From: Cyanophora paradoxa CCMP329
Lineage: Eukaryota > Plantae > Glaucophyta
Assembly: GCA_004431415.1 (NCBI GenBank)
Contig: QPMI01000514.1
Span: 1 to 64,000 of the forward strand
DNA length: 64,000 nt
Reading direction: 5' to 3'
Shown here: positions 1 to 64,000 of the stretch, piece after piece
Layout of the letters: the number at the start of each line of letters is the position of its first letter
How positions within the stretch are numbered: position 1 is the first letter of the stretch
Translations under genes and position numbers: made by a program
Notes under the pieces: model-generated
What the model saw: only the letters and a program-made list of their open reading frames with translations
Databases searched by the model: none
Told to the model about the DNA's origin: nothing

Positions 1-814
1 ACAACAATTGTTATGATTTTCGAATATTAATGCTTCCAAAGTCGTCGAACTGGCACTTGACTGAAAGAAAAATACAATTTTCACGATTTTCGAATATTAA
101 AGCTTCCGAAGTCGTCAAGCTAGCGCTGGCCTATATCGGATTGCCAGCAATTAATAATTCTTGAACGCGCGTTGGCCGGTATATATATATACGTATATAC
201 TTACCGGAGTCTAACCGGACCACTTTGTAATTTGTTTTACACTAGTCGCCGGGGGACTTTGCCGGTAAGAAACAGGTGACGAGCCTCGCGGAGCTGGCCT
301 AATTAACCATCTCTGATCATGACGAAGTTGCTTTCGAAATTGCCTTGTCGAATTCGCTTTTTTCTAACCGTTCAATGACGTCAAGCTGGCCTATCGGGCG
401 CTAGCTTTCGGAGTCGTCCGTCAGATTTCGGTGTAATATTAATGGGGCCGGAAGTTGCCCGGAACGTCGACGTCCTCGCGATCGCAAATTAATAGCTAGC
501 CTATTGCCAGGCTATTGGTTTATACCAGTTGCCACTGCCAGGCTAGCAGGGCCAGCCTGGCAGCTACGGTACTAGGCTAGTGAACTTGCCGCGGCCCGGC
601 GGCCGCTTTTCATGATCACCGGTTCAGCCGGGCCGCGCGCTAGCGGGCCCGCCGGGCCGCGGCCCGCGGTCCGGCGGCCAGTACATGTATACCGGTTCAG
701 CCCCGCGGGCCGCGGCCCTAAGCTTTTTTTTAGCTATTGGTAGCAATGGTAGCATTGGTAGGTCGGTCTTCGCTTATGCCGGTTCATCCCCGCGGCCCTA
801 AGCTTTTTTTTAGC

Positions 815-1626
815 TATTGGTAGGTCGGTCTTCGCAGGGCTTTTGTATGGCGAAGAAAGGAGTACCCCTGAGAAATCTCGGCTTTAGCAGGCGAGAAATA
901 TTTACGAAATTTTTTGTTTTGGTGAATTACCGGCCACAGCCTCTAGTCTACTCCAGCGCACTGTGGGGGCGTGTAATATTTAGGAAATTGCCCAAAACTT
1001 TTTAAGTACTATAAATATGCAGCCCACTTACTAAGTTAATATTTCTAGTTCTACAGTATTATTTAGCCTAGCGCTATAGCGGGCCATATTAGAGGCGCCG
1101 GCGCCGGCCGCCGGGCCGGCGCCCCGCCGCCGCCGGGCCACTGGGCGGCGGAGTCTGGGCCAAACGCTCTGCCATATGCATGCAGGCTCAGTGGCTGTAG
1201 TGCCGCTGTACATGTGCAGCAGACCGTGTTCGAACTCGAACTTCGGACTCTAAGTTCGGAGTCGGTACTACCGGTAGTACCACGGTACTGCGGCGCCACG
1301 CGCCGGCGCGTACCGTAGTACGGTGGCGTACCGTACTAAAAGTAGTACGGTGCAGCAACGTTAACGCACGCGGACTCCGGAGTCGCTGAACGGACTCCCG
1401 AGTCCGGGAGTCGCCCGTCGCAACGTCGGACGTCGACCGTCCGACGGTCGGACTTCCGACGTCGACTATGCCACACTGTGTTCTCATATGCGTTAACACA
1501 ACCCTAAGGTAAGTTTTCTGACCTCAATCAAACTACCGAGGATTTTTGGCTCGACCGTTCCGTGAGAACTGAGTTTTTTTACGGGTGTCCGCATGCGTCA
1601 TAAGTAATAAGTTATAACTTAGTATT
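815..1626 (+). repeat. Host interspersed repeat; diverged inverted copy at ~30096-30580
   Basis: 1594-1626 is the reverse complement of 30096-30128 (32/33). Blocks ~975-1060 and ~820-905 match ~30412-30498 and ~30490-30576 in reverse. Confidence 0.75.
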
Positions 1627-1963
1627 ACGTGTAGCATAACCCTTGAAACCTCTTTGTTTTTTAGATTCGAAATACACACAATTAACGTCTAGATGATGTT
1701 GAAGATTATTCCGAGACCGGCGCTTTGGGGGTCCGCCTCAAATCATTGCTATATCTTTTGCAAGATCGATCGGTCTAGACGTTGGATATTACCTAGCGGT
1801 TGCTTGATGGTTGGTTTGGATAGGTTGTGGGGTAGACGTAACGAAGGATTGGAAGAGTGTGTTGGTTGGAAGGCGTTGGAGTGTGTGGGTTGGGGTGGTT
1901 TGGAGGAGTGAGGGTGGTGAAGAGGTGCGGGCCACAGAATCAGGTCCTCTCTCATTTTTTTGC

Positions 1964-2250
1964 ATCGAGCTGCTGCGCGCTGCTCACGAGTACGAGCTGA
2001 AGGACCTCTTTGAGCGGGCCGCGAATTTGCTGTCTGTCCGCGCACCTCACTGTCGATTGCGTCCTTTCGGCTCTCGTCTCCGCCCGCCAGATGGAAGCCT
2101 TGGACCTCCAGCGCGCCGCCTTCGACTTCATTCGAACGAATGCGAAGGCGGTCGCCGCCTCCCATTCCTTCCGACAGATGGCGGACGCTGGGGACTCCGA
2201 TCTGATTGTCGAAGTTGCCGAAGCCCTAGCCGCCGGGCCGGCCTGTCTTC
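1964..2250 (+). pseudogene. Host BTB/POZ-BACK (SPOP-like) C-terminal fragment, frameshifted
   Basis: ELLRAAHEYELKDLFERAANLL continues in another frame as SAHLTVDCVLSALVSARQMEALDLQRAAFDFIRTNAKAV. Removing the duplicated TGTC at ~2031-2038 restores the frame. No upstream BTB exon is visible. Confidence 0.7.
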
Positions 2251-2363
2251 GAAACCATAATTATACAATCTATAGCTAGCTGAATTTCAGCTACGAGAAA
2301 TGGCAGTTGCGAATGCATGTTCAAGCGAGAACGCAGACTCGGATTTGATTCGCTATCACCGAA

Positions 2364-2369
2364 AACCAT
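2364..2369 (+). repeat. Target-site duplication AACCAT (left copy)
   Basis: The same 6-mer lies directly outside both TIRs. 6-bp TSDs are typical of Polinton rve integrases. Confidence 0.93.
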
Positions 2370-2839
2370 ACACATATACAACGCCCGGTTTTTAGACCTC
2401 GGCTAATTTAAATTGATATCGTTAGTATATAACCTGTATTTATAATATATCTATCGTGAATATGTGTGTATTTTATCTGTGATATGTATTTATTTTATCG
2501 TGGGTTATAGCTTCTTTTTAATAAAATATGTGAAATATGTATAGTTTATGTGAAGTTTAGCTATATTCTCGATGAGTAGACTTATATATATCGTGAGTTT
2601 CATTATAGAATAGGTGTGACTCAACTTAGTTTAATTATAACTTGCCTCAGTCTAAAAACCGGGCGTTGTATATGTGTGTTGTTCTGAATTTTCAATGCAT
2701 AAGCGACGATCATGCGTCGTTTCATCAAAAACAACTACCATGAGCTGCATGGAACGTTCTGTATGCGGCTCTCTATAAAACAAAGTAGATCTATGATATA
2801 TTATGATTGATTCTTTTGTATTTTAATTGTCTTATTCAG

Positions 2840-2930
2840 TGTTACAGGTGTTACAGGTTTATCCCAAAGTCCGCCCTAGGAGTGGGGTCTTGGTTCCCGA
2901 GTTTGGGCAAGACCTGTAACACCTGTAACA
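2840..2930. repeat. 91-bp palindromic iteron module A (left TIR); mirror copy at 28548-28638
   Basis: TGTTACAGGTGTTACAGG-tttatcccaaagt-29-nt loop with CCTAGG-agtttgggcaaga-CCTGTAACACCTGTAACA. Confidence 0.9.
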
Positions 2931-3079
2931 ACGTAAACAATTATCGTGTGCTGCATGAAACATTTCGCGCGCATCGAGAGTATGTGATAGTGAATAGTTT
3001 CGCACTGAAAACGATATTACTATGATATATTAAGACTGATATTTTGTTGTTTTAATAGGTTCTTACTGAAATAGGTCAG

Positions 3080-3170
3080 TGTTACAGGTGTTACAGGTTC
3101 ATCCCAAACTTTGCCCTAGGAGGGGGTGGGGGACAGGAAACTTTGGGATAGACCTGTAACACCTGTAACA
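3080..3170. repeat. 91-bp palindromic iteron module B (left TIR); mirror copy at 28308-28398
   Basis: Same architecture as module A, starting exactly 240 bp downstream. Confidence 0.9.
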
Positions 3171-3329
3171 CCTTACTGAGAATCTATAAATTCACTTGTA
3201 ACACCTTGTTTTATGATTGTTATCAGTCTCAGGATTGAAAAAGCCCCGCCCACTATGCAAGATACATGCCTTTCTTATGCATGATCTATGAAAAATAACA
3301 ATAAACCCATCTCTCATTCTTCGAATTCT

Positions 3330-3593
3330 TCACATAGGAGCACTCACAGGAATTTCGCTTGCCTTTCGAACAGTCCCCCGATTAAACGCTTGCTCTACAA
3401 TCGCTTCCTTTGTGAGTGGAATCGGAATTCCAGCAGCAATACACGATTTAACTTCTTTGTCCACAATCTCATCAATCGCGATTCTCGCCCTATTATGAGC
3501 CGCATTATCGATCCAATCCTGAACAGAGTAGGCACAGTATTCCATTCCCAGTTTCTCAGTCTCAGTTAGAACCACTTGGTAGATGTTCGACAT
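3330..3593 (-). CDS. Small phage-type protein, probably fibre-associated (87 aa)
   Basis: The WIDNAAHNRARIAIDEIV motif resembles small proteins I recall next to C1q-type fibre genes in marine phages. Lies 9 bp downstream of the C1q fibre gene. Confidence 0.7.
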   Translation of the reverse strand: MSNIYQVVLTETEKLGMEYCAYSVQDWIDNAAHNRARIAIDEIVDKEVKSCIAAGIPIPLTKEAIVEQAFNRGTVRKASEIPVSAPM

Positions 3594-3602
3594 TCTTTTA
3601 CT

Positions 3603-4613
3603 TTATGTTGCAGAAATTAATTCACCAGTCCACATAGTGTAAGAATCAACGGCATTGCCGTTTAATTTGCCTGAGACTACATATATTCGAACAGTATCCC
3701 CGGCAGCTAATCCATAGATAGTATTGATGGATAAATTCATAAACGCACCTGTATTAGTATATGCAAGAGCGACTGTATTACTATCATTTATTCTTAAACG
3801 AACTATTGTTGAAGTAGTGTTGTCTCCTGATATTCCTGTAAGAATGAATCTATAATGTCCGGTTATAGGAGCAGTGAATATTCCATTTGTTAAATTCAAA
3901 TGGTTTCCGTTGTTGATCCACGCATGCCCATAAGCTCCAATATAACTCGGACTTGCTACTATTGTAGATAAACCAACACAAAACCGTGGATGGTTTGGAG
4001 TAGCAAGATAGGAATTTGTTCCATTGATAGTCAGACCATTCCAATTATAAGTCCCAGCAACAGCCCCTGATGTTGAATTTGTTGAAGTTGCAGTGAAAGT
4101 AGAAGCAATCTTTGCCCCACCTCTCTTGATCTCAAAATTGTCATTCACCCCCACAGTATCAATAGAATTCGTTTTAATCCCACCACTTGCTGTGAGTAAA
4201 CCAGTGAATCCACCCGAAGCTGAAAGGCTTCCAGTAATTGTTGCACTCCCATTCACACTCAGTCCAGTCCCAATCCATGCCCCACCACTGTAAACTTGAA
4301 AAGCCGCCGAATTCCTATCAGCCGGATTAAAAGCCGTTTTGGAATCCTGTTGACCTTCATATAGATTTTCTTTGGTGACCAGCCCCGAAGAGATTGCGGG
4401 TCGATTCGATACGATCAGTTCAGTAGCTTTAACGATTCCACCAGCCTTGTCAGCTCTGAGTTCTTTGACTCTGAGAATGGAGGTCTCATTGAAAGAATCG
4501 GTTTTCGCTGTCTCAGTCGAAGGGAATGACTCACTTAGATCATATATAGTGTGTTGCACGTTGTGGACAGCACTGGCTGATAAGGAAAACACAGGGGTAA
4601 ACACAGTCGACAT
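3603..4613 (-). CDS. Fibre/spike protein with C-terminal C1q/TNF-like head (336 aa)
   Basis: C-terminal NNGNHLNLTNGIFTAPITGHYRF...LAAGDTVRIYV...WTGELI is the C1q-domain pattern. Gly/Ser/Thr-rich shaft. Confidence 0.8.
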   Translation of the reverse strand: MSTVFTPVFSLSASAVHNVQHTIYDLSESFPSTETAKTDSFNETSILRVKELRADKAGGIVKATELIVSNRPAISSGLVTKENLYEGQQDSKTAFNPADRNSAAFQVYSGGAWIGTGLSVNGSATITGSLSASGGFTGLLTASGGIKTNSIDTVGVNDNFEIKRGGAKIASTFTATSTNSTSGAVAGTYNWNGLTINGTNSYLATPNHPRFCVGLSTIVASPSYIGAYGHAWINNGNHLNLTNGIFTAPITGHYRFILTGISGDNTTSTIVRLRINDSNTVALAYTNTGAFMNLSINTIYGLAAGDTVRIYVVSGKLNGNAVDSYTMWTGELISAT

Positions 4614-4668
4614 CTTTTGATTGTTCTTTATTATTACGTGAGAATATTATTATTATTACGTGAGAATA

Positions 4669-7600
4669 TTATGCTACCATCTTCCCTGTTGCTATATAAC
4701 TCATTTGATAGTGGAAAAGTCCAATGCTTTCATTGAATGCATGTTCTGCCGAAATTGTTGCATGAATAGTAAATGTTGTTGTTGTGGAACTTGTGACACC
4801 ATATACCAATACATATGAACCACCATTATATCCTTGTATCAGATTGAGAACCACTTCTGGGGCTTCCGCAAATGCTTTCGGGAATGTGACAACCTGTGGA
4901 AATCCCCAATGACCCGGACCTGTGATTGTCAAAGATTTTGAGAATTTCCCTGTTTGTATATACTGGTCTTTATTGACACGCTGTTCTGAAACAAGTTTTG
5001 CAATCTTTGTATTATCTGTTTCATCCATTGCATAATATGCTCTTGCGTAAGCATTTCCCCGACATAATAACGTTTTATCGTATATATTTGCGGAATTGTG
5101 GAAAAACCATTGTTCCAAATAAAGTGGCGCATTCGGTTGGTAAATTTGACCGGATCCCACATACATGGTGTTATTGGCTGTAATTGTATTCGCTACAAAT
5201 GGGTCTAAGGTTGGGAAATCCGTGATTTCCGATTTTGTGTGAGTATGGGCGAAGTCTGTTATATTTGCCTTTGTGTGACTATGTGCGAAATCTGTGATAT
5301 CTGCTTTAAAATGAGAGTGAGGACCGACAGTCGTAGAAGCTGTTGGCTTCCCGTATATATTATTCCAATGGAGGAAACCACTGTGTGACGATATAGCGGG
5401 GTTTTTGCTCCAACCAACAGTAATCGGACCTGGAAGATAAATTCTTCCTATTTGTCCATGAACACCAACTTTAACAAGTCCTTCACAATTTATTGCAACA
5501 AACTGTTTAAAATCTCTTACAGGATTAATTCCAGGAGCATAGGCATTTACTCGTAAACGAGTATAAGTATTGTTTGATGGTTCAATTCCAACAACATCAA
5601 AGTATCTACTGTCATACTGACACGTATAATAGATATAACATGATTTCATGTCTGTTGGAACAGTCCAATACATCTTACAGCTACTACAATCATCATCACC
5701 ATCAATCCATGTGTTTGCCCAAGTGCTTGTGTCACCTACAAGTGGTTGCCCAACATAATCTCTCCAATCTCCTGTGCGGTCTGTGGAAATACCACTTGTA
5801 GCGTCAAAATCAGTTGGTGAAGTGTATGTTGGTGTATTTATCAGATCATCATAGTTTCCAGTTGTTGCCACAGTCGCAAATGTCGGGAAGTCTGTAATTT
5901 GAGACTTTGTGTGGGTATGGGCAAAATCTGTTATTTCTGACTTTGTGTGAGTGTGTGAAAAATCTGTAATCTCTGACTTTGTGTGAGTGTGTAGATAAGG
6001 TGCGAAGGTTAATGGTCGAACATTGTGAACATTGGGTAATTCAATGCGACTAATTGGAGTGTTTGGATCTAATACATATTCAGCACCAAGGTGGACAACA
6101 GGAAATGTTTGATCATTCGGAGTAGTAACAAAGAAATTAGAAGCATGCACATCACCTGCAATTGTTCCACCTGTTAGTGGTAAATAATCATGATCGTGTG
6201 AATCAGGTGGATAGGTCGATGGGGGATTGACAATATGCTCCCAAAAATGCTCGTGAGAACTGGGTGGATAGGTTAATGGGGCATTGGTGATATGCTCCCA
6301 AAAATGCCTGTGAACATTGGGTAATTCAAGTCGACTAAATGGAGTGTTTGGATCTAATACATATTCAGCACCAAGGTGGACAACAGGGAATGACTGATCA
6401 TTCGGAGTGTCCACAAAGAAATTCGGAGCATGCACATCACCTGTGAGAGTCCCGCCTGTAAGGGGTAAATAATCCCCAAGAGCCGACGTTAATTCGGTAT
6501 CTGTTACATAATCTTCAAGAATTGCTGCAAGTTCTGTATCATCTACATAGTTTTTGCTTTCGAGGTAATCATCTGTAACAACACCGGAAAGGGTGGTATT
6601 GTGTAAGTTTTTAGCTGCCATTCTCTGATTGACTTCTAAGGCGCCACCTGTTGTCGTTTTTATCCATGCAATCTCGCATTTTCCGTGATCATCTGTGGGT
6701 TGTCCCACAACAGGAAGATAGTTTACAACTTTCTCCCTTGTGAAAACTATCTTAGGTCTTGCTCCATCATATGCACTTTGATCTGTTACATTTACTTGTA
6801 TTGCTGCTGAAAAATCCGCTTCTTGTCCTATTTCTCCTGGGTGATAATTCGTAACATAGATACTGGGGAAAGTATCATTTACTCCTACATTGAAATCGCC
6901 ACTATAAACTCCATTTACGATTGGATCCCGTGGTAATCTTACAGCAAGAGTTCCCACCATCGGTGTGCCTGTTTCACCTGTGAATGTCCCATTGAGATTT
7001 ACGTAATGATCATTCAAAAACAGCCTTTCAGGTGTATTAATCGATTGGTAAAGTGTGACCCCATTAAAAACATTTCCAATTGCATTCAATTGCGCAAAAA
7101 CTGGCTGCTCATCTATTTCCTCCCATGGGTGCCTGTGGTTACTATTGGTAATCTCTGAATAATCATGAGTGTGTTTTCCCGGTGGGAAGGTCGATGGGGG
7201 ATTTGTGATATCTTCCCATAAATGCTTATGGGCGAAATCTGTTATTTGATCTTTTGTGTGTGTGTGGTCGAAATCTGTAATATCTGCTTTTGTGTGTTTT
7301 TGCTTTGCTAACCAATCTAAAACAACATTCGATGTCGGATGATTTGGTAGGTTTGCTTCAATATTCACAGTGAGATAATCGACTATTACATTACTTCCAT
7401 TAATATTACTTGCCCATAGGTTAATGCTGTAAATGTTACTGCCATAAATGTTACTGGCATAAATGTTACTTGTTACTGTAAGGTTTGATGAAATTGTGAG
7501 ATTAGATGAAATAACACCACCTTTGAGAGACAAGTAATCATGAGTGTGTGGATCAGGTGGGAAGGTTAATGGTCGATTGGTGATATGCTCCCACAAATGC

Positions 7601-7731
7601 TCGTGAGAACTGGGTGGATAGGTTAATGGGGCATTGGTGATATGTTCCCACAAATGCTTGTGAGAATTGGGTAGTTCGATTCGACTAATTGGGGTGTTGT
7701 CGCCCAATATAAATTCGGCACCTGTATGCAC
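4669..7731 (-). CDS. Tail-fibre-like protein, C-terminal part (His-x-His repeats, C-terminal H-lectin/gp53-like domain); probably continuous with 7685-10660
   Basis: Repeats HTHTKSEITDF, HxHxWEHITNxP, YLPLTGGTLTG and FATVATTGNYDDL. C-terminal VTFPKAFAEAPEVVL...SYIATG. The ORF starts at a GTG in the middle of a repeat unit. Confidence 0.82.
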   Translation of the reverse strand: MHTGAEFILGDNTPISRIELPNSHKHLWEHITNAPLTYPPSSHEHLWEHITNRPLTFPPDPHTHDYLSLKGGVISSNLTISSNLTVTSNIYASNIYGSNIYSINLWASNINGSNVIVDYLTVNIEANLPNHPTSNVVLDWLAKQKHTKADITDFDHTHTKDQITDFAHKHLWEDITNPPSTFPPGKHTHDYSEITNSNHRHPWEEIDEQPVFAQLNAIGNVFNGVTLYQSINTPERLFLNDHYVNLNGTFTGETGTPMVGTLAVRLPRDPIVNGVYSGDFNVGVNDTFPSIYVTNYHPGEIGQEADFSAAIQVNVTDQSAYDGARPKIVFTREKVVNYLPVVGQPTDDHGKCEIAWIKTTTGGALEVNQRMAAKNLHNTTLSGVVTDDYLESKNYVDDTELAAILEDYVTDTELTSALGDYLPLTGGTLTGDVHAPNFFVDTPNDQSFPVVHLGAEYVLDPNTPFSRLELPNVHRHFWEHITNAPLTYPPSSHEHFWEHIVNPPSTYPPDSHDHDYLPLTGGTIAGDVHASNFFVTTPNDQTFPVVHLGAEYVLDPNTPISRIELPNVHNVRPLTFAPYLHTHTKSEITDFSHTHTKSEITDFAHTHTKSQITDFPTFATVATTGNYDDLINTPTYTSPTDFDATSGISTDRTGDWRDYVGQPLVGDTSTWANTWIDGDDDCSSCKMYWTVPTDMKSCYIYYTCQYDSRYFDVVGIEPSNNTYTRLRVNAYAPGINPVRDFKQFVAINCEGLVKVGVHGQIGRIYLPGPITVGWSKNPAISSHSGFLHWNNIYGKPTASTTVGPHSHFKADITDFAHSHTKANITDFAHTHTKSEITDFPTLDPFVANTITANNTMYVGSGQIYQPNAPLYLEQWFFHNSANIYDKTLLCRGNAYARAYYAMDETDNTKIAKLVSEQRVNKDQYIQTGKFSKSLTITGPGHWGFPQVVTFPKAFAEAPEVVLNLIQGYNGGSYVLVYGVTSSTTTTFTIHATISAEHAFNESIGLFHYQMSYIATGKMVA

Positions 7732-10660
7732 GACCGGGTTTCAAGGGATTATTAGGTGGTGTGTTTGGATCTGGATCAGTTGTAGGGGGATCTTTTGAAT
7801 CGGGATCTGGGTTAGGCTGGTTCGGATTGGGATCGTTTGGTGGCGGCTCTGTCGACCCTGCTAATGATGTCGGCGCTGTGTATGCATTTGCAAACACGAT
7901 GGGAGCCGTCGCTGGATTTCCTGTGGAGGATCCTGAGATTGCACCATAGGTATCTGACAGATATTTATATAATTCCTTTGTTACAGGCGGATTGCTCACA
8001 GATCGGCACACCCAAATATTGCATGTGGTATCATAGACTGTGTCCCTAATAAAGGGAGGTAGAGCCGTCCCACTGAATGACTCAAAGAATCCATTTCTCG
8101 ATAGTAACCTGTGGGCTGCATCACAGTTTCCACCCTCGAAATATTTGGTAGCCGAAATTGCACCTTGCACATAAATATTGCAAGTCGAGTGCATTCCGAT
8201 GCTATTTAGGTTGGGAGTGTATCTATCATCGAGCCGGACAGTGCACACCCATGGGGAAGCGGTTTTAATATATTTCTTATCGCCCACTTCGATTACATCT
8301 GTATTTGGGTGGCTGTCAAGCTGAGTCCAAACAGCATCATATCTGAAAGTGTAATAAACTAAGAGACCATCTGTGGACGATGTGAAAGCAAAGAAGGTCA
8401 TAAAGTCCGTGGATCCAAAGAAGTCAGCATTGGTCGATGTAAGGGTGACTCTGGGATAGCTCATATCCACAGTCTCAGAAGGGTATGGAATATATGAGGT
8501 GTAATTGCGATTGAAAAGATAATAGTGAAATCCATCTGAGACATTCGAGTGAGTGGGCAAGGTGACTGATAAGGTCTTACTTCGATTCTCAAACGTGTTC
8601 TGTATGACAATATTGCAAGTATTAATATATCGAGAATCGAAAAAGTAATTATTCGTTACTCGATTATCGATCAGAGTTGCATTGGTTCCATTAAATACGA
8701 AATTCTGCCCATTTATTCTCGTAGTATGGAGGTCGGTCACATCGAGAGGATACCTTATTTTCAAGCGGTCTTCGGGGTCAAATCGCGGAATAGTTCCTGT
8801 TGCCTTCCAATTGATAGTAAAGGGAGGAGAAAGGGACACAGGTGGGATCGCTGAAAGATTAAATTTCGCAAAATACAACCCAACAGGATATGCTGTAAGA
8901 GCATATGTCACTGTTGCATTTCCGACAAGTGTGAAGCCGGTGGTTGTTATGTTAGTTGCAACAAATGGGGAGTAGCCGGCTGGTGCATTGTTAATAGAGG
9001 TGGTCGACCCATTATTGATCACATACAAATTCGTGTCAGTTATTTCAATAGTAGGAGGGGAAACAAATGGTGTCTCAAATGTGAAATTAAAATTCGCTGG
9101 AACCGCTGCAAGGTATCTATATGTTGTTGCTGATATCTCGGATGCCTGGAATACTTTGCTTCCCCTCTGCACTACATTACTGGTGTCTTTCACATTGTGA
9201 TAGGATATACTGGGAGTCGGGGAGAGCACCAACGAAATAGCATCTGGTAAATCAGACTTTGTAATATACAGCTCTTTAAGATACTCCTTTCTAAAAGGCG
9301 CGGTCAATTCTCCAATAGTAGCGGATGATCCTGCGACAACAATATTACAGGTGTTTGCATTCAAAGTATAAACTGTGTTCCACCTTAAAGAATTCGCCCC
9401 AAGATCGAAATTCTGTGAGAAGGGCACGATATTGCTACCTTGTAAATCTCGGTAAACCTTTACTCTGGGTTTGCTATCGAATACAGGGCTAATGTAATTG
9501 ATGTTAAGAGTGAAACTAATAGTAGCTTCGGAACTCAATGAGTTGTTTCGGATGATAAGTAAATTGTATGTCTCGTTAATGACAAACGAAACCTGAAACC
9601 CTGTGGAGGTGACATTTTGAATAAATGCTTTATTAGATTCATTATTGTTAGTGATAGGATTATAATAAGTAGTGTGATCCACCAATGAAACAGTGGGTAT
9701 ATTCGTCTCGAAACCTGTGACACCCAACTGATCCCAAGTGAATGTATATGTAGGTTTGCCTACGTAAGCGACATAGACCCCATTTGCGAGCTGCTGAGGG
9801 TATCCCTCGACAGTGTAGGTCTCAGTTTGCGAAACCGAGCGGGAAAGGTTACTATTATAGTCGGTGTAGCTGATCAGTGCATTATCATTGGTAAGAATCT
9901 GATTAGGTCGGAGTGAGTGATTGAAAGGCAAGATTATGTTACTTGTTTTTGAGGTCGTGCTATAAAGGTTAGTCGTGTGCAAGTCATCAAACCACCCATC
10001 ATAGGCATACACATTGAGCCATTTCTTAACAGCATCAGTGTTAGATTGCCCGAGATTAAACTGATGATCGAGCAAAGGCACCAAATCGCGGGATAAATAC
10101 ATGATCGCATCAGTGATGGTGATAGCCCCTGTTAAAACAGCGAGCCCTGCCGTGTTTGCTGCGGTAGCAATTGATAAACCCGAGATTTCGAGATCCTGGG
10201 CTACATCTCGCTCGTTTCTGGTAAATCGTTCGCTATAAAACTCCTTTACAAGGTCGACCCCCATGACATCAATTAAATGCGGTCGAGTGAGGGTGATATT
10301 GCTTGTGATTCTCTGCGAATATTTAACAGGATCCCATTCGACGACAGCTGTCAGTGGGATGGGGCGGGCTTTATTGATTTCGTGCTGAAAGGTTCGCACT
10401 GCGGGGAAATTGCTGCCAAAGAATGCAACAGGTGAGCCCCCATGATATATTACGAGGGCTGAGTTATCAGTGCCATAGGTAAAAGGGAGATTGCTGGTGA
10501 TATCAATATATTCAAGGTTACTCTGATTTAATAGAAAGTCTTTTACCACAAGGTTCGAAGATATGGTCACATTGGAAGCGGTAATGTTACTGCTGAGCTC
10601 GAAACCGTCATCCAAATACAAGGTTTCCCGAGTGATAAAGGGGAGATTCGTGATACTCAT
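7685..10660 (-). CDS. Fibre-like structural protein, N-terminal part (991 aa)
   Basis: Thr/Asn/Ser-rich. Phage-fibre motifs LVPLLDHQFNLGQ..KWLNVY and IVPFSQNFDLGANSLRWNTVY. Internal lectin-like FTFETPFVSPPTI..NITTTGF..INWKATG. Pro/Asp/Asn linker at the end. Confidence 0.78.
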   Translation of the reverse strand: MSITNLPFITRETLYLDDGFELSSNITASNVTISSNLVVKDFLLNQSNLEYIDITSNLPFTYGTDNSALVIYHGGSPVAFFGSNFPAVRTFQHEINKARPIPLTAVVEWDPVKYSQRITSNITLTRPHLIDVMGVDLVKEFYSERFTRNERDVAQDLEISGLSIATAANTAGLAVLTGAITITDAIMYLSRDLVPLLDHQFNLGQSNTDAVKKWLNVYAYDGWFDDLHTTNLYSTTSKTSNIILPFNHSLRPNQILTNDNALISYTDYNSNLSRSVSQTETYTVEGYPQQLANGVYVAYVGKPTYTFTWDQLGVTGFETNIPTVSLVDHTTYYNPITNNNESNKAFIQNVTSTGFQVSFVINETYNLLIIRNNSLSSEATISFTLNINYISPVFDSKPRVKVYRDLQGSNIVPFSQNFDLGANSLRWNTVYTLNANTCNIVVAGSSATIGELTAPFRKEYLKELYITKSDLPDAISLVLSPTPSISYHNVKDTSNVVQRGSKVFQASEISATTYRYLAAVPANFNFTFETPFVSPPTIEITDTNLYVINNGSTTSINNAPAGYSPFVATNITTTGFTLVGNATVTYALTAYPVGLYFAKFNLSAIPPVSLSPPFTINWKATGTIPRFDPEDRLKIRYPLDVTDLHTTRINGQNFVFNGTNATLIDNRVTNNYFFDSRYINTCNIVIQNTFENRSKTLSVTLPTHSNVSDGFHYYLFNRNYTSYIPYPSETVDMSYPRVTLTSTNADFFGSTDFMTFFAFTSSTDGLLVYYTFRYDAVWTQLDSHPNTDVIEVGDKKYIKTASPWVCTVRLDDRYTPNLNSIGMHSTCNIYVQGAISATKYFEGGNCDAAHRLLSRNGFFESFSGTALPPFIRDTVYDTTCNIWVCRSVSNPPVTKELYKYLSDTYGAISGSSTGNPATAPIVFANAYTAPTSLAGSTEPPPNDPNPNQPNPDPDSKDPPTTDPDPNTPPNNPLKPGRAYRCRIYIGRQHPN

Positions 10661-10678
10661 TTGTAATATAAGATTATT

Positions 10679-11653
10679 TTAACCCGATAGCACCTCTAAT
10701 ATAAAGCTGTGATTAACGCCATTAAAGTCGACTACATTATTGTAGGCATCGAGCCATTTAATTGTGAGGGTGTCTATATCATAAGCCTGATCGTGGGAAT
10801 TAAAGAACTCCACAGTATCGATTCTGCGGAATGTCAGGTAGTAAACAAACGATCCCAAGGGGCTGGTTAGTGGGATCTTAGCGAGGTTTGCATTTCCGCC
10901 CTCATCTGTCTTTGCTGCTACCATATACCTGTCGTAAAAGGGAGTAAACTCTTTAATTTGTAGGTAAACATAGGGGGTCGGATTTAGATTAATCGCATTT
11001 GGGAAGGTCACTACATGTTCGAGAGGGAATGGAAGCACAGATATTCCGGCGGGGTATTTTGTTTTGCCCTCATAGGCTTGTAGAAATGAGTATTTTGGAT
11101 TGCTGGGTGTGAGGGGTAAATAGTCTACCGTGAGATGCTCTGAACCCTCACCAACTGGAATTGTTTGATACATATCCCCTTTGATCATTCCATGGAACCT
11201 TGCAAAGTCGTCATGTGCACAGCTCAGTGCGAGGGGAATGCTCGAATAAAACGTAATTTTCATAGTCGCTGGATTATAGAGCCACTTGTAGTAGACTGTG
11301 ACGCTTTCGCTTGTGAGAGGGTTTACATCGACAAAGCTGCCCGAGTAGCCTAAGTTCTTATTACCATATCCCCAAATCGCGGGGGTGTAGTTCCCAATAT
11401 CAGGGAAAGGGGAAAAGGTGATGCTGTTCGTCATTCCCTGTATGGTCACGCCTCTGGAATTATCGGTGACAGCATAAATCGTGTTTGGGAGCTCGGCGCT
11501 CGCAATGCGCACCCCTTTTACGTTCAGAAGTCGCTGAGAAAGCTTTACTGTATATTCTCCCGGGTGCCCTGCACTGCGCTCAATAGAATCGATATTAACA
11601 TTGACCCTCGTAAACTTGCCATTATAGAAATCGTTAACTGGCTTCCGAATCAT
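10679..11653 (-). CDS. Minor capsid protein (penton-like), copy 1 (324 aa)
   Basis: N-terminal VNIDSIER..YTVKL..LLNVKGVRIASAELPN and C-terminal YVYLQI..LAKIPL..IDTLTIKWLD..VDFNGVNHSFILEV match the single-jelly-roll penton pattern of PLVs and NCLDVs. Confidence 0.82.
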   Translation of the reverse strand: MIRKPVNDFYNGKFTRVNVNIDSIERSAGHPGEYTVKLSQRLLNVKGVRIASAELPNTIYAVTDNSRGVTIQGMTNSITFSPFPDIGNYTPAIWGYGNKNLGYSGSFVDVNPLTSESVTVYYKWLYNPATMKITFYSSIPLALSCAHDDFARFHGMIKGDMYQTIPVGEGSEHLTVDYLPLTPSNPKYSFLQAYEGKTKYPAGISVLPFPLEHVVTFPNAINLNPTPYVYLQIKEFTPFYDRYMVAAKTDEGGNANLAKIPLTSPLGSFVYYLTFRRIDTVEFFNSHDQAYDIDTLTIKWLDAYNNVVDFNGVNHSFILEVLSG

Positions 11654-11680
11654 TTTTATTTCCTATTAATAAAGAATAAA

Positions 11681-12967
11681 ATGCGCGAGTATCTCAGCAT
11701 CAGTAGCCGTGATCGATCAGAGGGCTCGGCTCATTCCTATAAGGTGACCCTTCCAAAGCAATACCACAATGTGAAGAGCATCGCTGTGCGACAGATCGAA
11801 TTTTCCAACACGATTCCCACGGTTCCAAGCCCTCAATTCTATACTGAGATCGGGGAAACGAAAGCCGATGATGCTAATACGATTTTCATATCATTTCCTT
11901 ACCGATTTTCGAGCGGTCAGCTGAATGGTGCCACTCAGGAAATCAGAGATTCACAGGCAACTGCAATATATGACGCTTACAAAGCCATAGATGCTGGCGA
12001 CCAAGGCAACTATATACCGCCTGATTACCTAAACACTTTCAGAAGATATACCCGATACAGAGACGTAGCAATTACGATCCCTCCGGGCACATACTCGACT
12101 GGAACCGACCTTGCCACTGCAATCGATAACATCTTAACGAAAAATGGAACTGGCAACTACATCAAGGATATGATCGACACAAAAATTAATCCAAGCTACG
12201 CATCGACAGGGGGAACCTTTTACCCGGTGGTGAGATGTCGTTTTGAGAGCACATTAAATGCTATATGCTTTTATTCGAGTGATTATGTCTACATAGCTTT
12301 CACGAAATATGGACCGAGTAATGCCACTGGGTCTACTGCGAATGAAAGAAAGGTGCTCGCCTATCGCACGATGACTCTTCTCGGGTTTACATCGATCAGA
12401 GAGAATATAGTGATAGATCAATACAACGGATCGGGCTATACAGCCTTTGCTGGGAGTGGTGTCGTTTACTCAGCTGGTGATGCATTCCGCAATTATAATT
12501 CGACGGCTCTGGTCTTAGGCATAGCCGGAGGCACTGCCCCTGATTATACACCGGATAATGCAATAGTTTTAAAGATCACAGAGCCGGACTGCTCGCTTTT
12601 TACGACATGCACCGAGGCTACTAATGGATTCCTCGCTAAGATCCCGATTTCGAAAGGCACAGCCTATGCGGATGCTGAGCTAATTAATTATGGGGCGGAT
12701 GCTTTCACGAAATACTTTAACACCCGCCTCTCGTTTGATAGTTTAACCGTTCAAATTCTCACGGAGAGCGGTTATAGGTATTTCCTCGGAAGCTGTGAGC
12801 ACACATTCATTTTGGAAATTACTATGGGAGTGGATGAGCCCGACGACGATTTACAGCGCATTGTTAATAAGGGATTCGCGAAAATGCTATATGAGGACTA
12901 CCCGCATTGCGGCAATTTAACGAATGCGTTGAGCGGGGTGGCTGTAAAAAATAATCCGTTCTTCTAA
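11681..12967 (+). CDS. Minor capsid protein (penton-like), copy 2 (428 aa from ATG 11681)
   Basis: MREYLSISSRDR..YKVTLPKQYHNVKSIAVRQIEFSN..LAKIPI..SLTVQIL..EHTFILEI, homologous to copy 1. Confidence 0.8.
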   Translation: MREYLSISSRDRSEGSAHSYKVTLPKQYHNVKSIAVRQIEFSNTIPTVPSPQFYTEIGETKADDANTIFISFPYRFSSGQLNGATQEIRDSQATAIYDAYKAIDAGDQGNYIPPDYLNTFRRYTRYRDVAITIPPGTYSTGTDLATAIDNILTKNGTGNYIKDMIDTKINPSYASTGGTFYPVVRCRFESTLNAICFYSSDYVYIAFTKYGPSNATGSTANERKVLAYRTMTLLGFTSIRENIVIDQYNGSGYTAFAGSGVVYSAGDAFRNYNSTALVLGIAGGTAPDYTPDNAIVLKITEPDCSLFTTCTEATNGFLAKIPISKGTAYADAELINYGADAFTKYFNTRLSFDSLTVQILTESGYRYFLGSCEHTFILEITMGVDEPDDDLQRIVNKGFAKMLYEDYPHCGNLTNALSGVAVKNNPFF

Positions 12968-13000
12968 AATAAATTTCTCAGCGGAAGATAAAAACGAAAT

Positions 13001-14449
13001 ATGGATCCCACGACCTCGCTTAGCCGCCTCACGCTCAAATCCGTCCTGGAAACCCCGGAGGACTACAAGAGCATGCTTTTGGATCGCGGATTTATCGTAG
13101 GTGTGGACAAACAATTCAAGCCTTCTCGTGTGGAGGTGCTTCCAATTGCGGATCCCGGCAATCTGTTCTCCTCTACTGGTGCTACCACTCGTGTGGTCTT
13201 CTATCTCCCTCGCTACAATTGGTGCAATGGTATTAGCCTCCAAGTTACCATTCCGTCGGCGAAGGCGCTGACTGCCATCGCCAAGACCTCGGCTGACTGC
13301 TCGGCTGATCTATTCAATACTGGATTCGTCCGCGGGCTTCCTGGCTCGTTTGTTCAGCGAGTCAGCATTAAATACGGGTCGTATGAGCAAATTATTCCGG
13401 CTGAGCGCCTGGTAGATTACGCTTTCCTCGCTAACACTCCGGCTGAATTCGACCAAAAGAAGCGCAAGCATGGGCTGCATCTCGGACCGAAGGTAGAGGG
13501 CGGCAACCAAGCTGGCGGCATTTTTACCATGCGAATTCCGAGCTTCCTCGATGCTGGCGTGCCCATCGGTGCGCTCCCATCCGAAATCGCGGTCGAAGTA
13601 TATTTCCAAACCCCTGCGCTGCTCGAAACTGCGGCGGTTCCTGGCGTTTACGCTCAGAATAACACGACTGCAATTACTGCTGCCAATTCTACTGATGGCG
13701 AGACGACGCTTGCTGTTGCGGCTGCTTTCGGAAATATTAAGACCTTAGCTCACCCTAATGCCACTGCGATTTTCGATAGTGCGGCTCTCACACCTACACC
13801 TGCTCTTGCAAATCTGGAAATGACGACCCCTCGTCTTATTATGGATGCTGTTAACATCGATGAGGAAACGATGGGCGAAATCATTACTCGTGTTAAGACC
13901 TCTGGCATCGCCATCCCCTACACTGATATTCAGTTTGCGGATTATACCGGTCTTGCTCTCGGCTCCGGTCTCCGCCTGTCACTATCTCAAATTTCGGGAC
14001 TCGTTTACGCACTTGTTGTCAAGGTTCGCGACGAAAACACACTGGGCGATAATAAAGGAGGGCACTCTACTGTCCGCACCCTTGCCTTCGATGATAATGT
14101 CGTGATGCAAGTTCTAAATAACAACAATTACCTATATTCTAACACTGGTGTCCCGCTGCAATCCGCGGCTATGGAGCTCGCCGATAAATTCAAGATGACC
14201 AACTGGATCGATAGCAACAAGCGCCCCATTTACACTGGCTTCTGCTTTGCTCTCGATGGTAAAGCGGCGCTCAAAGGTGAGAAGGCGACTGGCTACGTCG
14301 ATCTAACTCAATCAGCTTCAAGTTTCCTGCTGCTCACACCCAATGGCACACCCCTCGCCACCTGGACAAAGGTCGGTGTTCAGATCTCGGCTTACTGCCA
14401 CAATATTCTTGTGATGAATGCCAATGGATTATCGCGCGTGACGGCATGA
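13001..14449 (+). CDS. Putative major capsid protein (double jelly-roll, 482 aa)
   Basis: Inferred from size, beta-strand-rich composition, position between penton and packaging ATPase, strong codon bias and a capsid-like C-terminus (ISAYCHNILVMNANG). No diagnostic motif. Confidence 0.75.
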   Translation: MDPTTSLSRLTLKSVLETPEDYKSMLLDRGFIVGVDKQFKPSRVEVLPIADPGNLFSSTGATTRVVFYLPRYNWCNGISLQVTIPSAKALTAIAKTSADCSADLFNTGFVRGLPGSFVQRVSIKYGSYEQIIPAERLVDYAFLANTPAEFDQKKRKHGLHLGPKVEGGNQAGGIFTMRIPSFLDAGVPIGALPSEIAVEVYFQTPALLETAAVPGVYAQNNTTAITAANSTDGETTLAVAAAFGNIKTLAHPNATAIFDSAALTPTPALANLEMTTPRLIMDAVNIDEETMGEIITRVKTSGIAIPYTDIQFADYTGLALGSGLRLSLSQISGLVYALVVKVRDENTLGDNKGGHSTVRTLAFDDNVVMQVLNNNNYLYSNTGVPLQSAAMELADKFKMTNWIDSNKRPIYTGFCFALDGKAALKGEKATGYVDLTQSASSFLLLTPNGTPLATWTKVGVQISAYCHNILVMNANGLSRVTA

Positions 14450-14523
14450 GGACTGTCGCGGGCAAAATTTGATGTCATTTTTAATCCTTTGTCTATTTAA
14501 GGACAAGACGATTATAAGATTTA

Positions 14524-15246
14524 ATGGCGTATCTCGAACAAATGGAAGGGATCAGGCGAATCGCTTTGTGTGGAAAGCATGGCGAGGGCAAGTATGCGCT
14601 TATAGATGAAGCCGATTATGATCATGTCATGAAAATAAGCAAGTGGTATTACCATAACCAACGGGGATATGCATGGGGTTACATTGCTGGTGTAAAGAAA
14701 AACATCGACATGCACAAATGGATTTTCGGACATCAAGAAGGGCACTTTGTTGATCATATCAGTAGAGACAAACTCGATAATCGTCGCTGTAATCTTAGAT
14801 TCTTAACACCGCAAGACAGCGTATTTAATACGGGTATGAGAAAAAGAAACAAAACTGGTTTCAAAGGTGTTTGCCAAGAGAAAAGAACCGGTCGGTTCAG
14901 GGCAAGTATTCAAAAAAGTAGTGTCCCATACAATTTGGGGACGTTTGATACAAAAGAAGAAGCTGCTGCCGCTTACAACCAAAAAGCAAAAGAGCTATTT
15001 GGAGATCTTGCTGTTTTGAATGAGGTAAACCCTGAAATTAAACCAAAACCTCCTCTTTACTCACTGAATACAAGTGGATTTCGTGGTGTGACTGAAACAG
15101 CGACTGGAAAATGGGAAGGATGCTTTTCATATAAGAAACAGCGGTGGCGAAAAGTGTGCAACACAAAGGAGGAGGCTGCACTTTTCTACAACTCAAAAGC
15201 CAAAGAAATTCTCGGTGATAAAGCGATCCTCAATGATGTTGAGTAA
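14524..15246 (+). CDS. HNH endonuclease with two AP2 DNA-binding domains
   Basis: VDHISRDKLDNRRCNLR (HNH). NKTGFKGV..FRASI..LGTFDTKEEAAAAYN and NTSGFRGV..TKEEAALFYN (two AP2 domains). Confidence 0.93.
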   Translation: MAYLEQMEGIRRIALCGKHGEGKYALIDEADYDHVMKISKWYYHNQRGYAWGYIAGVKKNIDMHKWIFGHQEGHFVDHISRDKLDNRRCNLRFLTPQDSVFNTGMRKRNKTGFKGVCQEKRTGRFRASIQKSSVPYNLGTFDTKEEAAAAYNQKAKELFGDLAVLNEVNPEIKPKPPLYSLNTSGFRGVTETATGKWEGCFSYKKQRWRKVCNTKEEAALFYNSKAKEILGDKAILNDVE

Positions 15247-15303
15247 ATAGAGGGCTGTCGCGTTTCGTAATTTTTATTTTGTTTCTTATAAGGGAAAGCA
15301 AAT

Positions 15304-16227
15304 ATGACTGGAAACGTGAGTATAGAAGATCTTGCGGAATTCGACCCGGCAAGTCTTTCATTCCCTTGCCGTTTACTTGCTGTCGGAAAAACGGGAGTAG
15401 GTAAGTCAGTATTCTTAAAATACCTGCTTTACCACAACGAGGACAAGATAGATTCGGTGATGATATTCGCTTCCACGATCTGGAACCATCAATATGACAA
15501 TGTCACATCGTATTTGTATGAGGATTTCGATCATAAGCTGATCGACAATATAATACAGAAACGCAAGGAGCGAATCAAGAAAAAGGAGAAAGTCGGTAAC
15601 CTGTTAATCATACTCGATGATTTCATTGACAATCCAAGTCTTTCGATGTCAGGAAGAGGTGAACCTATATTAAATCAGCTATTCACGTCGGGGCGCCATT
15701 TATTCATATCTGTGTGGATTCTGTCACAAAAACTCACTAAGATTTCGCCGACACTTAGGGTTAACTCCGAATATATCTTTCTATTCTCGCTGCCCAACAG
15801 AAAAGAGATGGAGAGTGCTGAGGACGAGTTTAATCCATACGAAAAGCATTGGTTTGAGAAGGTAATGAACGAATACAGTCACAGCTATCAGGTTATCTGC
15901 ATTGACAACTCGAAATATAGCCTGGAATTCTCTGTGGGCAAGGCTGATCCGGTGCCTGACGAATATAAATTCAAGCGGTTCTTTAAAAAAGCGGTGGAAG
16001 AGATAAAGCCCGCTGGTAAACAGCCGGTAAAACAGAGCTCCACAGAGGTAAATGGCGACCAACCCCAAACCACCGATATAACGAAACCTGTGAGTGGAAA
16101 CGTCGCAACCTTAAAGCGATCCACCAAAAGGATAATCGAAGCCGACCTACTTAAAGACCCCAATCTATTGCTGGCATACCAAGAAAAGCGCCGCCCAAAA
16201 TTTGCGAAAAAATTGGGTAAATTTTGA
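15304..16227 (+). CDS. A32-like (FtsK/HerA) genome-packaging ATPase
   Basis: Walker A GKTGVGKS, Walker B LLIILDD, LFTSGRH and SQ..ISPTLRVN motifs. Confidence 0.93.
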   Translation: MTGNVSIEDLAEFDPASLSFPCRLLAVGKTGVGKSVFLKYLLYHNEDKIDSVMIFASTIWNHQYDNVTSYLYEDFDHKLIDNIIQKRKERIKKKEKVGNLLIILDDFIDNPSLSMSGRGEPILNQLFTSGRHLFISVWILSQKLTKISPTLRVNSEYIFLFSLPNRKEMESAEDEFNPYEKHWFEKVMNEYSHSYQVICIDNSKYSLEFSVGKADPVPDEYKFKRFFKKAVEEIKPAGKQPVKQSSTEVNGDQPQTTDITKPVSGNVATLKRSTKRIIEADLLKDPNLLLAYQEKRRPKFAKKLGKF

Positions 16228-16250
16228 ATAAATTTCTCGCATAATGATAA

Positions 16251-16922
16251 ATGCCACCCAAGAACTCGCGGAAAGCGATCCAAATGGAAGATCAAAGCGC
16301 TGTTGTCGCTGGCAAGATTAATCCTGCGGAGGATGCTGGTCGCACTGGCGGTGCTGCCGCTTCTGATCAAATAGATTTCGATCTGATTGACCCGAATACA
16401 AAGGTTTCAGAGCGTGCTCAAAAGGTGGATGCTAAGCGGGAGCCGGTCGATTCCACTGATAGAAAGCTGGCGGATCAATCCCTCGCTGAATCACAGCTCA
16501 CAGGCGAAAAGCTAACCGATAATAAGGTGGTAAAAGCCGAAGCAACAGCCGCTTTACCTGCATCGATGGAAGCCCCTAAAAAGCGGGCATCAGTATATGT
16601 GACCAAGGGCGAGAAAGTCGGTCAGGAATTAGAGGAGAAGTTTAGGGCGCTCGAAGCGCGACTGGCTACCTACGACACTACTGTGAGAGCCTTTGATGAT
16701 TTCACTAAGGAATACAAACAGCGCAAGCTGATTAAACAGGCTGTTCGCGTGGAAATGGAAAAGAAGCGGGCGACTGTTCCCGATGTTCAGACAGTCGAAA
16801 GAAAAGAGACAGTCATAGCTGAAAATGCACCAAAGCCGGGCGGTTTCGTTAACCCATCGGGTGTGCATGCACAGCCGGGTGCCAATCTGTCATCTATGTT
16901 TGGTGGGCGTCGTCGCTTCTAA
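16251..16922 (+). CDS. Hypothetical viral protein, charged coiled-coil (223 aa)
   Basis: Clean ATG ORF in tandem with the ATPase, preceded by an AATTTCTC...TAAATG motif. Confidence 0.72.
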   Translation: MPPKNSRKAIQMEDQSAVVAGKINPAEDAGRTGGAAASDQIDFDLIDPNTKVSERAQKVDAKREPVDSTDRKLADQSLAESQLTGEKLTDNKVVKAEATAALPASMEAPKKRASVYVTKGEKVGQELEEKFRALEARLATYDTTVRAFDDFTKEYKQRKLIKQAVRVEMEKKRATVPDVQTVERKETVIAENAPKPGGFVNPSGVHAQPGANLSSMFGGRRRF

Positions 16923-17133
16923 TGTGCAAATCGTTCAAACATAAATGAATCCGCCCGTATTTAGAGCGGGTCTTAATATGAATTCCCTTGCAAAAGGGAC
17001 AGGTCGGCTCCACAAACACCATTATAAGGTCGACTAATTCGTATGGGAACACGCGAGCAAGTAACACCCTCATTCCCTTTTCTTTTCTCCAATATTTAAT
17101 ACGTTGTGCAATATTAGGGTCGATGAATTTCAT
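16894..17133 (-). CDS. Possible small protein with CxxC..H motif
   Basis: MKFIDPNIAQRIKYW...CPFCKGIH. Overlaps the end of the previous gene; may be spurious. Confidence 0.3.
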   Translation of the reverse strand: MKFIDPNIAQRIKYWRKEKGMRVLLARVFPYELVDLIMVFVEPTCPFCKGIHIKTRSKYGRIHLCLNDLHIRSDDAHQT

Positions 17134-17149
17134 CACACAATGCATTGAG

Positions 17150-17470
17150 ATGTTTCACCTGCATTTCACAAGCACGTGCCACAACTCCTGCTGCGACACA
17201 ACCGTAGAGGTTGACATTTCGGACGAGGATAATGGAGGTAGGCGATTATCTGTATATTCCAACCACAGCGAAAATCACGAACTCCCACGATCTCGAACGC
17301 CCTCGCCTGTGCCCGCTGACTCCAATATAATCCCACAGACAGCAATAGAAGACGTGCAAGTATCCTATATACGGCGCCGGTCGTGCCCTAATTTCGTAGA
17401 AGGTCATATTCGCGTTGATTCGCCATATCCGCCAATTAATCCGCTTTATTTGGGCGAATACGATCGCTGA
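17150..17470 (+). CDS. Hypothetical protein (106 aa)
   Basis: ATG 17150 lies in ORF 16988-17470 and fills the gap between genes. No recognisable motif. Confidence 0.45.
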   Translation: MFHLHFTSTCHNSCCDTTVEVDISDEDNGGRRLSVYSNHSENHELPRSRTPSPVPADSNIIPQTAIEDVQVSYIRRRSCPNFVEGHIRVDSPYPPINPLYLGEYDR

Positions 17471-17653
17471 AACAATTTTCGCGGTAAATAGTATCGAATG
17501 CCCGACCCTGATCTCTACGCGATCCTATACAGGAAACGCGCGCAATACGCATTGGAAGACGCTATTAAAAAACGTAGAGAAGAGCTCGCTTCGGTCACAA
17601 AAAATGACAGCTCAGAAAATGATTTAAAGAAGAAATAGCAAAGACCACTGATA

Positions 17654-17678
17654 AAAATATTTTCTCAGCTTAAAGTAA
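17654..17678 (+). promoter_or_regulatory. Duplicated 25-bp promoter-like motif AAAATATTTTCTCAGCTTAAAGTAA (second copy 24959-24983)
   Basis: An exact 25-bp match lies 9 and 15 bp before the ATGs of two unrelated ORFs. Both copies are preceded by AAAATGATTTAA. Confidence 0.7.
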
Positions 17679-17687
17679 GGTAAACCA

Positions 17688-17909
17688 ATGGAGACGCATG
17701 CTATGACTGTGTATGATAAGAACGGGAACCCGGTAGATCTCGATAAGGCGGGCTGGCGTGTCAGGGATATATATAAACAGCGGATGCGCTATAACGACGA
17801 TCCCGAATATCGCGAATTAAAAAAGAAAAAGGCGCTAGAATATTACTACCGTCGCAAGCAAGAAGAGGGCATCCATAGTGGAAACCGCGGGCGACCCCGC
17901 AAGTATTAA
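17688..17909 (+). CDS. Small basic protein with C-terminal AT-hook-like RGRPRK
   Basis: 73 aa, Lys/Arg/Tyr-rich. Preceded by a 25-bp motif shared with ORF 24999. Confidence 0.7.
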   Translation: METHAMTVYDKNGNPVDLDKAGWRVRDIYKQRMRYNDDPEYRELKKKKALEYYYRRKQEEGIHSGNRGRPRKY

Positions 17910-18088
17910 ACGCAATCCGCCGCTGAATCCATTCCTTATTTTTCAAGCGGCTTTCCGATGCATATCGGCAAGCTCCCTAATCGGTTTTAGTCATCGGGAA
18001 AAAATTTGTAGGGCATTTAAAGACAACTCGCCAAAATTTGATCAGCCTAAGAAAAATTAATTTCTTGCATAAAGGTAGAAAGCGACAA

Positions 18089-20434
18089 ATGGACACCAAA
18101 AGTAAATCGATGCTCACCAAACTCACTAAGTGGCTTCGTTCGACCGATGAGCTGGCTCAAAACCTCCTTATTCCGGTCGATCCTGTAACCAAACAACCTG
18201 AATTTCCCCATAAAAATGGAGCCTGGAACTGGAAGAAATACGAGGACGCCGTTAAGGAAAACAGGTATATTGCATGGGGAATTCTCGCTCGCAACATCGT
18301 CTGTATTGATTTCGATCAGGAGGAGGATTTCAATAAGTTCGAAGAGCTTTTCCCCAACGATTTCACAGCTGCTATTCCAATCGAGAAAACAAGCAAGGGT
18401 TATCATGTGTTCTTCGCTCGACCTCCCAAGTTCGATGAGCTGAAACTGTTTGACAAACCCGGAGCTTTCCGGGGCTATGATAAGATCGATCTGAAAACGG
18501 TTTGCTCTACCGGAACTGCCGGGGTAATTAATGTCTGCCCAAGCCCAAACAAGACATGGATCAGGGAGCCATGGGCTGCTGAATGCGAGTTAATTGAGCC
18601 ATCTGCGGAATTCCAAAGCTGGATGATTGAGAACTACAAAAAGCCGTTCGTCCGTGACATTGATCAGTCGAAGATACATGGCAATGAATTCCTTACAGCT
18701 CTCAAAGACAAACTAACTGAGTTCGGGTTCGATTTCCCAACAATCATCAGTCAAACCGAAAATGGCTACAACTTCACAGCTCAGAACAAAGGCGGAGTCT
18801 GCCCCTGCTGCACCAATTCGCATGATAGCAATAGCTGGTATGTGATTAAAATTTCAGATCCCGATGCAAAGGACAAATTCATTGTTTCGAGTTACAGTTC
18901 TCGATGCAAGAAGCGAATTATTGAGGTCAGGACGAAAACTGAAAAGGATACTGAGCTGATAGTTCTCATTGATAAGGCAATTGGATCGAATGGCGCACAC
19001 TATGATGTCGCGAAAGTGTCGCATGTAGTTCTCAAAGATGATTATCGCTACTCAAATAAGACCTGGTTCGAGTTTAATAGGGATAATGGAATCTGGGAGA
19101 TGGATGACACTGGAAAGCGAATTTATCTGGCTCTCAGCTGCAAGGTATGCCCTGTGTTTCTGTCTCGCTCATATAGCCTGGGAACAGCTGCGATGAGGGA
19201 CGAAGAGAATAGGCAAAGCTTAGAGGAAAAGGCTAAACTCGCTGTGAATATTGGCAAAAATCTCAAACAAACATCCTATCGCACATCTCTTATTACTGAT
19301 CTAATTGTAATGTTCAGCGATCCCACATTCTTTGAAAAACTCGATACTGTCACTAATGTCATTGGTTTCGATAATGGGGTCTTTGATATTAACACCAAGA
19401 CATTCAGAAAGGGAAAGCCTACTGATATGGTGAGCAAGACAGTGGGTTACGAGTATATGGCTGTCGACCGTGAGAAAGTAGCGAAAATTCAGTCAATCTA
19501 TACAGATATAATCGAAGAGTATGAGGAGCGCAATTATATTCTCGGGTCGCTTGCTTTCGCTCTCACAGGTCGCACAGATATTCAGAAGTTCAATTTCTGG
19601 TCTGGAAAGGGCGCGAATGGGAAATCCTGCATTCAAGAGATGGTGAAACAGACTTTCGGCGATTATTTCGGCTCAATCAGCATGAGCTATTGGACAAAGC
19701 CAAAGAAGAACTCGTCCGATGCCACACCCGAGCTTGCTGCAATTCTGGGCAAACGCATTGTGTTCAGTAATGAGGCGGAGGATGGTGACAAGCTCCAAAT
19801 CAGTAAGATTAAGGAAATCACAGGTGGAAATGAGATGAAGGTTCGCGCTCTCTTTAAGGATCCTGTAACCTTTATTCCCATGTGTCAAATATTCCTGTCC
19901 ACCAATGATAACCTGTCTCTCAGCAAGGCTGACGAAGCTATTTTGCGAAGGCTGGTTTACTACACATTCAAGTGTGTATTTAAGCCGAATCCCAAGGAGG
20001 GCGAAAAGAAAGCTGATACCAAGCTGATGACTCTATTGCATGATGATGAGTATAAGATGGCGCAAATGTCTATTTTCCTGGATATGCTCGCCCAACAAGA
20101 CCTTGCCACTTTGATGCAAAACCCACCCCAATCGATTGTCGACTGTGGCTCTGAGTATTTCGCTGAAAATGATAAGCTCGGCGAATGGCTCAAAAATACC
20201 TATGAGAGGACTGGAAGCCGCGATGACTTTATTTCGAGTGACTCTATTGTGAAGAAATATAGACAGGTCGATGATAAGGCGGAGCCCACAACAATTGGAA
20301 AGCGAGTTCGCGAGATATTCAATGTTAAATCCGAGCCCAAGCGGGAGAGAGGCGCACTGATGCGCGGCTATTTCGGAATGAAAGCCAAGATGCACCACCA
20401 AAACGAATTTCTAGATGATGATATCGAAGCCTAA
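18089..20434 (+). CDS. Primase-polymerase (AEP/Prim-Pol) fused to D5-like SF3 helicase
   Basis: N-terminal CIDFD and EKTSKGYHVFF (Prim-Pol). CPCC..H..C zinc motif. D5_N IGFDNGVFDI. Walker A GKGANGKS, IVFSNE, IKEITGG..VRALF, AILRRL. Confidence 0.93.
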   Translation: MDTKSKSMLTKLTKWLRSTDELAQNLLIPVDPVTKQPEFPHKNGAWNWKKYEDAVKENRYIAWGILARNIVCIDFDQEEDFNKFEELFPNDFTAAIPIEKTSKGYHVFFARPPKFDELKLFDKPGAFRGYDKIDLKTVCSTGTAGVINVCPSPNKTWIREPWAAECELIEPSAEFQSWMIENYKKPFVRDIDQSKIHGNEFLTALKDKLTEFGFDFPTIISQTENGYNFTAQNKGGVCPCCTNSHDSNSWYVIKISDPDAKDKFIVSSYSSRCKKRIIEVRTKTEKDTELIVLIDKAIGSNGAHYDVAKVSHVVLKDDYRYSNKTWFEFNRDNGIWEMDDTGKRIYLALSCKVCPVFLSRSYSLGTAAMRDEENRQSLEEKAKLAVNIGKNLKQTSYRTSLITDLIVMFSDPTFFEKLDTVTNVIGFDNGVFDINTKTFRKGKPTDMVSKTVGYEYMAVDREKVAKIQSIYTDIIEEYEERNYILGSLAFALTGRTDIQKFNFWSGKGANGKSCIQEMVKQTFGDYFGSISMSYWTKPKKNSSDATPELAAILGKRIVFSNEAEDGDKLQISKIKEITGGNEMKVRALFKDPVTFIPMCQIFLSTNDNLSLSKADEAILRRLVYYTFKCVFKPNPKEGEKKADTKLMTLLHDDEYKMAQMSIFLDMLAQQDLATLMQNPPQSIVDCGSEYFAENDKLGEWLKNTYERTGSRDDFISSDSIVKKYRQVDDKAEPTTIGKRVREIFNVKSEPKRERGALMRGYFGMKAKMHHQNEFLDDDIEA

Positions 20435-20507
20435 TTACAAATGAATTGAAAATGATTACTTTCGTGTGTATTTTTTATAACCTGCGGCAAATTGTAGTTG
20501 TTTACGT

Positions 20508-20598
20508 TGTTACAGGTGTTACAGGTTCATCCCAAACTCGGGAACCGAGACCCCCCTCCTAGGGCGGACTTTGGGATAGACCTGTAACACCTGTAACA
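20508..20598. repeat. Internal 91-bp palindromic iteron module, candidate replication origin
   Basis: Same arms and loop type as the TIR modules, 73 bp after the primase-helicase stop codon. Confidence 0.88.
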
Positions 20599-20709
20599 CT
20601 GACCATTTTCAGTAAGCCCCTTTTAATATTTGTGGAACTTTAAACATGAATATGTAAAAATTGATCATGTTATATAAGAGTTCCTTTGATTGTTTGTAGT
20701 GACTTAGAA

Positions 20710-20970
20710 ATGGAGACCTACGATGTTAATGTGATGTCCCGCGATCAATTGATTCGACTCGCTGATTCGGGTGATACAGATGCAATAGCCGAATTGCTAT
20801 GGCGAATGCACCATTTGGATGCAAAGAAACAGAAGCGCCGCGCCCATGTTATTAAAGCCGATAACATTGAGCTCACCGTTATACTTCCCGAAAATGTAAA
20901 GCTCACAGTCCGGAGCGTCACTAAGCTCACCGGGAAAAATTTGTCGGGGCGCACCATACAAAGTCCGTAA
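20710..20970 (+). CDS. Hypothetical protein (86 aa)
   Basis: ATG ORF 53 bp after an AAAATTGA motif. Confidence 0.6.
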   Translation: METYDVNVMSRDQLIRLADSGDTDAIAELLWRMHHLDAKKQKRRAHVIKADNIELTVILPENVKLTVRSVTKLTGKNLSGRTIQSP

Positions 20971-21022
20971 AATTTGATCATCGGGAAAAATTATTTTCAG
21001 ACATAGCACGACACCGAATCAA

Positions 21023-21301
21023 ATGGAAAACGATATGCAAATTAGCCTTAACGATGTTATTAAGCATTTGGCGTGGGAGAAGATGAGCCTTAGATTCCAA
21101 AAGCACGGGCGGAAATTCGAAAATGAGGTGAGTGAGCGGAAATTCGACAGGAAAATACTGCAACTGACTGAAAAGAGAATAGGAGAGTGTATTCTGGGTT
21201 CCAATAGCGCACGTAGAACTGCAAAGACATTGCATAGCGCGCATTATACGCGCCAAAGGCTCCGGGAGAAGCTGGCTGAACGCGCCGAAAATGAGAAATA
21301 A
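21023..21301 (+). CDS. Hypothetical basic protein (92 aa)
   Basis: ATG ORF 54 bp after AAAATTTGAT, directly upstream of pPolB. Confidence 0.6.
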   Translation: MENDMQISLNDVIKHLAWEKMSLRFQKHGRKFENEVSERKFDRKILQLTEKRIGECILGSNSARRTAKTLHSAHYTRQRLREKLAERAENEK

Positions 21302-21323
21302 AAATGTTCCCTTAGAGTAAAAG

Positions 21324-24300
21324 ATGCCCCGCCAAACTAATCGCCTTATAAAAGAGAAAAAGGACGAAATATTAGGCTTGTTAGGTAGTCTTTTAGTCAC
21401 TGGGGAGATCACCGAAGCCGAATATGATCGTAGGGCGGCGATCTTAGATCGAAAACCCCGCTTAGCTAACCTCGGAAATATTGCCGACGAGCTCTATAAT
21501 CGCCTGGAAAATGTGGAGCGCTTCTATACCGAAGGGCGGCGCTTAGCCGTCATAGAACCCGATGAGGACGACGGTTTCGCAATGAATAAAGCATACGCCT
21601 GGTATAGCTATAAGGCGGATGAACAGATAATCTTAGATCCGGTGGAATTTCTCACTACCATCGCTGCAAACCTGCCTGGGCGGCTGAAAGAGAGGCTGGA
21701 CGAGCTCAAAGCTATTAAGGTGCGCCTTACTTTCATCTGCCGATACGTAAAAGTGAGTGATCCTAACGTTTTTATCACCAAACACATTTACAGCGATTAT
21801 TTCGTAATCACAAGGTCGCGCAATATTCTCACTGAGTTAGTGGGTGTAGCTCAGCAAATGAATGAACAGATGATACAGGTCGACAGCTACCGGCTCAGTA
21901 AATTAGATAAGCTACATGTCGCCGTTTTGTCATATGCGCCGATGGGCGGTTGCTACATTGAGACCCCCGAATGGATTGGATTAAAGCGAGCCACAGTAAA
22001 TATTAAGAATATCGATGGTCACGACTGTTTTAATTACGCTATCCTCGCATGGCTGCACAGAAACGACATAAACAGACACAAACGTAATGATCCGTTCCAA
22101 TATAGGCGGTGGATGACTGAACTCGACTTCTCAGGCATTAACTTCCCGGTGGCTTGCGATGCTGCATTAATAGATCGTTTCGAGGACAATAATCCCGAGC
22201 TGTCAATTAATATATATGGCGCCGACAATGCGACCCAAACCTTTTATCCACTGCACATGTCAAGTAATCCGCGTCGTAAATCGAAGGTAAACCTGCTGCT
22301 GATCGAGGACGCAAACGGACAGGGTCACTATATTACGATTATGTCACTGAGCCGCCTATTAAAGACCACCTTTGATAAAGCAAACGACGGGCGCATTTTC
22401 TACTGCGAAACCTGCTTGTCCCGGTTTAGATCACAGGAGAAACTCGATAGCCACACCGACTCTAATCGCTGTATCGATTGGCGGCTGAGTAAAGGTAAAT
22501 GCCCGGAGCCCGGAAGCTTTATTACTTTCGGACTGCAACACCTAAGGAAAATGGTGTGGCTTCCTACTGTCTGCTACTGCAAGGTAGAGATGGAGTCGGT
22601 GCCGGTTCCTAATGAACCAAATCGAACCAAGCGAGAGGTAAAGTCGGTGGCACTTAATGTAGTTATGGGCTCGCATGTTGAAAATCACGAATTCGAGGGG
22701 GTGGATCCGCTGGGACAGATGTTTACCACGTTAGGGGATCTGTGTCGCGAGATGCTTAATACCCTATTTACCAACACACCTATGATTCCGCTCACAGAGG
22801 CGCAAAAGCAAGCCTATAAAATCACGAAGCTATGCTATATATGCAATCAGCGATTTACCCACGAAAACTTCCCTGTGCGGGATCACTGTCACCAAAGCGG
22901 CGATTATATAGGAAAAGCTTGCCGAAAATGCAATTTACATAGGAGGATCTCAAAGCAAACGAAAGTAGCCGTGGTCATTGATCGAATGGATGAGTGCGGG
23001 CATGCTATATTCAGGAAAATCGCACAGCAAGACGACAAGCTGCGGGTCGAGATCCTAAGTAAGAATTTCGACGAGTATCTCTCTTTACAGTGGGGACTTT
23101 ACAAGTTTATAGACGCCTCGAATTTCATGGATTTTCAGGCGTCCGATGTTAATGATCTCATGGTAAAATTCGGTAAATTCAGTATGCTCGCCCATGAGCA
23201 ATACGGACTGGATCCCACGCATTATGTGAGCGCACCGGGACTATCGTGGGACGCGATGTTAAAGCATACGAGGGTCGCGATAGAACAGATCAGCGATGCG
23301 GATCAATACGAATTTATTGAGCGGGCAATTAGGGGCGGCTTTGCGACCATGCCCACACGATATGCCGAGGCTAATAGCGAGGATAAACATATAGTGCTAT
23401 TGGATGCGAATAATCTATATGGCTATGCGCTCAGTCAGTCTTTACCGGTCGGGGACTATCGCTGGGACGACACAAGCACAGCTTTTACCGAGGTTGTAGG
23501 GCGGAGTGCATTTATAGAGGTCGACCTTGCCTATCCGGACTATTTAAAGGCTGACCATCGCGATTTCCCGCTGATCGTGAGTAAAGAGGTAATTACTGCG
23601 GACATGCTCGGCAAATATCAGCGTGGGCTTTTGGAGATTAGCGGCGAGAAGCTCAGTAAAGATCCGAAGCTGATCGCCTCGTTTACCCCGAAATATAATT
23701 ACGTGGTCTCTCAGCCGATGCTGCTCTATATGGTAAAAAAGGGGATCGTAGTTACTAAGATCCACCGTGTGCTCTCGTTTGCAACTGCTGCATTTATGAA
23801 GCCCTATATAGATCTGAACACGAAACTGCGAAAGGAAGCCCGGAATAAATTCGAGAGCGACTTTTTTAAATTGATGAACAATGCTATTTACGGTAAATGC
23901 CTGGAATCGTGTCGCGGGCGCTCAGTGGTAAAGATCGCGAATAGCACGAAGCTGTTTAAGAAATATGCGGCGAGCCCACTGGTAAAAGCGACGAATGTAT
24001 TAAACGAGACTGCGGTCGCCTTTGAAATGTATAGTAAACACGTAAAACTCGATAAACCGGTTGCGATTGGCGCTTATGTGCTGGATGCCGCGAAGCTACA
24101 TAATTATAGCTTCTTTTACGACGTGATCCGACCGACTTTCGCGCAAGCTCAGCTGCTGTTCCACGATACCGACTCGTTCTGTCTGTATATAGAGAGCGCG
24201 GATCTGGAAGCTGGCATGCGAGCGATCAGCCCTTATTTAGATTGCCCTAATAGTCCCGAGAACCGGATGGTTCCCGGTAAATATAAAAATGAGATGCCCG

Positions 24301-24587
24301 ACGTCAAGATAGTGGAGTATGTGGGGCTGCGACCGAAGCTATATGCTTTCCGCACCGAGAGCTACGACAAGGTAAAAATGAGCGGGACAGCCTCGAAAGA
24401 GGTGCATTTCGACGACTTTAAGCGCTGCCTATTTGACGGGATCACAAAAACAGTAACAGTAGTAAACAAGCAACGGCGATGCCACCACTTATATGATTTG
24501 GAGAGCAAGCGGATAGCGCTGACCCAATTCGATAGCAAGCGCTGCATATCAGGCGACGGCATACATAGCCTTCCATTCGGCTGTTAG
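21324..24587 (+). CDS. polB: Protein-primed family B DNA polymerase (Polinton type) with zinc-finger/endonuclease VII-like insert
   Basis: Motif A LLDANNLYG, motif B KLMNNAIYGK, motif C HDTDS, GLRPKLY, YGLDP..SAPGLSWDAMLK. Insert CYIC..VRDHCH..G.Y...AC..CN. Confidence 0.95.
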   Translation: MPRQTNRLIKEKKDEILGLLGSLLVTGEITEAEYDRRAAILDRKPRLANLGNIADELYNRLENVERFYTEGRRLAVIEPDEDDGFAMNKAYAWYSYKADEQIILDPVEFLTTIAANLPGRLKERLDELKAIKVRLTFICRYVKVSDPNVFITKHIYSDYFVITRSRNILTELVGVAQQMNEQMIQVDSYRLSKLDKLHVAVLSYAPMGGCYIETPEWIGLKRATVNIKNIDGHDCFNYAILAWLHRNDINRHKRNDPFQYRRWMTELDFSGINFPVACDAALIDRFEDNNPELSINIYGADNATQTFYPLHMSSNPRRKSKVNLLLIEDANGQGHYITIMSLSRLLKTTFDKANDGRIFYCETCLSRFRSQEKLDSHTDSNRCIDWRLSKGKCPEPGSFITFGLQHLRKMVWLPTVCYCKVEMESVPVPNEPNRTKREVKSVALNVVMGSHVENHEFEGVDPLGQMFTTLGDLCREMLNTLFTNTPMIPLTEAQKQAYKITKLCYICNQRFTHENFPVRDHCHQSGDYIGKACRKCNLHRRISKQTKVAVVIDRMDECGHAIFRKIAQQDDKLRVEILSKNFDEYLSLQWGLYKFIDASNFMDFQASDVNDLMVKFGKFSMLAHEQYGLDPTHYVSAPGLSWDAMLKHTRVAIEQISDADQYEFIERAIRGGFATMPTRYAEANSEDKHIVLLDANNLYGYALSQSLPVGDYRWDDTSTAFTEVVGRSAFIEVDLAYPDYLKADHRDFPLIVSKEVITADMLGKYQRGLLEISGEKLSKDPKLIASFTPKYNYVVSQPMLLYMVKKGIVVTKIHRVLSFATAAFMKPYIDLNTKLRKEARNKFESDFFKLMNNAIYGKCLESCRGRSVVKIANSTKLFKKYAASPLVKATNVLNETAVAFEMYSKHVKLDKPVAIGAYVLDAAKLHNYSFFYDVIRPTFAQAQLLFHDTDSFCLYIESADLEAGMRAISPYLDCPNSPENRMVPGKYKNEMPDVKIVEYVGLRPKLYAFRTESYDKVKMSGTASKEVHFDDFKRCLFDGITKTVTVVNKQRRCHHLYDLESKRIALTQFDSKRCISGDGIHSLPFGC

Positions 24588-24788
24588 TCGTCTATCTTAT
24601 CGTGCGTTCTTTTTCTTGGTTTGCGCTCTAATTGAAGGAGCTGTCGCCTTAGAATATGGAGAAGCCATATGCACTTTAATCCGGGGTCGTCAGGGTCGAT
24701 TAGGAAGTAATTGGGGATCGGGTGCGCGTCCCATACCGGATCATTCATTTTACTGTTTACTGCACGTTTTTATTGCGCGTTTTGCGGT

Positions 24789-24835
24789 GTTTATTGTCAG
24801 GATTTTCATTAATTATTAAAATCTCGACAATAAAC
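24789..24835 (+). terminator. Intergenic hairpin downstream of pPolB
   Basis: GTTTATTGTC..GATTTT / AAAATC..GACAATAAAC stem with an AT-rich loop. Function inferred. Confidence 0.4.
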
Positions 24836-24998
24836 GCTCAGGTAGCCTGATTTTATTGACAGTAAACGTGAGAGTCTCACCGCGGATCGTCAAAAATTGA
24901 AAGCCCCGTGGGCAACGCAAAATGATTTAAGGAGAACGCGCTACATTTAGGCAACAGGAAAATATTTTCTCAGCTTAAAGTAAAAGGCGACGGCGAAA

Positions 24999-25607
24999 AT
25001 GGCGTATCTGTTCAAAGGACAACCTATTTTCGTTTATCCTCTTTCGGATCTATCATTTAGCACCGTGGAACTATTTGATATCCTCTTTTCATTTGATACT
25101 GATCGCATGCCATTTACCTTTGTAAATACACTCTTTCGTAGAGCCGATATTCAATCTATTGGTTTCTTTATTGAAGAACCGCACAAGATAGTCATTCGAT
25201 CAATAAATAATGTGTTTGCGTATGTAAGAGCATCCAACGATGAGATATCCTATAAGTATACCATCAAGAAAGTAAATGATGAAGACGAGGGAGGATATCA
25301 ACCTGTTCTGGATTTCTGGCGTCTCGTAAGATGCACACAATATAAGATGACTGATGTAATCAAAGCCATAAAGCGTGAGCACGAACCACAGTCGATACAG
25401 CTTATCTATTTCAATGTTAAACGCAATCTGTCCACATATCATAAGAAGTTTGAAGAGCATGGACTGCAAATTACCCGCCGCACCACCTTGCGTAAATTCT
25501 TAAAAGACAATGGAGCGAAATGGAGTCGCGTTAGCCGAATGTGGTATACTGACGTTAGTAATCCTAATAGAATCGTTGCCAATATATTCTGTCCCAATTT
25601 ACCGTAA
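24999..25607 (+). CDS. Hypothetical protein (202 aa); C-terminus resembles the DUF5710 'GAKW...WY' motif
   Basis: Clean ORF with an upstream promoter-like motif. LKDNGAKWSRVSRMWY. Confidence 0.68.
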   Translation: MAYLFKGQPIFVYPLSDLSFSTVELFDILFSFDTDRMPFTFVNTLFRRADIQSIGFFIEEPHKIVIRSINNVFAYVRASNDEISYKYTIKKVNDEDEGGYQPVLDFWRLVRCTQYKMTDVIKAIKREHEPQSIQLIYFNVKRNLSTYHKKFEEHGLQITRRTTLRKFLKDNGAKWSRVSRMWYTDVSNPNRIVANIFCPNLP

Positions 25608-25670
25608 ATAAACAAGACCTTTTCTTGTCGCGTGCGAGTAAAATGTTACATTGATCTTTTTTATTGTCTG

Positions 25671-27113
25671 ATGACAAGGATGTCAAGACCGCCAATAGTA
25701 AGACGATCGCAAGATTTAGAGGGGAGCACATTGCCGATCCCCGTGCCCAAAGAGAATAAAGAGAGCCGCATAGTAAAGCGGTCTGATTTAAAGGCTTTGG
25801 TGCCCCGCGACGTGCCCGTAGCCCTTGCTGTCCCGGAGGAATCGAAAATCGCCCGGAAGTTTTATAGTCCGCAAACCGGTTTCAAAGGGATCACTAAGCT
25901 ACGGCAAGAGCTGCCCAATGAGAATTATAAGAAATTGCAAGAGTGGTATAGCCGGCAAGAGGTCGTTCAGATTAATGCGCCGCACCTATCCCGCAAACGA
26001 GACCCGGCTATACCGATCCGACAGCCTCTCGATACCTACGTAATTGATCTGCTATTCTTTCCCGCTTACTCGAAGTATAATGATAATTACAGTGCTTTTC
26101 TCACGGCTATGGAGAACACATTACGGGTCGGGTTCATTATCCCGATGCGGGATAAGTCCGCGGCGTCGACCTTAGCCGCCTTTATACAGCTGCAAAATAA
26201 GGCGCCGAGACCAATTTTTAAGATTCAAAGCGACCGCGGCTCAGAATTCACTAATAGCCTGTTAAGAGAATATTTCGAGAATCAGTTTATCGAGCATCAG
26301 ATAGCGGACACAGCCGACCATCGCGCGCAAGGGCGCATAGAAGCATTTAACAAGCAAATGCGACGGCTGATCACGAGCTACTGCATCGCTAATAATACGG
26401 CGCGATTTATAGATGTCCTGCCCGAATTAGAATATAACTATAATAATACGGTGCACTCTGCGACCGGCTATATGCCTGCGGAGACCAACGAGAGTCACTA
26501 TAAGCTTATAGTGCAAAAAGAAGATGCGAAATTCAAGAAATCGATAGCTTATTTGGATCAGATTCAGCCGGGCATGTCAGTAAGGCTACGCATCGAGAAG
26601 ACGCCGTTCGCTAAGGGCGGTAACAATTGGAGCCGAATCGTATATACTGTCGCCGCGCGCGAGGGCTATAAGTTTATGCTAACTGATCCGGACGGCAATC
26701 GCGTAGAGGGTCGCTTTGCCTTCCACGAGCTTTTACCGGTTCAGGCGGTCGATTACCTAATGGCGCCCACAGTAGATGCATTAGAGGCGGCAAAGGACGA
26801 GGCGCGCGTCGATGCGCAATTGCGTAGAGAGGGCATAGAAGCCGCCGCGACTGTGCCGCAAGGCACTCTATTAGAGGATCGCGTGCAAAAAGAGAAACGA
26901 GTAAATAAAGAATTACAGCGGCTAGTAACCGCCGCCGAGCCTAAGCTATCCGGCGGCGTGAATAGCCAACGATGGTATAAGTCGTTCTCTAATCAGACTG
27001 AGAGCTATAAAGCGCCGGAAACCAAAGCTACATTAAGAAGTAGTAGAAAAGTAGCAACGGTAGCGCCGGTAGCTAATGGCGATCGAAAAGCGACTCTGAG
27101 ACCACGAAAGTAG
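25671..27113 (+). CDS. int: Retroviral-like (rve) DDE integrase, Polinton type
   Basis: YVIDLLF (D), IQSDRGSEF (D), GRIEAFNKQMR (E), YNNTVHSATGYMP, then an SH3-like VRL..FAKG..NWS segment. Confidence 0.95.
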   Translation: MTRMSRPPIVRRSQDLEGSTLPIPVPKENKESRIVKRSDLKALVPRDVPVALAVPEESKIARKFYSPQTGFKGITKLRQELPNENYKKLQEWYSRQEVVQINAPHLSRKRDPAIPIRQPLDTYVIDLLFFPAYSKYNDNYSAFLTAMENTLRVGFIIPMRDKSAASTLAAFIQLQNKAPRPIFKIQSDRGSEFTNSLLREYFENQFIEHQIADTADHRAQGRIEAFNKQMRRLITSYCIANNTARFIDVLPELEYNYNNTVHSATGYMPAETNESHYKLIVQKEDAKFKKSIAYLDQIQPGMSVRLRIEKTPFAKGGNNWSRIVYTVAAREGYKFMLTDPDGNRVEGRFAFHELLPVQAVDYLMAPTVDALEAAKDEARVDAQLRREGIEAAATVPQGTLLEDRVQKEKRVNKELQRLVTAAEPKLSGGVNSQRWYKSFSNQTESYKAPETKATLRSSRKVATVAPVANGDRKATLRPRK

Positions 27114-27482
27114 TAGGCGCCGCGGTGCTTTCGTAGCCGCCAAATCGCGCGCTTTGCGAATCAGACCGCGCCACTTTGTAGTAGTGTAGAACTACTCTAT
27201 GCGCGCGCGGATGCAAAGTATGACTAGTGGAGCCGCACGGGAACGCGCGCCGGCGCTCAGAATGTAGCGGACACCTCGGTTTTCGGGCACTTGTGCCGAT
27301 GGCGAACTTGCGCGTCGCGCCACGGTTGCGTAAGCTAGTCAAAGCATAACCATCATGCCCGGAATCAAGTTGTGAGCACATAGCAATTGAGAGCGCGCCG
27401 AGATCGGCTTCCTGTCCAAAGTTATGCGGGGAAAACGGAAGGGGGGGTCTCCGCGAAGTCGCGATCGCCGGTGTTATCGAGT

Positions 27483-27555
27483 CGGGACTCGGGACTCGGG
27501 ACTCGAAACTCGGGACTCCGGGACTCGGGACTCCGGACTCGGGGCTCGGGACTCC
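27483..27555 (+). repeat. (GGGACTC)n-like degenerate heptamer array
   Basis: About 10 imperfect copies. Confidence 0.85.
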
Positions 27556-27679
27556 AAGTATCATAGTTTAGGCTACCGCCGACCGCCGAGTTGGCTCAGC
27601 GGCTCACCGAGTCAGAGGCTTACTAAAAGTTAGAGCCCCGAGTCAAAAATAACAAACAATTAAGTAATTTGGTGGGGAA

Positions 27680-27957
27680 TTTGTAACCGATTTGTAACCG
27701 GTTTGTAACCGGTTTGTAACCGATTTGTAATCGCATCAGAACGCGCGAACGAAGTGAAGTTGCCTACACTTTATGAATGGGAAATCTGAAATACATTTGT
27801 AATCGCATCAGAACGTGCGAACGAAGTAAAGTTGCCTACACTTTATAAATGGGAAATTTCAAAAAATCTGAAATACATTTGTAATCGCATCAGATTGCGC
27901 GAACGAAGTAATTTCAGCTATACCTTCTGTAATCGCATCAGAATGCGCGAACAAAGT
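27680..27957 (+). repeat. Subterminal tandem repeats: 11-bp TTTGTAACCGR x4-5, then four copies of a ~30-bp TGTAATCGCATCAGAACGCGCGAACGAAGT unit
   Basis: 30-bp unit at 27726, 27798, 27880 and 27928. The first two belong to 72-82-bp tandem units. Confidence 0.85.
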
Positions 27958-28208
27958 ATTACAATGAAGAAAAACCATAAAATACTACTTTGTGGCATGC
28001 TATATGTTTTTGGAATCGCCGCGATGTGATGACCCCGACTAGGTCGGTGACGCCGGTGTATATATGTATATGTTGCCATATGAGAAAAAAACAAAAAAAA
28101 CAAAAAATTCAAAGTTGTGCGGGATCACACACACGGAGGTTCGGACATATATACGAAATATATACATGACTAAATCGTTATTGTTTTCATAGAACTCGCA
28201 TGTAGTTT

Positions 28209-29109
28209 GCATGTATCTTGCATAGTGGGCGGGGCTTTTTCAATCCTGAGACTGATAACAATCATAAAACAAGGTGTTACAAGTGAATTTATAGATTCTC
28301 AGTAAGGTGTTACAGGTGTTACAGGTCTATCCCAAAGTTTCCTGTCCCCCACCCCCTCCTAGGGCAAAGTTTGGGATGAACCTGTAACACCTGTAACACT
28401 GACCTATTTCAGTAAGAACCTATTAAAACAACAAAATATCAGTCTTAATATATCATAGTAATATCGTTTTCAGTGCGAAACTATTCACTATCACATACTC
28501 TCGATGCGCGCGAAATGTTTCATGCAGCACACGATAATTGTTTACGTTGTTACAGGTGTTACAGGTCTTGCCCAAACTCGGGAACCAAGACCCCACTCCT
28601 AGGGCGGACTTTGGGATAAACCTGTAACACCTGTAACACTGAATAAGACCAATTAAAATACAAAAGAATCAATCATAATATATCATAGATCTACTTTGTT
28701 TTATAGAGAGCCGCATACAGAACGTTCCATGCAGCTCATGGTAGTTGTTTTTGATGAAACGACGCATGATCGTCGCTTATGCATTGAAAATTCAGAACAA
28801 CACACATATACAACGCCCGGTTTTTAGACTGAGGCAAGTTATAATTAAACTAAGTTGAGTCACACCTATTCTATAATGAAACTCACGATATATATAAGTC
28901 TACTCATCGAGAATATAGCTAAACTTCACATAAACTATACATATTTCACATATTTTATTAAAAAGAAGCTATAACCCACGATAAAATAAATACATATCAC
29001 AGATAAAATACACACATATTCACGATAGATATATTATAAATACAGGTTATATACTAACGATATCAATTTAAATTAGCCGAGGTCTAAAAACCGGGCGTTG
29101 TATATGTGT
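28209..29109 (-). repeat. Right terminal inverted repeat (901 bp)
   Basis: Reverse complement of 2370-3269. Confidence 0.96.
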
Positions 29110-29115
29110 AACCAT
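29110..29115 (+). repeat. Target-site duplication AACCAT (right copy)
   Basis: Matches 2364-2369. Confidence 0.93.
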
Positions 29116-29754
29116 GTCTCCCCCACTCAGGAGACCCTCCCATATTGAGCGACCCAAGATCGGCACCTAGCTAGCATCTTCGGCTAGATAGCTGACCGGT
29201 CGGAAGGGCACGTCTAGTAGAACATTGGTACATGTGCCGTGGTGTATCAATGCGACGTCCATTTTTGCAACAAAAAAAACGGACTCGGCCCGGCGGATTT
29301 GATTCGGATCCGGATTAGATCTAGATCTAGCTAACTCGTACGCGTCGCGATCGAGACGACAACACAAAATGTGTGCAATTGCAAGTCATGTACATGTACA
29401 TATACGAATCCGGAACGTTAACTAGTGGCCCGGCCGCGTTTTGGCGCGCCGGGGGTGCAAGGGGGGAATCTGGATCTAATGAAAGAGTAGTAGTGGCACG
29501 AACATGCACGGGGCAGATGTAGATCGACCCCGGCCCAGCGCGCGCGGCAGGACAGCGGCCGGGGCGCCAACGAGGTCGGCGCAGCGATGCGGCTGCGAGC
29601 AGAGGCTGGATCGCGAGGAAAAGCTACGCGGTACGGGCCAATCCCGGAGTCCGGCCCACGGGCTGCGCGTGCTTCGGTGCACGTGCTGCGGTGCAAGCTT
29701 GATGCAGTCAAAAGTAGATCAGGCGGCACGGGTACCGTGCGGCGTACGCGGCGC

Positions 29755-30080
29755 ACTGCGAGGAAGTGGAAATCCAGAGGAGATCGAGCAAGACAGCTAG
29801 GGAGAATTTTTAAGAAATTCCGTGCGGCGTGCGCGGCGCAGTGCGAGAAAGTGGAAATCTAGAGGAGATCGAGCAAGACAGCTAGGGAGAAGTGGTTCCA
29901 TGCAGAACCGCGCAACGAAGAGCAAGGCGTACGCAACGCACTGCGAGGAAGCCGAAATCTACAGGAGACAGCTAGCCATAGGGAGAACTGGTTCCATGCA
30001 GAACCGCGGAAGGAATTCGAAGACCGGAATGAGAGAGAAGTTGGTTTCCAGGCTTCAAGTCGAGGAAAACTGGTCTTCGC
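29755..30080 (+). repeat. Host degenerate tandem repeats; 30020-30080 recurs at 31521-31582
   Basis: GGAAATCYAGAGGAGATCGAGCAAGACAGCTAGGGAGAA x2, GGTTCCATGCAGAACCGCG x2. A ~60-bp block GGAATGAGAGAGAAGTTGGTTTCCAGGCTTCAAGTC is duplicated ~1.5 kb away. Confidence 0.7.
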
Positions 30081-30095
30081 TAGAACCGCGGAAGG

Positions 30096-30580
30096 AATAC
30101 TAAGTTATAACTAATTACTTATGACGCAAGCGCACACACGTAAAAAAACACGAGAAGTACGCAGCAGCCGAGCCAAAACGCGACGGAGCCCCTATTGAAA
30201 CTCCCGACCTCGTACTCAATTGGCACTTTGAGTACGGACCAGTAGTAAAACACCGCTGTCACCGCCTGGCGGCGCCTGCCAGTGGGCTGCCAGCCTGCCA
30301 CGTACGCGTGCACGTGAAGCCGCACTGCGGCAGCCGCTGAGCGCACGCGCGTGCACGTGACTGCGAGCTAGTCTGCCACGCCCGGCCGGCCCACGCGTAC
30401 GGTCCGGTACTATACTGGAGAGCTGGAAATATTTAGTGGGCTGTATATTAATTTATAGCACTAATTTATAAATGTTTTTGGGCGATCTACTAAATATTTC
30501 CCGTCTGCTAGAGCCGAGAATTTTTAGTCCCATCTCCACGATACAAAAGCCCTGCAGCTGAGAAGACTGACCTACTTTAA
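30096..30580 (-). repeat. Host interspersed repeat, inverted copy of ~815-1626
   Basis: Collinear reverse-complement blocks, as listed for 815-1626. Confidence 0.75.
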
Positions 30581-32450
30581 CTTTTATCAGCTGCTAAAGT
30601 GGCATTTTTGGCGAAGTACTAATTATTTTCCTGCACTAAATTAATAAGTCCTCCAGTACCAGCCTATTACCAGGTACCGGAATTCCCTTCATGATCACTC
30701 AGGTTGATCATGACGTGTGTAACCGACACGTGGCGAGGACTTTGACCGTCAACGTCACCAGCCTGGCAGAGCGCACGCGCACTGGCAGCACTGCGGAAGT
30801 CACTGAGTGGCAGTGAGTGCTGCCTCGGATTTGGATTCCGGACAGCGTGCGCGCGTTGGCGGCGTAGCGCGCGCCGCGCGCTGCGGCGCGAGTCGAGTTT
30901 TTCCCAGCATGCAGTTTAAGCTGGCCAGTGGCGTGCATGCGAGGATGGAAAGTGGCAGCTAATTATAACGGACGTTTCCGGAAAGTAACGGACAGCTTAA
31001 GTGGCGGATAGCGAAAAGTAACGGAAAGTAACCGAAACACACTGCATTCTAGCTGCAGGCCCGCTGATCATGATTCATGAGCAGCAGCAGCAGCTGTCGT
31101 TGCTGCAGTTGCGCTTAGCAACCGCGTACATACTAGTGCTGCTGCGCATGTAGCTAGCGCTGCTGCGCATGCTTGTGCAGACGGAGCACTGCGGCGCATC
31201 AGCAGGTGAATTCAAAGTCAACGCAGCGCTTGCGATCGCGAAAGCAGTGATCCTGATTTTGTCGAAGCCGCTGCTTTTGAGCACCCGCTCCGGATCGTGA
31301 AGTGCGCGGCGGTCGCGACCATTATTTCAAGACGAAGCCGAGGAAGATTATTCGAATTCTTTTGTCCTGAAAACGTCCGTCGTTATGGCAAACTGCGCAA
31401 GAATCGAAATATATAATAGCTAATTGTAATCGCTATGCCAGTATGTCCGACGGTCATGATATCGATCATGAGTAATCAGTAAATGGGGGGGTGCGGGGGG
31501 GCTTGCCCCCCTGCTTGTTCGAAGATCGGAATGAGAGAGAAGTTGGTTTCCAGGCTTCAAGTCAAGAAAAACTGGTCTTCGCCCTCGAAAACCTTTTTTT
31601 GCATGGACGGCCGCAGCGACAAACACGTGTCGCTGCAACCGAATTTCGGCTCATTTTTTCCCCGCGTTGCAAACTGGACCTCGAAAACGGCCTCATAGAA
31701 GAAATTTTGGCTGAAGCGAGGGAACGGGAAGCAAGGGGGGAAGACCTGCGGTCTTCTTTCCCCCCTTGCAACATTGGAACGCACGCGTTAACATCTGCAA
31801 GTAGTCTGCTTCACAATAAAATTTAAAGGCCGCAGTTGGCACGGCACGGTATGCACTGTCGCAGTTGGCACGGTATGTGAATGTTAATTCGAATTCATCG
31901 AGTCAAGTTGCTTAGCCACGCATGCGCACTGCGCGCATGCATATGCGGTAGGGCCGGGCAACTTGGCAATATCTACAGCATCGTTTCCGCTATAGCTGAG
32001 CTGTAGGACCGCTAATTAAGCTTATGGCAGCCGCAACCGTTTATAATCTAGATATGTGTAAGCCATGCATGTGGGGGAACTTGGAGTTGTGATCCGTCTA
32101 GTCCGCGTATTATATATGTGTGATCTATGTGAGGGGTTCAACCTCTTCAAGACTTGCAATTACACATGGGCCGCTGCACAGCTCGAGTACATTTGACACT
32201 GCAGCTGGAACGAGTGTGTACAGCTGCAGGAGAGCCAGGTGGACAGGACTCTGGGACTAGTGATACGCTTGCGACAACCTCCGCGAGCGGGAGACCTAGA
32301 TAATAGCTATACTCTACACACGAAACAATACACTCACGAAAATGCGAAATACTACAATCCATATGTATCTCCGCGGCCGCCGAACCGCGGGACCGCGGCA
32401 CGTATTTATTGTGAATCGCGCCATCGGCGCGCGGCGTCCCAGCTAGAGCT

Positions 32451-35400
32451 TCAGTGGTCGAGGCGCCCGGCGAAGGCCGCAGCGACGGCCATCTGCAGAC
32501 CGGCCACGATGGCGATCCACGGCCAGCCCGGCGGTGCGGCGCCCGTCGCGCCCGAACGAAGCTCCGGGAGGCTCCTGCGGATCCGAACCAGCGCACAATC
32601 AACAAGGGCAGCTGCAGGCAACGTAGTACAGAGCAGCCCGATCGCGATGAAGGAAAGAACGCACTGGGAGTAGACGGCGGCGCTGGTCGTGCGCAGGTCT
32701 CCCGCCTCGAAGTCCTGCCCCCCGATCGCGCAGCCGGCGCCCGCCCCGCACTGCTCGCCGATCGCCCCGACGCCGTCCGCCGCGCTCGGGCCGTCGGCCT
32801 GCAAACGAAGCTCCAGCTCGGCGGGCATGCACAGGAGCGGGCACGCGCGACAGATGCGGGCGGACCTGCAGGAGGGCCCGGGCCATGTGCAGGGCGCGCG
32901 CATCCCGGCCGCGATTCTGCAATTTGAGACCGTTTAGAACAGCAACTCGCCACTCCGCAGACATGTAAACATCTGACCTGGAGGGTTCCCGCGACGGTGT
33001 AGGCGCACGGCGCCTCCGAGCACGCCTCAGCGGTAAAGTTGGACACGTGGACCTTGCGATCCCGTCGCAAAGAGGGGCGCGAAGAAGGCGCGGGCGACGA
33101 TTGCGCACCTGCTCCCGCCTGAAACACCGCTGGCGCTTTGAGCACGCGTCGCCGGACTTCAGAAGGTCGAAGACTAGCGCGAAAATCTCGTCCGCCCACT
33201 GCAAAAAAATCAGCCGAGACAGGAGAAAAGGCAGGTCGAGCAATGATCGGACCTGGCCTGCAGCATAGGCTGGCGGGTGCAAATCGACTATGTCGGCGTA
33301 ATCTAATTTTCGAATGAGAATTTAAGCTTAATCTTGGATACGAAAGCGCAGAACATTCGACAACTCAGCATTTAAAGCACCAGAAACGGTCAGATTCGCG
33401 AAACGAATTGCGAAGTTCAGCGCGACGGGGAACCCGCTCTCTGACGGCTTTCGGTTCTGCGAAAGAGGTGCAACGTTAAATATTGGAAGGTCCAATTTCG
33501 AGTGGAAGTGGCGCACGAGGGCAGAGAAGGCGGCGGCGGCCTCCGCGAGCTGCTGGGCGCCGGCGAGGCGGGCGATCGAGGCGGCGTCCGTGGCGCCGAG
33601 GGCCGGCGCGTCGAGCACGCCGCTGGCGCTGACGTTGCGGAGCGCCCGCTGGTTCACGACGGCGATGGCCGGGGACGCGAGCCGCTGGAGCCGGAACGAC
33701 CTGCGGGGCGTGAGCTCGAAATCCACAGAAGAAGATTGTCGACGGTCAAGATTTGAGGCGCTGACCGGAGGAAGGCCGACGAGCGGAGGGCGGAGAGGAG
33801 GCGGAGGGACGAGTCGTCGCTGCCGGCGGAGGCGCCGGCAACGAGCCCGCCCGCCGGCACCGACCGCGCGTTGAGCGCCGTGAACGGGTTCTGAGCGGAC
33901 GAAGTCAACAGAAGAATTCAGCATCGATAGCAAATCCATGCGAAGGGCGCACGGTGTTGTCCCAAAGGGAGAGGGCGAGGATGAGGGTCGATCCGGAGCA
34001 GGAGGCGGACACGGTCGCGTTGCCGGTGACGGGGTCCGAGATCGGCACCATCGACCCGTCGCGCGCGTTCGCCGCCGCCACGACGCGCCGCTGCACCTGC
34101 GGGGGCGTCATGATCAGCTGAACTTCGACAGAAGCCACAACAGCTGCTTACCAACAGAGGGCTCAGCTGCGCTGCGATGCTGCGGCACTTGCGCTGCGAG
34201 GCAGCGGCAATGGCCTCCGACCCGCGCCCCGAGGCCCGCGCCGGCGGCTTGACGTCGAAGGACATTGTGATATCCGTGACGTTCACCACCGCGAAAATCT
34301 GCGAACCCACACTAAAATCGAACGATTGTACGGGGGCCTCCGAGGCGGTGTCGGACCTTGGTGGCCGCAAGGCGGACGAGGCCGTTGGGCAGGACGGTGC
34401 GCCGGGCGCCTCGGAAGCCGGGGACGGCGGCCTCGAGAAGACCGGCCCCGCCCGTCGCGTTCAGCGCGCGGCGGACGGTCGGCGGCGCCAGCACCGTCCC
34501 GTTCGCGTCCAGCAGCGAAACCTGCAAGCGCGCGTCATCATGAGCTCTCTGTTGCGATCGCGATGCGCAAGGTTGCAGGCTGGATCCCAGAAATCTTTAT
34601 TTGGATCAACGGTGAGAGCGAAGGCCCGGGGTCGCACCTCGACGGGGCCGCGCCCACCGAGGGTCACGCTGCTGTTCCGGATGACAGCCGCGACGGCCGG
34701 CGGCAGCGGGCTGGACGGCTTCGGGCCCGCCTGGACCGTCACGCGGATCTGCACGCCGAATATTTTAACGTACTCCAGTGATGAAAGGATGATTAAGCGA
34801 GCAGGCGCACGCGCACCGTCGCGAGAACGGCAGATGCGCCCTCGGGCAGGACGGCGCCGGAAATAGACACGCGGCCCGAGCCCACCTGCGCGAAGCACCT
34901 ACCGCGGCCCACCAAAATCTGGACGTGGTTCGTTGTGAGAACACTGTTCCATCTCAATGCGTACAGAGGTCGCGGGTCACACCTGAGAGTCCACGTCGGT
35001 CTGGTTGGCGCTGCTCTTGCGGAGAACTTCGCCGATGACGCCTTTCACGCTCGGCGGGTCCTGCTTGGCCACACTGCAGACAAGAGTGTCAAACAAATAT
35101 CGCGATCAATATCAATCGGGCTCGAATGATAAGCAAAGCGGACAAGACGTTGCAGGTATCAGCACTCTCCAGCGCGTAAGACAGGTCGACCTGGTGTTTG
35201 CGCTCAAAACTAACCCAAACGACAGGCTGTCCAACGAGTGCTCGATACACACCAGCGCTGAGCGGACGAGGGGACGGGGCGAAACGACGGCTGCTGCGGC
35301 CTTCAGAGCGCTGCTCTGAACAGCGGGGGAGATCCGGCAAACGGCGCTGCAGGAGGGTTAGAAGAGGCAAGCGCGAAGCAAATCTCCAGTCGAAGGCATT

Positions 35401-38400
35401 CGCGAACCCCGATCCAGCTGCACGCGAAATCAGCATAAATTGACGAAGAATGACCGTATGCAAAGCGAAATCATAAAAAGCGAAAATGCTCACAGACGAC
35501 GTCGGCCTTCGACTTGACGTTGTTCGTGCAGGCGGACCTGCAGAGCGCGCGGTCGAATTCGAGATTCTCCGCGGACCCATCGCACTGCGGCGGCGACTGC
35601 GCACTGGACGTGGAGGGCGTAGCCCGGGACGGTGGTGGCGTTGACGGCGGCGAGCCAGAGGGACCGCGCGGCGCGCCCGAGGGCCCGCTCGTTGAACGCG
35701 TTCAGCTCTGCAGCAGCCAACTAAGCGAGGGGCGCGCGAAGCAACGGACCCTCCCGGGGGGCACCGGGCACGACGGCGGCGACGAGGTCGCGGCAGGCGG
35801 AGGGCCAGAGCTGGCGGAGGTACGCGTCCGCCTGCAAAGCAAAGGTGTGGACGGACTTGGTTTACAGGGAGGACAGCATTGTTCTCGAATCCGCACCCAC
35901 TCAAGGAAGGGCAGGCAGGCGGCGCGGCTCGCGGGCAGCAGGACTGCCGAGACGGACTTGCACGGGGCGTACTTCGGGTCCGTCAGCGCGACGCCCTTCG
36001 TCAGCGAGGCGTACAGGTAGAACAGGCTGGCAAAGGAAGCATTTGGTGTTACAAAATGAGAATCAAGAAGATAGGAATGTCATCATGGAGGGCAGGACCT
36101 TGCGAGGCCGGCGCGGGCAGTCTTGGACGTGAAGGTGGCGTTGGCGGTGCCGTTCGAGAAGACGGCCGCCAGGACGGAGCCTGCGCCACATGCATGCTCT
36201 CGGGTTACACGCAGTTTCCCTTCTTTATCAAACTGGGACAAAATTCAGCACCCGCAGGACCGGGGGCGAGCGGCGCAAGGCCGCTGCACTGAGCGACCGG
36301 GTCCTGCGCGTACGGCCTGTCCTGCGTGCGCTCCACCCCCATCTGAAGCTGCTTGGCGATGAGTCAGAAAACGCGAGCGTGCGCTCGAAAACCCGAACGC
36401 GCGGCGAGCGGGCGCACCGCCGAGGCGCATGCGTCGCAAGCGAAGTCGAACGCGGTTCTCAGCGCGGGCGCCGGCGCGGCCGGCGCCTGCCGAAGCTCGC
36501 GGCGGCCGCCAGGCGGGGCCCCGGCCGGCGCCGTGCAGCCGGAGCCTGCGACGGCATGGCAGCCCGGAATCGTGCAGCCCGAGTCGGCGCAGCACTTGGC
36601 GGCGTCCACGGGCGCCCCCGGGTCCTCCGAGCGCAGCGCGCACTCCGCCGCCGCGCTGTCCGCGGGGCTAACGGGGCTCTTGACGAGAGAGACGAGGAGC
36701 CCGTCGCCCGCGCCGAGCCTGGCCGACACCTGCGCACGCGGGGACCCCGGAGTCCGAGTCGAACCGGCGCTGGGAATCGCCCGAACGCATGGCCAAGTAA
36801 CCAAAGCAAATTAAAACAATTGCAAGACTAGTACTTGCACGCACGCAGGCTTGGAGGGATGGGTAGGGCCGGTATTGCACGTAGCAGTCGCTGCCGCGCT
36901 CCCGCGATGAGAGCTGCCCGTCGATCGGCGCTACACACTTGCTCTGCAGCGAAGTCAGCTTTTCTCAACCTATCCGCGCGATCAGCCGCTGCGCCGCGGG
37001 CCGGGGCGCGCCAGCGTGGAGTAGCCGGGGCAGTCCTCGTAGACGCCGAGGGCCGTATCGTTGCCGAACGCGAGCCGCGGCGGAGTCCACCGCTGCGCCG
37101 GCGCCGCGTCGGACGCGATCGTTCGGGATGGGGTTTGAGGGCGGACCTCCCGCGTGCAGGAGCGGTCGGCGGAGGAGAGGCCGTCCACCGCCGACGGGAG
37201 GCATGAGTGGGACCCGTCCTCGGCGTGGCAGAGGCCGCAGCCGCGGCTTTCGAGGCAGGCCGTCTGCGCGGCCGCAGAGGAAGCGACCGCCGTGCCCGCG
37301 TCGTCTCCGTAGCACAGCTCTGCACCCGCCATCGGAATTAACTCTAACCGAGACGCAGGGCGCCGCGAGTGTCGCACCGTTGGTGATCGGGTTGATCATG
37401 GAGTAGAGGGGAGGGTACACGGCCGCGTTGACGAAGGCGTCCTCCGGAGCCTGGGAGTCTTCCTCGATGACGCTCTCCGGCCTGCGAGTCCACCGCGTGA
37501 ACCACAACTGAAAATTCGTGAGTGCGGCGGGTGAATATGACGCACTCAAGCGCCGAAAACTCGAATTCCTGGTGCAGCTTCCGGCGTCCTTCTGCGGCCA
37601 GCAAGGCGTGCAGGGAAACCCTGGATGATGAAAGATTGCGCAAACCACGAGTCAGGGGAGCTACAACCGGCAGCAATGGACATTGAAGGCACCAGTGAGG
37701 AGACTCTACGGTGCGCGCGATCTGATCGCATGTCATGCTGCTCGTGCCGTTGAAGTACGGGCCCGGAGCCGTCCTGAAGGTCGAGTCGGCTCGAATATAC
37801 ACACGCTAGAGGCGGACGTGGGCCGCGCACGACGGGGCTGAGGGGTCGGTGGAGTCGCCGGTCACGCAGAAGCCCCAGGCGGGGTAGGCGCCGCGGACGG
37901 GCACGGCGAGCCCGTTGGACTGCGCCTCGCTGGCGGGGAGCGTCTCGTAGCGGCAGACGAGGCAGGCGGCGTTGCGGAGGCAGCCCTCCATGCCGTCCTC
38001 GTCGTTGTAGGTAGCCTCGCAGGCCTCTGCCGCGGAACGGACACTCGTTCAAGAACGTTTATGAGGAAAAGGGCGCAGCGGAATGAAGGCTCGTTCAAGA
38101 AAGGAAAACTGTTTCGACCTTTGTCGCGGGGCCCGACGACGTGGACTTCGGCGGTCGCCTCGAAGAGGTCCTCGTCGGTCCAGCCGCTGTAGAAGAGGCG
38201 GTAGCGCCCGTACGGCCCGTCGGCGAGGTCGCCGCTGGCCGCCGGCGCGCACGGCGCCTCCTCCCCGTCCACATCTGAAGCCGCTGTCAGATTTCCTGGT
38301 TTTCATCGTTCACACTGAGCGCGAGCGCACCCAGGCACTTCGTCCAGTCGATGACGAGGCGGACGAAGTCGTCGTCGGGGCCGGCACGCTCGTCGAAGCG

Positions 38401-41400
38401 GACGCTGACGGCCGGCGCGCCGGCGCCTGCGCCCTCGCCCGCCTCCTCCGCCTCGCCGGCCGCGCCGACGCGCTCCATGTACGCCTCGTGGGCCTCCTCG
38501 GAGAAGGGCCCCGCGGGGCACGCGTCGCCCTCCTGGAGGTACTCCGGGTCGCACTCGGCAGCGTCCGCGAACATCGACGGGTGCACCTGCCGAATTTCGA
38601 CCGGGAATGGTCACGTTCAACGGAACTCAGATTTCAAGATTTCGAGGGCGCACGCCGCGGACGAGGAGCTCGGTCGTGCGGCGGCGCTCGACGGCGTCAG
38701 AGAAGAGGTCGCTGCGCGGAAGGCGTCACGGGGGGCGCGCCAGAACACGAGCCTACAACGAGAAGCCTTTACAAAAATATAGATTTATGCCGCAGTGTAA
38801 TTGAAGCGGCTGGTTTGTCCGCCGACGCGAGCGGTTGTCTACAGCTCTAGCTCGGCCCGGCGGGATTGATCGTTGCGGCGCGCGCACCGCCAGACGATGC
38901 GGAGGGAGGCGAAGGTGCCGGGCTCCAGGGTGCGCCCGCGCACGTCCGCCGTCCCCGGCGGGTAGTCGATCCCGGCGTCGAAGCCCGCGACCGCGTCCGC
39001 GTCCGAGTCCTCCAGCTCCAGCCCCACCGAGTCGGTCTCTGCCGAGCACGGCCGTGCAGGGTGAGAAAAACTGCAAATTCGAAGGTGAGAGACAGAAGTG
39101 CCTCGCCTTCACCAGTCTGCAGGGCGTGGCGCCCCGTCAACATGGGCGGTGCCGGGATCGGAGCCAGAGGCGCGATCGGCACAACGTAGTCTCCCGGCGA
39201 CGCGCTCTGCTCGCGCATCTTCAACTTAACATTGAAGCTCGACGCTGAATTCAACGCGCCACTGAAAGGGCGCACGCTGGGCATCTGAGCTTCGTCGAAG
39301 GCCGGCGGGTTGGGGAGGTGCCTGTAGAACGAGAGGCGGGGCAGGTCGCGGATGCCGGCGTCCCAGGAGATTGAGCCGGGCGACGCGATGTTGCACACCA
39401 CGAAGCTCAGCGCGGACGGCGCCACGTTCCCGTTCCGCTCTTCTCGCAGCCTACGGGCGATGGCCTGCAAAACAAACTGGAGAGTCAAAGAGATGCGAAT
39501 ATCGATACAGATTCAATGATGATGGCGGGTGTAATGACGCGCGAGCAAAGAGGATAGCCGCGCACGTCGACGCGAAACTCGACGAGCTGCTTGTTCACGG
39601 CCGGCAGGACGGGGCGCCGCGCCAGCGTTGACGCGGTTTCCGTGCCCAGTAGCAGACGAGATAAAGCAGCTGCGGAGACGAACTGCGGGGGGTAGACCAC
39701 GGCGAACATGCGGCCGTTGGTGGTGACGCGGTTGATCTGCAAACGTTTCGATTACAGCGCGTCCCCTGGCATCTGCGCAAGATACTATTCGCTCCGGGCG
39801 CAAACCACTTTGTCGAAGGCATCTTGGAAGCGAAGTGTCTGCAGACCCACCTGCATGTGCCAATCAGTTTGCATGCGCATCTAGATCTGCTTATGGCGTC
39901 CGTGCTAGCGCAATATATTTGGCGACTGCAAGCACAATGTTAATATTAAAGCGTCCAGCGATCGCGAACGCACCTCCTCGTTGACGCAGCGGCGCGCTGG
40001 CATCGTCACCTCGCACTTCACCACCTCGGGCTGGGCGGGATCGAACAGCGTCTTTACTGAGTACCCGGTCCGCACTATGGGCGATTGTGTCACGTATTGC
40101 GATAGGAATCAAGCAACTGTCAAGGTTAGCTATAGCACGCACTGTCGTCGAGAGCGATGAAGCCGTTTTCAGCCGGAGCCCGGTCGACGAGAACGTCGGG
40201 GCACTGGGCGAGCGAGTATAAGTACGTAGAGAAAACGCTTATCGAGTGTTCTGTAGAAGAACTGAATTGCACAGCACCAGGTTGTAGAGACGCCGGTCGA
40301 GGCGCTCGTTCTCCACCTGCCAGCACGCGGGGATGTCGTGGCGAAGGTTGAGGAAAGCCCGCCTGCGGAATGAGCGTCTCGCGACTCGGACTGCAGCTGG
40401 CGACGCGCGCGCGCCGGTCCAGGGGATCGACTGCGAACCAGAAGGCTTGCGGAGGGGATTGCTGCACGAAGGCCGCGCAGCCGTAGCGCCCCGCAGGAAG
40501 GCATCGGAGCGGAAATCGGGCCTGGCTGCGTCTCTCGTCAGATCGACTACCATGTCCCCTCCGCACTTCATTCTTTTATATATTGGGCACCCAGAAGCGG
40601 TCGTAATGCGGCGCGAGAACACCACCTGCTTCGGCATTAAATGTTTGAACATAGACTCTGGAAGCGGATTTCGAAAACAATGGAAACGATCGTGACCTCG
40701 TGAAAGACGGCGGGGTAATCGGGAAAGCTTTGGACGCTCCCGTTCTCAACGGCCCCGAGCAGCACCTCAAGCGGGGCTGCCGCAAAAGAGTCGGCGCGCG
40801 CTCGCGATCGCGTCCGCAGAAATGCAGAGTCCGAATCGGATCTCAAGAGACGCCTCACCCAACGAAATGAAGGACCTTGGGTTCATGAACACCTCCTCTG
40901 GCATACCCTCCCACGAGCAGACGGCGTAGTCGCCGTAGTCGGCCGTGAACCCGGCTTTCTCCTGCGCAAGCGGCGCTTTCAGCAAAGGCGCTCCAAGGCT
41001 CGAGCGCTCGAGCTCCGGTCGGCGCCGGCGCCGCGCCTTGTACTCGGCCTCGTCGCAGTCGAGCTGGTCCTGGCGGTCGCAGCTCTGCAGCCTCGCCGTC
41101 ACCTTGGCGGCCCCCTTGGCGATGGCGGCGCAGGGCGGCTTCGTCGTCGAGGCCGCTTCCGCGTCGCCGGCGGCGATCGCGCGTCGGACGGTCTGCGCGT
41201 ACTGCTCCGCCTCCGCCGCGAGCGACGGCGGGCCAGCGACTGCCGGCGGCGCCCGCGGTCAGCGCCCATAAAAGACACCAACGAACGCAATATTCTGCAG
41301 GCGCGTGCTGGCCGAAGAACCAGTCGCACATTTGAAGGGAACGGAGACGACGGGCCCGGCGTTCGAGGGGCTGTTGTGGCGGAGAAGGAAGTCGGCGTGC

Positions 41401-43074
41401 TGCGCCGCCGCGAAGGCCTCGAGGTCGGGGTGCGGTCCGTGGATCTTCGGGTTGAACGATACGGCGAACTGCCCGAACCGAGAAATCAAAAAGTTGGAGT
41501 TTAGCACGCTTAGTTCTAGAGCTTCGCGGTTTTGTGATTGTTATTAAACGACAGCCCCAGCACCTGGAAGACGACGTCCTGGTTCAGCCATTGCGCGCGG
41601 TGCGAGGCGTACACGGCACCGCTCTGCGGCACCCGCGCCTCCGACGCGTTCCGCAGCACGCTAGCCGTCCCGTCGACTGCGGTGATCGCGTCGCCGAGGG
41701 CTGCTCCAAAGGACTGCGCGACTCAACATCGGCTCCAGCCGCAGGCGACCTTGCCACTGACTGAAAGCAGGCACCGGAGGACTGGAGGCGGCGGGGCGGA
41801 CGAAGGCGACGAGGAAGGGGCAGGCGGGATGGGACGTGGTTGACCAGCGGGCCTGCCCGCGAGCCTCAGCCGAGCGCGCGCTCTCGCGAAGAGGCGTCCC
41901 GGGATGGCATCGATCGCGACCTCGACGGGGGTGGCGGTGTGGAAGACGAAGGAGCCGCGCTCGACGGACCCCGTGACCAGCTCCACGCGCCGGATGCGGC
42001 TCTCGCACACCTGGAGCGCAGAGGCGCGCGCGCGTTTTTCAAGGGAAGCGCGTCATGGCAGGGGGAATGCCTGAGACGCACCTGCCGAGCATCGTTGGGG
42101 CATCCGTCCAGGCTGCGCGCGGCGCCCGCGGGCTCGCGAGGCGGCCCTTCGGGTCCAAGGCCTGCCTCTCGAATTGTTACAGATCCGTATCAAACACCCA
42201 GACAACCTGGCGAGCGAGGCGCACCTGGGGGCATCCTTATCCGAATCAACTCCACTGGCCGCGGCACGACGTCGATGTTTTCGCCGCGAAAGACAGTCGC
42301 CCCCGCCGCGTCGACGAGGTCCAACCGCAGGACGCCCGCCGGCCAGCTGACGGAGACAATGAGGATTCGCCGGCGTTCAGCCAAAATTCGAAGCGTCGGC
42401 GCCAGAGCGCATGCGCACCAGCCAACAAATTTGGGGTCGATTCGGTAGAGGTTGAGGCCCTCAAATTCCTCGCGAGGCAGCGACGATCTGCACGCGTCGC
42501 CGCCGTGAACTTCTCGTGCAGCCGCAAGCTCAAGGATTCCCGGGAACGCTCACAGCTGGTAGGCCGCGTATTGAAGGTCCAGCTCGTAGCACTCGCGCCC
42601 GACTTCCGAACACCGCTGCGGGGAGCCAATGCTTTAACGAAACAGTCACCAGTAGAATTCTAGAGAACGATGGGAAGAGCGAGGACAAACGAGGGCGAGG
42701 CGGTGGGCGCCGATCTGGTCCTCGCTGAGACCCTCCGGGGGGGCCACGCGGACGAAGAACGTGTCGCCAAAGCTGCGCCCCACGTGCACGATTCCAGCCG
42801 CGCCACAAAACCCGCGGCAGCGATTCCAAAGGGCGCACGCGTTGACAGGTTCGGAGGCCCTGTGTAAGTAACGCCTGACTTGAGGCTCGGGCTGACGCAG
42901 GGCAGGCCGCTGCGGCAAGGCCCGAACGTAGAACTGAACGGCCATGAGCTTGTATCGAGAAGGGCGCAAGCTATAGCGGCGATCGGCGGGAAATCAAGGA
43001 GCGCGCCTCGAGCGGAGGAGGCGTCGGGGCGTAGGGCGGGGCCGGGAGGGCGATCGCGTCCTCCTGGAGGAACC
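32451..43074 (-). CDS. Host multi-exon coding region (Cys-containing extracellular-like domains, terminal hydrophobic helices); probably the 3' extension of the S8 gene
   Basis: Alternating GC3-rich minus-strand exons and ~45-60-nt introns. The last exon encodes CVLSFIAIGLLCTTLPAAALV and WPWIAIVAGLQMAVAAAFAG. It could be more than one gene. Confidence 0.55.
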
Positions 43075-46000
43075 CGCCAGTGACGACGAGCGAGTAGAGC
43101 AGGGGGCCCTCGCTCGGCGGCGAGTTGATCGCCGCCACCTGCACGGCGGTCCGCGATCGTCGCGTTAGCGTTACGAAGCTTAAGCGAATTCGAAATTCGG
43201 AAGCGGAGGATGAGAGTATTTTCTCACCGTCACGTTGATGGTGACGACGGAGTCCTGCTGCAGCGCTGCCGCCGGGATGACAATTTGTTCATCGTTGTTC
43301 AGGCGGTCCGCCGACTGCGGGCGACATCGAAGGTTGGGAATGAGTGGGAATCTCGAGCTCACGGGCGCGGAACTACTACTGAGCTCGAGACGCACGGAGA
43401 GTCCGTTGGGGAAGTAAATCATGCCGCTGGGATCGACTGCAGACAGGTCGACATCGCTGACCTGCATGAGATTCAACGAGCCGCAGTCGAAGAACAATCT
43501 CAGCGTCTTAACGCACCGGCGCAATCGCAGCCCCCGCAAACGCAGGATAGTCCGCTGCAAATTATGATATCGACCCAACGTTAACGGGGTTTTTGAAGCA
43601 TTGCGCAAGGCTGACCGTAACAAAGCGTGATGCGAAGATCCTCGGCCGGGTTAGACACTCGGATGGTATACTGTGCACGATTCGAATTAAAGAATTTATC
43701 AGAAAAAAAAACAGCGAGTACAAGTAGAAGTGAAGACTGTTTCAGAGGGCACCTGGAACGTGCGGCCGACGTCTGCGTTCGTGACGTTGCCCTCGAAGTA
43801 ACTCATGTTGCGGGCGGAGTCCGGAAAGACGAGCGCCCGCGTGAGTGCTGGCTTGCCGAAGCCACTCTCAAAATTGGGCTGAGAGCTGCAAAACACAAAA
43901 TGGTGTTATTACAATTACATGACCGAAAGCGAAGGGAGTTTTTTGAGGATTCGGAACCACAGCTTCGCGGCGCGACAGGTGACTCGAGCGCACCTGTTCA
44001 CTCGCTGAGGGGGACCCGGGCGCTGGCGGACGAATCCAGTGAGGGGCCGCGCCGAGTTCTGTCGCAGGGGGAGCGAGGCACCCCACGTCAATATTAATGA
44101 GTGCTTCAACTTGCCACCAGAAGCGAGCACCAGCATGACTGCCCGAACGAGGGACCCCGAAGGGCTGAAAGGGCTGCCGGAGCTCTTGAAGCCCCCGGGA
44201 TACCATCCCTGGGAGAGATAATCAAGACGACGTTGATGCCGAGGACAATATCGATGTTTGCCCATGAAAACGAGGTGAATCGGAACCGCACAGACCTCTC
44301 GGAAGTACTGGCGGACGAGGGCGGCGGCGCCTCCGACTGCGTGCGCCGCGCCGTGAGACGTCGGATCGGTGCCACGGTACCCGGTGCGGGGCGCAATCGG
44401 CGTGGGCGCGCAATCGGATCGGCGCGCGCACTCGTGGCGGCCGCGGCGCTCGTGCCCTCGAAGGTGGCCAGCCCGGGCCTGGCGCCCCCGAGGATGCCGG
44501 GGTCGTACTTGGGGCCCGCTGCGCATGCGAGCGCGCCGAACCCGACGCGTTAGCATCCGAATGGAACTTAGCGTCCCGCAAGTCTCAAATGCGGAAACAA
44601 GTGAAGAGATGAGGCCGAGGCGCACAGAACCCGCACTGGAAGCTATTGAGGTCCCCGTCGGCGAAGGCCGCCGCCAGCTGCGACCCGATTCTGGCGGTGC
44701 ACCCCTCCAGCTTCAGAGCGCGCGGGCGGCGCGCAGCGCGGCCCGTCAAGGGGGGGCACCCGGCGATGTTGGGGCGGATGCGGCCGTCGGAGGTGGGGCC
44801 GGGGGCGGAGAAGCCCCACAGGTCGTTCTCGTCGGAGGCCCCGTACCAGCGCGCGAAGTAGGGGTCCGACCCCTGCCGCCGCACCGCTCGTGATCGGGGG
44901 ATCGGAGCTTTTCGAGAGGCTCGAGGCCTAGGGCAGGCGATGACGGCACTGACCACGACGACGGACGCCATGCTCTCCGCGCAGCATCCGGCCGTCCCCG
45001 GGCAGGGGATCGCGGGGTCCCCTGCGCGACGCTTCAGCCTCGAGCCCAAAGCGGCCGCCAAGAATCCGCGCACCGAGGGGGAGGCCGTTGGCCTCGCAGG
45101 TGGCGCGGTTGACGGGTCCCGAGAGCCAGTCGCTCGGCGCGTTCGTGAAGGGGAGCGAGGTGGCGAGGTCGCGTGCCGACGCCATTGACGCAGCCACCGA
45201 GAGCCTGCCGCCGCGGCCGTCAGCGCTCCAGATCGAGGGCGCTGGCGTAAGAGGGGATCCAAGATGCGGCTCGCGCGTACACATTCTTGGCCTGCGAATG
45301 CGCGCAATCAGAAATTGCATTCAGATTGATTCGAAATCTGGCTGAAATTAATTGTATAAAATGTAGATTAGAGAGCTCACGGTGCCTGGAGAGCTGACGC
45401 GGTCGCGGGCGTTTCCCGCGGCGACGACGGGCAGGTACTCCTTGTTCTGCCAGGCGAAGCGGTCGAGCTCGCTCGCCCGCGCGTCGTAGGCCGACCCCGT
45501 GGCGCCCACCCACTTCGAGCGTCCCAATTGCAAGGTCATGATCAGACACGTTCCGCGGGAGCAGTGATCATAAACATGAGCTTCCAGCCGTAGAATCAAA
45601 TGAAGCAGCTCACCGCGTGGACCTGGACGCGCATGCCGGCCTCGTAGGCCGGCTGAAGGCTCTCCCGGAGTTTCTCGGGGAAAAGTTGCTGCGGAGAGGA
45701 GTAAGTGCGTGACAGCGGACGGTGGCGACTCGCGGATCGCCGGCGGGCGCACCCTCCCGAGGACCTGACGGCCCTGCCTTCCCCGCACGAGGGCGAGCGA
45801 GCCGTCGAAGTAGATCTTCGCGTTTCTCGCCACGCCGCAGTGCTTCGCCTGCGACGTCGACGGAAGCGAGCGGTCAACGCGAGCGCCTCGGAACCGTACA
45901 GAAAGCTGAAGGCGATCGCGAGCGGGCCGGGGCGCACCATGAGCTCCTTCTGAGGGGCCGCGCTGGCGGCCGAAGGACAGCCTGAGCCCGAGAGCGATCA

Positions 46001-48772
46001 GAAGCGCGCGCGCGCTGCCAGATGCGGAAATAATGGGATTCGGAAACCGACCGGCGACGAGCCCCGCAACCGCCGTTCCGTGACGGGTGTGGCGGGGATC
46101 CGAAATCTGCGCACGTCCGCCGTGGACGCATTCAAGAGCCGCGATCCGATCGCGATGATCGAGAGCGCGAAATTAAAGTGGGCCGAGCTGACCGCTGCGG
46201 TGCCGCCAACAAAGAAGTTCCGCCGCACGAGCTTGCGCCGGGACCCGTCCGTGCTGCGTGCATTCAGAGCTGAACACTCGCACTGCTAGGCACTGCTAGG
46301 TGGACTGCGGGCACTTTTCGAGCGTTGCAAAAAGCCCCGGGGTCTGCGGGTTCCAATCGTCGTCCGCAAAGAAGCAGTGATCGACTGCGCTCTCGAGCTA
46401 AGAGACCCGAGCGGCACTGCGGCAGACGCGAGGCGCAGGGCGGGGGCGGCGGGCGCGGGCAGGGCGCGCGCACACTCCATGCTGGCGTCCAGGACTCCCA
46501 CGACCTCGCCGGTGCCGTCCAGGCCTGCACGAGCCGTGAGGCCGGCGAGACAGGGCGAGCGCCCGGCGCACCGCGGTCGTAGAGGGGCGACGACGAGTCG
46601 TTCCCGGACTGCGCGCCCACGCGGCGCGGTTAGAACACATTCGAAAGGCGGCGGGCGGGGACGGCGGGGGCGGCGGGCCGGGCCCGGGGCGGCGGCGGGG
46701 TGGGGGGGTGGGGTGGGGGGGGGGTGGGGGGGAGGGTGGGGGCGGGGGGAGGGGGAGGGGGGGAGATAGGGTGGGAGGGCGGTGGTGGGGTGGGGGGCTG
46801 TCGCCTGGAGGAGGCGGGAGGCGAAGTAGCCGGCGAGCTCGAGCTCGGCGTCTCGCTCCACGTGTGCCACGCACGCCTGCGCGCCCCGTCGCCGCGACCC
46901 GCGATCAGCTGCAGCGAGCGGCTTCGCATCTAGGGGTGGGCCCGGACTGGAGCTGCAGGGTCTATAGCTAGATCTCCAGGAGGGGTCTCGGGGGCGGGAC
47001 GGGTTCGAGGGCGGGGCGGGGGCGAGGCTGGGGGGGGGAGGGTGGGGGGTGGGGGGTTGGAGAAGGGGGATGGGGCGAGCGTGGGCGGGGAGGGAAGAGG
47101 GGGGGGGCGCGGGACGGGGGCCGGGGGGGGGGGGGGGGGGCGCGCGGGGGCGCGGAAGGAAGGGCGGGGAGGGGGGGGGGGGGGGGGGAGGGGCGCGCCT
47201 GGTCGGCGAGAGCGTCAGCGAGCTCGACGGCGTCGACCGCCTCCGGGTCGAACGCCACGTGCAGCGACCCGTCCGAGTCCCGCCCCGCCTGCCCCGCGCG
47301 CCCCCGGCCCCCGTCAGGAGCCGAGGCGCGAGACGCGAGGCGCGCGGCGAGCCTGGACCGAGACGGAGGCGAGGCCGAGGGCTTCGATGGAGCGCCGCGC
47401 CGCGTCTGCGCCCGGCGCGTCGATTTGGATGTCAAGGCGCAGGCGGGGGCGGATCGGACCGGCGGAGGCGCCCGGGGCCAGGGAGACTGTGAAAGCCGGC
47501 GCGAGGGCGCCCGGATCCCCGCCCGCGCCGCCCGCATCCACCTGCGCCCCCGGCCGCAAGGGTACAGGTCAGGCCCGGGATTCTCTGGGGCGGGCGGCGG
47601 TGGGGTGCGGCACCTTGTGGGAGGGGTGCATCGCGTCGATCCAGAGCACATGAGGGCACGACCTGCGGCGAGCGGGGCACAAGGTCGGCGAAGGGACGAG
47701 GGGAAGAAGAGGGGGCGGGGTTGGGTGGGGGGGGGGGGAGGGGGGAGAAGGGGAAGGGGAGGGGGGGGGAAGGGGGATAAAGCAGGGCCGGGGCCGAAAG
47801 ATTGGGTGAGTGTAGACAACCAGGCCAGGGCCCGGGGGAGCTAGGTTCGGAGCTGATCCAGGCCAGGGGTACGCACGCAGCGCGCTCGGCAGCCCGGGGG
47901 GTAAGTGACACAAGGAACGTGTGGTGGGGAAGGTACTGCGATTCAGAGAGAGGCTCAGTCAAGGGGCGGGTACAGAGGGCGAGCGTCTCAAGATCGGTGG
48001 CACCTGGGAGAGGGGTACGCCCAGGCACGCTTCCGCCTCGCGCCACCGCTGCCCGTCGAGGGGCCCGCCAAAGTGCACCTGAGCGTCGAAGATAAGAGAT
48101 CGGCAGAGGAGGGACGAGCCAGTGAGGGGCGAGCCGGGGCGCACGTAGTACGCGCTGGGCGCCCCGGCCCCAGCCCCGACCCCGGCTCCGGCCCCGAAGC
48201 GGGCAAGCTTCTGAGAGCGGTGGTGTCCGAGCGCGGGGACCGACGCGGTGTCGAGCGTGTGGCCCCGGAGGAAGATCTGCGGGAGCGGGTGCGGGGCGGG
48301 CGAGCGGGCGGCGAGGGTTCAGACACTGGCGCTTGAGCTCGAGCTCGCATCCCCGATCGGAGGCGCTAGGACGAATTCGAAGCTCGCCTTGCGGGGGTGG
48401 AGCGACGGGTCGGCGGCGGAGTGGCGCGGGAGGTCGTGCGCTGCCGCGCCGTGTCCGTACGGCGCGTGCCGCGAGCGCCGCTGCGGCCCCGCAGGGGCGT
48501 CGACGCAGTCAGCGGCCCGGGCGCATGCGCGAGGCCGGGCGGGGCGCAGTCAGCGCGAGCGCGCGGACCTCCGTGGCCTTGCCATGCACCCGGCCGCCGG
48601 CGCCGCGCTCGCTGGCGCCGCGGCTCGCCTCCGCGAGGCAGCTGCCGGCGGCGACCAGCAGCAGCAGCGCGAAGCCCGAGACGTACAACTGCAGGGCACC
48701 GACGCCGGCGGCCCTGGGAGCCCGTTCACGCCGTGGGCGGGTTGCGCCGCTGCAGATGCGGATGGCGGCCAT
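43075..48772 (-). CDS. Host multi-exon subtilisin-like S8 serine protease (Kp43/TagA-like): prodomain, catalytic domain and C-terminal beta-domain
   Basis: Hydrophobic signal near ATG 48772. QYLPHHTFLV. GLDGTGEVVGVLD (Asp), HGTAVAG (His, ~46080), VVAAGN, FSAPGPTSDGRIRP, FEGTS (Ser, ~44455), GAAALVRQYFREGWYP, GFGKP, DRLNNDEQ. Short GT-AG introns. Exon boundaries approximate. Confidence 0.88.
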
Positions 48773-50015
48773 CGCTGAACAGCTGCAGAAGCCCGACCCG
48801 CCGCGCTGTGTCGCCGCAGGCGTGTATACGACGCACGCACGCGCGTGTCGCCGCGGGCGTGTATACGTGGGCCCGGAGATCTAGAGGCGATGGCAGCGAC
48901 TCGGCGAGCGCGGGCCGAACGTTAACTTGAACCCGCGGCCGCTCCGGCTTCGACCGAGCTCGAGCTACGTATACGGTGTACCTGCTGCAGCCTGCAGCCT
49001 GCACTTGCAATTGCACTGCGGCAGACTCTGAGATGCCGGAATTGATCGGTCGATCAGCGCCGGTCACCAAGCTGACATGTACACCGTGGCACCATGGCCA
49101 GCTGATGATAACGGCTCCGGGGGGTACAAGATGTAGATCTGGATCATGATTGAGAACTCGAAAAAGCTTAAGCGCTAGCGTCGCAGCCGTCGCTCCGAGT
49201 CCGGACTCCGGACTCCGGATCCGCAAACTTGAAACTTGAAGGCCCGCTGAAACTTGCCAAGTTGAAAGCTGGGGTCCTGGCTGCACAGCAGCTGCAGGCT
49301 GCAGCGCAGGCTGGCTGCATGCGCAGCTGCTGCACAGCCTGCGCTGTTGCCGGGCGGCATGCATTTGGCTGCGCAAGCAACGTTAACTCGGCAAGCGCTC
49401 GGCACCACGGCCGGCGCCGCGTTTCGAAATTATTCCGGCTGCAGCGCGGGGACCGGAGGGCTTGGAGGGCTTCGGAAACGTGGCGAAGTGCTGGCCCTGT
49501 GCCGCCGGAAGATCCGCCGGGGACTCCTGCTGCCGAGCTCGAGCTCGGTGCGCTGCCGGCCGCCGCCGCCGGGGACTCCATCGATCGATATATCTTTCGA
49601 AATTCAGCGCGGGAAGGTGGAGGGGCTTCGGAATCGTCAACGTGCACGTGGCAGAGTACTTGAGCGGTTTTTGGACGCCTGCTTTTGTCATTCGGGGCCC
49701 ACATACCGAAGAGACATCCGAAAATCTGCGCTCGCTAAGGCACAGGTCTACACGTACAGCGCTATCTACGGGGGCGGGAAGACGGACACGAAATGCGAGG
49801 GGCCCGCAGGGCGTCAAAGAGGATACGTAGCGCTAGCTAACGGCCCGCCGACTCCGGGGGCGCGCACGCCGGCCTCCGCATAATTAGGCTCGAAACGCGA
49901 GCGGAGGGAGCGGCCGGGGCGCGAGGAGCGCGGAGGGCCTCGGTTGCCTATCTATCTGAAGGGCACGGAAAGGATCCGGATCCGAGCCGGAGCCGGAGCC
50001 GGAGCCGGCCGGGGC

Positions 50016-53000
50016 TCAGCAGCGGCCGTTGTTGAACTCGAAGTTGACGGGGAGGCCCGGCTCGCCGGCCGCCGCCGCGCGGGACGCCACGAAGCCGACC
50101 TGGGGCGAGGCCGACCCCGATCAAATTGCGCTAGAGCAAAGAGCTGATAGATTAAGCGAGGCGCACGGTCTCGACCTCGCCGGCCTTCATGACGCCGTTG
50201 TGGGCCGTGTTCTTCGCGGCCACCCGCTTGCCGCTGTGCGCAGTCAGCAAGATGCTCTAGAAATTTAAATGACGGGAGGAGGGGCGCGCCTCTGCGTGAC
50301 ACCAGAGACGCCCCACATCTGTTGCAAAAAGAGGCCCGCGGGTCAGCGAGACAGATCCAATTTTAGTCTTCAATTTTAGTCTTGTAACACAGAGATAGAA
50401 GGCTCTAGCTGTAAAGTTTGACTGACCTGCTCGACCTTGGCGCCTGCCGGCATGTCGAACTCGAGCGTCCACGAGGAGACGGCCGTGCCGGCCCGCACCT
50501 TGATCTCGCCCTGCGGCGCAGTGCCAGCAGTTAGAGAAGGGACATTGCAGGGAGAGCGGGGGGGCGGGTCGGAGTTGGAGGGGACCTGGAAGCCCTCGGG
50601 CCAGGAGCGGACGAGGCGGTAGGTCACGTCGCAGGAGCCGGAGACTGCGAAGGAAAGCCGATGGGTGAGCGGCCGCATTCAAGGCGGAGAAATTAAAAGA
50701 GGCAGGGGCGCACCGGGCTTGGCGGCGGCCGGCGCGGGCGCCGGCGCCGGGGCGGCGACGGGTGCGGGGCTGTCGAGGCTCGTCAGGCGGCGATGTGGGG
50801 GCGATCGAAGGCGCGGGGGCGGGGGCGGGGCGCACGCCGGAGCGTCGGCCACGTCGGCTGCGGCGGCGGCACCACTGCCGCTCAGGGCAGCCACGTTCGT
50901 CGCCGGGAACTTGGCGAGCTGTAGCGGACACCCCCGATTTAACACATTCGAAGCGGCAGAGGAGGAAAGAGAAGAGAGGAAACTCGACGCGCTAGTGCGA
51001 GCTTGCCGGAGTGCGGGGTCGACCAGTCGTCCATGAGGAGGCCGCCGGTGTCGCCGCTGTTCGGGTTCAGGCTGTGCGCACGCCATCAGCCGCGGATCCA
51101 GAACCCAGTTCGAGACTAGATATAAATTTCAGTTCTCACCACCAGAAGAAGCCGGGGGAGACGCCGGCCTTGAGAAGCCAGGACACAAAGGCGTCCATCC
51201 ACGTCTGCGGGTACGCATACCCCGAGCCCGGGATCCCGGATCAAATTTCAACGACTCGGCAAACGATAGCGAAACTAGACTTTGGAAGAGGGCCGACCTG
51301 CTCGGCGCCGCCGGTGTAGTGGGAGCCCCACTCGCCGATGATGACCGCCTTCCCCGTCTGCTTCGCGATGGAGCCGATGGTCCTGCGCGCGCGGCGTGCC
51401 AGCTCGTGATCGGCGGCGTGGCGCGGAAGTGCGGGAGATGGTGCGCACGCGTCCCAGATCGCGGGCATGTTGGTGGGGAAGGAGGAATCAGAGAAGTAGG
51501 TCTGCGTGAGGGCCGCGGTCAACTCTGTTTCGATCAACGTTGCGCGCTGAGCGGGGGCATTGCACCTGCATGAAGACGCCGGGGCCGTAGACGTGCGGCG
51601 AGTAGACGAGGCGCTTGGGGTTGGAGAGCGCGACTGGGTGCTTGGCCGCGGCCGCGAGGTTGCCGCCCCACCAGCCCGTCTTGCCGTCGACCCTCTCCAC
51701 GCCTGCGGCAGAAGCGAGCCAGCAGACGCGATCAGGCACAAAAATCAAATTTCGATCTCGGCGGCAAACCCTCGACGAAGATGAGCCAGCGAGGGCAGAC
51801 AGAGAGGACAGCGTTGCCGATGCGCGCCGCGGCGGCGTCCCAGTCGGTGGCGTCGTTGCCGGTGCCCCAGGTTGCGGCGCCTGCATAAAGAAGCGTTAGC
51901 GGGCGGGAATTAGAAGGAAGAGACGACAATGGCAGTTCAAAAGCCGAGACGTGCCGTGCGGCTCTGCGCAAAAAAAGGAATCGCGAGCCATGAGAGCGCG
52001 AAATAATGAGCGAACATTGCGACGGACCGTTCTTGATATCAGCCGCGAACACGTTCCTGCAAGACGGGAATAAAATAAAGAAGCCCGGAACGCGCAAAAC
52101 AGGAGTCGGCACCAGTTATCGCAGTAGCGAGCAGCCATCTTCTTCCATGCCGCAATCACCTTGTCCTCGGTCATAGATCCATGGTACCTGAGCCAAGCGA
52201 ACGCGAAGATCGTGCGCACGTACATTTTGCACGCTTCAGCTGCAGCGAGAATCCGAAAGGACGCACCAGAGCTCGGTGATGCCGTCGCTCGCGGTCGGGC
52301 GGTGCATGTCGAGCATGACGAGGACGTTCTTCTTGGCGAGCTTGGCGACGACGACGTCCAGAACCTCCAGCGAGGACTTGCCGACAAGGTCGGGGTTCGA
52401 AGCGCCATCGACGCCGGTCGGAGTCCTGCAGAAAACTTCAGAACTCCCGCGTGCGCGCGCGCGCGCCGAAGACGATGCCAAATGCAGCGCATGCGCACGC
52501 GTCATTTAGTCCGAGATCGCCAGCGAATGGCACGCGGACGGCGTTGAAACCGTTCTTGGCGATGAAATTGACGAAAAAGTCTCTGCGATACGCGCGCGCG
52601 CGATTCGAATTTCAAAGCGGCGCAGAAGAGCGCGAAAAAAATTGCAGCGCACGCAGATTTCGACCACAGCCCGTGGAAGACGTTGTTCGCTGTCTCGAAT
52701 CCGAACCTACGCGCGAATACTGTTGGAAAGGAGCCGAGTGAGGTCTATTTCGCGGAAAGCCCAGGCGCGCACCAGTTCCTGCGAAAAAGCGCGGGAAAAC
52801 TTAATTCAAGGACAAGACGAGAAATCAGTGCGCGGGTAGGGCGCGCACAGTGCCTGCGTGGAAGAAGGCGAAGCGGCATCGCGGAAAGGTCGATTCCAGC
52901 GTCAGAAGTGAGACGACGCGCAGGGAGCGAGTTTCGATTATTCGGCGCTCGCACGCCCGTTTGAATTTTGGGGCGCCTAGCTACGCGCTTGAGCATGCGT

Positions 53001-53131
53001 ACCTTTACGTGGAAGGGCGCGCCGTTCGCGAGCAGGGCGCCGCCGCTGCTCTCGAAGGCGATGGGCGCTGCGCTCGCGCCGAAGACGATGAGGAGCAGGC
53101 CCAAGAGGCCTAGGACGCTACGCTGCTTCAT
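50016..53131 (-). CDS. Host secreted GH5 endoglucanase (cellulase, subfamily-1-like) with C-terminal CBM2, multi-exon
   Basis: Signal MKQRSVLGLLGLLLIV. FGFET, GFNAVRVPF, VMLDMH, AADIKN-EPHG (acid/base), WWGGNL, YSPHVYGP, IIGEWG (nucleophile), LNPNSGDTGGLL.DDW. CBM2: CDVTY..SWPEGFQ..WTLEF..VGF..PVNFEFNNGRC*. Confidence 0.93.
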
Positions 53132-54946
53132 TGCTTCGTTCTTCGCGCTCTCGTCGGAGGCTGCGCTAATTCGGAGACGAAGAATGACGCCGATCGGGCA
53201 AATCGGCGCTTAAAAAGGAGGGGAACTAGGGGAGGTTTTACATTAGGAGACTTATATATATTTAATTTCTACATCTAGAGGAGCTCGAGCTCGCGAGCTC
53301 GCGTGAGCTATATATAGGGGGGATATCAACGAGCTCGAGGCCCGCGGAAGGGCCGGAAGCTATAGATTTAATTAAATTAGCGAAGAGGGAGGGGGGGGGG
53401 GGGGGCTTGGCGGCGCCCGGGGCAGTGGGGGGGGAGGGAGGGAGGATATGGGGAGACGGGGGGCCGGGATCGGAGCCCCTGATTATATAATTATGAGCCC
53501 GGCGCCGGCGGCGACGGCGACGGCTACGAGGCTTTAGGGGTCGGCAAGACCGTCAGACCAGTGCTAGCTGCTTAAGACTCTTAGGACCAGTGCTATAGCT
53601 AGCTGCTTGAGTCTCTGAGACGTCGACATGCACTGCATGTACAGCACTGCGCATCCTGGCATGCATATGGGTTCCGGGGGCCCGCCGCAAGCGGAAGCTT
53701 ATTAAATAATTAAGGCGCCGGCTGGACCCTAGACCGCGTGCTTAGTTCAATATAAGCTCTGCTGATCGAGATCTAGAGCCCGCGCGGGGCCGCGCCCCGC
53801 GCTATTGAAATTGACCAGCACCACTAGCTATAGGCGTGCCTTAATTATAATTTTATATTCATTCAATAACTATGCAGCTGACTAAACGTACTGTCTAGGG
53901 GAGGCTATGCATATGGTACAGGTATCGGACAGGAAAGCGGCGCACGCACATGGCGCAGGGGCGTTCATGTCCAGGAGGCTCGGGCCGGCGCCAGTCATAG
54001 TCCGCTTAACGCTGAGCGGGTCGCCCTGCCCACCACGTTCCAGAGCGCGAGGGAAGTCACTATGTACACGGCCGCGAGAAAGAGGTCTGCGAACACGGGG
54101 CAGCGGTCAGCGGGCGGAGCGAGCGGCAGGAGACACAGAATCGCATTAGGACCATCGGATTTCGGCGCCGGCGCTGTCTTTCCCCGGCCCTGAAGCGGGA
54201 GGGCATGCACGCACGGGTCAAAACTCGTTCGACTGCGCATGAGGGCGAATCAGCGCAGGCAGAACAGCCGGCGTCGGTTGCTTACTTGGATTGAGAATGC
54301 CAGGAATCTGACACCGCGCGCGCCCACGCCAGACCGTCAGCGCGCGCGCGCGCGCGCCGCGCGCGAAGCGCTCAGGAGGCTCACGGTGCCGGACGCGACC
54401 TGGTATCTACACCAGAACGCGTGCAAAAGGTAGATTAGCTTGCCCACCAAGCTGAGCTCGTCGTACTTCCCGCGCGGACCGGACACCGCGGTCGACCAGT
54501 CTGGACCGACGCGAGAAGTCAATCGACACGGCAGCGGACGGCAATGCAACGCTAACGCCTGGCCCCGGCATGTGCATGCACGCCTATATTGAATGCGCAC
54601 GGCCAGACGTTGCGCGCGCATGCAATTTGCGGCTGGTGTGATGGCGGGCCAGGTGCCCGGCGCGGCGGCGCGGAGACCGCGCCGACACGTCGCACCTTCA
54701 GTCATGGCCCGCAACTGGGCGGCTGTCTCCCAGCGAGGTCCGAGGTCCGCTGTCTGCCAGCGAAGGCCAAGACAGCCAGATAGACGGGTACAACGGAAGC
54801 GAAAATGCATCGGGCCTTCGCGGCCCTGCGGAACGGCTATGTGGCCTCGGTCGCTCCGCGCGTGGCGACCGGATTCGAAGGCGCCGGTCTCAGTGCTCTG
54901 CGCGCCGTCTCCACGGTGAACCGCCGCCACCCGCCAACCCCGCACG

Positions 54947-56810
54947 ATGCGCAAACCGCTGACCAACGACGCGCAGACCGCTGCTCGTGCGCGCGGTCGG
55001 CCGCGAAAGGATGCTGCGGGGCAGGTGGTGTGGCACCCGCACGTATCGACGTATCACGGACCGCTTGACACTCGCCGCCGCTCAGGCTGCAGCATCCCGG
55101 TCCGCGTCGGCGGTGTCTCCTGCTGCGCTGCAGGCGGAGGAGGGGTCTGTCAAAAAGCGCGGCCGCCCACCAAAGCCGGCGGAAGTTGCAGCTGCGCCTC
55201 CCGCGATTAGCTCGGCCGGCGAGGCCGCAGCGTCCGCGCCAAAGCGTCGAGGTCGGCCACCCAAGACTGAGCTTCCCGTGGAAGTAGCGGCCGCGTCTCC
55301 GGCGCCCAGTCCTGCTTCTGGTGTGGCCGCTGCCTCGAAGCGCCGTGGGCGGCCAAGGAAGAGCGAGCAAACCGACGGCTTAGAACCGGTTCGGCTGCGC
55401 TTCTGGTGTCTTCATCGATTTGTCGTCGCTGAGCGCCCCCGCTCTCTCAGACCACATCCAAAGCAGCGGACGCGAACGCCGAAGAGAAACGGGCCTCTTC
55501 TGGTGAGACTGGTGTCGCCATTTGAGAGTTCGATCCCCCACGCGGCGCTGAGGTTCGGCGCAGCTCCCGCATCGGTCGGGCGAGCCGCGCCGTCGGTTTC
55601 GGCGGCGTCGTCCTCGGCGGCCGCGGCGGCGCGAGCTTCAAGCCCCTTGACTGCGTCCCAGCAGCCGCCTGCAGCCGCCGCCAAGCAAGGCGCTGCGGCG
55701 GCGCTTGCACGGCCGGCGGAGGGGGTCCCAGCAGCAGCTGAGACAGCACCAGCTAAGAAGCCGGCAGCAGAGCGACCGGCGGCGGAGCGAGCCGAGCGGG
55801 CGGAAGCAGAGCGGGAGGCGCGTGCGGCCGCCGAGCGTGCGGCGACTCTGCGCGCGGCAAAGCAGGCGGCCGCGGAGGTAGCAGCAGCGGAGCGGGTGGA
55901 AGTAGAGCGGGCAGCCGAGCGGGCAGCTGAGCGGGCGGAGAAGGCGGCGGCGGAGCGAGCGGCGGCAGATCGGGAGGCGGCGGAGCGGGCCGCAGCGCAG
56001 CGGGCGGCGGCGGAGAAGGCGGCTGCGGAGAAGGCTGCTGCGGAGCGGGCGGCGGCGGAGCGGGCGGCGGCGGAGCGGGCCGCAGCGCAGCGGGCGGCCG
56101 CAGAGAAGGCTGCTGCGGAGAAGGCGGCTGCGGAGCGGGCGGCGGCGGAGTGGGCCGCAGTGCAGCGGGCGGCCGCAGAGAAGGCTGCTGCGGAGAAGGC
56201 GGCTGCGGAGCGGGCGGCGGCGGAGCGGGCAGCGGAGGAGCGGGCCGCAGCGCAGCGGGCGGCGGCGGAGAAGGCTGCTGCGGAGAAGGCGGCTGCGGAA
56301 CGGGCGGCGGAGGAGCGGGCCGCAGCGCAGCGGGCGGCGGCGGAGAAGGCTGCTGCGGAGAAGGCGGCTGCGGAGCGGGCGGCGGCGGAGTGGGCAGCGG
56401 AGGAGCGGGCCGCAGCGCAGCGGGCGGCGGCGGAGAAGGCTGCTGCGGAGAAGGCGGCTGCGGAACGGGCGGCGGAGGAGCGGGCCGCAGTGCAGCGGGC
56501 GGCGGCGGAGAAGGCGGCGGCGGAGAAGGCCGCTGCGGAGCGAGCGGCGGCGGAGCGAGCGGCGGAGGAGCGCGCGGCGGCGGAGCGAGCGACGGCGGAG
56601 AAGGCCACTGCAGCTGTGCAGAAGGCGGCAGAAGAGAAGGGCGCGGCGGAGGCACCCCGGCGGGCCTCGTGGCTCACGGAGCCGGTGCCGCCCCTGCCCC
56701 CGCGGCCGGCGGCGCCGCGCCCCGAGCCGGACCTCGAGCAGGAGGCCAAGGGCAAGGAGGAGGGCGCCAAGGGCTTCGCGGCCAAGCTCCGAGACTTCTT
56801 TGGCCTGTAG
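54947..56810 (+). CDS. Host AT-hook protein with long Ala/Glu/Arg/Lys helical repeat (5' exons not resolved)
   Basis: Four RGRP motifs ([27 protein letters not shown]), then about 40 pentapeptide repeats ([15 protein letters not shown]), ending KLRDFFGL*. Confidence 0.72.
55900..56610 (+). repeat. Coding minisatellite with a 15-bp unit (GCGGAGMRGGCGGCN) and higher-order 60-75-bp repeats
   Basis: Directly visible tandem array. Confidence 0.92.
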
Positions 56811-56974
56811 CGCGGGCACCGATGGTAGCACATCAACTGTAATGCCATACGAGCTAGCGTTGGACACATGAAATCTCGTTAATATTGCGCGAGCACTGTG
56901 CACGTATACGTAGCTACTTCCGCGCATGCATTCTGACTACTATAGCTAGACCACTAGGCTAGCTGGGCGCCAGT

Positions 56975-58970
56975 TCAAGGCGGGGCGATGAGTGAGGGGA
57001 CTAGGCGGACCGGCGGGGCCGCCTCTGCGGCCGAGCCCCCGCCTTCGGGCCCTGCCGCGTCCTCTCTCCGAGGCTGCGCGCCGTGCGCGGGTGGCACCGC
57101 CGCTGGCTGCTCCCCCCCAGCGGAGATCGGTGTCACCTCCACCGCCCCCTCATCCTCCGCCGCCGCCGCAGCGGCCTCCGTCGCCGCCCGGTCCCCGGGC
57201 GGGTCAGGCGTGTCGAGCCGCAGGACGGGCGGGGGTACCGCAACCGGCGGCGGCCGCTTCTCCGGAACGAACGCCGGGGCCCGCGCTGGCAGCGGCCGCT
57301 CGGGCCTCGGCGGCCGGCAGAGGCCCCCGCACGCCCCATGCGCCCGCTGCGCCCCGCTCAGGACGGAAAGGAAGGGGGAACAAGGCGGCAAGGTACCACG
57401 AATTCGATCTCGCGGTCTATGCACTCCTTGTACGTGGCGTCGACCACGCCGAGCCCGCCGGCCGCCGCCATGGCCTGGCGGACGTTCGCGGCGAATTGGT
57501 CCACGTTCGCCTTCTCCCCCTCCGTGGGGGTATAGGGCGTCAGCTCCAGGATCTGGAGGGGTACAGGGTGAGAGGAGGGAGAACGGAGGGCGGACGCGGG
57601 GTTGGGGGTTACGGACGCGCCTCGATGCGGGTCCACCAGGAGAGGAGGAGGCGGAGTAGGTGCCAGTGGGCGGCTACCCCCCACCAGGCTGCCGGCGGGG
57701 AGCCGCCTCAGGGCGGGCCTGCGCGATCGCAAGGCGCGGCTCGGCCGGACGGGGCCGCGCCTGCATTCAGGTTCCGGTGGGGGTACCGAATCACGACGGG
57801 CAGCACGGGCACGCCCGGCGCGAAGGCGCCGCGGTTGAAGCGAACTGCGGGGTAAGGTGAGCCGCGCATCGGACGCGGCGGGGGGTACAGCGCACTGAGC
57901 TTGCGGCCCGTGGTCGTCGTGCCTTCGGGAAAGATGACGATGGGGGGCAGGTCTGGCGGGGCGGGTCCCGCGCTTCAGGTGGGTACGAATGCGTTCACGG
58001 GGCCCAACGGCGTACCCTCCTGGGCGGTGGCGCGGCGCTTGAGCGCCTCAAGGACCGCCTGCCTCGCCCCGGGGTCCTTGCGGTCCACAAAAATCGACTG
58101 CAGGCTCGAGATCACGAAGCCTATCAGGGGTACACGGGAGAGCTCGATCTGCGAAAGGATCAGCCACAAGGGGGGAGGCGGAATCGGGGGGAGGGAGGTG
58201 GGGGTATGGCGCGCCTTCGCGACGCCGCCGCAGCTCCAGAAGTAGAGCACGAGGAGTGCGTCCAAGTACGAGACCTGCGGTAACCCTCAGGGGGGGCGGG
58301 GGCTGCAGGCGCCGGCGGGAGGGGGGTACGTGGTTGGCGACGATGATGCGGGGCAGGTCCCGGCGGGGCAGGGGTCGGGCGCCGGGGGCGTACTTGTGCC
58401 TGAGCAGGCCCGGCCAGCAGCCCAGGCAGAACAGGGCTGTGCGGGAGTAGGCTGCAGGAGAACGGTGGAAGATTAGCGGAGGCGGCAGGCTGCAGCGGGG
58501 GCGGCGGGCGCACCGACGGAGGCGCCGCGGACGAGGGAGCGGCGCCAGGGGGCCAGCGGCTCGAAGGGGGAGACCTTGCAGCCGAGCGACGCGACGCGTA
58601 TCACGAGGACGAAGAGCAGGCTCGTGAAGAGGAAGAGGAGGAGGCGGGGAAGGAAGAGGCAGGAGCCCAGCAGCGCCTTCGTGAGCGCCCACGGGCCGCA
58701 GCAGGCGTTCAGCGGGATCCAGGCCTCGTCGCTGCTCTCTGGGAGGCTGCGCCCAACGCGTGAGCTCAAGGGCACCCGCCGAGCAGGGCGCGCGCTGCAT
58801 GCGCCGGCGCCGGCGCACTGGATGTCGCTGGAGAGGTCGCCGCGGTGTGATGTGCCCGGCCACGGGGACTGCAGCGAGCGCTCAGGCGGAGTGCCGTGCC
58901 AGGGATCCGCGCAGCGCACCGTGGACTGCTGGGCCGGCGAGGGCGCCGGAGCGACCTTTAGCGAGGACAT
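56975..58970 (-). CDS. Host lysophospholipid acyltransferase (LPCAT/LPEAT, PlsC family), multi-exon
   Basis: TM segment PRLLLFLFTSLLFVLVIRV. IIVANH|VSYLD (HxxxxD), SIFVDR, PEGTTT, FNRGAFAPGVPVLPVVIRYP, FAANVRQAMA. Confidence 0.9.
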
Positions 58971-59295
58971 GTAGCTAACCTAGACTTGCCCAAACTCGCA
59001 GCTGTCCCAGTTGGCGGAGCTGGAGCGGCCAGCTGCCAGCTGGAGTTGGCGCTTCGCCAGCAGAGCAACCAGCGCGGCGCCTGCAGGTCAGGCTGCCATA
59101 CGGCTCTCGCCGAGCCCCTGGGGGCTGAAAGCAGAGCGTTTGGTTTTTTTTGGTTCGAGGGGTACGTGCTGTGGCGGGGCCTCAAAAGTTGATTCCCCTT
59201 GAAGTCTCCCCTGCTGCAGTGAGGATGGTGCGGGCGCGAGTTGCGTGACCTGACGAGCCGTGGTGGAACAGACAGCGCAGCGGATCTGGTGCGCA

Positions 59296-62200
59296 ATGGA
59301 TCCAGCAGCGCCGTCACAGGGCGCTCCGCCCGCGTACGTGGCAGCCATGGTGTCAGGTCACGTCCAATGGATGAATCAGCCGGGCGAGCTCGAGATCCGG
59401 CCGAGCCAGACGAGTACCAGCACCAGCCCCACTGAAGCGTCGCCTCTACAGAAGCCCAGCAATGCAGCTGCAGAGCCGGATCCCATAAAGCTCGACGCTG
59501 ACGACCCCGATCGCCCAGCGTCTCGCGTGCCGGTGGGCCCCTGTCGATGCTGTACGCGGTCTAGATCTTCTCCGCGCGTACTTGGATGGAGGCGAGTTTC
59601 TCCCGCTCCTCGTGCGTCGTGTGACCGCCGGGGGTGTCGAATCAGCCGCGCAGGCTCCGATTCCACGACACGGGTATGGAGTGCGCGTTCCGGCAGCTCT
59701 GGGGTGCTCACTCCCTGGCGCGCTTCCGTTGGTGCCTAGCCGGTCTCGCCTTGGCGATTGCGCTCCACAGTAAGACGCTTTGATATTATCCCCATTCGTG
59801 CCGCGCCCTTCTCAGACTGGCCGGCGCGCAGTGGTGCGGCTCCAGAACCTCGGTGTACCCCTCGGCGACCCCGCCTCCCTCGCCACAATTGCCTCTTCAG
59901 CCCTCGCCGCGCTCGCGTTCGCCCTGTCCTTCGTCCCCCCTCTCGCCCGCTTCTGCCGTACCCGGAGCTGGCGCTGCCACATCTTTTCTCTGGCGAGCCC
60001 CCTTCCGAACAGCCGAGCAGCGCGTGCTCCCGCTTTCCCGCCGATTGACTCCGTACCCCCTTCCGCATCCCCCCAGGTCCTCACCGCCGTGACATGCGCG
60101 TTTATCGCTCGCGTACCCCACCACAGCTCCCCCCTTGAACTCTCCAACTTCGTCATCGGTGCCCCTCCCTCTCGCCCTCGCAACCGCGCAAGAAGTCATT
60201 TATCTTACCCCGCTTAGTGATGGTGTACCTCCTGGTTGCGGCGCTGAACGTACCCCTGCGGATCACCCTCCCCTACCTCGCCCTGATCACGGGGGCGCTG
60301 CTCGCGGTCCACCTGGCCGAGCCCGGACCCCGCCCCTTCTTCCTCGCTGTGCGTACCCCCTTCCGCATGTCCCCCCCCCGGCCCTGGATCGACGCGCCCG
60401 GCAGGCGATCCTGCTCGGCATCGTCCTGGCCCTTATATGCGGTCAGGCCTCCGCCGCCCCCCGCGCCCCCGAGCGGCCCGAGGCTGAAGCCTCCTCCGCC
60501 CACCCTGCAGCGTACATCACGGAGGAGCAGGCGAGGAGAACGTTCCTCCTCTCCCGAATCGTCGAGGCCGGCCGCGCCCCGCCGCCCCGCGCGCCGCGCC
60601 CCACTGAGAGGCGGCTGCGCGCAGAACGCGCGGGCCTCGGCCGAGCGGGCCAACACGCGCTCCGCGCTCATCCTCCAGGCGCGCCCTGCGAGCCGCGCGC
60701 CGCGAGCCGCGAGCCGCCTAGCCCGCCGGGGCCTTCCTCACGGGACGGCGGGGGGGCGGGCAGAACCTGCTGCCGGCGGACATCGCGGCGGAGCTCAAGC
60801 GCAACGACGTCGCCTCCATCAACCGCTGGTCCGCGCGTGCCCCGCCCCGCCCCCGCCCCCGCCCCCTGGGCCGACGGGGGGAGCGCGTCCCGCGGGGCCA
60901 GGCACGAGAGCGTCTCGGTGGCCTTCCTCGCCCTCTGCGAGGAGGAGGGCGGCGGGCGGGGGCGCGGCGGGGCGCGCGGCGGCGAGGAGGGCGGCGGGCG
61001 CTGGAACGCAGCGATGGCGGCGCTCGAGGCGCTGGCCGAGGCGCACGGCGTGCAGAAGATCAAGACCGTCGGCCCGACATCTTCATGGCCCGCCCCGCCC
61101 CGCCCCGAGCCCCGGCACGCACCGCTGCAACCTGACGACGCGCCGGGCGCCGGCCGGGGCGCAGGCGGTGGCGGGGCTCTCGGCGCCCGGCGCGGCGGCC
61201 CTGCCTCTGGGCCCCCGGACGAGGAGGCGCCCGGCGACTCCCTCCATACTGGCCCCGCCTCGTGCGTCCGCCCTCCGCTATGAGGGCGGCCGGCCCGCGC
61301 CGCGCACATCCCCTCATCCCCGGGCCCGGGGCGGGTGCGGGGAGAGCTGACGCGGGGGACCCCCCCTGGGGCGCCTCGGGCAGGGTGCGGTCGCTGGCCT
61401 CGCTGCAGCGCCTGCGGTTCGCCTCGCAGCGCCCGCCGGGCAGCCTCCGCGCCCAGCGCCCCTCCGCCTCCTCCGAGGGCTCCAGTTCTCGCTCCGGCCC
61501 GGCGCGGGGCGCGGGGTCGGCGTCGGGGCTCGGCTCCAGGCTCGGCGCGCCCCCTCTCCTCGCCCCGCCCGCGCCCTCGGCCTCCGAGCCCTCCCCGGTC
61601 CGTCCCGCCCCACTTCCCCAGACTTCAGCCCGGTGCGGAAGAACCCCACTTTTCAACTCCCCCCGCAGGACCGATCCCACCCGAGGCGCTTGGCTGCCTT
61701 TGCATGCGCCGCCGCCGCCGCCGCCGCCGGTGTGCCCCCTGCACCTCTACGTAGCATATCTCCCGTTTTTTGCCCTCAGCGCGCTCCGCTCGCCCGCCCT
61801 CGCAGCGGGCTCCTGCGGCGGACTGCGAGTCCGGGCCGGCCTCCACGTGTGCGCGCGCGCCCGTACCCCCCCCCCCACGTGGCGTGCACCCCGGATGGCT
61901 CGCGAGCGGGGTGCGCTGCAGGGGCCCGCTCGTCTCGGGGATACTCGGCTCGCGCCTCTTTTTTGACGTCTTCGGCGACGCGGTGCCCTCCCGCGCCCCT
62001 TTTGAGCAGAGCGACGGGCCCTGACCCGCACCCCTACTTCAGGTGAACGTCGCCCAGCGGATGTGCGTCACCGCCGAGCCCGGGTACACCGTATTCTCGG
62101 CCCGTCCTCGCCCCGGCGCCTCTGACCGCGCGGACCGCACCGCGCCCAGCTGCGTCCAGGCGTCCGCCGCGTTCCGGGAGGCGCTGCTCACGGCGTGCGG

Positions 62201-64000
62201 GCCGGCGCCGGGCGGCCCGCCCTTCTGCAAGCTCTCCCCCGAGCGGACCGTGCACGTGCGCCCCGCCGGCTGCTGCTCGTCGGGGCACGCGCGCACGCCC
62301 CGCGCCCCCCGCGCCTCGCCCACCGCACAGCAGGTGAAAGGCAAGGGGCCCATGGCGACGTGCGTCCTCGTGCCCCGGGCCGCCGCACACGACCGCGAGG
62401 GGTGCGCGCCGCGCCTGAGCTCCGGCTCTGTCTCTGCGGGGGCGAGCGCCGGCGCGCCGGCGATGTCGGAAATGGAGCCGCGCCCCTCGGCGCCGGCCGG
62501 CGCCGCGCCGCCCCAGCGCCGGCCCGAGCCCGCGGTGCGCCGGCGGCCGCGACGCCTCGCCCCCACTCACCGCTCTCGCCCTCACTCGCCGCTCCCTCCC
62601 ACCCCGGGCCCCTCGCCTCAGGCCGAGCCCTGGGTACAGCGCCGCCTGGCGCGCCTCCTCTTCCGCGGCGACGTCGTACCCCTCGCCTCCCCCGGGCCCC
62701 CGGTCCGCCCCCCAGCCCTCCCCGTCCCCCTCGCCCGGGGAGCAGGCGGCAGAACGTGCCCTCAGGCCGCAGCGTCGGTCACGGCCGCGGCCTCCGCCCC
62801 CTCGAGCGCCGCGGCCTCCGCCCCCTCGAGCGCCGGGGCCTCCGCGGATTCGAGCCCCCGGGGATTCTCGCATTCCAATCTCGGCTTCTCGGGTACCCCC
62901 CTTCTCCTCGTCCTCCGGCCTGGGCCTGACTGGGGCCAGATCTGGAGTCGGCGGCGGCGGCTGGGGACAGCTTCTCGGGACTGCGGGCCGCCGCCCCGCT
63001 CCCGCGGCCGCCCCCAGGCTCCCCCTCCGTGCGTCCGTCCGGCTCGAGCGCGCCGGTTACATCCCGCTCGCCTTGATCTCTCGCCGCGCGCCTCTCAGGG
63101 GGCGGACCGCCGCCGGGTGCGGCGCCTCTCCTCCGTCGCCCATCGCGTGCTCCGCCGCGCCTCGGCCTCCTCCCGCCCCGGACCCCGCCTCCACGACGAC
63201 CCCTCCGACACCGAGAGCGCTTGGTGCGCCCCTGTGCCCTTTCCCCCAGCTTGCCCCCTTCAGCGGCGTCTTTGCACAGGCGCGGGGAGCAGCACGAGCT
63301 CGCCGACTTGGCGCCGCGCCGGGGGGCCTCCCGCCTGGCGGGGCCCGCGCCCTTCGCCGACCCCGCCCGCGAGGCCGACGCGCGCCCTCCCGCCCCCCCG
63401 CCACCTCCCCTCCGCCCTCGCCGCTCACGATCGCCCCCGCCGCAGTTCTGGGCGAAGCGGCGGGCGGACGCGTGGCCCTCGCGGGCGCTCCTGCTCGGCA
63501 TGGCCTGCGTCACGGTCGCCTTCCCCCTGGTGCAGCTCGGCGTGAAGGCGCCGCTGATCCTGGACCGCGTCTTCGCGCGCTGCGGCCTGCCGCTGCCGGC
63601 CCTGCTCGCCGCGTTCGGGCTCTCGTGGCGGCCGCTCTTCGCGGGGCGGCACCGGCTCGTCGCCCACGCCGTCCTCCTCCCCTTCGTCGCCCTCCTCGGT
63701 GAGCGGCCCCGCCCCCCGCGCCCCCCGAGCCGGACCCCGAGACCCGGGGCGGGGCAGGCCTCTACTGGATCCACGACGTCGTCCTCGACGTCAACGCGCT
63801 CGTCAAGTCCGTCAGCAACGGCGACGCCACCGGTGCGCCCGCCGCCCGCCCGCCCCGCCCGCTCGCCCCCGCACACGCTCCGGCGGCCGAGACGCCGCGC
63901 CGACGCCCCGCCCCTTGCCGACCCCAGTCGCCTTCATCTTCGTCAACAACGCGTTCGCCCTCCGCTGGATCGAGGTGCGCCCGAGCGTACCCCCCCACGC
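59296..64000 (+). CDS. Host membrane-bound class III adenylyl/guanylyl cyclase-like gene, multi-exon, runs off the window
   Basis: TM cluster, then LILQ|NLLPADIAAEL, RHESVSVAF, HGVQKIKTVG, LHTGP, FDVFGDAV|NVAQRM, VKGKGPMAT. A second TM cluster starts at ~63450. Confidence 0.82.

What the first reader, a model, noticed from the sequence alone, without database searches (positions are those of the whole stretch)
2370..29109. Intact, recently integrated Polinton-like virus with two replication systems and no recognisable maturation protease
Seen: near-identical 900-bp TIRs, a perfect 6-bp TSD, and uninterrupted genes for capsids, ATPase, integrase, pPolB and a Prim-Pol/D5-SF3 helicase. Established: canonical Polintons use pPolB + integrase + an adenain-like protease, and many PLVs instead use a primase-helicase and lack the protease. 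Inference: this 26.7-kb element combines both replication modules with two pentons and ~7 kb of phage-like fibre genes. It may be an undescribed PLV/virophage-like lineage that can still reactivate.
Basis: partly seen in the sequence, partly recalled or inferred. Interest (0 to 1): 0.88.

Follow-up and report, generated by a model that had tools for sequence, protein, structure and literature searches.

The report
Integrated algal virus lacking proofreading
A full-length 26.7-kb virus genome sits in the chromosome of what is likely a glaucophyte alga; its DNA polymerase has lost the proofreading motifs and likely works with a primase-helicase predicted to load at repeated DNA hairpins, making it a new variant of a known kind of integrated virus.

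Summary
The element is real: 2370-29109, AACCAT duplicated on both sides, 900-bp TIRs differing by one indel, open core genes. The capsid is a double jelly-roll of a family already catalogued in Cyanophora paradoxa; both pentons match PBCV-1 P1. Corrections: the fibre region has a frame break near 7740; pPolB carries an intact OTU cysteine protease, though no adenain was found; two replicases, no adenain and phage-like fibres are already in print, also for Cyanophora elements. New here: the Maverick-type pPolB has lost its proofreading motifs plus about 94 residues, as has one distant relative but 0 of 119 others, and a 91-bp hairpin lies 74 bp behind the primase-helicase gene and twice in each TIR. 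Likely one cooperative replisome of the mavirus type, reached independently; rival: an appended pPolB-integrase module. Reactivation is untested. New variant of a known kind.

The parts
2364..2369 (.). left target-site duplication AACCAT
2370..3269 (.). left TIR (900 bp); holds an inverted copy of the terminal ~45 bp at 2633-2677 and two hairpins
2840..2930 (.). hairpin 1 (paired TGTTACAGG repeats in inverted arrangement)
   Evidence: z -6.3
3080..3170 (.). hairpin 2
   Evidence: z -6.6
3330..3593 (-). 87-aa ORF, no family above cut-off
3603..4613 (-). 336-aa fibre-like protein with C-terminal C1q head; the head is skipped or replaced in sister copies
   Evidence: Pfam C1q E 5e-9; joints 3594-4247 and others
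4669..7740 (-). stop-free 1023-codon fibre frame with phage-tail repeats and a weak H-lectin end; first ATG only at 6960
7685..10660 (-). 991-aa fibre-like ORF ending in a Pro/Asn-rich linker; overlaps the next frame by 56 nt (frame break near 7740)
10679..11653 (-). penton 1 (minor capsid protein, 324 aa)
11681..12967 (+). penton 2 (428 aa)
   Evidence: joint profile hits PBCV-1 P1, 6ncl, E 1.8e-7
13001..14449 (+). [quoted passage not shown]
14524..15246 (+). HNH-AP2 homing-type endonuclease; skipped in some sister copies
   Evidence: joint 14482-15270 in 4 of 4 runs
15304..16227 (+). A32-like packaging ATPase
16251..17909 (.). four small ORFs (223, 83, 115, 73 aa) without a family; none looks like an adenain
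18089..20434 (+). AEP (Prim-Pol) - D5_N - SF3 helicase
20508..20598 (.). internal hairpin, 74 bp behind the helicase stop; candidate origin; 20483-20602 is 89% like 28523-28642
   Evidence: (z -8.5)
20710..21301 (+). two small ORFs (86, 92 aa) without a family
21324..24587 (+). pPolB: terminal-protein domain (aa ~87-206), OTU protease (aa ~214-341), dismantled exonuclease (aa ~418-630), intact palm motifs A-C
24999..25607 (+). 202-aa ORF without a family; no adenain motif; not folded
25671..27113 (+). rve (DDE) integrase
28209..29109 (.). right TIR with hairpins at 28308-28398 and 28548-28638
29110..29115 (.). right target-site duplication AACCAT

Best explanation
This is one full-length copy of an integrated Polinton-like virus family, likely of a glaucophyte alga, whose exonuclease-deficient protein-primed polymerase likely replicates the genome together with a primase-helicase that is predicted to load at the hairpins. 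Shown: boundaries, gene set, folds of the terminal-protein and OTU domains, loss of the exonuclease motifs, five hairpins, sister copies with variable fibre and HNH modules. Inferred steps: the rve integrase inserted a linear genome and made the 6-bp duplication; on excision or copying, the terminal-protein domain primes at the ends and the OTU domain cuts it off; the AEP-SF3 protein binds the hairpins, unwinds ahead of the polymerase and can prime internally, so the two genes act as one replisome as proposed for mavirus; ATPase, MCP and two pentons build an icosahedral particle without an adenain; fibres with lectin or C1q heads bind the host and are reshuffled between copies.
For: ExoI Asp (117 of 119 relatives) is Lys, ExoII Asn (119 of 119) is Arg, and the stretch with the KGxYPY and ExoIII motifs is 34 residues against a median of 128 (minimum 122) in 119 relatives, while motifs A, B, C are intact; P0003, only 44% identical, has the same 34-residue stretch, so the loss is old. 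Krupovic et al. 2024 (PMC11161782) note that exonuclease loss goes with gain of a helicase in mavirus and pPolB-S1H PLVs. N-terminal model pLDDT 88.8: LF/PAD fold Z 9.1 (rmsd 2.7, 105 aligned) and OTU fold Z 7.6 (rmsd 3.0, 106 aligned), with many OTUs following. The hairpin motif occurs 10 times against 0.00 expected, only in the TIRs and behind the helicase; in pRN1 a 100-nt stem-loop behind a Prim-Pol-SF3 gene is required for replication (PMC4234260), and SaPI origins lie behind rep with opposed iterons (PMC9371898). MCP contigs are 15-24 times deeper than the junction contig in 3 runs (rough).
Against: No experiment shows replication, particles or transcripts. The internal hairpin and the outer right-TIR hairpin are direct repeats around exactly the pPolB-integrase block (8,040 bp), which equally fits a module added by recombination, as the 2026 preprint argues for such layouts. 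In glaucophyte EVEs pPolB (49) and D5_N (40) are each in a minority of 156 elements, so the pair is not obligatory family-wide; co-occurrence per element was not visible. The Prim-Pol hit (21.3 bits) is below Pfam's cut-off (22.8). The fibre frame break may cripple this copy. The host is inferred from one named relative at 42% identity.
Confidence: 0.55

Rival explanations
1. Replicase turnover caught in the act: an 18.7-kb capsid plus AEP-SF3 virus gained a transpoviron-like pPolB-integrase module by recombination at the hairpin, the two replicases are independent and one will be lost.
For: Direct repeats (89% over 120 bp) bracket exactly pPolB, integrase and three small ORFs. The preprint 10.64898/2026.10.13.758929 describes repeats that bracket one replicase and a C. 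paradoxa contig with transpoviron-like and AEP-only elements. Replicase types vary among glaucophyte EVEs.
Against: The TIRs and duplication enclose the whole 26.7 kb, so the composite moved as a unit. The internal copy has diverged by 11%, so the join is not fresh. An exonuclease-less pPolB is expected to have a helicase partner.
Confidence: 0.3
2. A silenced or decaying copy that spreads, if at all, as a self-synthesising transposon; the exonuclease loss and the fibre break are decay and no infectious particle is made.
For: Frame break in the fibre region. Repeats and viral genes are methylated and mostly silent in C. paradoxa (PMC12344493). No relative found in IMG/VR or JGI metagenomes.
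Against: All core genes are open with catalytic residues; the exonuclease deletion is shared with a 44%-identical relative; listed differences between copies in the fibre region are mostly synonymous (11 of 16 and 14 of 22, no stop); CpG is not depleted (o/e 1.08).
Confidence: 0.12
3. An assembly mosaic of several sister copies.
For: The family is multi-copy and recombining; many listed places show only non-window letters in the contigs; no contig spans the element.
Against: Matching 6-bp duplication on both sides; the left junction contig matches exactly in 3 of 4 runs; contigs drop rare variants, which explains the private letters.
Confidence: 0.03

Closest known systems
Endogenous viral elements of Cyanophora paradoxa (Bellas et al. 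2023, PMC10120064; Bulzu et al. 2025, PMC12220804; Starrett et al. 2021, PMC8502044)
   Same: Same MCP family: the nearest relative P0001 matches a cluster representative in the 2023 Table S2 by contig name, length and the shown sequence (HHpred 98.5% to an iridovirus MCP); no protease, pPolB, D5_N, rve and HNH are counted there; a tail-repeat plus H-lectin fibre and adintovirus-type PolB are mentioned for this species.
   Different: This MCP is only 42% identical to that representative. None of the passages seen describes an element gene by gene, the exonuclease loss, the hairpins or the fibre frame break.
Mavirus-like virophages (Virophaviricetes)
   Same: pPolB with TP and vOTU and only an exonuclease remnant, separate S3H gene, rve integrase, TIRs.
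   Different: No Ulp1/adenain protease; the helicase carries an AEP domain; the pPolB's 119 next relatives are full-length Polinton-type enzymes; NCLDV capsids rank above the mavirus capsid in the fold search (low-confidence model).
Mavericks/Polintons (Polintoviricetes)
   Same: pPolB type with TP, vOTU, zinc finger and endonuclease VII insert, rve integrase, ATPase, TIRs, 6-bp duplication.
   Different: No adenain, no proofreading motifs, extra AEP-SF3, MCP without detectable Polinton relatives, two pentons, 7 kb of fibres.
Multi-replicase polisuviruses (bioRxiv 10.64898/2026.10.13.758929)
   Same: Two replicase classes in one TIR-bounded element, internal repeats bracketing one module.
   Different: The text seen reads the repeats as marks of mobility, not as an origin, and has no occurrence of 'exonuclease'; figures were not visible.
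pRN1-type replicons (Prim-Pol-SF3 protein with a downstream stem-loop origin)
   Same: Prim-Pol plus SF3 architecture with a ~90-100-nt stem-loop directly behind the gene.
   Different: Archaeal plasmid and phage systems; here the hairpin is also repeated in the TIRs and a pPolB is present; function untested.

Membership tests
Polinton-like viruses in the broad sense (Polisuviricotina) | [quoted passage not shown] | tested here: met
   Relative P0001 (E 4e-74) is a published MCP representative; its Atlas neighbours are Capsid_N/Capsid_NCLDV clusters at 0.98 (family shares 12-18%); our model is poor (pLDDT 40.7) yet 53 Foldseek hits at E<=0.001 are nearly all capsids where named
Polinton-like viruses in the broad sense (Polisuviricotina) | single jelly-roll penton | tested here: met
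   Profile of the two ORFs hits PBCV-1 P1 at E 1.8e-7; not folded
Polinton-like viruses in the broad sense (Polisuviricotina) | A32-like packaging ATPase | tested here: met
   Pfam Pox_A32 E 1e-10; Walker motifs
Polinton-like viruses in the broad sense (Polisuviricotina) | 14-40 kb with TIRs and target duplication | tested here: met
   26,740 bp
Polintoviricetes (Maverick/Polinton) | pPolB with TP and active-site vOTU | tested here: met
Polintoviricetes (Maverick/Polinton) | rve integrase with DDE triad | tested here: met
Polintoviricetes (Maverick/Polinton) | adenain/Ulp1 maturation protease | tested here: not met
   No hit in Pfam (22 ORFs), PHROGs or NCBIfam; among 28 stop-to-stop ORFs of 100+ aa none has both crude motifs in an unassigned ORF, and the 223-aa ORF has no Cys. 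The 202-aa ORF was not folded
Polintoviricetes (Maverick/Polinton) | intact exonuclease in pPolB | tested here: not met
Polintoviricetes (Maverick/Polinton) | MCP and ATPase in the Polinton clade | not testable with these tools
   Only 2 MCP relatives found, no ATPase relatives fetched; the 2023 table places the 366 C. paradoxa MCP hits in two 'iterative HMM' clusters outside the named groups (my column count)
Virophaviricetes (mavirus-like) | virophage-type MCP | tested here: inconclusive
   Virophage capsids at ranks 43 and 49, NCLDV capsids above, on a low-confidence model
Virophaviricetes (mavirus-like) | cysteine maturation protease | tested here: not met
   as above
Virophaviricetes (mavirus-like) | exonuclease-less pPolB plus S3H plus rve | tested here: met
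Virophaviricetes (mavirus-like) | dependence on a giant virus | not testable with these tools
   needs co-infection
Aquintoviricetes (PLV in the narrow sense) | reduced morphogenetic module and AEP-S3H replicase | tested here: met
Aquintoviricetes (PLV in the narrow sense) | MCP/ATPase phylogeny within the class | not testable with these tools
   no reference sets; too few relatives
pRN1-type replicon | stem-loop directly behind a Prim-Pol-SF3 gene | tested here: met
pRN1-type replicon | stem-loop required for replication | not testable with these tools
   needs a minireplicon assay

The most novel reading that the evidence does not exclude
An unclassified glaucophyte virus lineage with a dual-start genome: a Maverick-type polymerase that independently shed proofreading is served by a primase-helicase at pRN1-like hairpin origins, the same hairpins act as swap sites for the polymerase-integrase module, and a programmed +1 frameshift makes short and long fibres from one gene.
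Probability: 0.15. Interest if true: 0.8.

Novelty: new variant of a known kind. Interest (0 to 1): 0.52.

Why it matters
It gives an apparently independent case for the proposed rule that pPolB loses its exonuclease when a helicase arrives, with the remnant still alignable, and it offers a concrete candidate origin for AEP-SF3 replicases of PLVs, which a search of the library did not find described (0 papers with all five terms). The capsid lineage has just 2 relatives among 1.84 billion cluster representatives and is not mentioned in the main text of the 2026 PLV framework. If the host is Cyanophora, a cultured alga with methylated viral DNA, reactivation is directly testable.

Tried and rejected
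No whole genome is held, so sister copies and the empty site could not be searched. MCP: no relative by word search, PDB sequence search or Pfam; the alignment search returned only P0002. IMG/VR scans with MCP, ATPase, MCP alignment, helicase and the hairpin pattern found nothing, nor did one JGI metagenome scan; these need short exact words, so absence is weak. No RNA holder listed: no evidence on expression. The Atlas could not read two window proteins. Foldseek on the pPolB N-terminus gave no hit at E<=0.001 (best 3e-3, Y-family polymerases) and listed no OTU; the OTU match comes from VIA-align at Z 7.6, a middling value that gains weight from many OTU rows and the conserved Cys/His. My ExoI regular expression was too loose and was replaced by column counts. 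The pPolB tree has no labelled references or mavirus enzymes; it shows only that the window and P0003 pair up (support 1.0). The second read-laying shows no indel near 7740 in 4 of 4 runs but lists no contig bridging the break with 31 letters each side, so it cannot tell whether the break is shared. An intron at the break was considered unlikely because the coding repeat starts before the nearest AG. Pfam on 8 host ORFs found nothing; no tRNA. No complex prediction was sent: no binding claim depends on it.
Full report
1. Observation. The element runs from 2370 to 29109 (26,740 bp) with AACCAT on both sides. The TIRs are about 900 bp and differ by a single 1-nt indel at 2828; contigs of 4 of 4 runs carry the right-TIR form there, so the indel is an assembly slip or a private change. 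GC is 43.9% against 67.5% in host DNA beyond 32 kb. Pfam finds A32 ATPase, Prim-Pol/D5_N/DUF5906, DNA_pol_B_2, rve, HNH-AP2 and C1q. A contig across the left junction matches without a difference in 3 of 4 runs. MCP contigs are 15-24 times deeper than that junction contig (a rough guide, as the tool warns), and joints show sister copies without the HNH gene and with rearranged fibres. So this is one copy of a multi-copy, recombining family. 'Recent' rests on the TIRs, the duplication and undepleted CpG; it is an inference.

2. Capsid. The 482-aa protein has 2 relatives among 1.84 billion cluster representatives, at 42% and 39% identity; the best is from Cyanophora paradoxa. That protein appears in Table S2 of Bellas et al. 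2023 (PMC10120064; passages and supplement rows seen) as an MCP cluster representative with HHpred probability 98.5%, beside five more from the same species, which has 366 MCP hits. Our three-sequence model is poor (pLDDT 40.7), but its Foldseek hits are capsids of NCLDVs, tectiviruses, adintovirus and virophages, and the Atlas neighbours of P0001 are Capsid_N clusters. The two penton candidates resemble each other at both ends and their joint profile hits PBCV-1 P1. The host is therefore likely a glaucophyte; this is inferred, not shown.

3. Polymerase. The pPolB's best relative is P0003 (44%, full length); the next 119 of the 120 listed are Polinton-type enzymes, one named from a coral. The N-terminal 289 residues fold confidently (pLDDT 88.8) into a little-finger-like terminal-protein domain and an OTU domain, the layout that Krupovic et al. 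2024 describe (PMC11161782; parts 1-3 of 6 and passages read). Cys235 and His335 match 118 and 119 of 119 relatives. So there is a cysteine protease, likely for release of the terminal protein, but it is not a capsid maturation protease. The exonuclease is dismantled: ExoI Asp and ExoII Asn are replaced and about 94 residues with ExoIII are missing, in the window and P0003 alike but in 0 of 119 others; motifs A-C are intact.

4. Primase-helicase and hairpins. The 781-aa protein keeps AEP and SF3 motifs (motif names recalled) and matches ASFV C962R and poxvirus D5. A 91-bp hairpin of opposed TGTTACAGG pairs starts 74 bp behind its stop codon (z -8.5) and recurs twice in each TIR; 10 motif matches against 0.00 expected. 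pRN1 needs such a stem-loop behind its Prim-Pol-SF3 gene (PMC4234260; abstract and section 18 part 1 read); SaPI origins lie behind rep with opposed iterons (PMC9371898; passages). The internal copy is also an 89% direct repeat of the outer right-TIR hairpin, enclosing the 8,040-bp pPolB-integrase block.

5. Fibres. The 991-aa ORF and the 1023-codon frame overlap out of frame near 7740. The 260 ATG-less codons match phage tail repeats, and 11 of 16 listed differences there are synonymous with no stop (only the best-supported rows, some from paralogous repeats), so the segment is coding in the family. No indel is listed at the break in 4 of 4 runs, but loose ends at 7742 and 7744 show other copies with different neighbours on either side. 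My odds: programmed +1 shift 45%, out-of-frame recombinant or mutation 40%, other 15%.

6. Mechanism. Best reading (0.55): one replisome. Krupovic et al. note that exonuclease loss goes with a helicase in mavirus and pPolB-S1H PLVs; this element fits with a Maverick-type enzyme, apparently independently (not tested against mavirus enzymes in a tree). Rival (0.3): an appended pPolB-integrase module. Decay (0.12) and misassembly (0.03) are less likely.

7. What is known. Bulzu et al. 2025 (PMC12220804; passages and supplement rows) count, among 156 glaucophyte EVEs, 0 in all nine protease columns, 49 PF03175, 40 PF08706, 85 rve, and name a tail-repeat plus H-lectin fibre from C. paradoxa. Starrett et al. 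2021 (passages) mention adintovirus-like proteins in C. paradoxa contigs. The October 2026 preprint (section 13 and passages) describes multi-replicase elements with bracketing repeats. Yutin et al. 2013 (passages) call pPolB with a primase-helicase uncommon. Bellas and Sommaruga 2026 (parts 1-3 of 5) report two pentons in some Trimcap B members and do not name glaucophytes in the main text. Sarre et al. 2025 (passages) find viral genes methylated in C. paradoxa. Also seen as passages only: PMC13215967, PMC12721341. Searches for exonuclease loss (3 works listed), fibre frameshifts (5 listed, one opened) and hairpin origins in PLVs turned up no description of these three features for such an element; most subscription papers, the preprint supplements and all figures were not visible.

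8. Verdict. A genuine full-length endogenous PLV, not a member of Polintoviricetes or the virophages by the tested features, working most like mavirus in replication. New variant of a known kind; interest 0.52.

Noticed in passing
window 820-1626 and about 30096-30575: Degenerate inverted repeats (93% over 54 nt; 74% over 91 nt) on both flanks and lower GC (52-54%) suggest that the virus sits inside an older TIR element or a repeat-rich patch.
   Followed up: partly
window 1950-2276 (+): Fragments in two frames that resemble a BTB/BACK protein end (resemblance recalled, not tested by a library) about 90 bp before the insertion.
   Followed up: no
window 17617-17678 and 24920-24983: The same 25-nt motif with an upstream 11-nt box precedes the 73-aa and the 202-aa ORFs; a possible shared promoter. 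A further short motif links 3240/28230 (inner TIR ends) and 24900.
   Followed up: partly
window 2370-2414 and 2633-2677 (mirrored at 28802-29109): Each TIR holds an inverted copy of its terminal ~45 bp about 260 bp inside, so each end could fold back on itself.
   Followed up: no
window 27400-27950: Short tandem arrays between integrase and right TIR (7-nt units, 11-nt units, three 69-nt copies).
   Followed up: no
window 54963-56810 (+): Host ORF with a long 15-nt tandem repeat giving Ala/Glu/Arg/Lys repeats and AT-hook-like motifs (label recalled).
   Followed up: no
window 14482-15270: The HNH-AP2 gene is cleanly skipped in some sister copies in 4 of 4 runs, as expected of a mobile homing endonuclease.
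   Followed up: partly

Follow-up and report, generated by a model that had tools for sequence, protein, structure and literature searches.

A 91-bp iteron palindrome behind the primase-helicase gene and in both ends of an integrated polinton-like virus of Cyanophora paradoxa: a candidate helicase loading site

Why does a short palindromic module stand directly behind a primase-helicase gene, and why does it recur twice in each end of the element that carries this gene? We addressed this question in a window of 64 kb from Cyanophora paradoxa CCMP329, which is the whole stretch of DNA that was analysed (64,000 nucleotides) and which contains five copies of a 91-bp module. We consider it probable that the module is the binding and loading site, that is, the replication origin, of the primase-SF3 helicase encoded upstream of the internal copy. 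Binding of the helicase to the iterons and firing of the origin are predictions, drawn from a structure model and from analogy with known systems.

The element that carries the modules is an integrated polinton-like virus, and it encodes two replicases. It spans 26.7 kb (2370-29109) with a GC content of 44% in a GC-rich host, its ends read AC...GT, and the stretch was present in 20 sequencing runs from 16 named studies, all of one organism; one of these may itself have given rise to the window. Its polinton-like virus features comprise a capsid protein (recognised by Atlas features only), a packaging ATPase, terminal inverted repeats, a target duplication and an integrase with an rve match below the cut-off, and fibre-like proteins are also encoded. 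The main features are as follows.

2370 to 3269, + strand: left terminal inverted repeat of about 900 bp, with a 6-bp target duplication at 2364-2369
2370 to 2677, no strand assigned: self-inverted terminal cassette of 308 bp, the terminal 28 nt of which recur perfectly inverted at 2650-2677
13001 to 14449, + strand: likely double-jelly-roll major capsid protein (Atlas Capsid_N/Capsid_NCLDV clusters, 0.98)
14524 to 15246: HNH-AP2 protein
15304 to 16227, + strand: A32-type packaging ATPase (Pfam Pox_A32, E 9.7e-11)
18089 to 20434, + strand: Prim-Pol / D5_N / SF3 primase-helicase of 781 aa (Pfam DUF5906, E 4.6e-10; D5_N, 7.4e-9)
20177 to 20392, + strand: predicted RFX/P4-type winged helix at about residues 697-768, the candidate iteron-binding domain
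21324 to 24587, + strand: protein-primed-type PolB (pPolB), with polymerase motifs present and exonuclease motifs degenerate
25671 to 27113, + strand: rve-type integrase (Pfam rve, E 1.7e-4, below the curated cut-off)
28209 to 29109, - strand: right terminal inverted repeat, with the target duplication at 29110-29115

The second replicase, pPolB, is 46% identical to its nearest homologue P0270 and keeps an N-terminal region. About 100 aa of its exonuclease domain are absent, a gap that is common to P0270 and largely to P0320 (7 sequences aligned), and a weak Endonuclease_7 match was also seen in the protein. For the capsid protein, a set of 5.8 billion proteins yielded no sequence homologue at E 0.001 among the candidates that were scored, and the protein possibly represents an unsampled lineage. 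The terminal cassette has a counterpart at the right end (28802-29109, where 28802-28829 pairs with 29082-29109), and its inverted likeness consists of 28 perfect bases and about 45 at 82-84%; a displaced 3′ end could use it to fold back and prime its own extension, or the cassette could be a captured miniature element with the same ends.

Other features of the element and its surroundings were recorded along the way. A promoter-like intergenic motif of the TTTCTC(A)GC type precedes several genes (12967-12992, 16227-16251, 17654-17678 and 24959-24984), the sites at 17654 and 24959 forming an exact 25-bp repeat. Between rve and the right terminal repeat, 27469-27960 holds short tandem arrays of the CGGGACT type, of the TTTGTAACCG type and of 69-72 bp. 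The fibre-like genes at 4669-10660 contain 36-bp and 57-bp repeats, and fibre segments of 150-220 bp recur at 7160-7740 outside the called ORFs, suggesting fibre-segment shuffling. Outside the element, a 54-bp inverted pair (93%) at 1573-1626 and 30096-30149 lies in repeat-rich flanks of 50% GC, and the virus may sit within another mobile element; the 28 host ORFs scanned gave no informative Pfam match.

The modules and the parts of the internal copy are given below.

2840 to 2930, no strand assigned: module A of the left terminal repeat, 470 bp from the terminus
3080 to 3170, no strand assigned: module B of the left terminal repeat, 710 bp from the terminus
20483 to 20626, no strand assigned: patch common to module I and the terminal repeats, the likeness ending about 25-28 bp beyond the module on each side
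20508 to 20598, no strand assigned: module I (internal), 73 bp after the helicase stop
20508 to 20525: left iteron pair of module I
20526 to 20538: first arm of module I
20539 to 20567: GC-rich loop of module I
20568 to 20580: second arm of module I
20581 to 20598: inverted iteron pair of module I
28308 to 28398, no strand assigned: module B of the right terminal repeat
28548 to 28638, no strand assigned: module A of the right terminal repeat

The original prediction had placed five 91-bp modules at 2840, 3080, 20508, 28308 and 28548, with the sole internal copy 73 bp after the helicase stop (at 20434), and we found all of them there. Every module is composed of (TGTTACAGG)2, a 13-bp arm, a 29-nt loop with CCTAGG, another 13-bp arm and (CCTGTAACA)2. 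Applied to the first 30 kb of the window, a sequence-blind detector picked out exactly these five. Of the 21 exact matches to TGTTACAGG in the 64 kb, 20 fall inside the modules. With up to one mismatch, the iteron was matched 36 times in the 64-kb window, a count reached by none of 100 shuffles (6.8 expected). The left and right terminal repeats mirror each other apart from one indel in about 900 bp, and for this reason the five copies amount to only three distinct sequences, A (2840/28548), B (3080/28308) and I (20508). These agree in all 36 iteron bases and in their length of 91 bp, while the loop and flanks have diverged between A and B, a pattern that speaks for the origin reading. The iterons were therefore invariant as claimed, but the claim of an invariant spacing needs loosening: one contig variant, present in all 4 runs compared, appears to have a loop longer by 1 nt, and the family as a whole thus does not keep to one strict spacing. 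Likewise, the loops had been described as divergent, which is true of B (20 differences from A and 20 from I, 14-15 of them within the 29-nt loop) but not of I against A, whose loops are identical at 27 of 29 bases (2 differences, and 7 in 91 overall).

Pairing between the inner arms is incomplete (3-4 mismatches in 13), and the arms of I are those of B with their order swapped relative to the loop. I carries an A-like left flank and a B-like right flank. A and B start 240 bp apart in each terminal repeat and have a diverged flank in common; the pair in each end likely goes back to an old tandem duplication, after which the iterons were preserved. The 55-bp centre of the module is 53-58% GC and its loop 66-76% GC, and the flanks of the module are AT-rich (21-40% GC). 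As single-stranded DNA, I folds at -33.9 kcal/mol (z -8.4), and the folding z of the module strands ranges from -5 to -10. The cumulative GC skew showed no switch at the internal module, a measure that is weakly informative for a 27-kb element.

If the module is a helicase site, the protein encoded next to it should offer a domain to read it. The primase-helicase matches ASFV C962R and poxvirus D5, and its best full-length homologue, P0121, is 38% identical. No TOPRIM domain was matched; its N-terminus matches Prim-Pol instead (E 4.1e-4, 21.3 bits, just under the cut-off of 22.8), as do 9 of 30 aligned relatives. Relatives of the helicase with genomic context were not found in viral contigs, where P0169 also had no match, and P0121 had none in metagenomes. 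At the C-terminus, residues 670-781 group with Pox_D5 clusters in the Atlas (0.96; the family is on 30-72% of members), and Pfam and sequence searches detected no winged helix. A structure model of residues 601-781 (mean pLDDT 86) gave RFX5 (Z 10.8, rmsd 2.2, 78 aligned; Foldseek E 2.2e-4) and RFX1 on its X-box (Z 10.3, rmsd 1.8, 70 aligned; Foldseek E 2.2e-3) as the top folds of the C-terminal domain, with the next row at Z 6.8 and the P4 origin-binding domain (1ka8) at Z 6.2, rmsd 2.5 and 71 aligned. The winged-helix-like C-terminus that had been proposed is thus borne out as a predicted fold, by its resemblance to RFX5. The RFX half-site is GTTRCY (PMC10530576), and the iteron core GTTACA matches it at 5 of 6 positions. 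A fold in common with RFX does not demonstrate binding. An R-G-Y-x-G wing motif is common to this helicase and some GTTACA-flanked phage helicases; we rejected it as a diagnostic, given that giant-virus D5s without modules have K-G-W-x-G. Comparisons by profile and by single sequence did not establish that wing and iteron vary together.

We then turned to the layout of the iterons in other viruses, and searched IMG/VR for a generic form, GTTACA-n3-GTTACA and its inverted pair separated by 45-72 nt. This gave 65 loci, compared with none for the same pattern with a shuffled hexamer. The loci fell into 36 clusters, from each of which one representative was scanned, and a primase or helicase gene lay within 1.5 kb in 21 of the 36, a denominator that keeps two coding repeats (L023, L035/L052) and two clusters that are probably one family. 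Pfam recognised 17 of these genes (91 ORFs scanned) and PHROGs 4 more, the latter in a scan that took in 51 of 81 ORFs and one other; those left aside had already gone through the Pfam scan or belonged to the control. The layout was found 6-225 bp after the stop in 11 of the 21 positive clusters and in the last 500 nt of the gene in 3; in the others it was inside a fused gene (1), at 764 bp (1) or upstream of the start (5). The other 15 clusters lacked a recognised primase gene over this distance. To put the share in proportion, the present helicase finds a match in 870 of 50,697 phage records, which is a lower bound for all primase families, and a random-position control of 6 loci, with no primase among 10 of 25 ORFs scanned (5 loci), is too small to weigh. 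Because the neighbouring proteins span D5, VapE, DUF3987, AAA_25 and DnaG-type, the link of GTTACA is to primase-helicases broadly. The modules were in tandem in two loci (L044 and L065), and the exact 9-mer layout was absent from the metagenome collection. The outward-facing arrangement was commoner, with at least 120 loci, so the orientation of the module here is not special. In 6 of 12 P4-like loci from bacterial genomes, the surroundings of the stop hold a hexamer in both orientations, with 4+2 copies or more, and P4-like satellite loci with their own short repeats around the primase stop include L157-L159, L161 and L165. As a separate observation, six loci (L009, L011, L017, L025, L050 and L062) carry GTTACA modules directly ahead of a small terminase gene; many of them lack a recognised primase gene in the vicinity, and they possibly mark a boundary between replication and packaging modules.

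Viral D5 genes gave a different picture. The original prediction had suggested a search for iteron palindromes downstream of the D5 gene in related elements. No module was found near the stop in 80 viral D5 loci (mostly giant-virus genes, 2 of them without downstream DNA), and the sequence-blind detector returned one unrelated match in the 1.39 Mb around these genes. Most of the 80 loci carry a similar winged helix with no module, so the domain does not imply an iteron origin. Two loci belong to the same Prim-Pol subfamily, L290 and L291, and the module was absent after the gene in both. L290 is a polinton-like virus with a helicase 26% identical to the present one, a recombinase-like gene and no pPolB in the stretch examined, and its capsid protein showed no similarity to that of our element. 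It has a perfect 938-bp terminal palindrome (16772-17709) with paired direct repeats (20-bp and 9-bp period), although the mirror symmetry may be an assembly fold-back.

Among known systems, the rep-ori of SaPI/PICI elements (PriRep5, Rep1) resembles the present arrangement in two ways: a primase-SF3 helicase with a C-terminal winged helix, a fold that is predicted here, and short iterons directly after the gene, here 2+2 and 73 bp after the stop. In SaPIs, the iterons follow immediately after rep, with at least two on each side in opposite directions (PMC9371898). However, SaPI/PICI origins have 6-12 iterons and an AT-rich centre, in contrast to four iterons, a GC-rich centre and 13-bp inner arms here, and the present module has extra copies in terminal repeats and belongs to a eukaryotic capsid-encoding virus. 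The archaeal plasmid pRN1 offers a second comparison. Its ORF904 and phage BIP-1 have the same order of domains, Prim-Pol, D5_N/SF3 and an RFX/P4-like winged helix (PMC4234260 and PMC2777425), and the plasmid has a stem-loop 54 bp after orf904 (PMC4234260). As in our element, this is an inverted repeat of about 100 nt shortly after the stop, and that of pRN1 works when moved elsewhere; the same kind of domain is present in ORF904, for which no specific binding site was found (PMC2777425). The pRN1 origin lacks iterons, is single-copy and lies on a circular plasmid, unlike the tandem 9-mers here. Given the GC-rich centre on the one hand and the presence of iterons on the other, we filed the module under neither SaPI nor pRN1. 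The P4 alpha protein is comparable: through a winged-helix origin-binding domain, it acts on short repeats at two or more sites, including one beside the gene. The P4 repeat is reportedly TGTTCACC, and crr is said to be positioned next to the P4 gene. The P4-like loci that we examined had GGTGAA repeats beside the gene. P4 differs from our element in its TOPRIM primase (PMC4234260) compared with an AEP Prim-Pol here, in its different repeat and in having no terminal repeats. The proposal of a satellite-phage-style origin is in this respect sustained in part and indirectly, by the predicted winged helix and by the GTTACA layout beside phage primase genes, but not in the centre of the module, which is GC-rich unlike that of SaPI.

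How might such a site work? The winged helices of the helicase would bind the GTTACA iterons on both sides, and two helicase rings would load face to face, with the 55-bp centre between them. Extrusion of the stem-loop might assist, as proposed for pRN1, and the Prim-Pol domain would provide the primer. Gene and origin likely move as a unit, and the end copies likely arose when the site was copied there and then duplicated. Loaded at these copies, the helicase would be 470-710 bp from each terminus, in a position to open the ends for the exonuclease-degenerate pPolB or to start strand displacement. An internal primer cannot finish a linear end, so completion would call for terminal-protein priming with help from the helicase, for fold-back, in which the displaced 3′ end folds onto the 28-bp inverted copy, or for a circular or integrated template. 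Counting against the origin reading, four of the five copies are far from the helicase gene. A more far-reaching version, in which an origin of phage style, with GTTACA iterons recognised by the RFX-like winged helix of the element's own primase-helicase, has been installed in both ends beside a fold-back terminus and provides a terminal-protein-free start or a helicase-assisted hybrid with pPolB, is put forward tentatively, as a possibility that we hold to be rather doubtful.

Alternatively, the module could serve the terminal repeats as an end or recombination signal, and the internal copy would be the scar of a former right end, left behind when a pPolB-integrase module joined a capsid-plus-primase virus. 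In that case, no action of the helicase on the module would be required. This alternative, which we regard as unlikely, draws on the right-end orientation of the internal copy with its A-left and B-right flanks, and on its swapped arms, which suggest arm-to-arm exchange. Moreover, the GC content at four-fold sites sets pPolB and rve (0.61-0.62) apart from the other 11 genes (0.25-0.55), and contigs of the same organism show a different sequence just upstream of pPolB (loose end at 21304). Repeats bracketing second replicases have also been described, and Figure 6 of that report marks small repeat arrays and palindromes (bioRxiv 10.64898/2026.10.13.758929). However, the likeness to the ends stops 25-28 bp from the module, which is less than an end remnant should keep, and a scar leaves both the GTTACA layout beside phage primase genes and the RFX-type domain unexplained. 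A composite history and an origin role are compatible, and both can be true. Contigs over 19000-22500 (4 runs) further included diverged helicase-like contigs and a form without 20931-21295; together with the four-fold GC, such contig variants suggest that 21300-27113 is possibly a separately mobile polymerase-integrase module. Contig depth looked greater over pPolB than over the helicase, but as it does not measure copy number we gave it no weight.

It is less likely still that the module is a transcription signal, either a site for a regulator (e.g. HNH-AP2 or a host protein) or a transcript-ending RNA hairpin. I lies 73 bp after a stop and the left B 159 bp after the ORF 3330-3593, the module strand folds strongly, and an RFX-like half-site could attract a transcription factor too. 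Yet the sequence-blind detector found no such module at any other gene end in the element, the right-end copies are 1.2-1.5 kb from any gene, a hairpin has no need of tandem iterons with a fixed 9-bp period, and the Rfam search gave no match.

Ends of the TG...CA type with sub-terminal repeats are reminiscent of those of some DDE transposons, and the module could in principle be a MITE with TGT...ACA ends that inserted independently into a virus which itself encodes an rve integrase. We aligned contigs from 4 of the 24 listed runs to 20430-20680, an assay in which contigs drop rare variants and which is not a genome-wide count. The 27, 30, 30 and 19 contigs gave 4, 5, 6 and 4 types of loose end, namely loop variants (in one of which the C-run and CCTAG are retained and the length appears greater by 1 nt), B-like flanks and a few others, and no contig in the 4 runs joined the flanks across 20430-20680 in a way that skips the module; so few types make the module a small family in few contexts. 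The alternative that the original prediction had named, a module scattered through host DNA with its own target duplications, is accordingly disfavoured and very improbable: no target duplication surrounds A, B or I and flanks are common between copies, no module occurs in the approximately 37 kb of the window outside the element, and the AC...GT ends of the element differ from the TGT...ACA of the module.

The origin reading, which we prefer, meets a literature in which its general idea has been voiced. A published hypothesis holds that the inverted repeats of polinton-like viruses are an origin for the primase-helicase, and names no iteron or binding site, the word 'iteron' not occurring once in the paper (PMC11296320). 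In Halocafeteria elements, terminal palindromes were linked with replicases other than pPolB, and pPolB and a D5 primase-helicase occur together in some elements (bioRxiv 10.64898/2026.07.28.741278); there the palindromes adjoin the target duplication, whereas here the modules are 470-710 bp inside the ends and behind the gene. The abstract of a 2026 preprint calls the replication strategies of most AEP-SF3 polinton-like viruses unknown. We found no iteron origin for a polinton-like virus or virophage in the literature, supplements and most subscription papers aside. The view that such an arrangement had not been known for a Polinton-like element is upheld for the iteron origin but not for the ends as a helicase origin, a hypothesis already in print (PMC11296320).

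What sets the module apart is its presence in both ends and a domain-site pair that is directly testable: with a 91-bp site and a protein domain of about 75 aa, one binding experiment could test the published hypothesis that the ends are origins. If the origin reading is true, the initiator-helicase and iteron logic of satellite phages would extend to an integrated eukaryotic virus; it would explain the function of part of the long terminal repeats and would bear on how work is shared in elements with two replicases. If the hybrid or terminal-protein-free version is also true, a GTTACA/RFX-type recognition code would span phages and a eukaryotic virus.
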